Origin: Eledone cirrhosa
Lineage: Eukaryota
NCBI GenBank assembly: GCA_964016885.1
Contig: OZ024766.1
Coordinates: 16,058,001-16,122,000, forward strand
Length of the DNA: 64,000 bases
Direction of reading: 5' to 3'
The position numbers were made by a program, and so were the translations under genes. The notes beneath the pieces are model-generated. The model was given only the letters and a program-made list of their open reading frames with translations, did no database searches and was not told the origin of the DNA. Shown here one piece after another: positions 1 to 64,000 of this stretch (position 1 is the stretch's first letter; each line of letters begins with the position of its first letter).

Positions 1-3000
1 CTTCTTCCAATGTCAGTTGTCATACAGGTGTCCATGGCTGTCTTATTTAACTGGCTACTCCAGTGACTGCTCCTTCTAGTCTCTTCTTCCAATGTCAGTT
101 GTCATACAGGTGTCCATGGCTGACTTATTTAACTGGCTACTCCAGTGACTGCCCCTTCTAGTCTCTTCTTCCAATGTCAGTTGTCATACAGGTGTCCATG
201 GCTGTCTTATTTAACTGGCTACTTCAGTGACTGCTCCTTCTAGTCTCTTCTTCCAATGCCAGTTGTCATACAGGTGTCTATGGCTCTCTTATTTAACTGG
301 CTACTCCAGTGACTGCTCCTTCTAGTCCCTTCTTCCAATGTCAGTTATCATACAGGAGTCCATGGCTGTCTTATTTAACTGGCTACTCCAGTGACTGCTC
401 CATCTAGTCCCTTCTTCCAATGTCAGTTGTCATACAGGTGTCCATGGCTGTCTTATTTAACTGACTACTCCAGTGACTGCCCCTTCTAGTCCCTTCTTCC
501 AATGTCAGTTGTCATACAGGAGTCCATGGCTGTCTTATTTAACTAGCTACTCCAGTGACTGCTCCTTCTAATCCCTTCTTCCAATGTCAATTGTCATACA
601 GGTGTCCATGGCTGTCTTATTTAACTAGCTACTCCAGTGACTGCTCCTTCTAGTCTCTTCTTCCAATGTCAGTTGTCATACAGGTGTCCATGGCTGTCTT
701 ATTTATCTGGCTACTCCAGTGACTGCCCCTTCTAGTCCCTTCTTCCAATGTCAGTTGTCATACAGGTGTCCATGGCTGACTTATTTAACTGGCTACTCCA
801 GTGATTTCCCCTTCTAGTCACTTCTTCCAATGTCAGTTGTCATACAGGAGTCCATGACTGTCTTATTTAACTGGCTACTCCAGTGACTGCTCCTTCTAGT
901 CTCTTTATCCAACGTCAGTTGTCATACAGGAGTCCATGGCTGTCTTATTTAACTGGCTGCTCCGTTGACTGCTCCTTCTAGTCCCTTCTTCCAATGTCAG
1001 TTGTCATACAGGTGTCCATGGCTGTCTTATTTAATTGGCTACTCCAGTGACTGCTCCTTCTAATCCCTTCTTCCAATGTCAGTTCTCATACAGGTGTCAA
1101 TGGCTGTTATTTAACTGGCTACTCCAGTGACTGCTCCTTCTATTCCCTTCTTCCAAAGGCAGTTGTCATACAGGTGTCCAAAGCTGTCTTATTTAACTGG
1201 CTACTCCAGTGACTGCCCCTTCTAGTCCCTTCTTCCAATGTCAGTTGTCATACAGGTGTCCATGGCTGTCTTATTTAACTGGCTACTCCAGTGTCTTCTC
1301 CTTCTAGTCCCTTCTTCCAATGTCAGTTGTCATACAGGTGTGCATGGCTGTCATATAAAACTAGCTACTCCAGTGACTGGCCCTTCTAGTCCCTTCTTCC
1401 AATGTCAGTTGTCATACAGGTGTCCATGGCTGTCTTATTTAACTGGCCACGCCAGTGACTGCTCCCTCTAGTCCCTTCTTCCAATGTCAGTTGTCATACA
1501 GGAGTCCATGGCTGTCTTATTTAACTGGCTACTCCAGTGACTGCTCCTTCTAGTCCCTTCTTCCAATGTCAGTTGACATACAGAAGTCCATGGCTGTCTT
1601 ATTTAACTGGCTACTCCAGTGACTGCTCCTTCTAGTCTCTTTTTCCAATGTCAGTTGTCATACAGGTGTCCATGGCTATCTTATTTAACTGGCTACTCCA
1701 GTGATTGCCCCATCTAGTCTCTTCTTCCAACGTCAGTTGTCATACAGGAGTCCATGGCTGTCTTATTTAACTGGCTACTCCAGTGACTGCTCCTTCTAGT
1801 CCCTTCTTCCAATGTCAGTTGACATACAGAAGTCCATGGCTGTCTTATTTAACTGGCTACTCCAGTGACTGCTCCTTCTAGTCCCTTTTTCCAATGTCAG
1901 TTGTCATACAGGTTTCCATGGCTATCTTATTTAACTGGCTACTCCAGTGACTGTTCCTTCTAGTCCCTTCTTCCAATGTCAGTTGACATACAGAAGTCCA
2001 TGGCTGTCTTATTTAACTGGCTACTCCGGTGACTGCTCCTTCTAGTCTCTTTTTCCAATGTCAGTTGTCATACAGGAGTCCATGGCTGTCTTATTTAATT
2101 GGCTACTCCAGTGACTGCTCCTTCTAGTCTCTTCTTCCAATGTCAGTTGTCATACAGGTGTCCATGGCTGTCTTATTTAACTGGCTACTCCAGTGACTGC
2201 TCCTTCTAGTCTCTTCTTCCAATGTCAGTTGTCATACAGGTGTCCATGGCTGACTTATTTAACTGGCTACTCCAGTGACTGCTCCTGCTAGTCTCTTCTT
2301 CCAATGTCAGTTGACATACAGGAGTCCATGGCTATCTTATTTAACTGGCTACTCCAGTGATTGCCCCATCTAGTCTCTTCTTCCAATGTCAGTTGTCATA
2401 CAGGAGTACATGGCTGTCTTATTTAACTGGCTACTCCAGTGACTGCTCCTTCTATTCCCTTCTTCCAATGTTTTTTGTCATACAGGTGTCCATGGCTGTC
2501 TTATTTAACTGGCTACTACAGTGACTGCTCCTTCTAGTCCCTTCTTCCAATGTCACTTGTCATACAGGTGTCCATGGCTGTCTTATTTAACTGGCTACTC
2601 CAGTGACTGCTCCTAGTCTCTCCTTCCAATGTCAGTTGTCATACAGGAGTCCATGGCTGTCTTATTTAACTGGCTACTCCAGTGACTGCTCCTTCCAGTC
2701 TCTTCTTCCAATGTTAGTTGTCATACAGGTGTCCATGGCTGTCTTATTTAATTGGCCACTCCAGTGACTGCTCGCTCTAGTCCCTTCTTCCAATGTCAGT
2801 TGTCATACAGGAGTCCATGGCTGTCTTATTTAATTGGCCACTCCAGTGACTGCTCCCTCTAGTCCCTTCTTCCAACGTCAGTTGTCATACAGGAGTCCAT
2901 GGCTGTCTTATTTAACTGGCTACTCCAGTGACTGCTCCTTCTAGTCCCTTCTTCCAATCTCAGTTGTCATACAGAAGTCCATGGCTGTCTTATTTAACTG

Positions 3001-6000
3001 GCTACTCCAGTGACTGCTCCTTCTAGTCCCTTCTTCCAATATCAGTTGTCATATAGGTGTCCATGGCTGTTATTTAACTGGCTACTCCAGTGACTGCTCC
3101 TTCTAGTCCCTTCTTCCAATGTTAGTTGTCATACAGGTGTCCATGACTGTCTTATTTAACTGGCTACTCCAGTGACTGCTCCTTCTAGTCTCTCTTTCCA
3201 ATGTCAGTTGCCATACAGGAGTCCATGGCTGTCTTATTTAACTGGCTATTCCAGTGACTGCTCCTTCTAGTCCCTTCTTCCAATGTCAGTTGTCATACAG
3301 GTGTCCATGGCTGTCTTATTTAGCTGGCTACTCCAGTGACTGCTCCTTCTAGTCCCTTCTTCGATTGTTAGTTGTCATACAGGAGTCCATGACTGTCTTA
3401 TTTAAGTGGCTACTCCAGTGACTGCTCCTTCTAGCCCCTTCTGCCAATGTCAGTTGTCATACAGAAGTCCATGGCTGTCTTATTTAACTGGCTACTCCAG
3501 TGACTGCTCCTTCTAGTCTCTTCTGCCAATGTCAGTTGTCATACAGAAGTCCATGGCTGTCTTATTTAACTGGCTACTCCAGTGACTGCTCCTTCTAGTC
3601 TCTTCTTCCAATGTCAGTTGTCATACAGGAGTCCATGGCTGTCTTATTTAACTCGCTACTCCAGTGACTGCTCCTTCTAGTCCCTTCTTCCAATGTCAGT
3701 TGTCATACAGGTGTCCAAAGCTGTCTTATTTAACTGGCTACTCCAGTGACTGCCCCTTCTAGTCCCTTCTTCCAATGTCAGTTGTCATACAGGTGTCCAT
3801 GGCTGTCTTATTTAACTAGCTACTCCAGTGACTGCTCCTTCTAGTCCCTTCTTCCAATGTCAGTTGTCATACAGGTGTCCATGGCCATATTATTTAACTG
3901 GCTACTCCAGTGTCTTCTCCTTGTAGTCCCTTCTTCCAATGTCAATTGTCATACAGGTGTCCATGGCTGTCTTATTTAACTAGCTACTCCAGTGACTGCT
4001 CCTTCTAGTCTCTTCTTCCAATGTCAGTTGTCATACAGGTGTCCATGGCTGTCTTATTTAACTGGCTACTTCAGTGACTGCTCCTTCTAGTCTCTTCTTC
4101 CAATGCCAGTTGTCATACAGGTGTCTATGGCTCTCTTATTTAACTGGCTACTCCAGTGACTGCTCCTTCTAGTCCCTTCTTCCAATGTCAGTTATCATAC
4201 AGGTGTCCATGGCTGTCTTATTTAACTGGCTACTTCAGTGACTGCTCCTTCTAGTCTCTTCTTCCAATGCCAGTTGTCATACAGGTGTCTATGGCTCTCT
4301 TATTTAACTGGCTACGCCAGTGACTGCTCCCTCTAGTCCCTTCTTCCAATGTCAGTTATCATACAGGAGTCCATGGCTGTCTTATTTAACTGGCTACTCC
4401 AGTGACTGCTCCTTCTAGTCCCTTCTTCCAATGTCAGTTGACATACAGAAGTCCATGGCTGTCTTATTTAACTGGCTACTCCAGTGACTGCCCCTTCTAG
4501 TCCCTTCTTCCAATGTCAGTTGTCATACAGGAGTCCATGGCTGTCTTATTTAACTAGCTACTCCAGTGACTGCTCTTTCTAGTCCCTTCTTCCAATGTCA
4601 ATTGTCATACAGGTGTCCATGGCTGTCTTATTTAACTAGCTACTCCAGTGACTGCTCCTTCTAGTCCCTTCTTCCAATGTCAGTTGACATACAGAAGTCC
4701 ATGGCTGTCTTATTTAACTGGCTACTCCAGTGACTGCTCCTTCTAGTCCCTTCTTCCAATGTCAGTTGTCATACAGGTTTCCATGGCTGTCTTATTTAAC
4801 TAGCTACTCCAGTGACTGCTCCTTCTAGTCTCTTCTTCCAATGTCAGTTGTCATACAGGTGTCCATGGCTGTCTTATTTATCTGGCTACTCCAGTGACTG
4901 CCCCTTCTAGTCCCTTCTTCCAATGTCAGTTGTCATACAGGTGTCCATGGCTGACTTATTTAACTGGCTACTCCAGTGATTTCCCCTTCTAGTCACTTCT
5001 TCCAATGTCAGTTGTCATACAGGAGTCCATGACTGTCTTATTTAACTGGCTACTCCAGTGACTGCTCCTTCTAGTCTCTTTATCCAACGTCAGTTGTCAT
5101 ACAGGAGTCCATGGCTGTCTTATTTAACTGGCTGCTCCGTTGACTGCTCCTTCTAGTCCCTTCTTCCAATGTCAGTTGTCATACAGGTGTCCATGGCTGT
5201 CTTATTTAATTGGCTACTCCAGTGACTGCTCCTTCTAATCCCTTCTTCCAATGTCAGTTCTCATACAGGTGTCAATGGCTGTTATTTAACTGGCTACTCC
5301 AGTGACTGCTCCTTCTATTCCCTTCTTCCAAAGGCAGTTGTCATACAGGTGTCCAAAGCTGTCTTATTTAACTGGCTACTCCAGTGACTGCCCCTTCTAG
5401 TCCCTTCTTCCAATGTCAGTTGTCATACAGGTGTCCATGGCTGTCTTATTTAACTGGCTACTCCAGTGTCTTCTCCTTCTAGTCCCTTCTTCCAATGTCA
5501 GTTGTCATACAGGTGTGCATGGCTGTCATATAAAACTAGCTACTCCAGTGACTGCCCCTTCTAGTCCCTTCTTCCAATGTCAGTTGTCATACAGGTGTCC
5601 ATGGCTGTCTTATTTAACTGGCCACGCCAGTGACTGCTCCCTCTAGTCCCTTCTTCCAATGTCAGTTGTCATACAGGAGTCCATGGCTGTCTTATTTAAC
5701 TGGCTACTCCAGTGACTGCTCCTTCTAGTCCCTTCTTCCAATGTCAGTTGACATACAGAAGTCCATGGCTGTCTTATTTAACTGGCTACTCCAGTGACTG
5801 CTCCTTCTAGTCTCTTTTTCCAATGTCAGTTGTCATACAGGTGTCCATGGCTATCTTATTTAACTGGCTACTCCAGTGATTGCCCCATCTAGTCTCTTCT
5901 TCCAACGTCAGTTGTCATACAGGAGTCCATGGCTGTCTTATTTAACTGGCTACTCCAGTGACTGCTCCTTCTAGTCCCTTCTTCCAATGTCAGTTGACAT

Positions 6001-9000
6001 ACAGAAGTCCATGGCTGTCTTATTTAACTGGCTACTCCAGTGACTGCTCCTTCTAGTCCCTTTTTCCAATGTCAGTTGTCATACAGGTTTCCATGGCTAT
6101 CTTATTTAACTGGCTACTCCAGTGACTGTTCCTTCTAGTCCCTTCTTCCAATGTCAGTTGACATACAGAAGTCCATGGCTGTCTTATTTAACTGGCTACT
6201 CCGGTGACTGCTCCTTCTAGTCTCTTTTTCCAATGTCAGTTGTCATACAGGGGTCCATGGCTGTCTTATTTAATTGGCTACTCCAGTGACTGCTCCTTCT
6301 AGTCTCTTCTTCCAATGTCAGTTGTCATACAGGTGTCCATGGCTGTCTTATTTAACTGGCTACTCCAGTGACTGCTCCTTCTAGTCTCTTCTTCCAATGT
6401 CAGTTGTCATACAGGTGTCCATGGCTGACTTATTTAACTGGCTACTCCAGTGACTGCTCCTGCTAGTCTCTTCTTCCAATGTCAGTTGACATACAGGAGT
6501 CCATGGCTATCTTATTTAACTGGCTACTCCAGTGATTGCCCCATCTAGTCTCTTCTTCCAATGTCAGTTGTCATACAGGAGTACATGGCTGTCTTATTTA
6601 ACTGGCTACTCCAGTGACTGCTCCTTCTATTCCCTTCTTCCAATGTTTTTTGTCATACAGGTGTCCATGGCTGTCTTATCTAACTGGCTACTACAGTGAC
6701 TGCTCCTTCTAGTCCCTTCTTCCAATGTCACTTGTCATACAGGTGTCCATGGCTGTCTTATTTAACTGGCTACTCCAGTGACTGCTCCTAGTCTCTCCTT
6801 CCAATGTCAGTTGTCATACAGGAGTCCATGGCTGTCTTATTTAACTGGCTACTCCAGTGACTGCTCCTTCCAGTCTCTTCTTCCAATGTTAGTTGTCATA
6901 CAGGTGTCCATGGCTGTCTTATTTAATTGGCCACTCCAGTGACTGCTCGCTCTAGTCCCTTCTTCCAATGTCAGTTGTCATACAGGAGTCCATGGCTGTC
7001 TTATTTAATTGGCCACTCCAGTGACTGCTCCCTCTAGTCCCTTCTTCCAACGTCAGTTGTCATACAGGAGTCCATGGCTGTCTTATTTAACTGGCTACTC
7101 CAGTGACTGCTCCTTCTAGTCCCTTCTTCCAATCTCAGTTGTCATACAGAAGTCCATGGCTGTCTTATTTAACTGGCTACTCCAGTGACTGCTCCTTCTA
7201 GTCCCTTCTTCCAATATCAGTTGTCATATAGGTGTCCATGGCTGTTATTTAACTGGCTACTCCAGTGACTGCTCCTTCTAGTCCCTTCTTCCAATGTTAG
7301 TTGTCATACAGGTGTCCATGACTGTCTTATTTAACTGGCTACTCCAGTGACTGCTCCTTCTAGTCTCTCTTTCCAATGTCAGTTGCCATACAGGAGTCCA
7401 TGGCTGTCTTATTTAACTGGCTATTCCAGTGACTGCTCCTTCTAGTCCCTTCTTCCAATGTCAGTTGTCATACAGGTGTCCATGGCTGTCTTATTTAGCT
7501 GGCTACTCCAGTGACTGCTCCTTCTAGTCCCTTCTTCGATTGTTAGTTGTCATACAGGAGTCCATGACTGTCTTATTTAAGTGGCTACTCCAGTGACTGC
7601 TCCTTCTAGCCCCTTCTGCCAATGTCAGTTGTCATACAGAAGTCCATGGCTGTCTTATTTAACTGGCTACTCCAGTGACTGCTCCTTCTAGTCTCTTCTG
7701 CCAATGTCAGTTGTCATACAGAAGTCCATGGCTGTCTTATTTAACTGGCTACTCCAGTGACTGCTCCTTCTAGTCTCTTCTTCCAATGTCAGTTGTCATA
7801 CAGGAGTCCATGGCTGTCTTATTTAACTCGCTACTCCAGTGACTGCTCCTTCTAGTCCCTTCTTCCAATGTCAGTTGTCATACAGGTGTCCAAAGCTGTC
7901 TTATTTAACTGGCTACTCCAGTGACTGCCCCTTCTAGTCCCTTCTTCCAATGTCAGTTGTCATACAGGTGTCCATGGCTGTCTTATTTAACTAGCTACTC
8001 CAGTGACTGCTCCTTCTAGTCCCTTCTTCCAATGTCAGTTGTCATACAGGTGTCCAAAGCTGTCTTATTTAACTGGCTACTCCAGTGACTGCTCCTTCCA
8101 GTCTCTTCTTCCAATGTTAGTTGTCATACAGGTGTCCATGGCTGTCTTATTTAATTGGCCACTCCAGTGACTGCTCCCTCTAGTCCCTTCTTCCAATGTC
8201 AGTTGTCATACAGGAGTCCATGGCTGTCTTATTTAATTGGCCACTCCAGTGACTGCTCCCTCTAGTCCCTTCTTCCAATGTCAGTTGTCATACAGGAGTC
8301 CATGGCTGTCTTATTTAACTGGCTACTCCAGTGACTGCTCCTTCTAGTCCCTTCTTCCAATCTCAGTTGTCATACAGAAGTCCATGGCTGTCTTATTTAA
8401 CTGGCTACTCCAGTGACTGCTCCTTCTAGTCCCTTCTTCCAATATCAGTTGTCATATAGGTGTCCATGGCTGTTATTTAACTGGCTACTCCAGTGACTGC
8501 TCCTTCTAGTCCCTTCTTCCAATGTTAGTTGTCATACAGGTGTCCATGACTGTCTTATTTAACTGGCTACTCCAGTGACTGCTCCTTCTAGTCTCTTCTG
8601 CCAATGTCAGTTGTCATACAGAAGTCCATGGCTGTCTTATTTAACTGGCTACTCCAGTGACTGCTCCTTCTAGTCTCTTCTTCCAATGTCAGTTGTCATA
8701 CAGGAGTCCATGGCTGTCTTATTTAACTCGCTACTCCAGTGACTGCTCCTTCTAGTCCCTTCTTCCAATGTCAGTTGTCATACAGGTGTCCAAAGCTGTC
8801 TTATTTAACTGGCTACTCCAGTGACTGCCCCTTCTAGTCCCTTCTTCCAATGTCAGTTGTCATACAGGTGTCCATGGCTGTCTTATTTAACTAGCTACTC
8901 CAGTGACTGCTCCTTCTAGTCCCTTCTTCCAATGTCAGTTGTCATACAGGTGTCCATGGCCATATTATTTAACTGGCTACTCCAGTGTCTTCTCCTTCTA

Positions 9001-12000
9001 CTCCCTTCTTCCAATGTCAATTGTCATACAGGTGTCCATGGCTGTCTTATTTAACTAGCTACTCCAGTGACTGCTCCTTCTAGTCTCTTCTTCCAATGTC
9101 AGTTGTCATACAGGAGTCCATGGCTGTCTTATTTAATTGGCTACTCCAGTGACTGCTCCTTCTAGTCTCTTCTTCCAATGTCAGTTGTCATACAGGTGTC
9201 CATGGCTGTCTTATTTAACTGGCTACTTCAGTGACTGATCCTTCTAGTCTCTTCTTCCAATGCCAGTTGTCATACAGGTGTCTATGGCTCTCTTATTTAA
9301 CTGGCTACTCCAGTGACTGCTCCTTCTAGTCCCTTTTTCCAATGTCAGTTATCATACAGGTGTCCATGGCTGTCTTATTTAACTGGCTACTTCAGTGACT
9401 GCTCCTTCTAGTCTCTTCTTCCAATGCCAGTTGTCATACAGGTGTCTATGGCTCTCTTATTTAACTGGCTACGCCAGTGACTGCTCCCTCTAGTCCCTTC
9501 TTCCAATGTCAGTTATCATACAGGAGTCCATGGCTGTCTTATTTAACTGGCTACTCCAGTGACTGCTCCTTCTAGTCCCTTCTTCCAATGTCAGTTGACA
9601 TACAGAAGTCCATGGCTGTCGTATTTAACTGGCTACTCCAGTGACTGCCCCTTCTAGTCCCTTCTTCCAATGTCAGTTGTCATACAGGAGTCCATGGCTG
9701 TCTTATTTAACTAGCTACTCCAGTGACTGCTCCTTCTAGTCCCTTCTTCCAATGTCAATTGTCATACAGGTGTACATGGCTGTCTTATTTAACTAGCTAC
9801 TCCAGTGACTGCTCCTTCTAGTCCCTTCTTCCAACGTCAGTTGTCATACAGAAGTCCATGGCTGTCTTATTTAACTGGCTACTCCAGTGACTGCTCCTTC
9901 TAGTCCCTTCTTCCAATGTCAGTTGTCATACAGGTTTCCATGGCTATCTTATTTAACTGGCTACTCCAGTGACTGCTCCTTCTAGTCCCTTCTTCCAATG
10001 TCAGTTGACATACAGAAGTCCATGGCTGTCTTATTTAACTGGCTACTCCGGTGACTGCTCCTTCTAGTCTCTTTTTCCAATGTCAGTTGTCATACAGGAG
10101 TCCATGGCTGTCTTATTTAATTGGCTACTCCAGTGACTGCTCCTTCTAGTCTCTTCTTCAAATGTCAGTTGTCATACAGGTGTCCATGGCTGTCTTATTT
10201 AACTGGCTACTCCAGTGACTGCTCCTTCTAGTCTCTTCTTCCAATGTCAGTTGTCATACAGGTGTCCATGGCTGTCTTATTTAACTGGTTACTCCAGTGA
10301 CTGCCCCTTCTAGTCTCTTCTTCCAATGTCAGTTGTCATACAGGTGTCCATGGCTGTCTTATTTAACTGGCTACTCCAGTGACTGCTCCTTCTAGTCTCT
10401 TCTTCCAATGTCAGTTGTCATACAGGTGTCCATGGCTGACTTATTTAACTGGCTACTCCAGTGACTGCTCCTGCTAGTCTCTTCTTCCAATGTCAGTTGA
10501 CATACAGGAGTCCATGGCTATCTTATTTAACTGCCTACTCCAGTGATTGCCCCATCTAGTCTCTTCTTCCAATGTCAGTTGTCATACAGGAGTACATGGC
10601 TGTCTTATTTAACTGGCTACTCCAGTGACTGCTCCTTCTATTCCCTTCTTCCAATGTTTTTTGTCATACAGGTGTCCATGGCTGTCTTATTTAACTGGCT
10701 ACTACAGTGACTGCTCCTTCTAGTCCCTTCTTCCAATGTCACTTGTCATACAGGTGTCCATGGCTGTCTTATTTAACTGGCTACTCCAGTGACTGCTCCT
10801 AGTCTCTCCTTCCAATGTCAGTTATCATACAGGAGTCCATGGCTGTCTTATTTAACTGGCTACTCCAGTGACTGTTCCTTCCAGTCTCTTCTTCCAATGT
10901 TAGTTGTCATACAGGTGTCCATGGCTGTCTTATGTAATTGGCCACTCCAGTGACTGCTCCCTCTAGTCCCTTCTTCCAATGTCAGTTGTCATACAGGAGT
11001 CCATGGCTGTCTTATTTAATTGGCCACTCCAGTGACTGCTCCCTCTAGTCCCTTCTTCCAATGTTAGTTGTCATACAGGTGTCCATGGCTGTCTTATTTA
11101 ACTGGCCTACTCCAGTGACTGCTCCTTCTAGTCCCTTCTTCCAATGTTAGTTGTCATACAGGAGTCCATGGCTGTCTTATTTAATTGGCCACTCCAGTGA
11201 CTGCTCCCTCTAGTCCCTTCTTCCAATGTCAGTTGTCATACAGGAGTCCATGGCTGTCTTATTTAACTGGCTACTCCAGTGACTGCTCCTTCTAGTCCCT
11301 TCTTCCAATCTCAGTTGTCATACAGAAGTGCATGGCTGTCTTATTTAACTGGCTACTCCAGTGACTGCTCCTTCTAGTCCCTTCTTCCAATATCAGTTGT
11401 CATATAGGTGTCCATCGCTGTTATTTAACTGGCTACTCCAGTGACTGCTCCTTCTAGTCCCTTCTTCCAATGTTAGTTGTCATACAGGTGTCCATGACTG
11501 TCTTATTTAACTGGCTACTCCAGTGACTGCTCCTTCTAGTCTCTCTTTCCAATGTCAGTTGTCATACAGGAGTCCATGGCTGTCTTATTTAACTAGCTAC
11601 TCCAGTGACTGCTCCTTCTAGTCTCTTCTTCCAATGTCAGTTTTCATACAGGAGTCCATGGCTGTCTTATTTAATTGGCTACTCCAGTGACTGCTCCTTC
11701 TAGTCCCTTCTTCGATTGTTAGTTGTCATACAGGAGTCCATGACTGTCTTATTTAAGTGGCTACTCCAGTGACTGCTCCTTCTAGCCCCTTCTGCCAATG
11801 TCAGTTGTCATACAGAAGTCCATGGCTGTCTTATTTAACTGGCTACTCCAGTGACTGCTCCTTCTAGTCTCTTCTGCCAATGTCAGTTGTCATACAGAAG
11901 TCCATGGCTGTCTTATTTAACTGGCTACTCCAGTGACTGCTCCTTCTAGTCTCTTCTTCCAATGTCAGTTGTCATACAGGAGTCCATGGCTGTCTTATTT

Positions 12001-15000
12001 AACTCGCTACTCCAGTGACTGCTCCTTCTAGTCCCTTCTTCCAATGTCAGTTGTCATACAGGTGTCCAAAGCTGTCTTATTTAACTGGCTACTCCAGTGA
12101 CTGCCCCTTCTAGTCCCTTCTTCCAATGTCAGTTGTCATACAGGTGTCCATGGCTGTCTTATTTAACTAGCTACTCCAGTGACTGCTCCTTCTAGTCCCT
12201 TCTTCCAATGTCAGTTGTCATACAGGTGTCCATGGCCATATTATTTAACTGGCTACTCCAGTGTCTTCTCCTTCTAGTCCCTTCTTCCAATGTCAATTGT
12301 CATACAGGTGTCCATGGCTGTCTTATTTAACTAGCTACTCCAGTGACTGCTCCTTCTAGTCTCTTCTTCCAATGTCAGTTGTCATACAGGAGTCCATGGC
12401 TGTCTTATTTAATTGGCTACTCCAGTGACTGCTCCTTCTAGTCTCTTCTTCCAATGTCAGTTGTCATACAGGTGTCCATGGCTGTCTTATTTAACTGGCT
12501 ACTTCAGTGACTGCTCCTTCTAGTCTCTTCTTCCAATGCCAGTTGTCATACAGGTGTCTATGGCTCTCTTATTTAACTGGCTACTCCAGTGACTGCTCCT
12601 TCTAGTCCCTTCTTCCAATGTCAGTTATCATACAGGTGTCCATGGCTGTCTTATTTAACTGGCTACTTCAGTGACTGCTCCTTCTAGTCTCTTCTTCCAA
12701 TGCCAGTTGTCATACAGGTGTCTATGGCTCTCTTATTTAACTGGCTACGCCAGTGACTGCTCCCTCTAGTCCCTTCTTCCAATGTCAGTTATCATACAGG
12801 AGTCCATGGCTGTCTTATTTAACTGGCTACTCCAGTGACTGCTCCTTCTAGTCCCTTCTTCCAATGTCAGTTGACATACAGAAGTCCATGGCTGTCTTAT
12901 TTAACTTGCTACTCCAGTGACTGCCCCTTCTAGTCCCTTCTTCCAATGTCAGTTGTCATACAGGAGTCCATGGCTGTCTTATTTAACTAGCTACTCCAGT
13001 GACTGCTCCTTCTAGTCCCTTCTTCCAATGTCAATTGTCATACAGGTGTCCATGGCTGTCTTATTTAACTAGCTACTCCAGTGACTGCTCCTTCTAGTCC
13101 CTTCTTCCAATGTCAGTTGACATACAGAAGTCCATGGCTGTCTTATTTAACTGGCTACTCCAGTGACTGCTCCTTCTAGTCCCTTCTTCCAATGTCAGTT
13201 GACATACAGAAGTCCATGGCTGTCTTATTTAACTGGCTACTCCGGTGACTGCTCCTTCTAGTCTCTTTTTCCAATGTCAGTTGTCATACAGGAGTCCATG
13301 GCTGTCTTATTTAATTGGCTACTCCAGTGACTGCTCCTTCTAGTCTCTTCTTCCAATGTCAGTTGTCATACAGGTGTCCATGGCTGTCTTATTTAACTGG
13401 CTACTCCAGTGACTGCTCCTTCTAGTCTCTTCTTCCAATGTCAGTTGTCATACAGGTGTCCATGGCTGTCTTATTTAACTGGTTACTCCAGTGACTGCCC
13501 CTTCTAGTCTCTTCTTCCAATGTCAGTTGTCATACAGGAGTCCATGGCTATCTTATTTAACTGGCTACTCCAGTGATTTCCCCATCTAGTCTCTTCTTCC
13601 AATGTCAGTTGTCATACAGGAGTACATGGCTGTCTTATTTAACTGGCTACTCCAGTGACTGCTCCTTCTATTCCCTTCTTCCAATGTTTTTTGTCATACA
13701 GGTGTCCATGGCTGTCTTATTTAACTGGCTACTACAGTGACTGCTCCTTCTAGTCCCTTCTTCCAATGTCACTTGTCATACAGGTGTCCATGGCTGTCTT
13801 ATTTAACTGGCTACTCCAGTGACTGCTCCTAGTCTCTCCTTCCAATGTCAGTTGTCATACAGGAGTCCATGGCTGTTTTATTTAACTGGCTACTCCAGTG
13901 ACTGCTCCTTCCAGTCTCTTCTTCCAATGTTAGTTGTCATACAGGTGTCCATGGCTGTCTTATTTAATTGGCCACTCCAGTGACTGCTCCCTCTAGTCCC
14001 TTCTTCCAATGTCAGTTGTCATACAGGAGTCCATGGCTGTCTTATTTAATTGGCCACTCCAGTGACTGCTCCCTCTAGTCCCTTCTTCCAATGTCAGTTG
14101 TCATACAGGAGTCCATGGCTGTCTTATTTAACTGGCTACTCCAGTGACTGCTCCTTCTAGTCCCTTCTTCCAATCTCAGTTGTCATACAGAAGTCCATGG
14201 CTGTCTTATTTAACTGGCTACTCCAGTGACTGCTCCTTCTAGTCCCTTCTTCCAATATCAGTTGTCATATAGGTGTCCATGGCTGTTATTTAACTGGCTA
14301 CTCCAGTGACTGCTCCTTCTAGTCCCTTCTTCCAATGTTAGTTGTCATACAGGTGTCCATGACTGTCTTATTTAACTGGCTACTCCAGTGACTGCTCCTT
14401 CTAGTCTCTCTTTCCAATGTCAGTTGTCATACAGGAGTCCATGGCTGTCTTATTTAACTGGCTATTCCAGTGACTGCTCCTTCTAGTCCCTTCTTCCAAT
14501 GTCAGTTGTCATACAGGTGTCCATGGCTGTCTTATTTAGCTGGCTACTCCAGTGACTGCTCCTTCTAGTCCCTTCTTCGAATGTTAGTTGTCATACAGGA
14601 GTCCATGACTGTCTTATTTAAGTGGCTACTCCAGTGACTGCTCCTTCTAGCCCCTTCTGCCAATGTCAGTTGTCATACAGAAGTCCATGGCTGTCTTATT
14701 TAACTGGCTACTACAGTGACTGCTCCTTCTAGTCTCTTCTGCCAATGTCAGTTGTCATACAGAAGTCCATGGCTGTCTTATTTAACTGGCTACTCCAGTG
14801 ACTGCTCCTTCTAGTCTCTTCTTCCAATGTCAGTTGTCATACAGGAGTCCATGGCTGTCTTATTTAACTCGCTACTCCAGTGACTGCTCCTTCTAGTCTC
14901 TTCTTCCAATCGCAGTTGTCATACAGAAGTCCATGGCTGTCTTATTTAACTGGCTACTCCAGTGACTGCTCCTTCTAGTCTCTTCTTCCAATATCAATTG

Positions 15001-15017
15001 CCATGCAGAATTTGATG
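1..15017. repeat. 82-bp tandem satellite, array 1 (>=183 monomers, truncated by window start)
   Basis: Consensus CTTCTTCCAATGTCAGTTGTCATACAGG(T/A)GTCCATGGCTGTCTTATTTAACTGGCTACTCCAGTGACTGCTCCTTCTAGTC(T/C) recurs with period 82 (starts at 1, 83, ...). It grades into unique Helitron-like sequence at ~14990-15017. Confidence 0.99.
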
Positions 15018-15410
15018 TTCTTTAGATGCTTCTTGTTATTTGCTGCACTCTTCCACCAAATCACCTGAGATCCCCAAATGACGTTGGTCCTCGAACAATA
15101 AGCAGAAGTGGCTGTAAATAAAAACTCTCTCTGTTGTTGGGGTGGTCATTGTAAACATGCCCAATAGCATCACTTGCCTTGACTTCATCACCTTCCTCTA
15201 AATGACCCTGCTTCCTTTGATTCCAAGTCTTACAATTGGTCCAGGTGTAGTATTTTGGGATGTCAGCATATAGGAGGGATCGAACAAATTCTTTATTCTG
15301 GCAGTGTTTCAAAAAAGCAGTTAGAGTAGTGTCAGGTGGTGCTGGTGTCAACTGATGAGCAGTGGTTTCAGTGAAGTACACACTCTGTCCATTTTCTATA
15401 TGTATAGAGA
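15001..15410 (-). mobile_element. Helitron RepHel fragment (region between the Rep and PIF1-helicase domains), decayed, copy 1
   Basis: ORF 15061..15426(-) gives IHIENGQSVYF..TTLTAF..LLYADIPKYYTW..W..RKQG..DAIGHVY..HPNNRESFYL..LL.VRGPTSFGDLR. This matches the conserved Helitron motifs HLENGQRVYF / TTLTAFF / LLYxExPxYYTW / IGRxYxVHP / ExFYLRLLL / VRGPTSFxDLRT. A frameshift and stop follow. Confidence 0.9.
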
Positions 15411-15426
15411 TAAGGATGAAAAGCAA

Positions 15427-15617
15427 AGTTAATCCCTCAGAGGTTAGCTTTGCCTTTCATCCCTACGGGGTCGGTAAAATAAAGTACCAGTAATGTCCTT
15501 GGGTATTGCTGGCCTTGTGCCTAATGTAGAAACAATTATTACGGGGTCGATAAAATAAAGTACCAGTAATTCACTGGGGTATTTACTGGCCTTGTGCCAA
15601 AATTAGAAACAATTATC
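15427..15617 (+). mobile_element. 5'-truncated tRNA-derived SINE with its 3' 76 bp tandemly duplicated (2 units)
   Basis: Contains GAGGTTAGCTTTGCCTTTCATCCCTACGGGGTCGGTAAAATAAAGTACCAGT...GGCCTTGTGCC...AGAAACAATTAT, the same family as the full-length SINE at 17377. The unit ACGGGGTCG..AATTATT starts at 15465 and 15541. Confidence 0.8.
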
Positions 15618-15804
15618 ACATTTCTTTTTAATAAATCACATCACTATATAATTAAATACGACTGGAAATGTGTGTGAAGGTACTAAATTATGTCAGGGAC
15701 TTTTCACGTTTGACACCTGAACGAGAGTCGAAACATTCGCTAAGACACCGAGTACCTGCTGTCTTCGTTATAACTTTAATTAATCTAATTATATCTTGTG
15801 TAAC

Positions 15805-15860
15805 AATTATATATATATATACACACACACAATTTTAATTCCCCGACATCAGTCTTACAC
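15805..15860 (+). promoter_or_regulatory. Possible core promoter of ZNF gene 1 (TA-rich run ~30 bp upstream of an Inr-like TCAGTC)
   Basis: (TA)n at ~15808-15821 and TCAGTC at 15849-15854, upstream of the putative first donor; conserved in copy 2. Motif-only inference. Confidence 0.2.
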
Positions 15861-16364
15861 TGTCATATCTATTCTTACTTTACAATTGTGTCTACTAAGA
15901 GTTCCATTACAATCTGTAGTAGTAAAACTACTATTTCACCAGAACATCTGCTATCAGTCATTTATAGACAATATATATATTTTAGACCACATATCAACCT
16001 AATATATATATATTTCCTATCTAATCTGTAGCTAAAGACATAAAGTCAGCCTCACTACTTCATTCTGACAAGATATCAATTTATGACTAAAGATGAAGAA
16101 GATACACCAACGTTAATGTCGTGAAATAAAGCTGATAACATTGAAACTTCTAATTTGATAACAAAGAGATTATTTCTTTGGTTGTTTAGTAACAACTAAC
16201 AACACAATACATTGATTATATGTGAAGGAGGTAAGTTGACAAAGATTTACTTAATGTCTATATTAATGTGTGTAAATAATATAATTATGTGACCCTACAA
16301 CGCACCAGTAATTAACCAGATTCCACTGTTACATGTGATATAAAATATATTGTTATCATGATTC

Positions 16365-17047
16365 TTTATTATTTAAATTACCTCCGTCTATTTAATTATC
16401 TTGTTCACTACCTTACATTATAAAATATAGTTTATATTTAGCTGTAGCTTGTCATTGCTTTAAGTAAGTTAAAGATATCTTTATTATTTAAATTACCTCC
16501 GTCTATTTAATTATGTGGTTCACTACTTTACATTATAAAATATAGTTTATATTTAGCTGTACCTTGTCATTGCTTTAAGTAAATTAAAGATATATTTATT
16601 ATTTAAATTACCTCCGTCTGTTTAATTATGTGGTTCACTACCTTACATTATAAAATATAGTTTATATTTAGCTGTACCTTCTTATTGCTTTAAGTAAGTT
16701 AAGGATATATTTATTATTTAAATTACCTCCGTCTATTTAATTATCTTGTTCACTACCTTGCATTATAAAATACAGTTTATATTTAGCTGTACCTTGTCAT
16801 TGCTTTAAGTAAATTAAAGATATATTTATTATTTAAATTACCTCCGTCTATTTAATTATCTTGTTCACTACCTTGCATTATAAAATACAGTTTATATTTA
16901 GCTGTACCTTGTCATTGCTTTAAGTAAATTAAAGATATATTTATTATTTAAATTACCTCCGTCTATTTAATTATGTGGTTCACTACCTTACATTATAAAA
17001 TATAGTTTATATTTAGCTGTACCTTGTTGTTGCTTTAAGTAAATTAA
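16365..17047. repeat. 115-bp AT-rich minisatellite, 6 units
   Basis: Marker CCTCCGTC at 16381, 16496, 16611, 16726, 16841, 16956 (period 115). Confidence 0.97.
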
Positions 17048-17365
17048 TATTTTGTGGATTTTAGTCTAAACCTCTTACAATTTAATTAACTTCATCTACT
17101 TATGGTTGAACATTACTTTATTGTGTGTTTCATTTCATTATAATTATGTCTGAGTTAGCCAGCCAAGTAGGGGTTGAGTATCTGTATTTCAGGGCACTGC
17201 TTTGATGGTGAAGGGACATCTGTTGGTGTGGGATCTCGGTGGCTGTACATACTAAGGTTCTAATACTCTAAAGAGCTAGCTGAATAACCGTCTGATACAT
17301 GTCTTGTATACAGGATCATAAAGCCATGTATAGAAGAGCAGTCAGCAATGTCAGGATTAACATTC

Positions 17366-17553
17366 ATTATAGTGAAGTGGCAGTATCGGTAGAGAGTCGG
17401 ACACCATGCTTTGAGGCACAGAGTTACGTCCCTTTGTGATCTGAGTTCACATCCAGCCGAGGTTAACTTTGCCTTACATCCATACAGGGTCGATAAAATA
17501 AAGTACCAGTAATGTACGGGCCTTGTGTTTAAAATAGAAACAATTATAGTGAA
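17366..17553 (+). mobile_element. tRNA-derived SINE with target-site duplication, copy 1
   Basis: A-box-like TGGCAGTATCGGTAG and B-box-like GAGTTCACATCC, central domain TTTGCCTTACATCC..GGTCGATAAAATAAAGTACCAG (resembles the Meta/MESC-type SINE core, from memory). Flanked by the direct repeat ATTATAGTGAA at 17366-17376 and 17543-17553. Confidence 0.85.
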
Positions 17554-17857
17554 TAATTTGGGGTGTAGTCTGGTGTCCACCAGGGCTCTGTTCTTAGCCC
17601 TCACTTAGTTATTATCGTCCTGCAGCCTATAACAGAGATGTTTAAGACTGGCTGCCCATGGGCACTCCTGTATGCTCAGCAGGTCCTGAAGAATGCGATC
17701 ATGTGCATTTTCAAGGTCTATAAAACGATAATATATACCTCTTAGCAATACTCCCACGATTTCTCAAAGACCTGCCACAGTGTGAATATTTGGTGGGTTA
17801 TGTTGCACCCAGGGAGAAAACAGCACTGTCCATCAGCTAGCTTCGACTCGCTACATC

Positions 17858-18200
17858 ACTTTGCCAGAAACTTAGCATATACTTTACCAGGGAGGCTTAA
17901 CAAGGTGATCCCTCTCTATTTGGAACAATCTCTCCTGTCTCCCTTTTTATAAATTGGGATTATTACTCCCGAGTGCCATTTCAGAGACCCAGGCCATCTG
18001 ACACACATGAGTCGGTCACATTTGAGCTCTTTAATTGCTCTTGTGACCTCAGCCTCCGAGAGATTAGTCACCGCTATCAGATTCACCTCATGTACATCCG
18101 AAGATGCTGTTGTGATCGGGTTTGGGAGATCAGCAAAGTATTCTCTCCACCTCATGAGGATCCATCTCTCTGAAGAGAAGAGAAGCCCAGATGCACTCAT
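17858..18200 (-). mobile_element. RTE-clade LINE fragment (linker and start of the RT domain), decayed, copy 1
   Basis: Translation ILMRWREYFADL.NP...SEAEVTRAIKELK...SGVIIPIYKKGDRRDCS(K)*RGITLLSLPGKVYAKFL matches the non-LTR motif RWxEYFxxLLN / IxPIxKKGDxxxCxNYRGIxLLSxPGKVY. It has an internal deletion and a stop. Confidence 0.9.
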
Positions 18201-18388
18201 GGTTGCAGGTGCGGAGGAAGAATTCTTGTAACTAATTAAAAACTAAAATAATTTGATTTTTCAATAAAAAGTTTCCAGGGTTTATAGATGTAAAATTTCC
18301 ACTGTTAAATCTATCTCTGCTTCTTAAGTATTCTCTATTATCTCATACTGTTTCTTTTTCATTTCAGAATATCAGATGACATTGGGAT

Positions 18389-18623
18389 AAATTATTATTT
18401 TCAATCTTGGATACATCACCTCTATTTATCATCATTTGAAGAGTAAAACTTTTTAAACAGAACTTATATAACACTGTTTATATAAATCTATCAGAATTAC
18501 TGTGAAAATTATTGTTTTCAATCTTGGATACATCACCTTTATTTATCATCATTTGAAGATTAAAACTTTTTAAACAGAACTTAAATAACACTGTTTATAC
18601 AAATCTATCAGAATTACTGTGAT
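18389..18623. repeat. 117-bp tandem duplication in the putative 5' UTR (copy 1 only)
   Basis: TCAATCTTGGATACATCACC occurs at 18401 and 18518; there is a single copy in the paralogue (58661). Confidence 0.95.
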
Positions 18624-18864
18624 ATATTTCCTCAGAACTGAGTTTAAAGCCAAAATTTCTTTTCTTCACTGTGTGGTGTATATATGAGAGATATATTTTG
18701 TATTTTAACTCAGCTTCAATGACAAAGAAGTTTGCATCATCTTCAGGTATTAACTGAGATCATAATTGAGCGAAATATAACAGAAGAAATATTTTTTAGG
18801 AATATAATATAAAAAATATTAAAGAATAACATCTGTAAATTCTGCCAAGGGAAGAAGAATTATT

Positions 18865-20142
18865 ATGGAAAATAAATTGAGTGAAAAGAAGATTAAATGT
18901 GAAACAATGACTAAAGATATGGCTATTACAGAAGAGATGTCAAAGGATAGAGGAGAGAAGCCATATCACTGTGATGTGTGTGGTAAATCATTCTCTCAAA
19001 GTAGTACCTTAACTAGACACAAACGTACACATACGGGAGAGAAGCCATACCACTGTGATATCTGTGGTAAATCATTCTCTCATAGTAGTAATTTAACTAG
19101 CCACATGCGTATACATACAGGTGACGAACCACATCACTGTGATATCTGTGGTAAATCATTCTCTCGAAGTATTATATTAACTAGCCACATGCGTATACAT
19201 ACAGGTGACAAGCCATATCACTGTGATATCTGTGGTAAATCATTCTCTCATAGTAGTAATTTAACTAGCCACATGCGTATACATACAGGTGACAAGCCAT
19301 ATCACTGTGATATCTGTGGTAAATCATTCTCTCGAAGTATTATATTAACTAGCCACATGCGTATACATACAGGTGACAAGCCATATCACTGTGATATCTG
19401 TGGTAAATCATTCTCTGAAAGTGGTCACTTAACTAGCCACAAACGTACACATACAAGAGAGAAGCCATATCACTGTGATATCTGTGGTAAATCATTTTCT
19501 CAGAGTAATGCCTTAACTAGACACAAACGTATACATACAGGAGACACGCCATATCACTGTGATATCTGTGGTAAATCATTCTCTGAAAGTGGTAACTTAA
19601 CTAGCCACAAACGTATACATCCGGGAGACAAGCCGTTTCACTGTGATATCTGTGGTAAATCATTCTCTGATAGTAGTACATTAACTAGACACAAACGTAC
19701 ACATACAGGAGAGAAGCCATATCACTGTGATATCTGTGGTAAATCATTCTCTGAAAGTAGTACCTTAACTAGCCACAAACGTATCCATACAGGTGAGAAG
19801 CCATACCACTGTGATATCTGTGGTAAATCGTTCTCTCAAAGTAGTCACTTAACTAAACACATACGTATCCATACAGGAGACACGCCATATCACTGTGATA
19901 TCTGTGGTAAATCATTCTCTCAAAGTAGTAACTTAACTAGCCACAAACTTATACATACAGGAGACAAGCCATACCACTGTGATATCTGTGGTAAATCATT
20001 CTCTCAAAGTAGTCCCTTAACTCAACACTTACGTATCCATACAGGTGAGAAGCCACATCACTGTGATATCTGTGGTAAATCATTCTCTCAATTAAGTTAT
20101 TTAACTAAACACAAATTTACCCATACAGGTAAGAAACCATAA
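18865..20142 (+). CDS. C2H2 (Kruppel-type) zinc-finger protein, 425 aa, 14 tandem fingers, 33-aa leader, no effector domain
   Basis: Intact ORF with 14 x 28-aa [28 protein letters not shown] units. In-frame TAA at 18820 lies upstream of the ATG. Putative splice acceptor upstream and AATAAA downstream. Confidence 0.93.
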
Positions 20143-20590
20143 CAAAGTCATATCTCATTGTCTCAAAATTGTAAATTAATTAGACACAAATACATTCATA
20201 TGAGTGAGAAGCCATACCACTGTGATTTTGTGGAGAAATTATTCTCTTGTATTGCTACATTAACTACATACAAACATAAATATCTACTGTAGAAAAGCCA
20301 TATCACTGTGATATCTGTGGGAAATTGTTATCTATAAAAGCTAGCTTAACTAGACACAAACATATATATACAGGAGAGAAACTATATCACTGTGATATCT
20401 GTGGGAAATCATTCTCTGAAATAAGTCACTTCACTCAGCACTAACATTTACAGAAAAGGAACCATATCACTGTGATATCTGCAGTAAATCATTCTCTAAA
20501 TGTTGTGACTTCACTAGACACTAACATATACAGGAGATGAACTATATCACTGTGATGTCTGTGGTAAATCATTTTCTAAATGTTCTGGTA
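20143..20590 (+). pseudogene. About 6 degenerate, frameshifted zinc-finger units in the 3' UTR of ZNF gene 1
   Basis: The CCATATCACTGTGATATCTG scaffold recurs (~20212, 20298, 20381, 20461, 20541) with indels and stops. The CDS stop is a TAT>TAA change at the Tyr position of the next finger. Confidence 0.9.
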
Positions 20591-20688
20591 CCAACATAAG
20601 GTTACTTAATGTAACACAGACACAATCAGACAAGATAAAAACCATGTCACTCACCCAAAATAGTGCCACCAATGTTGTTAATGTCTTG

Positions 20689-20694
20689 AATAAA
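20689..20694 (+). terminator. Putative polyadenylation signal of ZNF gene 1
   Basis: AATAAA followed by T/GT-rich sequence; conserved at 61241-61246. Confidence 0.5.
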
Positions 20695-21021
20695 ACTTGT
20701 TTGTTCTGAAATTATTCTCCTTTCATTTTATTTGTAGAAGTTGTAACCAAGACTTGTGCTGACAAATCTATATGGTACAGAATTTACAAACACTGTATAT
20801 ATATATATGTGCCAAAACATCTATGATCTCGGTTTACAGCTGATGAAGGGTTTCTTCTCTCCTTTCATCCATATTACCATCTTAAACTTTGTTTACAGTA
20901 ACCACACAGCTCCTTTCGTTTCTTATAATTTTATATATATATGACAAAGGAAGTGTGGTAAAGAACCAGATGGACCATATACGCACCAGAGTACTCGATA
21001 CTTAGGGTAGTAGAGCGGGTA

Positions 21022-21139
21022 ATAGGAAAATGTTTAACCCCGACGGCAGAGCTCAGTCCGTTTCGACGGCTATTTCTGGAAACAGTCCAGAAATAACCGT
21101 CAAAATGGCTTGAGCTCTGCCGTCGGGGTTAAACATTTT

Positions 21140-21144
<5 letters not shown>
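21022..21144. mobile_element. 123-bp fold-back element (MITE-like), copy 1
   Basis: ATAGGAAAATGTTTAACCCCGACGGCAGAGCTCA...TGAGCTCTGCCGTCGGGGTTAAACATTTTCCTAT, with ~59-bp arms, a 5-nt loop (AACAG) and TA at both ends. Confidence 0.85.
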
Positions 21145-21177
<33 letters not shown>

Positions 21178-21296
21178 AGTGTATATGTCAGTGTGTAGAA
21201 GTTTCTGTCCATGAAAATGATTATCTGTATTTGTGTATATGTGTGTGTGTATATATGTATGTGTATGTTTATATGTGTTCTTATATACATGTGTGC
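21142..21296. repeat. (TA)n followed by degenerate (TG/TA) microsatellite
   Basis: Directly visible in the sequence. Confidence 0.85.
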
Positions 21297-21327
21297 ACAT
21301 CTTGATATATTTTCAGTGTCTGTTCTA

Positions 21328-21412
21328 GTTCTCAGAGTACAAATCCCACTGAGGTAAATTTGCTTCGATATTTTGAGGCCAATAAATGAAATACCAGTGA
21401 AATACTGGGGTG
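21328..21412 (+). mobile_element. Old, degenerate copy of the same SINE family
   Basis: GAGTACAAATCCCACTGAGGTAAATTTGC..GAGGCCAATAAATGAAATACCAGTGAAATACTGGGGT aligns by eye to the SINE GAGTTCAAATCCCGCCGAGGTTAACTTTGC..GGGGTC.ATAAAATAAAGTACCAGT..ACTGGG. Confidence 0.65.
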
Positions 21413-21480
21413 GTTAATTACTCTTCTTTGTCATTGTCTGTTTGTCTACTCTTCTCTTTCTCTGTATTTATATATATATA

Positions 21481-21676
21481 TCCAAAATTAAGATAAATTA
21501 AAATAAAATTAATGTAAATCAAATTATGGGAGTCATGCCAGAAAGACATGTGACATATCACCCGTAAAATAAGCTCCATGGAGCTTATTTTACGGGTGAT
21601 ATGGCGCATGTCTTTCTGGCATGCCACCCATAATTTGATATAGATTAATTTTATTTTAATTTATCTTAATTTTGGA
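21481..21676. mobile_element. 196-bp spacer-less palindrome (MITE-like) inserted in (TA)n, copy 1
   Basis: Two 98-bp arms TCCAAAATTAAGATAAA...TAAGCTCCA|TGGAGCTTA...TTTATCTTAATTTTGGA, centre at 21578/21579, (TA)n on both sides. Confidence 0.9.
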
Positions 21677-22131
21677 TATATATATATATAAATAGGGCCT
21701 CTTAATTGTAGAGCTAACTCTGTTGAAAGAACCTGACTGCTGTTTCTAGTTGTCAATAACCCAATTCACGCCACTGGGACGAAGCTGGTATGATGTGTGT
21801 ATATTTAGTAGATACAGCACGTGTTACTGGTCAGTCGCTGATTTGAACTTGATGCGTAAACACAGATGGTTGGACTTCTTCCTTGTTGAGAATCCAAGAT
21901 CTGGCTACTGTCGTTTACCAATCGATTAATTGGTGAAATATATTTCTTTAATGGAATATATACAAGGAAGATTAATCGTTTTCTAAGGTATCTATTTTTG
22001 AAGTTCTAGTTAAACTTTATTTAGTTACCTACCTAGCTATGTGTGCTTACACACATTTACAAATTATCCCCTGTGATTGTTTCATATGTTTATTTATATG
22101 TCAATCAATTTCTAGTTGATATATATATATA

Positions 22132-25100
22132 TCCATGGCTGTCTTATTTAACTGACTACTCCAGTGACTGCTCCTTCTAGTCTCTTCTTCCAATGTCAGT
22201 TGTCATACAGGTGTCCATGGCTGTCTTATTTAACTAGCTACTCCAGTGACTGCTCCTTCTAGTCCCTTCTTCCAATGTCAGTTGTCATACAGGTGTCCAT
22301 GGCCATATTATTTAACTGGCTACTCCAGTGACTGCTCCTTCTAGTCTCTTCTTCCAATGTCAGTTGTCATACAGGAGTCCATGGCTGTCTTATTTAACTG
22401 ACTACTCCAGTGACTGCTCCTTCTAATCCCTTCTTCCAATGTCAGTTGTCATACAGGTGTGCATGGCTGTCTTATAAAACTAGCTACGCCAGTGACTGCT
22501 CCTTCTAGTCCATTCTTCCAATGTCAGTTGTCATACAGGTGTCCATGTCTGACTTATTTAACTGGCTACTCCAGTGACTGCTCCTTCTAGTCCCTTCTTC
22601 CAATGTCAGTTGTCATACAGGAGTCCATGGCTGTCTTATTTAACTGGCTACTCCAGTGATTGCTCCTTCTAATCCCTTCTTCCAATGTCAGTTGTCATAC
22701 AGGTGTGCATGGCTGTCTTATAAAACTAGCTACTCCAGTGACTGCTCCTTCTAGTCCATTCTTCCAATGTCAGTTGTCATACAGGTGTCCATGGCTGTCT
22801 TATTTAACTGGCTACTCCAGTGACTGCTCCTTCTGGTCCCTTCTTCCAATGTCAGTTGTCATACAGGAGTCCATGGCTGTCTTATTTAACTGGCTACTCC
22901 AGTGATTGCTCTTTCTAGTCTCTTCTTCCAATGTCAGTTGTCATACAGTTGTCCATGGCTGTCTTATTTAACTGGCTACTCCAGTGACTGCCCCTTCTAG
23001 TCTCTTCTTCCAATGTCAGTTGTCATACAGGTGTCCATGGCTGTCTTATTTAACTAGCTACTCCAGTGACTGCTCCTTCTAGTCCCTTCTTCCAATGTCA
23101 GTTGTCATACAGGTGTCCGTGGCCATATTATTTAACTGGCTACTCCAGTGTCTGCTCCTTCTAGTCCCTTCTTCCAATGTCAGTTGTCATACAGGTGTCC
23201 ATGGCTGTCTTATTTAACTAGCTACTCCAGTGACTGCTCCTTCTAGTCTCTTCTTCCAATGTCAGTTGTCATACAGGTGTCCATGACTGTCTTATTTAAC
23301 TGGCTACTCCAGTGACTGCTCCTTCTAGTCCCTTCTTCCAATGTCAGTTGTCATACAGGTGTCCATGGCTGTCTTATTTAACTGTCCACTCCAGTGACAG
23401 CTCCATCTAGTCTCTCTTTCCAATGTCAGTTGTCATACAGGAGTCCATGGCTGTCTTATTTAACTGGCTACTCCAGTGACTGCTCCTTCTAGTCTCTCTT
23501 TCCAATGTCAGTTGTCATACAGGAGTCCATGGCTGTCTTATTTAACTGGCTACTCCAGTGACTGCTCCTTCTCGTCTCTTCTTCCAATGTCAGTTGTCAT
23601 ACAGGTGTCCATGGCTGTCTTATTTAACTGGCTACTCCAGTGACTGCTCCTTCTAGTCTCTTCTGCCAATGTCAGTTGTCATACAGGAGTCCATGGCTGT
23701 CTTATTTAACTGGCCACTCCAGTGACTGCTCCTTCTAGTCTCTCTTTCCAATGTCAGTTGTCATACAGGAGTCCATGGCTGTCTTATTTAACTGACTACT
23801 CCAGTGACTGCCCCTTCTAGTCTCTTCTTCCAATGTCAGTTGTCATACAGGTGTCCATGGCTGTCTTATTTAACTGACTACTCCAGTGACTACCCCTTCT
23901 AGTCCCTTCTTCCAATGTCAGTTGTCATACAGGAGTCCATGGCTGTCTTATTTAACTAGCTACTCCAGTGACTGCTCCTTCTAGTCCCTTCTTCCAATGT
24001 CAATTGTCATACAGGTGTCCATGGCTGTCTTATTTAACTAGCTACTCCAGTGACTGCTCCTTCTAGTCTCTTCTTCCAATGTCAGTTGTCATACAGGTGT
24101 CCATGGCTGTCTTATTTATCTGGCTACTCCAGTGACTGCCCCTTCTAGTCCCTTCTTCCAATGTCAGTTGTCATACAGGTGTCCATGGCTGACTTATTTA
24201 ACTGGCTACTCCAGTGATTTCCCCTTCTAGTCACTTCTTCCAATGTCAGTTGTCATACAGGTGTGCATGGCTGTCTTATAAAACTAGCTACTCCAGTGAC
24301 TGCTCCTTCTAGTCCATTCTTCCAATGTCAGTTGTCATACAGGTGTCCATGGCTGTCTTATTTAACTGGCTACTCCAGTGACTGCTCCTTCTGGTCCCTT
24401 CTTCCAATGTCAGTTGTCATACAGGAGTCCATGGCTGTCTTATTTAACTGGCTACTCCAGTGATTGCTCTTTCTAGTCTCTTCTTCCAATGTCAGTTGTC
24501 ATACAGTTGTCCATGGCTGTCTTATTTAACTGGCTACTCAAGTGACTGCCCCTTCTAGTCTCTTCTTCCAATGTCAGTTGTCATACAGGTGTCCATGGCT
24601 GTCTTATTTAACTAGCTACTCCAGTGACTGCTCCTTCTAGTCCCTTCTTCCAATGTCAGTTGTCATACAGGTGTCCGTGGCCATATTATTTAACTGGCTA
24701 CTCCAGTGTCTGCTCCTTCTAGTCCCTTCTTCCAATGTCAGTTGTCATACAGGTGTCCATGGCTGTCTTATTTAACTAGCTACTCCAGTGACTGCTCCTT
24801 CTAGTCTCTTCTTCCAATGTCAGTTGTCATACAGGTGTCCATGACTGTCTTATTTAACTGGCTACTCCAGTGACTGCTCCTTCTAGTCCCTTCTTCCAAT
24901 GTCAGTTGTCATACAGGTGTCCATGGCTGTCTTATTTAACTGTCCACTCCAGTGACAGCTCCTTCTAGTCTCTCTTTCCAATGTCAGTTGTCATACAGGA
25001 GTCCATGGCTGTCTTATTTAACTGGCTACTCCAGTGACTGCTCCTTCTAGTCTCTCTTTCCAATGTCAGTTGTCATACAGGAGTCCATGGCTGTCTTATT

Positions 25101-28100
25101 TAACTGGCTACTAGAGTGACTGCTCCTTCTAGTCCCTTCTTCCAATGTCAGTTGTCATACAGGAGTCCATGGCTGTCTTATTTAACTGGCTACTCCAGTG
25201 ACTGCTCCTTCTAGTCTCCTCTTCCAATCTCAGTTGTCATACAGAAGTCCATGGCTGTCTTATTTAACTGACTACTCCAGTGACTGCTCCTTCTAGTCTC
25301 TTCTTCCAATGTCAGTTGTCATACAGGAGTCCATGGCTGTCTTATTTAACTGGCTACTCCAGTGACTGCCCCTTCTAATCCCTTCTTCCAATGTCATTTG
25401 TCATACAGGAGTCCATGGCTGTCTTGTATAACTAGCTACTCCAGTGACTACTCCTAGTCTCTTCCAATGTCAGTTGTCATACAGGAGTCCATGGCTGTCT
25501 TATTTAACTGACTACTCCAGTGACTGCCCCTTCTAGTCTCTTCTTCCAATGTCAGTTGTCATACAGGTGTCCATGGCTGTCTTATTTAACTGACTACTCC
25601 AGTGACTACCCCTTCTAGTCCCTTCTTCCAATGTCAGTTGTCATACAGGAGTCCATGGCTGTCTTATTTAACTAGCTACTCCAGTGACTGCTCCTTCTAG
25701 TCCCTTCTTCCAATGTCAATTGTCATACAGGTGTCCATGGCTGTCTTATTTAACTAGCTACTCCAGTGAATGCTCCTTCTAGTCTCTTCTTCCAATGTCA
25801 GTTGTCATACAGGTGTCCATGGCTGTCTTATTTATCTGGCTACTCCAGTGACTGCCCCTTCTAGTCCCTTCTTCCAATGTCAGGTGTCCATGGCTGACTT
25901 ATTTAACTGGCTACTCCAGTGATTTCCCCTTCTAGTCACTTCTTCCAATGTCAGTTGTCATACACGAGTCCATGACTGTCTTATTTAACTGGCTACTCCA
26001 GTGACTGCTCCTTCTAGTCTCTTTATCCAACGTCAGTTGTCATACAGGAGTCCATGGCTGTCTTATTTAACTGGCTGCTCCATTGACTGCTCCTTCTAGT
26101 CCCTTCTTCCAATGTCAGTTGTCATACAGGTGTCCATGGCTGTCTTATTTAATTGGCTACTCCAGTGACTGCTCCTTTTAATCCCTTCTTCCAATGTCAG
26201 TTCTCATACAGGTGTCAATGGCTGTTTTTTAACTGGCTACTCCAGTGACTGCTCCTTCTAGTCCCTTCTTCCAATGTCAGTTGTCATACAGGTGTCCAAA
26301 GCTGTCTTATTTAACTGGCTACTCCAGTGACTGCCCCTTCTAGTCCCTTCTTCCAATGTCAGTTGTCATACAGGTGTCCATGGCTGTCTTATTTAACTAG
26401 CTACTCCAGTGACTGCTCCTTCTAGTCCCTTCTTCCAATGTCAGTTGTCATACAGGTGTCCATGGCCATATTATTTAACTGGCTACTCCAGTGTCTTCTC
26501 CTTCTAGTCTCTTCTTCCAATGTCAGTTGTCATACAGGTGTCCATGGCTGTCTTACATAACTGGCTACTCCAGTGACTGCCCCTTCTAGTCCCTTCTTCC
26601 AATGTCAGTTGTCATACAGGTGTCCATGGCCATATTATTTAACTGGCTACTCCAGTGTCTTCTCCTTCTAGTCTCTTCTTCCAATGTCAGTTGTCATACA
26701 GGTGTCCATGGCTGTCTTATATAACTGGCTACTCCAGTGACTGCCCCTTCTAGTCCCTTCTTCCAATGTCAGTTGTCATACAGGTGTCCATGGCTGTCTT
26801 ATTTAACTGGCTACTCCAGTGACTGCTCCTTCTAGTCTCTTCTTCCAATGTCTGTTGTCATACAGGTGTCCATGGCTGTCTTATTTAACTAGCTACTCCA
26901 GTGACTGCTCCTTCTAGTCTCTTCTTCCAATGTCAGTTGTCATACAGGAGTCCATGGCTGTCTTATTTAACTGGCTACTCTAGTGACAGCTCCTTCTAAT
27001 CCCTTCTTCCAATGTCAGTTGTCATACAGGTGTGCATGGCTGTCTTATAAAACTAGCTACTCCAGTGATTGCTCCTTATAGTCCCTTCATCCAATGTCAG
27101 TTGTCATACAGGAGTCCATGGCTGTCTTATTTAACTGGCTACTCCAGTGACTGCTCCTTCTAGTCTCCTCTTCCAATCTCAGTTGTCATACAGAAGTCCA
27201 TGGCTGTCTTATTTAACTGACTACTCCAGTGACTGCTCCTTCTAGTCTCTTCTTCCAATGTCAGTTGTCATACAGTTGTCCATGGCTGTCTTATTTAACT
27301 AGCTACTCCAGTGACTACTCCTAGTCTCTTCCAATGTCAGTTGTCATACAGGAGTCCATGGCTGTCTTATTTAACTGACTACTCCAGTGACTGCCCCTTC
27401 TAGTCCCTTCTTCCAATGTCAGTTGTCATACAGGAGTCCATGGCTGTCTTATTTAACTAGCTACTCCAGTGACTGCTCCTTCTAGTCCCTTCTTCCAATG
27501 TCAATTGTCATACAGGTGTCCATGGCTGTCTTATTTAACTAGCTACTCCAGTGACTGCTCCTTCTAGTCTCTTCTTCCAATGTCAGTTGTCATACAGGTG
27601 TCCATGGCTGTCTTATTTATCTGGCTACTCCAGTGACTGCCCCTTCTAGTCCCTTCTTCCAATGTCAGTTGTCATACAGGTGTCCATGGCTGACTTATTT
27701 AACTGGCTACTCCAGTGATTTCCCCTTCTAGTCCCTTCTTCCAATGTCAATTGTCATACAGGTGTCCATGGCTGTCTTATTTAACTAGCTACTCCAGTGA
27801 CTGCTCCTTCTAGTCTCTTTATCCAACGTCAGTTGTCATACAGGAGTCCATGGCTGTCTTATTTAACTGGCTGCTCCATTGACTGCTCCTTCTAGTCCCT
27901 TCTTCCAATGTCAGTTGTCATACAGGTGTCCATGGCTGTCTTATTTAATTGGCTACTCCAGTGACTGCTCCTTCTAATCCCTTCTTCCAATGTCAGTTCT
28001 CATACAGGTGTCAATGGCTGTTATTTAACTGGCTACTCCAGTGACTGCTCCTTCTAGTCCCTTCTTCCAATGTCAGTTGTCATACAGGTGTCCAAAGCTC

Positions 28101-31100
28101 TCTTATTTAACTGGCTACTCCAGTGACTGCCCCTTCTAGTCCCTTCTTCCAATGTCAGTTGTCATACAGGTGTCCATGGCTGTCTTATTTAACTGGCTAC
28201 TCCAGTGACTGCCCCTTCTAGTCCCTTCTTCCAATGTCAGTTGTCATACAGGAGTCCATGGCTGTCTTATTTAACTGGCTACTCCAGTGACTGCCCCTTC
28301 TAGTCCCTTCTTCCAATGTCAGTTGTCATACAGGAGTCCATGGCTGTCTTATTTAACTGGCTACTCCAGTGACTGCTCCTTCTAGTCTCTTCTTCCAAAA
28401 TCAGTTGTCATACAGGTGTCCATGGCTGTCTTATTTAACTGGCTACTCCAGTGACTGCTCCTTCTCGTCTCTCTTTCCAATATCAGTTGTCTTACAGGTG
28501 TCCATGGCTGTCTTATTTAACTGGCTACTCCAGTGACTGCTCCTGCTAGTCTCTTCTTCCAATGTCAGCTGACATACAGGTGTCCATGGCTGTCTTATTT
28601 AACTGGCTACTCCAGTGACTGCTCCCTCTAGTCCCTTCTTCCAATGTCAGTTGTCATACAGGAGTCCAAGACTGTCTTATTTAACTGGCTACTCCAGTGA
28701 CTGCTCCTTCTAGTCCATTCTTCCAATGTCAGTTGTCATACAGGTGTCCATTGCTGTCTTGTTTAACTGGCTACTCCAGTGACTGCTCCTTCTAGTCCCT
28801 TCTTCCAATGTCAGTTGTCATACAGGTGTCCATGGCTGTCTTGTTTAACTGGCTACTCCAGTGACTGCTCCTTCTAGTCCCTACTTCCAATGTCAGTTGT
28901 CATACAGGTGTCCATGGCTGTCTTGTTTAACTGGCTACTCCATTGACTGCTCCTTCTAGTCCCTTCTTCCAATGTCAGTTGTCATACAGGAGTCCAAGAC
29001 TGTCTTATTTAACTGGCTACTCCAGTGACTGCTCCTTCTAGTCCCTTCTTCCAATGTCAGTTGTCATACAGGTGTCCATGGCTGTCTTGTTTAACTGGAT
29101 ACTCCAGTGACTGCTCCTTCTAGTCTCTTCTTCTAATGTCAGTTGTCATACAGGTGTCCATGGCTGTCTTATTTAACTGGCTACTCCAAGACTGCTCCTT
29201 CTAGTCTCTTCTTCCAATGTCAGTTGTCATACAGGTGTCCATGGCTGTCTTATTTAACTGGCTACTCCAGTGACTGCTCCTTCTAGTCCCTTCTTCCAAT
29301 GTCAGTTGTCATACAGGTGTCCATGGCTGTCTTATTTAACTGGCTACTCCAAGACTGCTCCTTCTAGTCTCTTCTTCCAATGTCAGTTGTCATACAGGTG
29401 TCCATGGCTGTCTTATTTAACTGGCTACTCCAGTGACTGCTCCTTCTAGTCCCTTCTTCCAATGTCAGTTGTCATACAGGTGTCCATGGCTGTCTTGTTT
29501 AACTGGATACTCCAGTGACTGTTCCTTCTAGTCTCTTCTTCCAATGTCAGTTGTCATACAGGAGTCCATGGCTGTCTTATTTAACTGGCTACTCCAGTGA
29601 CTGCTCCTTCTAGTCTCTTCTTCCAATGTCAGTTGTCATACAGGTGTCCATGGCTGACTTATTTAACTGGCTACTCCAGTGACTGCTCCTTCTAATCTCT
29701 TCTTCCAATGTCAGTTGTCATACAGGAGTCCATGGCTGTCTTATTTAACTGACTACTCCAGTGACTGCTCCTTCTAGTCCCTTCTTCCAATGTCAGTTGT
29801 CATACAGGTGTCCATGGCTGTCTTGTTTAACTGGCTACTCCAGTGACTGCTCCTTCTAGTCCCTTCTTCCAATGTCAGTTGTCATACAGGTGTCCATGGC
29901 TGTCTTATTTAACTGGCTACTCCAGTGACTGCCCCTTCTAGTCCCTTCTTCCAATGTCAGTTGTCATACAGGTGTCCATGGCTGACTTATTTAACTGGCT
30001 ACTCCAGTGATTTCCCCCTCTAGTCTCTTCTTCCAATGTCAGTTGTCATACAGGAGTCCATGACTGTCTTATTTAAGTGGCTACTCCAGTGACTGCTCCT
30101 TCTAGTCTCTTCATCCAACGTCAGTTGTCATACAGGAGTCCATGGCTGTCTTATTTAACTGGCTGCTCCATTGACTGCTCCTTCTAGTCCCTTCTTCCAA
30201 TGTCAGTTGTCATACAGGTGTCAATGGCTGTTATTTAACTGGCTACTCCAGTGACTGCTCCTTCTAGTCCCTTCTTCCAATGTCAGTTGTCATACAGCTG
30301 TCCAAAGCTGTCTTATTTAACTGGCTACTCCAGTGACTGCCCCTTCTAGTACCTTCTTCCAATGTCAGTTGTCATACAGGAGTCCATGGCTGTCTTATTT
30401 AACTGGCTACTCCAGTGACTGCCCCTTCTAGTCCCTTCTTCCAATGTCAGTTGTCATACAGGAGTCCATGGCTGTCTTATTTAACTGGCTACTCCAGTGA
30501 CTGCCCCTTCTAGTCTCTTCTTCCAATGTCAGTTGTCATACAGGTGTCCATGGTTGTCTTATTTAACTGACTACTCCAGTGACTGCCCCTTCTAGTCCCT
30601 TCTTCCAATGTCAGTTGTCATACAGGAGTCCATGGCTGTCTTATTTAACTAGCTACTCCAGTGACTGCTCCTTCTCGTCCCTTCTTCCAATGTCAATTGT
30701 CATACAGGTGTCCATGGCTGTCTTATTTAACTAGCTACTCCAGTGACTGCTCCTTCTAGTCTCTTCTTCCAATGTCAGTTGTCATACAGGTGTCCATGGC
30801 TGTCTTATTTATCTGGCTACTCCAGTGACTGCCCCTTCTAGTCCCTTCTTCCAATGTCAGTTGTCATACAGGTGTCCATGGCTGACTTATTTAACTGGCT
30901 ACTCCAGTGATTTCCCCTTCTAGTCACTTCTTCCAATGTCAGTTGTCATACAGGAGTCCATGACTGTCTTATTTAACTGGCTGCTCCATTGACTGCTCCT
31001 TCTAGTCCCTTCTTCCAATGTCAGTTGTCATACAGGTGTCCATGGCTGTCTTATTTAATTGGCTACTCCAGTGACTGCTCCTTCTAATCCCTTCTTCCAA

Positions 31101-34100
31101 TGTCAGTTCTCATACAGGTGTCAATGGCTGTTATTTAACTGGCTACTCCAGTGACTGCTCCTTCTAGTCCCTTCTTCCAATGTCAGTTGTCATACAGGTG
31201 TCCAAAGCTGTCTTATTTAACTGGCTACTCCAGTGACTGCCCCTTCTAGTCCCTTCTTCCAATGTCAGTTGTCATACAGGTGTCCATGGCTGTCTTATTT
31301 AACTGGCTACTCCAGTGACTGCCCCTTCTAGTCCCTTCTTCCAATGTCAGTTGTCATACAGGAGTCCATGGCTGTCTTATTTAACTGGCTACTCCAGTGA
31401 CTGCCCCTTCTAGTCCCTTCTTCCAATGTCAGTTGTCATACAGGAGTCCATGGCTGTCTTATTTAACTGGCTACTCCAGTGACTGCTCCTTCTAGTCTCT
31501 TCTTCCAAAATCAGTTGTCATACAGGTGTCCATGGCTGTCTTATTTAACTGGCTACTCCAGTGACTGCTCCTTCTCGTCTCTCTTTCCAATATCAGTTGT
31601 CTTACAGGTGTCCATGGCTGTCTTATTTAACTGGCTACTCCAGTGACTGCTCCTGCTAGTCTCTTCTTCCAATGTCAGCTGACATACAGGTGTCCATGGC
31701 TGTCTTATTTAACTGGCTACTCCAGTGACTGCTCCCTCTAGTCCCTTCTTCCAATGTCAGTTGTCATACAGGAGTCCAAGACTGTCTTATTTAACTGGCT
31801 ACTCCAGTGACTGCTCCTTCTAGTCCATTCTTCCAATGTCAGTTGTCATACAGGTGTCCATGACTGTCTTGTTTAACTGGCTACTCCAGTGACTGCTCCT
31901 TCTAGTCCCTTCTTCCAATGTCAGTTGTCATACAGGTGTCCATGGCTGTCTTGTTTAACTGGCTACTCCAGTGACTGCTCCTTCTAGTCCCTTCTTCCAA
32001 TGTCAGTTGTCATACAGGTGTCCATGGCTGTCTTGTTTAACTGGCTACTCCAGTGACTGCTCCTTCTAGTCCCTTCTTCCAATGTCAGTTGTCATACAGG
32101 AGTCCAAGACTGTCTTATTTAACTGGCTACTCCAGTGACTGCTCCTTCTAGTCCCTTCTTCCAATGTCAGTTGTCATACAGGTGTCCATGGCTGTCTTGT
32201 TTAACTGTATACTCCAGTGACTGCTCCTTCTAGTCTCTTCTTCCAATGTCAGTTGTCATACAGGTGTCCATGGCTGTCTTATTTAACTGGCTACTCCAGT
32301 GACTGCTCCTTCTAGTCCCTTCTTCCAATGTCAGTTGTCATACAGGTGTCCATGGCTGTCTTATTTAACTGGCTACTCCAAGACTGCTCCTTCTAGTCTC
32401 TTCTTCCAATGTCAGTTGTCATACAGGTGTCCATGGCTGTCTTATTTAACTGGCTACTCCAGTGACTGCTCCTTCTAGTCCCTTCTTCCAATGTCAGTTG
32501 TCATACAGGTGTCCATGGCTGTCTTGTTTAACTGGATACTCCAGTGACTGCTCCTTCTAGTCTCTTCTTCCAATGTCAGTTGTCATACAGGAGTCCATGG
32601 CTGTCTTATTTAACTGGCTACTCCAGTGACTGCTCCTTCTAGTCTCTTCTTCCAATGTCAGCTGTCATACAGGTGTCCATGGCTGTCTTATTTAACTGGC
32701 TACTCCAGTGACTGCTCCTTCTAGTCTCTTCTTCCAATGTCAGTTGTCATACAGGTGTCCATGGCTGTCTTATTTAACTGGCTACTCCAGTGACTGCTCC
32801 TTCTAGTCTCTTCTTCCAATGTCAGTTGTCATACAGGTGTCCATGGCTGACTTATTTAACTGGCTACTCCAGTGACTGCTCCTTCTAATCTCTTCTTCCA
32901 ATGTCAGTTGTCATACAGGAGTCCATGGCTGTCTTATTTAACTGACTACTCCAGTGACTGCTCCTTCTAGTCCCTTCTTCCAATGTCAGTTGTCATACAG
33001 GTGTCCATGGCTGTCTTGTTTAACTGGCTACTCCAGTGACTGCTCCTTCTAGTCCCTTCTTCCAATGTCAGTTGTTATACAGGTGTCCATGGCTGTCTTA
33101 TTTAACTGGCTACTCCAGTGACTGCTCCTTCTAGTCTCTTCTTCCAATGTCAGTTGTCATACAGGTGTCCATGGCTGTCTTATTTAACTGGCTACTCCAG
33201 TGATTTCCCCCTCTAGTCTCTTCTTCCAATGTCAGTTGTCATACAGGAGTCCATGACTGTCTTATTTAAGTGGCTACTCCAGTGACTGCTCCTTCTATTC
33301 TCTTCATCCAACGTCAGTTGTCATACAGGAGTCCATGGCTGTCTTATTTAACTGGCTACTCCAGTGACTGCTCCTTCTAGTCTCTTCTTCCAATGTCAGC
33401 TGTCATACAGGTGTCCATGGCTGTCTTATTTAACTGGCTACTCCAGTGACTGCTCCTTCTAGTCTCTTCTTCCAATGTCAGTTGTCATACAGGTGTCCAT
33501 GGCTGTCTTATTTAACTGGCTACTCCAGTGACTGCTCCTTCTAGTCTCTTCTTCCAATGTCAGTTGTCATACAGGTGTCCATGGCTGACTTATTTAACTG
33601 GCTACTCCAGTGACTGCTCCTTCTAATCTCTTCTTCCAATGTCAGTTGTCATACAGGAGTCCATGGCTGTCTTATTTAACTGACTACTCCAGTGACTGCT
33701 CCTTCTAGTCCCTTCTTCCAATGTCAGTTGTCATACAGGTGTCCATGGCTGTCTTGTTTAACTGGCTACTCCAGTGACTGCTCCTTCTAGTCCCTTCTTC
33801 CAATGTCAGTTGTTATACAGGTGTCCATGGCTGTCTTATTTAACTGGCTACTCCAGTGACTGCTCCTTCTAGTCTCTTCTTCCAATGTCAGTTGTCATAC
33901 AGGTGTCCATGGCTGTCTTATTTAACTGGCTACTCCAGTGATTTCCCCCTCTAGTCTCTTCTTCCAATGTCAGTTGTCATACAGGAGTCCATGACTGTCT
34001 TATTTAAGTGGCTACTCCAGTGACTGCTCCTTCTATTCTCTTCATCCAACGTCAGTTGTCATACAGGAGTCCATGGCTGTCTTATTTAACTGGCTGCTCC

Positions 34101-37100
34101 ATTGACTGCTCCTTCTAGTCCCTTCTTCCAATGTCAGTTGTCATACAGGTGTCAATGGCTGTTATTTAACTGGCTACTCCAGTGACTGCTCCTTCTAGTC
34201 CCTTCTTCCAATGTCAGTTGTCATACAGGTGTCCAAAGCTGTCTTATTTAACTGGCTACTCCACTGACTGCCCCTTCTAGTCCCTTCTTCCAATGTCAGT
34301 TGTCATACAGGAGTCCATGGCTGTCTTATTTAACTGGCTACTCCAGTGACTGCCCCTTCTAGTCCCTTCTTCCAATGTCAGTTGTCATACAGGAGTCCAT
34401 GGCTGTCTTATTTAACTGGCTACTCCAGTTACTGCCCCTTCTAGTCTCTTCTTCCAATGTCAGTTGTCATACAGGTGTCCATGGCTGTCTTATTTAACTG
34501 GCTACTCCAGTGACTGCTCCTTCTAGTCTCTTCTTCCAATGTCAGTTGTCATACAGGTGTCCATGGCTGTCTTATTTAACTGGCTACTCCAGTGACTGCT
34601 CCTTCTAGTCCCTTCTTCCAATGTCAGTTGTCATACAGGTGTCCATGGCTGACTTATTTAACTGGCTACTCCAGTGACTGCTCCTTCTCGTCTCTCTTTC
34701 CAATATCGGTTGTCTTACAGGAGTCCATGGCTGTCTTATTTAACTGGCTACTCCAGTGACTGCTCCTTCTAGTCCCTTCTTCCAATGTCAGTTGTCATAC
34801 AGGTGTCCATGGCTGTCTTATTTAACTGGCTACTCCAGTGACTGCCCCTTCTAGTCCCTTCTTCCAATGTCAGTTGTCATACAGGTGTCCATGGCTGACT
34901 TATTTAACTGGCTACTCCAGTGATTTCCCCCTCTAGTCTCTTCTTCCAATGTCAGTTGTCATACAGGAGTCCATGACTGTCTTATTTAAGTGGCTACTCC
35001 AGTGACTGCTCCTTCTAGTCTCTTCATCCAACGTCAGTTGTCATACAGGAGTCCATGGCTGTCTTATTTAACTGGCTGCTCCATTGACTGCTCCTTCTAG
35101 TCCCTTCTTCCAATGTCAGTTGTCATACAGGTGTCAATGGCTGTTATTTAACTGGCTACTCCAGTGACTGCTCCTTCTAGTCCCTTCTTCCAATGTCAGT
35201 TGTCATACAGCTGTCCAAAGCTGTCTTATTTAACTGGCTACTCCAGTGACTGCCCCTTCTAGTACCTTCTTCCAATGTCAGTTGTCATACAGGAGTCCAT
35301 GGCTGTCTTATTTAACTGGCTACTCCAGTGACTGCCCCTTCTAGTCCCTTCTTCCAATGTCAGTTGTCATACAGGAGTCCATGGCTGTCTTATTTAACTG
35401 GCTACTCCAGTGACTGCCCCTTCTAGTCTCTTCTTCCAATGTCAGTTGTCATACAGGTGTCCATGGTTGTCTTATTTAACTGACTACTCCAGTGACTGCC
35501 CCTTCTAGTCCCTTCTTCCAATGTCAGTTGTCATACAGGAGTCCATGGCTGTCTTATTTAACTAGCTACTCCAGTGACTGCTCCTTCTCGTCCCTTCTTC
35601 CAATGTCAATTGTCATACAGGTGTCCATGGCTGTCTTATTTAACTAGCTACTCCAGTGACTGCTCCTTCTAGTCTCTTCTTCCAATGTCAGTTGTCATAC
35701 AGGTGTCCATGGCTGTCTTATTTATCTGGCTACTCCAGTGACTGCCCCTTCTAGTCCCTTCTTCCAATGTCAGTTGTCATACAGGTGTCCATGGCTGACT
35801 TATTTAACTGGCTACTCCAGTGATTTCCCCTTCTAGTCACTTCTTCCAATGTCAGTTGTCATACAGGAGTCCATGACTGTCTTATTTAACTGGCTGCTCC
35901 ATTGACTGCTCCTTCTAGTCCCTTCTTCCAATGTCAGTTGTCATACAGGTGTCCATGGCTGTCTTATTTAATTGGCTACTCCAGTGACTGCTCCTTCTAA
36001 TCCCTTCTTCCAATGTCAGTTCTCATACAGGTGTCAATGGCTGTTATTTAACTGGCTACTCCAGTGACTGCTCCTTCTAGTCCCTTCTTCCAATGTCAGT
36101 TGTCATACAGGTGTCCAAAGCTGTCTTATTTAACTGGCTACTCCAGTGACTGCCCCTTCTAGTCCCTTCTTCCAATGTCAGTTGTCATACAGGTGTCCAT
36201 GGCTGTCTTATTTAACTGGCTACTCCAGTGACTGCCCCTTCTAGTCCCTTCTTCCAATGTCAGTTGTCATACAGGAGTCCATGGCTGTCTTATTTAACTG
36301 GCTACTCCAGTGACTGCCCCTTCTAGTCCCTTCTTCCAATGTCAGTTGTCATACAGGAGTCCATGGCTGTCTTATTTAACTGGCTACTCCAGTGACTGCT
36401 CCTTCTAGTCTCTTCTTCCAAAATCAGTTGTCATACAGGTGTCCATGGCTGTCTTATTTAACTGGCTACTCCAGTGACTGCTCCTTCTCGTCTCTCTTTC
36501 CAATATCAGTTGTCTTACAGGTGTCCATGGCTGTCTTATTTAACTGGCTACTCCAGTGACTGCTCCTGCTAGTCTCTTCTTCCAATGTCAGCTGACATAC
36601 AGGTGTCCATGGCTGTCTTATTTAACTGGCTACTCCAGTGACTGCTCCCTCTAGTCCCTTCTTCCAATGTCAGTTGTCATACAGGAGTCCAAGACTGTCT
36701 TATTTAACTGGCTACTCCAGTGACTGCTCCTTCTAGTCCATTCTTCCAATGTCAGTTGTCATACAGGTGTCCATGACTGTCTTGTTTAACTGGCTACTCC
36801 AGTGACTGCTCCTTCTAGTCCCTTCTTCCAATGTCAGTTGTCATACAGGTGTCCATGGCTGTCTTGTTTAACTGGCTACTCCAGTGACTGCTCCTTCTAG
36901 TCCCTTCTTCCAATGTCAGTTGTCATACAGGTGTCCATGGCTGTCTTGTTTAACTGGCTACTCCAGTGACTGCTCCTTCTAGTCCCTTCTTCCAATGTCA
37001 GTTGTCATACAGGAGTCCAAGACTGTCTTATTTAACTGGCTACTCCAGTGACTGCTCCTTCTAGTCCCTTCTTCCAATGTCAGTTGTCATACAGGTGTCC

Positions 37101-40100
37101 ATGGCTGTCTTGTTTAACTGTATACTCCAGTGACTGCTCCTTCTAGTCTCTTCTTCCAATGTCAGTTGTCATACAGGTGTCCATGGCTGTCTTATTTAAC
37201 TGGCTACTCCAGTGACTGCTCCTTCTAGTCCCTTCTTCCAATGTCAGTTGTCATACAGGTGTCCATGGCTGTCTTATTTAACTGGCTACTCCAAGACTGC
37301 TCCTTCTAGTCTCTTCTTCCAATGTCAGTTGTCATACAGGTGTCCATGGCTGTCTTATTTAACTGGCTACTCCAGTGACTGCTCCTTCTAGTCCCTTCTT
37401 CCAATGTCAGTTGTCATACAGGTGTCCATGGCTGTCTTGTTTAACTGGATACTCCAGTGACTGCTCCTTCTAGTCTCTTCTTCCAATGTCAGTTGTCATA
37501 CAGGAGTCCATGGCTGTCTTATTTAACTGGCTACTCCAGTGACTGCTCCTTCTAGTCTCTTCTTCCAATGTCAGCTGTCATACAGGTGTCCATGGCTGTC
37601 TTATTTAACTGGCTACTCCAGTGACTGCTCCTTCTAGTCTCTTCTTCCAATGTCAGTTGTCATACAGGTGTCCATGGCTGTCTTATTTAACTGGCTACTC
37701 CAGTGACTGCTCCTTCTAGTCTCTTCTTCCAATGTCAGTTGTCATACAGGTGTCCATGGCTGACTTATTTAACTGGCTACTCCAGTGACTGCTCCTTCTA
37801 ATCTCTTCTTCCAATGTCAGTTGTCATACAGGAGTCCATGGCTGTCTTATTTAACTGACTACTCCAGTGACTGCTCCTTCTAGTCCCTTCTTCCAATGTC
37901 AGTTGTCATACAGGTGTCCATGGCTGTCTTGTTTAACTGGCTACTCCAGTGACTGCTCCTTCTAGTCCCTTCTTCCAATGTCAGTTGTTATACAGGTGTC
38001 CATGGCTGTCTTATTTAACTGGCTACTCCAGTGACTGCTCCTTCTAGTCTCTTCTTCCAATGTCAGTTGTCATACAGGTGTCCATGGCTGTCTTATTTAA
38101 CTGGCTACTCCAGTGATTTCCCCCTCTAGTCTCTTCTTCCAATGTCAGTTGTCATACAGGAGTCCATGACTGTCTTATTTAAGTGGCTACTCCAGTGACT
38201 GCTCCTTCTATTCTCTTCATCCAACGTCAGTTGTCATACAGGAGTCCATGGCTGTCTTATTTAACTGGCTGCTCCATTGACTGCTCCTTCTAGTCCCTTC
38301 TTCCAATGTCAGTTGTCATACAGGTGTCAATGGCTGTTATTTAACTGGCTACTCCAGTGACTGCTCCTTCTAGTCCCTTCTTCCAATGTCAGTTGTCATA
38401 CAGGTGTCCAAAGCTGTCTTATTTAACTGGCTACTCCACTGACTGCCCCTTCTAGTCCCTTCTTCCAATGTCAGTTGTCATACAGGAGTCCATGGCTGTC
38501 TTATTTAACTGGCTACTCCAGTGACTGCCCCTTCTAGTCCCTTCTTCCAATGTCAGTTGTCATACAGGAGTCCATGGCTGTCTTATTTAACTGGCTACTC
38601 CAGTTACTGCCCCTTCTAGTCTCTTCTTCCAATGTCAGTTGTCATACAGGTGTCCATGGCTGTCTTATTTAACTGGCTACTCCAGTGACTGCTCCTTCTA
38701 GTCTCTTCTTCCAATGTCAGTTGTCATACAGGTGTCCATGGCTGTCTTATTTAACTGGCTACTCCAGTGACTGCTCCTTCTAGTCCCTTCTTCCAATGTC
38801 AGTTGTCATACAGGTGTCCATGGCTGACTTATTTAACTGGCTACTCCAGTGACTGCTCCTTCTCGTCTCTCTTTCCAATATCGGTTGTCTTACAGGAGTC
38901 CATGGCTGTCTTATTTAACTGGCTACTCCAGTGACTGCTCCTGCTAGTCTCTTCTTCCAATGTCAGCTGACATACAGGTGTCCATGGCTGTCTTATTTAA
39001 CTGGCTACTCCAGTGACTGCCCCTTCTAGTCCCTTCTTCCAATGTCAGTTGTCATACAGGAGTCCATGGCTGTCTTATTTAACTGGCTACTCCAGTGACT
39101 GCCCCTTCTAGTCTCTTCTTCCAATCTCAGTTGTCATACTGGTGTCCATGGCTGTCTTATTTAACTGGCTACTCCAGTGACTGCTCCTTCTAGTCTCTTC
39201 TTCCAATGTCAGTTGTCATACAGGTGTCCATGGCTGTCTTATTTAACTGGCTACTCCAGTGACTGCTCCTTCTAGTCCCTTCTTCCAATGTCAGTTGTCA
39301 TACAGGTGTCCATGGCTGACTTATTTAACTGGCTACTCCAGTGACTGCTCCTTCTCGTCTCTCTTTCCAATATCGGTTGTCTTACAGGAGTCCATGGCTG
39401 TCTTATTTAACTGGCTACTCCAGTGACTGCTCCTGCTAGTCTCTTCTTCCAATGTCAGCTGACATACAGGTGTCCATGGCTGTCTTATTTAACTGGCTAC
39501 TCCAGTGATTTCCCCCTCTAGTCTCTTCTTCCAATGTCAGTTGTCATACAGGAGTCCATGACTGTCTTATTTAAGTGGCTACTCCAGTGACTGCTCCTTC
39601 TAGTCTCTTCATCCAACGTCAGTTGTCATACAGGAGTCCATGGCTGTCTTATTTAACTGGCTGCTCCATTGACTGCTCCTTCTAGTCCCTTCTTCCAATG
39701 TCAGTTGTCATACAGGTGTCAATGGCTGTTATTTAACTGGCTACTCCAGTGACTGCTCCTTCTAGTCCCTTCTTCCAATGTCAGTTGTCATACAGGTGTC
39801 CAAAGCTGTCTTATTTAACTGGCTACTCCAGTGACTGCCCCTTCTAGTCCCTTCTTCCAATGTCAGTTGTCATACAGGAGTCCATGGCTGTCTTATTTAA
39901 CTGGCAACTCCAGTGACTGCCCCTTCTAGTCCCTTCTTCCAATGTCAGTTGTCATACAGGAGTCCATGGCTGTCTTATTTAACTGGCTACTCCAGTGACT
40001 GCCCCTTCTAGTCTCATCTTCCAATGTCAGTTGTCATACAGGTGTCCATGGCTGTCTTATTTAACTGGCTACTCCAGTGACTGCTCCTTCTAGTCTCTTC

Positions 40101-43100
40101 TTCCAATGTCAGTTGTCATACAGGTCTCCATGGCTGTCTTATTTAACTGGCTACTCCAGTGACTGCTCCTTCTAGTCCCTTCTTCCAATGTCAGTTGTCA
40201 TACAGGTGTCCATGGCTGACTTATTTAACTGGCTACTCCAGTGACTGCTCCTTCTCGTCTCTCTTTCCAATATCGGTTGTCTTACAGGAGTCCATGGCTG
40301 TCTTATTTAACTGGCTACTCCAGTGACTGCTCCTGCTAGTCTCTTCTTCCAATGTCAGCTGACATACAGGTGTCCATGGCTGTCTTATTTAACTGGCTAC
40401 TCCAGTGACTGCCCCTTCTAGTCCCTTCTTCCAATGTCAGTTGTCATACAGGAGTCCATGGCTGTCTTATTTAACTGGCTACTCCAGTGACTGCACCTTC
40501 TAGTCTCTTCTTCCAATGTCAGTTGTCATACAGGTGTCCATGGCTGTCTTATTTAACTGGCTACTCCAGTGACTGCTCCTTCTAGTCTCTTCTTCCAATG
40601 TCAGTTGTCATACAGGTGTCCATGGCTGTCTTATTTAACTGGCTACTCCAGTGACTGCTCCTTCTAGTCTCTTCTTCCAATGTCAGTTGTCATACAGGTG
40701 TCCATGGCTGTCTTATTTAACTGGCTACTCCAGTGACTGCTCCTTCTAGTCCCTTCTTCCAATGTCAGTTGTCATACAGGAGTCGAAGACTGTCTTATTT
40801 AACTGGCTACTCCAGTGACTGCTCCTTCTAGTCTCTTCTTCCAATGTCAGTTGTCATACAGGTGTCCATGGCTGTCTTATTTAACTGGCTACTCCAGTGA
40901 CTGCTCCTTCTAGTCCCTTCTTCCAATGTCAGTTGTCATACAGGAGTCCATGGCCGTCTTATTTAACTGGCTACTCCAGTGACTGCTCCTTCTAGTCCCT
41001 TCTTCCAATGTCAGTTGTCATACAGGAGTCCATGGCCGTCTTATTTAACTGGCTACTCCAGTGACTGCCCCTTCTAGTCTCTTCTTCCAATGTCAGTTGT
41101 CATACAGGTGTCCATGGCTGTCTTATTTAACTGGCTACTCCAGTGACTGCTCCTTCTAGTCCCTTCTTCCAATGTTAGTTGTCATACAGGTGTCCATGGC
41201 TGTCTTATTTAGCTGGCTACTACAGTGACTGCTGCTTCTAGTCTCTTCTTCCAATGTCAGTTGTCATACAGGTGTCCATGACTGTCTTATTTAACTGGCT
41301 ACTCCAGTGACTGCTCCTTCTAGTCTCTTCTTCCAATGTCAGTTATCATACAGGTGTCCATGGCTGACTTATTTAACTGGCTACTCCAGTGATTGCCCCT
41401 TCTAGTCTCTTCTTCCAATGTCAGTTGTCATACAGGTGTCCATGGCTGTCTTATTTAACTGGCTACTCAAGTGAGTGCTCCTTCTAGTCCATTCTTCCAA
41501 TGTCAGTTGTCATACAGGAGTCCATGGTTGTCTTATTTAACTGGCTACTCAAGTGACTGCTCCTTCTAGTCCATTCTTCCAATGTCAGTTGTCATACAGG
41601 TGTCCATGGCTGTCTTATTTAACTGGCTACTCCAGTGACTGCTCCTTCTAGTCTCTTCTTCCAATGTCAGTTATCATACAGGTGTCCATGGCTGACTTAT
41701 TTAACTGGCTACTCCAGTGATTGCCCCTTCTAGTCTCTTCTTCCAATGTCAGTTGTCATACAGGTGTCCATGGCTGTCTTATTTAACTGGCTACTCAAGT
41801 GACTGCTTCTTCTAGTCCATTCTTCCAATGTCAGTTGTCATACAGGAGTCCATGGCTGTCTTATTTAAGTGGCTACTCCAGTGACTGCTCCTTCTAGTCT
41901 CTTCTACCAATGTCAATTGTCATACAGGAGTCCATAACTGTCTTATTTAACTGGCTACTCCAGTGACTGCTCCTTCTAGTCTCTTCTTCCGATGTCAGCT
42001 GACATACAGGTGTCCAAGACTGTCTTATTTAACTGGCTACTCCAGTGACTGCCCCTTCTAGTCTCTTCTTCCAATGTCAGTTGTCATACAGGTGTCCATG
42101 GCTGTCTTATTTAACTGGCTACTCCAGTGACTGCTCCTTCTAGTCTCTTCTTACAATGTCAGTTGTCATACAGGTGTCCATGGCTGACTTATTTAACTGG
42201 CTACTCCAGTGATTTCCCCTTCTAGTCTCTTCTTCCAATGTCAGTTGTCATACAGGAGTCCATGACTGTCTTATTTAAGTGGCTACTCCAGTGACTGCTC
42301 CTTCTAGTCTCTTCATCCAACGTCAGTTGTCATACAGGAGTCCATGGCTGTCTTCTTTAACTGGCTGCTCCATTGACTGCTCCTTCTAGTCCCTTCTTCC
42401 AATGTCAGTTGTCATACAGGTGTCCATGGCTGTCTTATTTAACTGGCTACTCCAGTGACTGCCCCTTCTAGTCCCTTCTTCCAATGTCAGTTGTCATACA
42501 GGAGTCCATGGCTGTCTTATTTAACTGGCTACTCCAGTGACTGCTCCTTCTAGTCTCTTCTTCCAATATCAGTTGTTATACACGAGTCCACGGCTCTCTT
42601 ATTTAACTGGCTACTCCAGTGACTGCTCCTTCTCGTCTCTCTTTCCAATATCAGTTGTCTTACAGGAGTCCATGGCTGTCTTATTTAACTGGCTACTCCA
42701 GTGACTGCTCCTGCTAGTCTCTTCTTCCAATGTCAGCTGACATACAGGTGTCCATGGCTGTCTTATTTAATTGGCTACTCCAGTGACTGCTCCCTCTAGT
42801 CCCTTCTTCCAATGACAGTTGTCATACAGGAGTCCAAGACTGTCTTATTTAACTGGCTACTCCAGTGACTGCTCCTTCTAGTCCATTCTTCCAATGTCAG
42901 TTGCCATACAGGTGTCCATGGCTGTCTTATTTAACTGGCTACTCCAGTGACTGCTCCTTCTAGTCCATTCTACCAATGTCAGTTGTCATACAGGTGTCCA
43001 TGGCTGTCTTATTTAACTGGCTACTCCAGTGACTGCTCCTTCTAGTCCATTCTTCCAATGTCAGTTGTCATACAGGTGTCCATGGCTGTCTTATTTAACT

Positions 43101-46100
43101 GGCCTACCCCAGTGACTGCTCCTTCTAGTCCCTTCTTCCAATGTTAGTTGTCATACAGGAGTCCATGGCTGTCTTATTTAACTGGCTACTCCAGTGACTG
43201 CTCCTTCTAGTCCCTTCTTCCAATGTTAGTTGTCATACAGGTGTCCATGGCTGTCTTATTTAGCTGGCTACTCCAGTGACTGCTGCTTCTAGTCTCTTCT
43301 TCCAATGTCAGTTGTCATACAGGTGTCCATGGCTGTCTTATTTAACTGGCTACTCCAGTGACTGCTCCTTCTAGTCTCTTCTTCCAATGTCAGTTATCAT
43401 ACAGGTGTCCATGGCTGACTTATTTAACTGGCTACTCCAGTGATTGCCCCTTCTAGTCTCTTCTTCCAATGTCAGTTGTCATACAGGTGTCCATGGCTGT
43501 CTTATTTAACTGGCTACTCAAGTGACTGCTCCTTCTAGTCCATTCTTCCAATGTCAGTTGTCATACAGGAGTCCATGGCTGTCTTATTTAACTGGCTACT
43601 CAAGTGACTGCTCCTTCTAGTCCATTCTTCCAATGTCAGTTGTCATACAGGAGTCCATGGTTGTCTTATTTAACTGGCTACTCAAGTGACTGCTCCTTCT
43701 AGTCCATTCTTCCAATGTCAGTTGTCATACAGGAGTCCATGGCTGTCTTATTTAACTGGCTACTCCAGTGACTGCTCCTTTTAGTCCCTTCTTCCAATGT
43801 CAGTTGTCATACAGGTGTCCATGGCTGTCTTATTTAACTGGCTACTCCAGTGACTACTCCTTCTAGTCTCTTCTTCCAATGTCAGTTATCATACAGGTGT
43901 CCATGGCTGTCTTATTTAACTGGCTAGCCAGTGACTGCTCCTTCTAGTCCCTTCTTCAAATGTCAGTTGTCATACAGGTGTCCATGGCTGACTTATTTAA
44001 CTGGCTACTCCAGTGACTGCTCATTCTAGTCCCTTCTTCCAATGTCAGTTGTCATACAGGTGTCCATGGCTGTCTTATTTAACTGGCTACTCCAGTGACT
44101 GCTCCTTCTAGTCCCTTCTTCCAATGTCAGTTGTCATACAGGTGTCCATGGCTGTCTTATTTAACTGGCCACTCCAGTGACTGCTCCTTCTAGTCCCTTC
44201 TTCCAATGTCAGTTGTCATACAGGTGTCCATGGCTGTCTTATTTAACTAGCTACTCCAGTGACTGCTCCTTCTACTCTCTTCTTCCAATGTCAGTTGTCA
44301 TACAGGTGTCCATGACTGTCTTATTTAACTGGATACTCCAGTGATTGCCCCATCTTGTCTCTTCTTTCAATGTCAGCTGACATACAGGTGTCCATGGCTG
44401 TCTTATTTAACTGGCTACTCCAGTGACTGCTCCCTCTAATCCCTTCTTCCAATGTCAGTTCTCATACAGGTGTCCATGACTGTCTTATTTAACTGGCTAC
44501 TCCAGTGACTGCTCCTTCTAGTCCATTCTTCTAATGTCAGTTGTCATACAGGTGTCCATAGCTGTCTTATTTAACTGGCTACTCCAGTGACTGCTCCTTC
44601 TAGTCCCTTCTTCCAATGTCAGTTGTCATACAGGTGTCCATGGCTGTCTTATTTAACTGGCTACTCCAGTGACTGCTCCTTCTAGTCCATTCTTCTAATG
44701 TCAGTTGTCATACAGGTGTCCATAGCTGTCTTATTTAACTGGCTACTCCAGTGACTGCTCCTTCTAGTCCCTTCTTCCAATGTCAGTTGTCATACAGGAG
44801 TCCATGGCTGTCTTATTTAACTGGCTACTCAAGTGACTGCTCCTTTTAGTCCCTTCTTCCAATGTCAGTTGTCATACAGGTGTCCATGGCTGACTTATTT
44901 AACTGGCTACTCCAGTGACTGCTCCTTCTAGTCCATTCTTCCAATGTCAGTTGTCATACAGGAGTCCAAGACTGTCTTATTTAACTGGCTACTCCAGTGA
45001 CTGCTCCTTCTAGTCCATTCTTCCAATGTCAGTTGTCATACAGGTGTCCATGGCTGTCTTATTTAACTGGCTACTCCAGTGACTGCTCCTTCTAGTCTCT
45101 TCTTCCAATATCAGTTGTCATACTGGAGTCCATGGCTGTCTTATTTAACTGGCTACTCCAGGGACTGCTCCTTCTAGTCCCTTCTTCCAATGTTAGTTGT
45201 CATACAGGAGTCCATGGCCGTCTTATTTAACTGGCTACTTCAGTGACTGCTCCTTCTAGTCCCTTCTTCCAATGTTAGTTGTCATACAGGAGTCCATGGC
45301 TGTCTTATTTAACTGGCTACTCCAGTGACTGCTCCTTCTAGTCTCTTCTTCCAATGTCAGTTGTCATACAGGTGTCCATGGCTGTCTTATTTAACTGGCT
45401 ACTCCAGTGACTGCTCCTTCTAGTCTCTTCTTCCAATGTCAGTTATCATACAGGTGTCCATGGCTGACTTATTTAACTGGCTACTCCAGTGACTGCTCCC
45501 TCTAGTCCCTTCTTCCAATGACAGTTGTCATACAGGAGTCCAAGACTGTCTTATTTAACTGGCTACTCCAGTGACTGCTCCTTCTAGTCCATTCTTCCAA
45601 TGTCAGTTGCCATACAGGTGTCCATGGCTGTCTTATTTAACTGGCTACTCCAGTGACTGCTCCTTCTAGTCCATTCTACCAATGTCAGTTGTCATACAGG
45701 TGTCCATGGCTGTCTTATTTAACTGGCTACTCCAGTGACTGCTCCTTCTAGTCCATTCTTCTAATGTCAGTTGTCATACAGGTGTCCATAGCTGTCTTAT
45801 TTAACTGGCTACTCCAGTGACTGCTCCTTCTAGTCCCTTCTTCCAATGTCAGTTGTCATACAGGAGTCCATGGCTGTCTTATTTAACTGGCTACTCAAGT
45901 GACTGCTCCTTTTAGTCCCTTCTTCCAATGTCAGTTGTCATACAGGTGTCCATGGCTGACTTATTTAACTGGCTACTCCAGTGACTGCTCCTTCTAGTCC
46001 ATTCTTCCAATGTCAGTTGTCATACAGGAGTCCAAGACTGTCTTATTTAACTGGCTACTCCAGTGACTGCTCCTTCTAGTCCATTCTTCCAATGTCAGTT

Positions 46101-49100
46101 GTCATACAGGTGTCCATGGCTGTCTTATTTAACTGGCTACTCCAGTGACTGCTCCTTCTAGTCTCTTCTTCCAATATCAGTTGTCATACTGGAGTCCATG
46201 GCTGTCTTATTTAACTGGCTACTCCAGGGACTGCTCCTTCTAGTCCCTTCTTCCAATGTTAGTTGTCATACAGGAGTCCATGGCCGTCTTATTTAACTGG
46301 CTACTTCAGTGACTGCTCCTTCTAGTCCCTTCTTCCAATGTTAGTTGTCATACAGGAGTCCATGGCTGTCTTATTTAACTGGCTACTCCAGTGACTGCTC
46401 CTTCTAGTCTCTTCTTCCAATGTCAGTTGTCATACAGGTGTCCATGGCTGTCTTATTTAACTGGCTACTCCAGTGACTGCTCCTTCTAGTCTCTTCTTCC
46501 AATGTCAGTTATCATACAGGTGTCCATGGCTGACTTATTTAACTGGCTACTCCAGTGACTGCTCCCTCTAGTCCCTTCTTCCAATGACAGTTGTCATACA
46601 GGAGTCCAAGACTGTCTTATTTAACTGGCTACTCCAGTGACTGCTCCTTCTAGTCCATTCTTCCAATGTCAGTTGCCATACAGGTGTCCATGGCTGTCTT
46701 ATTTAACTGGCTACTCCAGTGACTGCTCCTTCTAGTCCATTCTACCAATGTCAGTTGTCATACAGGTGTCCATGGCTGTCTTATTTAACTGGCTACTCCA
46801 GTGACTGCTCCTTCTAGTCCATTCTTCCAATGTCAGTTGTCATACAGGTGTCCATGGCTGTCTTATTTAACTGGCCTACCCCAGTGACTGCTCCTTCTAG
46901 TCCCTTCTTCCAATGTTAGTTGTCATACAGGAGTCCATGGCTGTCTTATTTAACTGGCTACTCCAGTGACTGCTCCTTCTAGTCCCTTCTTCCAATGTTA
47001 GTTGTCATACAGGTGTCCATGGCTGTCTTATTTAGCTGGCTACTCCAGTGACTGCTGCTTCTAGTCTCTTCTTCCAATGTCAGTTGTCATACAGGTGTCC
47101 ATGGCTGTCTGATTTAACTGGCTACTCCAGTGACTGCTCCTTCTAGTCTCTTCTTCCAATGTCAGTTATCATACAGGTGTCCATGGCTGACTTATTTAAC
47201 TGGCTACTCCAGTGATTGCCCCTTCTAGTCTCTTCTTCCAATGTCAGTTGTCATACAGGTGTCCATGGCTGTCTTATTTAACTGGCTACACAAGTGACTG
47301 CTCCTTCTAGTCCATTCTTCCAATGTCAGTTGTCATACAGGAGTCCATGGCTGTCTTATTTAACTGGCTACTCAAGTGACTGCTCCTTCTAGTCCATTCT
47401 TCCAATGTCAGTTGTCATACAGGAGTCCATGGTTGTCTTATTTAACTGGCTACTCAAGTGACTGCTCCTTCTAGTCCATTCTTCCAATGTCAGTTGTCAT
47501 ACAGGAGTCCATGGCTGTCTTATTTAACTGGCTACTCCAGTGACTGCTCCTTTTAGTCCCTTCTTCCAATGTCAGTTGTCATACAGGTGTCCATGGCTGT
47601 CTTATTTAACTGGCTACTCCAGTGACTACTCCTTCTAGTCTCTTCTTCCAATGTCAGTTGTCATACAGGTGTCCATGGCTGTCTTATTTAACTGGCTACT
47701 CCAGTGACTGCTCCTTCTAGTCCCTTCTTCCAATGTCAGTTGTCATACAGGTGTCCATGGCTGTCTTATTTAACTGGCCACTCCAGTGACTGCTCCTTCT
47801 AGTCCCTTCTTCCAATGTCAGTTGTCATACAGGTGTCCATGGCTGTCTTATTTAACTAGCTACTCCAGTGACTGCTCCTTCTACTCTCTTCTTCCAATGT
47901 CAGTTGTCATACAGGTGTCCATGACTGTCTTATTTAACTGGATACTCCAGTGATTGCCCCATCTTGTCTCTTCTTCCAATGTCAGCTGACATACAGGTGT
48001 CCATGGCTGTCTTATTTAACTGGCTACTCCAGTGACTGCTCCCTCTAATCCCTTCTTCCAATGTCAGTTGTCATACAGGTGTCCATGACTGTCTTATTTA
48101 ACTGGCTACTCCAGTGACTGCTCCTTTTAGTCCCTTCTTCCAATGTCAGTTGTCATACAGGTGTCCATGGCTGACTTATTTAACTGGCTACTCAAGTGAC
48201 TGCTCCTTTTAGTCCATTCTTCCAATGTCAGTTGTCATACAGGTGTCCATGGCTGTCTTATTTAACTGGCTACTCCAGTGACTGCTCCTTCTAGTCTCTT
48301 CTTCCAATATCAGTTGTCATACTGGAGTCCATGGCTGTCTTATTTAACTGGCCTACTCCAGTGACTGCTCCTTCTAGTCCCTTCTTCCAATGTTAGTTGT
48401 CATACAGGAGTCCATGGCCGTCTTATTTAACTGGCTACTTCAGTGACTGCTCCTTCTAGTCCCTTCTTCCAATGTTAGTTGTCATACAGGAGTCCATGGC
48501 TGTCTTATTTAACTGGCTACTCCAGTGACTGCTCCTTCTAGTCTCTTCTTCCAATGTCAGTTGTCATACAGGTGTCCATGGCTGTCTTATTTAACTGGCT
48601 ACTCCAGTGACTGCTCCTTCTAGTCTCTTCTTCCAATGTCAGTTATCATACAGGTGTCCATGGCTGACTTATTTAACTGGCTACTCCAGTGACTGCTCCC
48701 TCTAGTCCCTTCTTCCAATGACAGTTGTCATACAGGAGTCCAAGACTGTCTTATTTAACTGGCTACTCCAGTGACTGCTCCTTCTAGTCCATTCTTCCAA
48801 TGTCAGTTGCCATACAGGTGTCCATGGCTGTCTTATTTAACTGGCTACTCCAGTGACTGCTCCTTCTAGTCCATTCTACCAATGTCAGTTGTCATACAGG
48901 TGTCCATGGCTGTCTTATTTAACTGGCTACTCCAGTGACTGCTCCTTCTAGTCCATTCTTCCAATGTCAGTTGTCATACAGGTGTCCATGGCTGTCTTAT
49001 TTAACTGGCCTACCCCAGTGACTGCTCCTTCTAGTCCCTTCTTCCAATGTTAGTTGTCATACAGGAGTCCATGGCTGTCTTATTTAACTGGCTACTCCAG

Positions 49101-52100
49101 TGACTGCTCCTTCTAGTCCCTTCTTCCAATGTTAGTTGTCATACAGGTGTCCATGACTGTCTTATTTAGCTGGCTACTCCAGTGACTGCTGCTTCTAGTC
49201 TCTTCTTCCAATGTCAGTTGTCATACAGGTGTCCATGGCTGTCTTATTTAACTGGCTACTCCAGTGACTGCTCCTTCTAGTCTCTTCTTCCAATGTCAGT
49301 TATCATACAGGTGTCCATGGCTGACTTATTTAACTGGCTACTCCAGTGATTGCCCCTTCTAGTCTCTTCTTCCAATGTCAGTTGTCATACAGGTGTCCAT
49401 GGCTGTCTTATTTAACTGGCTACTCAAGTGACTGCTCCTTCTAGTCCATTCTTCCAATGTCAGTTGTCATACAGGAGTCCATGGCTGTCTTATTTAACTG
49501 GCTACTCAAGTGACTGCTCCTTCTAGTCCATTCTTCCAATGTCAGTTGTCATACAGGAGTCCATGGTTGTCTTATTTAACTGGCTACTCAAGTGACTGCT
49601 CCTTCTAGTCCATTCTTCCAATGTCAGTTGTCATACAGGAGTCCATGGCTGTCTTATTTAACTGGCTACTCCAGTGACTGCTCCTTTTAGTCCCTTCTTC
49701 CAACGTCAGTTGTCATACAGGTGTCCATGGCTGTCTTATTTAACTGGCTACTCCAGTGACTACTCCTTCTAGTCTCTTCTTCCAATGTCAGTTGTCATAC
49801 AGGTATCCATGGCTGTCTTATTTAACTGGCTAGCCAGTGACTGCTCCTTCTAGTCCCTTCTTCAAATGTCAGTTGTCATACAGGTGTCCATGGCTGACTT
49901 ATTTAACTGGCTACTCCAGTGACTGCTCATTCTAGTCCCTTCTTCCAATGTCAGTTGTCATACAGGTGTCCATGGCTGTCTTATTTAACTGGCTACTCCA
50001 GTGACTGCTCCTTCTAGTCCCTTCTTCCAATGTCAGTTGTCATACAGGTGTCCATGGCTGTCTTATTTAACTGGCCACTCCAGTGACTGCTCCTTCTAGT
50101 CCCTTCTTCCAATGTCAGTTGTCATACAGGTGTCCATGGCTGTCTTATTTAACTAGCTACTCCAGTGACTGCTCCTTCTACTCTCTTCTTCCAATGTCAG
50201 TTGTCATACAGGTGTCCATGACTGTCTTATTTAACTGGATACTCCAGTGATTGCCCCATCTTGTCTCTTCTTCCAATGTCAGCTGACATACAGGTGTCCA
50301 TGGCTGTCTTATTTAACTGGCTACTCCAGTGACTGCTCCCTCTAATCCCTTCTTCCAATGTCAGTTGTCATACAGGTGTCCATGACTGTCTTATTTAACT
50401 GGCTACTCCAGTGACTGCTCCTTCTAGTCCATTCTTCTAATGTCAGTTGTCATACAGGTGTCCATAGCTGTCTTATTTAACTGGCTACTCCAGTGACTGC
50501 TCCTTCTAGTCCCTTCTTCCAATGTCAGTTGTCATACAGGTGTCCATGGCTGTCTTATTTAACTGGCTACTCCAGTGACTGCTCCTTCTAGTCCATTCTT
50601 CTAATGTCAGTTGTCATACAGGTGTCCATAGCTGTCTTATTTAACTGGCTACTCCAGTGACTGCTCCTTCTAGTCCCTTCTTCCAATGTCAGTTGTCATA
50701 CAGGAGTCCATGGCTGTCTTATTTAACTGGCTACTCAAGTGACTGCTCCTTTTAGTCCCTTCTTCCAATGTCAGTTGTCATACAGGTGTCCATAGCTGTC
50801 TTATTTAACTGGCTACTCCAGTGACTACCCCTTCTAGTCCATTCTTCCAATGTCAGTTGTCATACAGGAGTCCAAGACTGTCTTATTTAACTGGCTACTC
50901 CAGTGACTGCTCCTTCTAGTCCATTCTTCCAATGTCAGTTGTCATACAGGTGTCCAAAGCTGTCTTATTTAACTGGCCTACTCCAGTGACTGCTCCTTCT
51001 AGTCCCTTCTTCCAATGTTAGTTGTCATACAGGAGTCCATGGCCGTCTTATTTAACTGGCTACTTCAGTGACTGCTCCTTCTAGTCCCTTCTTCCAATGT
51101 TAGTTGTCATACAGGAGTCCATGGCTGTCTTATTTAACTGGCTACTCCAGTGACTGCTCCTTCTAGTCTCTTCTTCCAATGTCAGTTGTCATACAGGTGT
51201 CCATGGCTGACTTATTTAACTGGCTACTCCAGTGATTGCCCCTTCTAGTCTCTTCTTCCAATGTCAGTTGTCATACAGGTGTCCATGGCTGTCTTATTTA
51301 ACTGGCTACTCCAGTGACTGCTCCTTCTAGTCCATTCTTCCAATGTCAGTTGTCATACAGGAGTCCATGGTTGTCTTATTTAACTGGCTACTCAAGTGAC
51401 TGCTCCTTCTAGTCCATTCTTCCAAAGTCAGTTGTCATACAGGTGTCCATGGCTGTCTTATTTAACTGGCTACTCCAGTGACTGCTCCTTCTAGTCTCTT
51501 CTTCCAATGTCAGTTGTCATACAGGTGTCCATGGCTGTCTTATTTAACTGGCTACTCCAGTGACTGCTCCTTCTAGTCCCTTCTTCAAATGTCAGTTGTC
51601 ATACAGGTGTCCATGGCTGACTTATTTAACTGGCTACTCTAGTGACTGCTCCTTCTAGTCCCTTCTTCCAATGTCAGTTGTCATACAGGAGTCCATGGCT
51701 GTCTTATTTAACTGGCTACTCCAGTGACTGCTCCTTTTAGTCCCTTCTTCCAATGTCAGTTGTCATACAGGTGTCCATGGCTGTCTTATTTAACTGGCTA
51801 CTCCAGTGACTACTCCTTCTAGTCTCTTCTTCCAATGTCAGTTGTCATACAGGTGTCCATGGCTGTCTTATTTAACTGGCTAGCCAGTGACTGCTCCTTC
51901 TAGTCCCTTCTTCAAATGTCAGTTGTCATACAGGTGTCCATGGCTGACTTATTTAACTGGCTACTCCAGTGACTGCTCATTCTAGTCCCTTCTTCCAATG
52001 TCAGTTGTCATACAGGTGTCCATGGCTGTCTTATTTAACTGGCTACTCCAGTGACTGCTCCTTCTAGTCCCTTCTTCCAATGTCAGTTGTCATACAGGTG

Positions 52101-55100
52101 TCCATGGCTGTCTTATTTAACTGGCCACTCCAGTGACTGCTCCTTCTAGTCCCTTCTTCCAATGTCAGTTGTCATACAGGTGTCCATGGCTGTCTTATTT
52201 AACTAGCTACTCCAGTGACTGCTCCTTCTACTCTCTTCTTCCAATGTCAGTTGTCATACAGGTGTCCATGACTGTCTTATTTAACTGGATACTCCAGTGA
52301 TTGCCCCATCTTGTCTCTTCTTCCAATGTCAGCTGACATACAGGTGTCCATGGCTGTCTTATTTAACTGGCTACTCCAGTGACTGCTCCCTCTAATCCCT
52401 TCTTCCAATGTCAGTTGTCATACAGGTGTCCATGACTGTCTTATTTAACTGGCTACTCCAGTGACTGCTCCTTCTAGTCCATTCTTCTAATGTCAGTTGT
52501 CATACAGGTGTCCATAGCTGTCTTATTTAACTGGCTACTCCAGTGACTGCTCCTTCTAGTCCCTTCTTCCAATGTCAGTTGTCATACAGGTGTCCATGGC
52601 TGTCTTATTTAACTGGCTACTCCAGTGACTGCTCCTTCTAGTCCATTCTTCTAATGTCAGTTGTCATACAGGTGTCCATAGCTGTCTTATTTAACTGGCT
52701 ACTCCAGTGACTGCTCCTTCTAGTCCCTTCTTCCAATGTCAGTTGTCATACAGGAGTCCATGGCTGTCTTATTTAACTGGCTACTCAAGTGACTGCTCCT
52801 TTTAGTCCCTTCTTCCAATGTCAGTTGTCATACAGGTGTCCATGGCTGACTTATTTAACTGGCTACTCCAGTGACTGCTCCTTCTAGTCCATTCTTCCAA
52901 TGTCAGTTGTCATACAGGAGTCCAAGACTGTCTTATTTAACTGGCTACTCCAGTGACTGCTCCTTCTAGTCCATTCTTCCAATGTCAGTTGTCATACAGG
53001 TGTCCATGGCTGTCTTATTTAACTGGCTACTCCAGTGACTGCTCCTTCTAGTCTCTTCTTCCAATATCAGTTGTCATACTGGAGTCCATGGCTGTCTTAT
53101 TTAACTGGCCTACTCCAGTGACTGCTCCTTCTAGTCCCTTCTTCCAATGTTAGTTGTCATACAGGAGTCCATGGCCGTCTTATTTAACTGGCTACTTCAG
53201 TGACTGCTCCTTCTAGTCCCTTCTTCCAATGTTAGTTGTCATACAGGAGTCCATGGCTGTCTTATTTAACTGGCTACTCCAGTGACTGCTCCTTCTAGTC
53301 TCTTCTTCCAATGTCAGTTGTCATACAGGTGTCCATGGCTGTCTTATTTAACTGGCTACTCCAGTGACTGCTCCTTCTAGTCTCTTCTTCCAATGTCAGT
53401 TATCATACAGGTGTCCATGGCTGACTTATTTAACTGGCTACTCCAGTGATTGCCCCTTCTAGTCTCTTCTTCCAATGTCAGTTGTCATACAGGTGTCCAT
53501 GGCTGTCTTATTTAACTGGCTACTCAAGTGACTGCTCCTTCTAGTCCATTCTTCCAATGTCAGTTGTCATACAGGAGTCCATGGTTGTCTTATTTAACTG
53601 GCTACTCAAGTGACTGCTCCTTCTAGTCCATTCTTCCAAAGTCAGTTGTCATACAGGAGTCCATGGCTGTCTTATTTAACTGGCTACTCCAGTGACTGCT
53701 CCTTTTAGTCCCTTCTTCCAATGTCAGTTGTCATACAGGTGTCCATGGCTGTCTTATTTAACTGGCTACTCCAGTGACTGCTCCTTCTAGTCTCTTCTTC
53801 CAATGTCAGTTGTCATACAGGTGTCCATGGCTGTCTTATTTAACTGGCTACTCCAGTGACTGCTCCTTCTAGTCCCTTCTTCAAATGTCAGTTGTCATAC
53901 AGGTGTCCATGGCTGACTTATTTAACTGGCTACTCTAGTGACTGCTCCTTCTAGTCCCTTCTTCCAATGTCAGTTGTCATACAGGTGTCCATGGCTGTCT
54001 TATTTAACTGGCTACTCCAGTGACTGCTCCTTCTAGTCCCTTCTTCCAATGTCAGTTGTCATACAGGTGTCCATGGCTGTCTTATTTAACTGGCTACTCC
54101 AGTGACTGCTCCTTCTAGTCCCTTCTTCCAATGTCAGTTGTCATACAGGTGTCCATGGCTGTCTTATTTAACTGGCTACTCCAGTGACTGCTCCTTCTAG
54201 TCCCTTCTTCCAATGTCAGTTGTCATACAGGTGTCCATGGCTGTCTTATTTAACTGGCTACTCCAGTGACTGCTCCTTCTAGTCTCTTCTTCCAATGTCA
54301 GTTGTCATACAGGTGTCCATGGCTGACTTATTTAACTGGCTACTCCAGTGATTGCCCCTTCTAGTCTCTTCTTCCAATGTCAGTTATCATACAGGAGTCC
54401 ATGGCTGTCTTATTTAACTGGCTACTCCAGTGACTGCTCCTTTTAGTCCCTTCTTCCAATGTCAGTTGTCATACAGGTGTCCATGGCTGTCTTATTTAAG
54501 TGGCTACTCCAGTGACTGCTCCTTCTAGTCTCTTCTTCCAATGTCAGTTGTCATACAGGTGTCCATGGCTGTCTTGTTTAATTGGCTACTCCAGTGACTG
54601 CTCCTTTTAGTCCCTTCTTCCAATGTCAGTTGTCATACAGGTGTCCATGGCTGTCTTATTTAACTGGCTACTCCAGTGACTGCTCCTTCTAATCTCTTCT
54701 TCCAATGTCAGTTGTCATACAGGTGTCCATGGCTGTCTTATTTAACTGGCTACTCCAGTGACTGCTCCTTCTAGTCTCTTCTTCCAATGTCAGTTGTCAT
54801 ACAGGTGTCCATGGCTGACTTATTTAACTGGCTACTCCAGTGACTGCTCCTTCTAGTCCGTTCTTCCAATGTCAGTTGTCATACAGGTGTCCATGGCCAT
54901 CTTATTTAACTGGCTACTACAGTGACTACTCCTTCTAGTCCCTTCTTCCAATGTCAGTTGTCATACAGGATTCCATGGCTGTCTTATTTAACTGGCTACT
55001 CCAGTGACTGCTCCTTCTCGTCTCTTCTTCCAATGTCAGTTGTCATACAGGTGTCCATGGCTGTCTTATTTAACTGGCTACTCCAGTGACTGCTCCTTCT

Positions 55101-55304
55101 AGTCTCTTCTTCCAATGTCAGTTGTCATACAGGTGTCCATGGCTGTCTTATTTAACTGGCTGTTCCAGTGACTGCTCCCTCTAGTCCCTTCTTCGAATGT
55201 CAGTTGTCATACAGGAGTCCATGGCTGTCTTATTTTACTGGCTACTCCAGTGACTGCCCTTCTTGTCTCTTCTTCCAATGTCAATTGCCATGCAGGAGTT
55301 GATG
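22132..55304. repeat. 82-bp tandem satellite, array 2 (~404 monomers, 33 kb)
   Basis: Same monomer and orientation as array 1. It begins abruptly after (AT)n at 22119-22132 and grades into Helitron sequence at ~55280-55304. Confidence 0.99.
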
Positions 55305-55697
55305 TTCTTTAAATGCTTCTTGGTATGTTCTGCACTCTCCCACGAAATCACCTGAGATCCTCAAATGTCGTTGGTCCTTGAACAATAAGCAGAAGTGGCT
55401 GTAAATAAAAACTCTCTCTGTTGTTGGGGTGGTCATTGTAAACATGCCCAATAGCATCACTTGCCTTGACTTCATCACCTTCCAGTAAATGACCCTGCTT
55501 CCTTTGATTCCAAGTCTTACAATTGGTCCAGGTGTAGTATTTTGGGATGTCAGCATATAGGAGGGATCGAACAAATTCTTTATTCTGGCAGAGTTTCAAA
55601 AAAGCAGTTAGAGTAGTGTCAGGTGGTGCTGGTGTCAACTGATGAGCTGTGGTTTCAGTGAAGTACACACTCTGTCCATTTTCTATATGTATAGAGA
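55284..55697 (-). mobile_element. Helitron RepHel fragment, copy 2
   Basis: ORF 55348..55713(-) ...LLYADIPKYYTW...FYLQPLLLIVQGPTTFEDLR, continued after a frameshift by GECRTYQEAFKEHQLLHGN (cf. Helitron TYxEACxxxGLLxDD). Confidence 0.9.
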
Positions 55698-55713
55698 TAA
55701 GGATGAAAAGCAA

Positions 55714-55980
55714 AGTTAATCCCTCAGAGGTTAGCTTTGCCTTTCATCCCTACGGGGTCGATAAAATAAAGTACCAGTAATGTACTGGGGTATTGCTGGC
55801 CTTGTGCCTAATGTAGAAACAATTATTACGCGGTTGATAAAATATAGTACCAGTAATACACTAGGGTAATTGCTGGCCTTGTGCCAAAAGTAGAAACAAT
55901 TATTACGGGATCGATAAAATAAAGTACCAGTAATTCACTGATTTATTTACTGGCCTTGTGCCAAAAGTAGAAACAATTAT
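55714..55980 (+). mobile_element. Truncated SINE with its 3' 76-77 bp in 3 tandem units
   Basis: Units start at 55752, 55828 and 55905. Confidence 0.8.
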
Positions 55981-56732
55981 CACCTTTCTTTTTAATAAAT
56001 CACATCACTATAGAATTAAATACGATTGGAAACGTGTCTGAAGGTACTAAATTATATCAGGGACTTTTCACGTTTGACACCGGCACGAGACTCGAAACAT
56101 TCGCTAAGACACCTAGTACCTGCTGTCTTCGTTATAACTTTAATTAATCTAATTATATCTTGTGTAACAATTATATATATATATACACACACACACAATT
56201 TTAATTCCCCGACATCAGTCTTACACTGTCATATCTATTCTTACTTTACAATTGTGTCTACTAAGAGTTCCATTACAATCTGTAGTAGTAAAACTACTAT
56301 TTCACCAGAACATCTGCTATCAGTCATTTATAGACAATATATATATTTTAGACCACATATCAACCTAATATATATATATTTCCTATCAAATCTGTAGCTA
56401 AAGACATAAAGTCAGCCTCACTACTTCATTCTAACAAGATATCAATTTATGACTAAAGATGAAGAAGATACACCAACGTTAATGTCGTGAAATAAAGCTG
56501 ATAACATTGAAACTTCTAATTTGATAACAAAGAGATTATTTCTTTGGTTGTTTACTAACAACTAACAAAACAATACATTGATTATATGTGAAGGAGGTAA
56601 GTTGACAAAGATTTACTTAATGTCTATATTAATGTGTGTAAATAATATAATTATTTTAACCCTACAACGACCAGTAATTAACCAGATTCCACTGTTACAT
56701 GTGATATAAAATATATTGTTATCATGACTGTC

Positions 56733-57297
56733 TTTATTATTTAAATTACCTTCGTCTATTTAATTATCTTGTTCACTACCTTACATTATAAAATATAGTT
56801 TATATTTAGCTGTACCTTGTTGCTTTAAGTAAATTAAAGATATATTTATTATTTAAATTACCTCCGTCTATTTAATTATCTTGTTCACTACCTTACATTA
56901 TAAAATATAGTTTATATTTAGCTGTACCTTGTTATTGCTTTAAGTAAATTAAAGATATCTTTATTATTTAAATTACCTCCGTCTATTTACTTATCTTGTT
57001 CACTACCTTACATTATAAAATATAGTTTATATTTAGCTGTACCTTGTCATTGCTTTAAGTAAATTAAAGATATATTTATTATTTAAATTACCTCCGTCTA
57101 TTTAATTATCTTGTTCACTACCGTACATTATAAAATATAGTTTATATTTAGCTGTACCTTGTCATTGCTTTAAGTAAGTTAAAGATATATTTATTATTTA
57201 AATTACCTCCGTCTATTTAATTATGTGGTTCACAACCTTACGTTATAAAATATATTTTATATTTAGCTGTACCTTGTTATTGCTTTACGTAAATTAA
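56733..57297. repeat. 115-bp minisatellite, 5 units
   Basis: Marker at 56749, 56861, 56976, 57091, 57206. Confidence 0.97.
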
Positions 57298-57615
57298 TAT
57301 TTTGTCTATTTTAGTCTAAACCTCTTACAATTTAATTAACTTCATCTACTTGTGGTTGAACATTACTTTATTGTGGGTTTCATTTCATTATAATTATGTT
57401 TGAGTTAGCCAGCCAAGTAGGGGTTGAGTATCTGTATTTCAGGGCACTGCTTTGATGGTGAAGGGACATCTGTTGGTGTGGGATCTCGGTGGCTGTACAT
57501 AATAAGGTTCTAATACTCTAAAGAGCTAGCTGAATAACCGTCTGATACATGTCTTGTATAGAGGATCATAAAGCCATGTATAGAAGAGCAGTCAGCAATG
57601 TCAGGATTAACATTC

Positions 57616-57812
57616 ATAGTGAAGTGGCAGTATCGGTAGGGAGTCGGACACCATGCTTTGAGGCACAGAGTTACGTCCCTTTATGATCTGAGTTCAAATC
57701 CCGCCGAGGTTAACTTTGCCTTACATCCATGCGGGGTCTATAAAATAAAGTACCAGTAATGTACTGGGTAATTGCTGGCCTTATGTTTAAAATAGAAACA
57801 ATTATAGTGAAG
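57616..57812 (+). mobile_element. tRNA-derived SINE, copy 2
   Basis: B-box GAGTTCAAATCCC and the same core as 17366-17553; flanking direct repeat ATAGTGAAG at 57616-57624 and 57804-57812. Confidence 0.85.
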
Positions 57813-58112
57813 AATTTGGAGTGTAGTCTGGTGTCCACCAGGGCTCTGTTCTTAGCCCTCACGTAGTTATTATCGTCCTGCAGCCTATACAGAGATGTTT
57901 AAGACTGGCTGCCCATGGGAGCTCCTGTGTGCACAGCAGGTCCTGAAGAATGCGATCATATGCATTTTCAAGGTCTATAAAACGATAATATATACCTCTT
58001 AGCAATACTCCCACGATTTCTCAAAGACCTGCCACATAGTGAATAATTGGTGGGTTATGTTGCGCCCAGGGAGAAAACAGCACTATCCATCAGCTAGCTT
58101 GCACTCGATACA

Positions 58113-58457
58113 TCACTTTGCCAGAAACTTAGCATATACTTTACCAGGGAGGCTTAACAAGGTGATCCCTCTATTTTTGGAACAATCTCTCGTGTCTCCC
58201 TTTTTATAAATTGGGATTATTACTCCCGAGTGCCATTTCAGAGACCCAGGCCATCTGACACACATGAGTCGGTCACATTTGAGCTCTTTAATTGCTCTTG
58301 TGACCTCAGCCTCCGAGAGATTAGTCACCGCTATCAGATTCACCTCATGTACATCCGAAGATGCTGTTGTGATCGGGTTTGGGAGATCAGCAAAGTATTC
58401 TCTCCACCTCATGAGGATCCATCTCTCTGAAGAGAAAAGAACCCCAGATACACTCAT
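58113..58457 (-). mobile_element. RTE-clade LINE fragment, copy 2
   Basis: Translation RWREYFADL..IIPIYKKGDTRDCSKNRGITLLSLPGKVYAKFL. Confidence 0.9.
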
Positions 58458-59007
58458 GGTTGCAGGTGCGGAGGAAGATTTCTTGTAACTAATTAAAAAT
58501 TAAAATAATTTGATTTTTCAATAAAAAGTTTCTAGGGTTTATAGATGTAAAATTTCCACTGTTAAATCTATCTCTGCTTCTTAAGTATTCTCTATTCTCT
58601 ATTATCTCTGTTTCTTTTTCATTTCAGAATATCAGATGACATTGGGATAAATTATTATTTTCAATCTTGGATACATCACCTCTATTTATCATCATTTGAA
58701 GATTAAAACTTTTTAAACAGAACTTATATAACACTGTTTATATAAATCTATCAGAATTACTGTGATATATTTCCTCAGAATTGAGTTTAAAGACAAAATT
58801 CCTTTTCTTCACAGTGTGGTATATATATGGGAGATATATTTTGTATTTTAACTCAGCTTCAATGACAAAGAAGTTTGCATCATCTTCAGGTATTAACTGA
58901 AATCCTAATTGAGGGAAATATAACAGAAGTAATATTTTTTAGGAATATAATATAAAAAATATTAAAGAATAACATCTGTAAATTCTGCCAAGGGAAGAAG
59001 AATTATT

Positions 59008-60537
59008 ATGGAAAATATATTGAGTGAAAAGAAGATTAAATGTGAAACAATGTCTAAAGATATGGCTATTACAGAAGAGATGTCAAAGGATAGAGGAGAG
59101 AAGCCATATCACTGTGATGTCTGTGGTAAATCATTCTCTGTTAGGAGTAAATTAACTAGTCACAAACGTACCCATACAGGAGAGAAGCCGTATAACTGTG
59201 ATATCTGTGGTAAATCATTCTCTGAAAGTGGTACCTTAACTATACACAAACGTATACATACAGTAGAGAAGTCATATCACTGTGATATCTGTGGTAAATC
59301 ATTCTTTGTTAATGGTAATTTAACGAGACACAAACGTACACATACAGGAGAGAAGCCATACCACTGTGATATCTGTGGTAAATCATTCTCTCGAAGTAGT
59401 CACTTAACTGCCCACAAACGGACACATACAGGTGAGAAGCCATATCGCTGTTTTATCTGTGGTAAATCATTCTCTCTAAGTAGTATATTAACTTTTCACG
59501 TACGTACCCATACAGGTGACAAACCATATCACTGTGATATCTGTGGTAAATCATTCTCTCGAAATAATATATTAACTTGTCACATACGTACCCATACAGG
59601 AGACAAGCCATATCACTGTGATATCTGTGGTAAATCATTCTCTCGAAGTAGTAAATTAACTAACCACATGCATATACATATAGGTGAGAAACCATATCGC
59701 TGTGATATTTGTGGTAAATCATTCTCTCGAAATAATACATTAACTTGTCACATACGTACCCATACAGGAGACAAGCCATATCACTGTGATATCTGTGGTA
59801 AATCATTCTCTCTAAGTAGTATATTAACTTTTCATGTATGTACCCATACAGGTGACAAACCATATCACTGTGATATCTGTGGTAGATCATTCTCTCGAAA
59901 TAATATATTAACTTGTCACATACGTACCCATACAGGAGACAAGCCGTATCACTGTGATATCTGTGGTAAATCATTCTCTCAAAGTGGTCACTTAACTAGC
60001 CACAAACGTACCCATACAGTAGAGAAACCATATCGCTGTGATATCTGTGGTAAATCATTCTTTGTTAATAGTAAATTAACTAGACACAAACGTGTACATA
60101 CAGTAGACAAGCCATATCACTATGATATCTGTGGTAAATCATTCTCTGATAGTGGTAGCTTAACTAGCCACAAACGTATACATATAAGAGAGAAGCCATA
60201 TCACTGTGATATCTGTGGTAAATCATTCTCTCAAAGTCCTGGCTTAACTAGGCACAAACGTATACATACAGGAGACAAGCCATATCACTGTGATATCTGT
60301 GGTAAATCATTCTCTGAAAGTGGTAACTTAACTAGCCACAAACGTATACATACAGGAGAGAAGCCATATCACTGTGATATCTGTGGTAAATCATTCTCTG
60401 AAAGTGGTAACTTAACTAGCCACAAACGTATACATACAGGTGAGAAGCCACATCACTGTGATATCTGTGGTAAATCATTCTCTCAATTAAGTAGTTTAAC
60501 TAAACACAAATATACCCATACAGGTAAGAAACCATAA
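59008..60537 (+). CDS. C2H2 zinc-finger protein, 509 aa, 17 tandem finger units (unit 13 has Cys>Tyr), 33-aa leader, no effector domain
   Basis: Intact ORF and paralogue of 18865..20142, with near-identical leader and last finger. Confidence 0.93.
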
Positions 60538-61142
<605 letters not shown>

Positions 61143-61240
61143 CCAACATAAGGTTACTTAATGTAACAGAAACACAATCAGACAAGATAAAAACCATATC
61201 ACTCACCCAAAATAGTGCCACCAATGTTGTTAATGTTTTG

Positions 61241-61246
61241 AATAAA
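61241..61246 (+). terminator. Putative polyadenylation signal of ZNF gene 2
   Basis: AATAAA plus downstream T/GT-rich tract, homologous to 20689. Confidence 0.5.
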
Positions 61247-61573
61247 ACTTGTTTGTTCTGAAATTATTCTCCTTTCATTTTATTAGTAGAAGATGTAACC
61301 AAGACTTATGCTGACAAATCTGTATGGTACAGAATTTACAAACACTGTATATATATATATGTGCCAAAACATCTATGATCTCGGTTTACAGCTGATGAAG
61401 GGTTTCTTCTCTCCTTTCATCCATATTACCATCTTAAACTTTGTTTACAGTAACCACACAGCTCCTTTCGTTTTTTATAATTTTATATATATATAACAAA
61501 GGAGGTGTGGTAAAGAACCAGATGGACCATATACGCACCAGAGTACTCGATACTTAGGGTAGTAGAGCGGGTA

Positions 61574-61696
61574 ATAGGAAAATGTTTAACCCCGACGGCA
61601 GAGCTCAATCTGTTTCGACGGCTATTTCTGGAAACAGTCCAGACATAACCGTCGAAATGGCTTCAGCTCTGCCGTCGGGGTTAAACATTTTCCTAT
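61574..61696. mobile_element. 123-bp fold-back element, copy 2
   Basis: Same inverted arms as 21022-21144. Confidence 0.85.
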
Positions 61697-61865
61697 ATAT
61701 ATATATATACATATGTATGAGTGTATATGTCAGTGTGTAGAAGTTTCTGTCCATGAAAATGATTATCTTTATTTGTGTATATATGTGTGTGTGTATGTAT
61801 GTGTATGTTTATGTGTTCTTATATACGTGTGTGCACATCTTGATGTATTTTCAGTGTCTGTTCTA

Positions 61866-61948
61866 GTTCTCAGAGTACAAATCCCACTGAGGTAAAGTTG
61901 CTTCGTTATTTTGAGGTCAATAAATGAAATACCAGTGAAATACTGGGG
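61866..61948 (+). mobile_element. Degenerate SINE, copy 2
   Basis: Homologous to 21328-21412. Confidence 0.6.
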
Positions 61949-62023
61949 ATGTGGGGTTAATTCCTCTTCTTTGTCATTGTCTGTTTGTCTACTCTTCTCT
62001 TTCTCTATATATATATATATATA

Positions 62024-62219
62024 TCCAAAATTAAGATAAATTAAAATAAAATTAATCTATATCAAATTATGGGTGTCATGCCAGAAAGACAGGCGCCATA
62101 TCACTCGTAAAATAAGGTCCATGGAGCTTATTTCATGAGCGATATGGCGCCTGTCTTATTGGCATGACACCCATGATACGATTCAGATTAATTTCATTTT
62201 AATTTATCTTAATTTTGGA
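62024..62219. mobile_element. 196-bp palindrome in (TA)n, copy 2
   Basis: Same length and termini as 21481-21676; arms are less perfect. Confidence 0.9.
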
Positions 62220-62894
62220 TATATATATATATAAATAGGGCCTCTTAATTGTAGAGCTAACTCTGTTGAAAGGACCTGACTGCTGTTTCTAGTTGTCAAT
62301 AACCCTATTCACGCAACTGGGACGAAGCTGGTATGATGTGTGTATTTTTAGTAGATACAGCACGTGTTACTGGTCAGTCGCTGATTTGAACTTGATGCGT
62401 AAACACAGATGGTTGGACTTCTTCCTTGTTGAGAATCCAAGATCTGGCTACTTTCGTTTACCAATCGATTAATTGGTGAAATATATTTCTTTAATGGAAT
62501 ATATACAAGGAAGATTAATCATTTTCTAAGGTATCTATTTTTGAAGTTCTAGTTAAACTTTATTTAGTTACCTACCTAGCTATGTGTGCTTACACACTTT
62601 TACAAATTATCCCCTGTGATTGTTTCATATGTTTATTTATATGTCAATCAATTTCTAGTTTATATATATATATATATACGTGGAAAAGTAAAATATAGCA
62701 GAACAGACCGTTAAAAGATGTTTATTTAAAATAGCACCTATGTAATGAAGACATGACAAATTGTCCTCGCGCTCTCTCTATATATAGAGAAAAGGTGAAG
62801 TTGGAAATAGCACGGAAAATATATTTTAGGGTCTGTTTTTCTGTTATTTATCTTTTGGTTCGTCAAAGTGACATTATTGAAAATATGGGAGGGA

Positions 62895-63031
62895 CATCAT
62901 CATTCATCATCATTTCATTTCACGTCCGCTTTCTCCCTGCTTGCAAGGGTGGGACGGGAACTGATTCTGGCTTGATATCTACAGATGGATGCCCGTCTTA
63001 ACGCCAACCTCACTTACAGTGAGTGCTGGGT
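62895..63031 (-). mobile_element. Probable 3' end of an RTE-related LINE/SINE with (GAT)n tail
   Basis: (CAT)n followed by ACGTCCGCTTTC..TGCTTGCAAGGGTGGGACG..GGATGCCC.TCTTAACGCCAACC resembles an abundant Octopus retroposon tail (recognised from memory). It truncates the Helitron fragment. Confidence 0.5.
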
Positions 63032-63382
63032 ACTGTCATGTTGAATGTTTTTCATGATGTTGTGGTAGGCATATTTCTGGTCATCCACCAGTCAAGGTTT
63101 ATTTTCATCCACAAACTTACGCAACACTTCAATATCATGGTTTGTCTCCTGAAAAACTGATTGTATTACCTCAATTTCTTCTGGCTCTGGCATCCTGCAT
63201 TGCTGGAATTCAATGGGACAGGTTGCACAGAGCTTGATTGTAAATCTTGGAGGTAGATTCCACATAAATATTGCTATAACGTCTTTGGGCTAGGTGTAGA
63301 TAGTCGTCTGACATATTGTTTTTGTGCTCCTGCCAGGGAAGATGAGATTTATTCCACATGCTGTGAGTATAGTAGCAAACAA
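63032..63382 (-). mobile_element. Helitron RepHel fragment C-terminal to the satellite-forming segment, ending just before the PIF1 helicase Walker A
   Basis: Minus-strand translation across frameshifts gives LRQLFATILTACG / WQEHKNNMSDDYLH..IYNQAL / ETNHDIEVLRKFVDENKP*LVDDQKYAYHNIM. This matches Helitron LRQLFAxILxxC..LWxxxKxxMSED..YNxAL..LxxDQxxAYxxI. Confidence 0.85.
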
Positions 63383-63955
63383 CTGTCTTAGTTAACTGGC
63401 TACTCCAGTGACTGCTCCTTCTAGTCCCTTCTTCCAATGTCAGTTGTCATACAGGTGTCCATGGCTGTCTTATTTAACTGGCTACTCCAGTGACTGCTCC
63501 TTTTAGTTCCTTCTTCCAATGTCAGTTGCAATACAGGAGTCCATGGCTGTCTTATTTAACTGGCTACTCCAGTGACTGCTCCTTCTAGTCCCTTCTTCCA
63601 ATGTCAGTTGTCATACAGGTGTCCATGGTTGTCTTATTTAACTCGCTACTCCAGTGACTGCTCCTTCTAGTCTCTTCTTCCAATCTCAGTTGTCATACAG
63701 AAGTCCATGGCTGTCTTATTTAACTGGCTACTCCAGTGACTGCTCCTTCTAGTCTCTTCTTCCAATGTCAGTTGTCATACAGGAGTCCATGGCTGTCTTA
63801 TGTAACTCGCTACTCCAGTGACTGCTCCTTCTAGTCTCTTCTTCCAATGTCAGTTGTCATACAGGAGTCCATGGCTGTCTTATTTAACTGGCTACTCCAG
63901 TGACTGCTCCTTCTAGTCTCTTCTTCCAATATCAATTGCCATGCAGAATCTGATG
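63383..63955. repeat. 82-bp satellite, array 3 (7 monomers) with Helitron sequence intact on both sides
   Basis: Starts CTGTCTTAGTTAACTGG at 63383; the last unit is the diverged junction unit ..ATCAATTGCCATGCAGAATCTGATG. Confidence 0.97.
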
Positions 63956-64000
63956 TTCTTTAGATGCTTCTTGGTATGTGCTGCACTCTTCCACCAAATC
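63931..64000 (-). mobile_element. Helitron fragment, start of a third cassette (truncated by window end)
   Basis: Homologous to 14993-15062 and 55280-55349. Confidence 0.9.

Follow-up and report, generated by a model that had tools for sequence, protein, structure and literature searches.

Two C2H2 zinc finger (ZNF) genes of Eledone cirrhosa share nearly identical leaders and flanks and carry almost entirely different recognition helices. How can the DNA-binding part of such paralogues be replaced when the surrounding DNA stays alike? The window, the whole stretch of DNA analyzed, comprises 64,000 nt of Eledone cirrhosa OZ024766.1. The feature coordinates below are window positions, and all results rest on one assembly.

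Two genes in a 95-unit tandem array

The features of the window are as follows.
1 to 15008, + strand: part of the 82-bp satellite tract that precedes unit 1; the tract totals 25.5 kb and begins before the window
15009 to 22131, + strand: repeat unit 1 (g29), with mobile-element debris, a candidate non-coding 5′ exon and intron, the ZNF exon, dead fingers and the 3′ flank
16231 to 18367, + strand: candidate intron of unit 1 (GT at 16231, AG ending at 18367), predicted from sequence only
18865 (ATG) to 20142 (TAA), + strand: gene 1 ORF, single exon, 14 C2H2 fingers
18865 to 18960, + strand: 32-residue gene 1 leader ([14 protein letters not shown]...RGEK), encoded by the finger exon
18961 to 20142, + strand: finger array of gene 1, with 12 different helices among its 14 C2H2 fingers (84 bp each)
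20143 to 20586, + strand: degenerate fingers after the gene 1 stop, non-coding, an internal neutral control
22132 to 55299, + strand: 82-bp satellite between units 1 and 2, 33.2 kb
55300 to 63382, + strand: repeat unit 2 (g30), mosaic
59008 (ATG) to 60537 (TAA), + strand: gene 2 ORF, single exon, 17 finger units
59008 to 59103, + strand: gene 2 leader
59104 to 60537, + strand: finger array of gene 2, with 14 different helices among its 17 finger units
60538 to 61138, + strand: degenerate fingers of unit 2, non-coding, longer than in unit 1
63383 to 63946, + strand: short 82-bp satellite tract; the next unit starts at 63947

Both genes belong to an array of 95 near-identical ZNF units in tandem over 1.1 Mb. 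The units are compact (7–8 kb) and carry 61 different finger arrays drawn from 197 helices. Repeated blocks in the order string of the array families indicate multi-gene segmental duplication. The ORFs are complete in 76 of the 95 units and end early in the other 19, and some units may be silent. Loss of a Zn ligand, of which there are six kinds, affects 14 of 1416 finger units, and finger 13 of gene 2 (60112–60195, DSGSLTS) has lost its first Cys. The intron motifs recur across the units with one mismatch allowed (donor 87/95, acceptor 95/95); among the matches listed from four sequencing runs, which were contigs spanning the intron and satellite, the splice joint was not seen. An open frame upstream in unit 1 (15061–15456) had no Pfam match and a low-recognition resemblance to DNase II.

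The 82-bp satellite punctuating the array is private to the cluster: all 1164 exact genome copies of one of its 34-mers lie within it. Comparison with 500 shuffles (p = 0.74 and 0.28) led us to reject the idea that the satellite derives from a decayed finger. Albertin 2015 reportedly found tandem repeats of 70–90 bp enriched near octopus C2H2 genes.

The ORFs and both helix lists given in a preliminary description of this DNA were confirmed, with ESGNLTS as the sole common helix. One common helix is typical of the cluster (median 1 over 1005 pairs of distinct units). In non-repetitive non-coding sequence, the two genes differ at 83 of 2774 upstream sites (3.0%) and 56 of 1401 downstream sites (4.0%), slightly closer than the 95% identity first judged by eye. 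The leaders, too, are slightly closer than had been described, at 31 rather than 30 identical residues of 33, with 2 differences in 93 nt. When each finger is compared with its best-matching partner, 26–28% of the bases differ in the contact codons, 10–11% in the post-helix and linker part and 2–3% in the 36-nt Cys scaffold. The scaffold had been called nearly invariant even at synonymous sites, which is true of the Cys region (piS 0.045) and not of the linker (piS 0.28); the exact 36-mer occurs in 6 of 14 fingers of gene 1 and 6 of 17 of gene 2, with a mean of 0.8–1.0 mismatch. The dead 3′ region varies in length among the units, from 4 to 10 finger-like units (85 of 95 genes, those with both anchors found). 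Within gene 1, inter-finger identity is 86%, and the same helix array is present in two further units. The gene 2 array is 10 nt from that of g08 over 17 fingers, and the nearest relative of unit 2 in the cluster differs between its far 5′ flank, its array and its 3′ flank.

Turnover of fingers and patchwork flanks

The preliminary description proposed that the coding fingers evolve faster than the adjacent junk DNA. Per base, they do not. In sibling copies, in-register fingers show 179 changes in 53,508 nt (0.33%), and the flanks show 532 in 166,148 (0.32%); among pairs sharing an array, finger pS is even lower (0.0096) than flank divergence (0.020–0.023). The fast component is unit-level turnover, in which whole or half fingers are gained, lost and spliced from a pool. 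Across 43 sibling pairs 0.32% apart, 567 of 637 aligned fingers are identical, and 20 finger indel events account for 48 fingers gained or lost. When the near-flank distance rises from under 0.5% to 2%, collinear sharing of fingers drops from 0.93 to 0.18.

The pool itself is cluster-wide, as had been suggested. For 578 of 775 fingers (75%), a copy at most 2 nt away exists in a gene at least 2% distant on both flanks, 251 of them exact. ESGNLTS has 16 different successors and 14 predecessors in the cluster. A genome-wide pool was rejected: the 36-nt scaffold does occur across the genome, with 492 of its 1713 exact copies in this cluster, but helices are mostly private to the cluster. Some of the finger sharing could reflect descent from a few ancestral arrays instead of continuing exchange. 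Two observations support recombination between fingers: linkage decays inside the single 84-bp finger (rho −0.28; permutation p = 0.0003), and two-parent mosaics make up 20 of 56 isolated fingers against 4.9 (maximum 10) in 30 column-permuted nulls. The junctions were thought to be anchored in the scaffold; they are not confined to the Cys scaffold, since 15 of the 20 inferred breakpoints, taken at the leftmost best position, fall inside the helix. A Val marker of the first finger is kept in 45 of 52 first fingers, among which there are 19 helices. The longest-identical-tract test for large multi-finger transplants was negative: between distant units the array median (69 nt) is below that of the flanks (122–144 nt), indicating that such transplants are rare. 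The longest identical array tracts join members of one array family.

The flanks have a history of their own. Their nearest neighbor switches every few hundred bases, the upstream distance does not predict the downstream one outside sibling pairs (rho 0.03), and the ratio of same-family to different-family flank distance climbs from 0.34 at the leader to 0.8–1.0 at 3–4 kb. They are recombinant patchworks, so the 3% divergence does not date the gene 1–gene 2 pair. Finger piS (0.16–0.19) is far above flank distance, so the pool is older than the coalescence of the flanks. All these observations would also fit old paralogues, whose long-diverged arrays were kept apart while conversion evened out the flanks, making the fast turnover illusory. 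We consider that reading unlikely, because indels and replacements of fingers already separate copies 0.3% apart, three-quarters of the fingers recur near-identically in distant genes in another context, mosaic fingers exist, and divergence from the sister clusters, about 14%, sets a bound for the cluster as a whole. The homogenization of flanks that the preliminary description offered as an alternative is partly true and acts together with finger shuffling, not instead of it.

Other clusters of the genome serve as controls. One sister cluster, whose genes carry this leader too, shows similar scrambling and has its own finger pool. In the C3 cluster, where inter-finger identity is 76%, finger order is kept (0.56 versus 0.185) despite a larger flank distance. 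Inter-finger identity in the present cluster is 0.83–0.87 (48 representatives).

Probable selection at the contact positions and a proposed mechanism

Diversifying selection at the contact positions had been proposed as the second force. A codon model of 220 of the 475 distinct fingers gave an omega of 2.5 at contact positions and 0.72 at other positions, and the top four of the 28 finger positions were −1, +3, +6 and +2. In 10 neutral simulations with conversion, contact dN/dS was 0.46–1.03, which supports selection; the likelihood-ratio p-values are unreliable under conversion, with LRT values up to 47 in the neutral simulations. The one-step network gave an omega of 1.5–3.2. Contact codons alone gave a pairwise piN/piS of only 1.1. 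The dead fingers have hardly any excess at the helix (pi 0.044 versus 0.036), compared with 0.34 versus 0.066 in the first coding finger. The contact excess is also present in the order-keeping C3 cluster (pN/pS 1.8), and selection is therefore not special to the 95-unit cluster.

Could the helix variety be no product of selection at all? Satellite-driven amplification of mostly redundant genes, with unstable repeats and relaxed constraint, would account for the variable number of dead fingers, the early-ending ORFs and the high omega outside the contact positions. The newest sibling mutations also look nearly neutral (contact 10 N/3 S, other 21 N/9 S, structural 5 N/0 S, some of them repeats). 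We regard this explanation as improbable: omega exceeds 1 specifically at −1, +2, +3 and +6, above all 10 neutral simulations; conservation of the +4 and +5 codons next to the contact positions shows that the helix is no hotspot of mutation; and there are 2 independent nonsense codons versus roughly 17 expected, by estimate, from flank variation. An assembly artefact, in which mis-joined haplotypes or collapsed repeats yield false copies and chimeric arrays, is very improbable even though large blocks recur at 99.5–100% flank identity in both arms and a 200-N gap is located 50 kb away from the cluster, as collapsing still leaves 34 array families and 52 different combinations of flank haplotypes, four copies within 1–4 differences per 4.1 kb are too many for two haplotypes alone, satellite lengths vary among copies, and such errors would at most inflate the unit count, perhaps up to twofold.

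Here, we propose that the 84-bp fingers of the 95-gene array probably constitute one shared coding minisatellite, in which recombination out of register, both inside a copy and from copy to copy, would reshuffle the fingers under likely selection for new contact residues; the products would be sequence-specific DNA-binding repressors of repeats. The starting point is what the array displays: its unit structure, the 61 arrays and 197 helices, gains and losses of whole fingers, mosaic fingers and mosaic flanks. With about 85% identity between fingers, unequal crossover and conversion would be misaligned by whole fingers, and fingers would be deleted, duplicated or imported and half-helices spliced. 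The same exchange between units about 97% identical would hold the flanks near 3% and decouple them from the arrays. As the dN/dS values suggest, purifying selection would then maintain the fold and frame, with positions −1, +2, +3 and +6 driven to change. Finally, the units might be expressed and their products might bind young transposons or satellites and repress them.

If this reading by reshuffling and selection is true, new DNA-binding repressors could be generated quickly. How ZNF families gain specificities fast enough to track transposons is an open question, one discussed in PMC10547256. The locus allows the mutational engine to be separated from selection within a single genome by built-in contrasts, namely the dead fingers as a neutral control, the siblings as a clock, the independently scrambled sister cluster and the order-keeping cluster. 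It also carries two warnings: flank identity is no dating tool for paralogues in such arrays, and whole-protein gene trees of cephalopod C2H2 genes blend histories. As a more tentative extension, PRDM9-style turnover may run across whole clusters of an octopus ZNF subfamily, each cluster being a germ-line combinatorial library whose dozens of paralogues would take both whole and half fingers out of a private pool; recombination might produce new specificities much faster than point mutation, to be selected against young transposons or satellites, and an inter-finger identity near 85% might be the switch between shuffling and order-keeping.

Comparison with known systems and relatives of the leader

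The two genes had been called PRDM9-like, which is apt for the mode of array change and not for family membership. PRDM9 itself directs meiotic hotspots. According to the available portions of PMC3890296, PMC5519329 and 10.64898/2026.09.07.749791, the fingers of PRDM9 are likewise 84 bp long, lie in one exon and are subject to duplication, deletion and conversion, with amino acid change focused on −1, +2, +3 and +6. Here, in contrast, there is no PR/SET domain, 95 paralogues rather than alleles of one gene exchange fingers, and the fingers are less alike (85%). Of the 14 PF21549 (PR/SET) matches in the genome, none is on the contig of the cluster, and the domain was absent from the ORF (best 25 of 57 Pfam families) and from 30 of 33 upstream plus-strand frames. 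Diversity may also be less concentrated at the contact positions, where omega is 2.5: the median PoD of 0.42 (0.27–0.46 in 19 other arrays of this genome) sits low in the range of full-length vertebrate PRDM9, given as 0.33–1.0 in the same sources.

The mouse Chr4 KRAB-zinc finger cluster is also in tandem and young; it expanded through segmental duplication of several genes at a time and holds 38–47 fingerprint arrays per strain, compared with 61 helix arrays here (available text of PMC12575710). The present cluster differs in having no KRAB domain, units of 7–8 kb and a private satellite between them. KRAB, which recruits TRIM28 in the transposon-repressing KRAB-ZFPs, was found neither in the leader nor in the scanned upstream frames (exons of at least 28 codons), and a search for SSXRD, like KRAB a domain of PRDM9, returned no match in the genome or in its 14 control genomes. 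Finger-level exchange between paralogues is not described in the main text of PMC12575710, where "gene conversion" and "shuffl" occur 0 times.

The zebrafish FiNZ-ZNFs are similar: they form a poly-ZNF family restricted to one lineage, start with a short leader and are under positive selection at the residues that contact bases (PMC10547256, in part). Their N-terminal domain has its own exon, whereas the present leader is contiguous with the fingers in one exon and has no known relative. The available text of that paper, in which octopus ZNFs are predicted to bind transposons, does not analyze array scrambling in FiNZ-ZNFs or metazoan transposon-binding ZNFs ("gene conversion", 0 times). The octopus C2H2 expansions resemble this locus in their very many clustered genes (available portions of PMC12513265, PMC9068888, PMC6279123 and PMC12988792). 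Counts, trees and expression are covered there and finger-level recombination is not ("recombination" occurs 0 times in the available text of PMC12513265). In the literature searched, which took in main texts and few subscription journals, no study of cephalopod paralogues exchanging fingers came up.

The leader marks a genome-wide subfamily. It had no Pfam match, and a profile search of 1.84 billion representatives gave no credible relative, the single chance match being an unrelated plant repeat protein. Neither gene's protein was present in an exact look-up in the protein collection, and full-length searches returned generic ZNFs, mostly vertebrate. The poly-C2H2 coding region lies in one exon and in tandem clusters, as is typical of the clustered C2H2 genes of octopuses, which are expressed in embryo and nervous tissue. 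The first 45 residues had nine matches; the one that covered most of them (91%, at 44% identity) was a ZNF239-like protein of Octopus sinensis, which has the scaffold [13 protein letters not shown] in common with the cluster.

The two genes and the cluster around them

The helix lists of both window genes in the preliminary description were correct, and ESGNLTS is the sole helix that the two have in common. The 82-bp satellite makes up about three quarters of the window (G000:C27:16058001-16122000; genome of 3.0 Gb). Two non-satellite islands each carry a single long frame, in which a leader of 32 residues precedes 14 or 17 C2H2 finger units:

15009-22131: non-satellite island with gene 1 (unit g29)
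55300-63382: non-satellite island with gene 2 (unit g30)

The non-coding flanks of the two genes differ at 83/2774 and 56/1401 positions. Between their best-match fingers, the bases of the contact codons (helix positions -1, +2, +3, and +6) are 26-28% different and the Cys scaffold is 2-3% different. In the candidate intron, a 115-bp tandem repeat (16365-17047 and 56733-57297) has 5.9 versus 4.9 copies, and a weak reverse-transcriptase match (17569-17742, + strand; E 0.021, below the cut-off) is likely LINE debris. A 131-codon open frame lies on the - strand at the satellite junction (15061-15456 and 55348-55743). It may be Helitron-like; a Pfam search gave no match, and a weak DNase II look-alike was the only resemblance found.

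All 76 exact genomic copies of a leader 38-mer lie on C27, the contig carrying the window, at 15.76-16.82 Mb. Tiling of 1.26 Mb around the window delimited a cluster of 95 units (G000:C27:15757388-16842822), arranged as two arms that converge, the first with 52 units on + and the second with 43 on -, with the switch at about 16.39-16.40 Mb. The data come from one assembly, and near-identical blocks have possibly inflated the copy number. Nearly every unit contains the satellite, whose 95 tracts (137 bp to 38 kb; 272 kb summed) are oriented as their genes. Of the longest tracts, three (25.5, 33.2, and 38.0 kb) are situated within or close to the window and close to the strand switch. Judged by an exact 34-mer, the satellite is private to the cluster (1164 of 1164 genome copies); a scaffold 36-mer has 1713 copies genome-wide, 492 of them in the cluster.

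The usual frame end is reached in 76/95 units. Together, the frames contain 1450 fingers with 197 helices, arranged in 61 different arrays. The units fall into 34 array families (19 in the + arm only, 12 in the - arm only, and 3 common to both) and 52 flank haplotype combinations. Nine frames (g03, g07, g17, g42, g60, g62, g69, g71, and g79) terminate at equivalent places: 2 nt are missing at the first Cys codon, and the resulting shift puts a stop in frame. This deletion could have arisen repeatedly or been passed between units by conversion.

Turnover of whole fingers from a shared pool

Coding fingers had been proposed to outpace their flanks. Per base, this was not borne out in 43 sibling pairs (minimum spanning tree linking genes at most 1.2% apart upstream and 1.4% downstream), in which flanks differ by 0.32% and aligned fingers by 0.33%, with 567/637 aligned finger pairs identical. 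The same siblings are separated by 20 gain or loss events involving 48 fingers. Collinear sharing, calculated for complete genes with at most 120 sampled pairs per bin, starts at 0.93, is down to 0.18 once near-flank distance reaches 2%, and is flat beyond. It is whole units that change. The dead fingers, degenerate non-coding units 3' of the stop (4-10 per gene in 85 genes), also vary in number, so array instability needs no reading frame.

Recombination within a cluster-wide finger pool, also suggested in the preliminary description, is supported. Among 52 representatives, 578/775 fingers can be matched to within 2 nt by a finger of a gene that is 2% or more distant on each flank, common helices have many different neighbours, and between-site linkage decays along the 84-bp finger. 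Two-parent mosaics account for 20/56 fingers without a close single relative (null mean, 4.9). Breakpoints, taken at the leftmost best position, fall inside the helix in 15/20 mosaics, a biased figure as informative sites are densest there. The arrays of distant units have shorter tracts of identity than their flanks do, which counts against large transplants. The pool belongs to this cluster alone: loci elsewhere with the same leader, about 12-18% away in intron and leader, have few helices in common with it. Further leader-bearing genes occur on C27 at 19.43-19.66 and 21.87-21.90 Mb, and on contigs C4, C8, C10, C12, C18, C25, C26, C28, and C289.

Two other clusters served as controls:

G000:C3:147618001-147738000 (L121-L132): C3 cluster, nine ZNF genes with collinear arrays
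G000:C27:19936001-20076000 (L141-L154): sister cluster, 13 genes with the same leader

In the C3 cluster, where flanks are 4.8% and 3.4% apart and inter-finger identity is 76%, the in-register fraction of fingers is 0.56, compared with 0.185 in the C27 cluster (300 of 1005 pairs; 0.114 with finger order shuffled). Arrays of the sister cluster are scrambled at 1.5-5% flank distance, with an inter-finger identity of 84-91%. Two scrambled clusters and one ordered cluster suggest, but do not establish, a link between scrambling and finger similarity. The sister cluster has its own finger pool, and its own 20-bp repeat in most units; a 41-bp repeat is found in several C3 units.

Flank history and probable selection at contact positions

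The alternative raised in the preliminary description, that the flanks were homogenised by conversion between old paralogues, is partly correct and works alongside shuffling. The flanks of C27 units are no clock. Upstream and downstream distances are uncorrelated among non-sibling units, 16 pairs have one flank nearly identical and the other 2-5% apart, g29 and g30 change nearest relatives from one 450-bp piece to the next, and four-gamete incompatibility increases with distance (0.29 to 0.68). In 44 array-sharing pairs, which are not independent, arrays are more alike (pS 0.0096) than flanks are (0.020-0.023), and flank similarity wanes within 3-4 kb. Gene 2, too, is mosaic: 10 nt separate its array from that of g08, and its flanks are 2.8% and 3.1% from those of g08. 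Finger piS is 0.16-0.19; therefore, the pool predates flank coalescence.

Purifying selection on fold and frame is clear. The proposed diversifying selection at the contact positions is likely, with some evidence against it. A codon model with a single synonymous rate was fitted to 220 of the 475 distinct canonical fingers; omega was 2.5 at contact positions and 0.72 elsewhere, and positions -1 (3.7), +3 (3.0), +6 (2.1), and +2 (1.6) rank as the top four of 28. Zero omega at Cys and His is a product of the canonical filter, of which the Phe value (0.09) is independent. Conversion violates the tree assumption of codon models, as stated in PMC5519329, and we therefore ran 10 neutral simulations with conversion; these gave omega of 0.46-1.03, below the observed value, with inflated test statistics. 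A one-step mutation network gave 1.5-3.2, and the helix excess is small in dead fingers. Against such selection, the newest mutations between siblings look neutral and pairwise piN/piS inside contact codons is 1.1. The contact excess is equally present in the order-keeping C3 cluster, which counts against selection special to the C27 cluster; contact pN/pS in C3 is 1.8.

Relation to known systems

Octopuses are already known to have clustered C2H2 expansions, and neither contact-site selection nor segmental duplication is new. One protein hit (Octopus sinensis ZNF239-like) and the scaffold that it has in common with the C27 genes suggest an octopus origin. The literature searched (main texts, few subscription journals) yielded no account of fingers being exchanged between paralogues in a cephalopod cluster. 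The label "PRDM9-like" holds for the manner of array change, which resembles that of the coding minisatellite of PRDM9 as described in PMC3890296, and fails for family membership: the genes are not PRDM9, with no PR/SET match on C27, no KRAB found in the leader or the upstream frames scanned, and an index of diversity concentration at contact positions (PoD) of 0.42. The closest functional analogues are young KRAB-ZFP (PMC12575710) and FiNZ (PMC10547256) clusters. By analogy to these, the C27 cluster may have a role in transposon or satellite repression.

The leader residues I-K-C-E (18889-18900) belong to a hydrophobic-K-C-E motif kept in 95/95 leaders, a within-cluster conservation not beyond chance. 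The motif presumably matches the SUMO acceptor consensus and might, as a lead only, hint at a repression mechanism. It is also present in most of the sister-cluster leaders examined.
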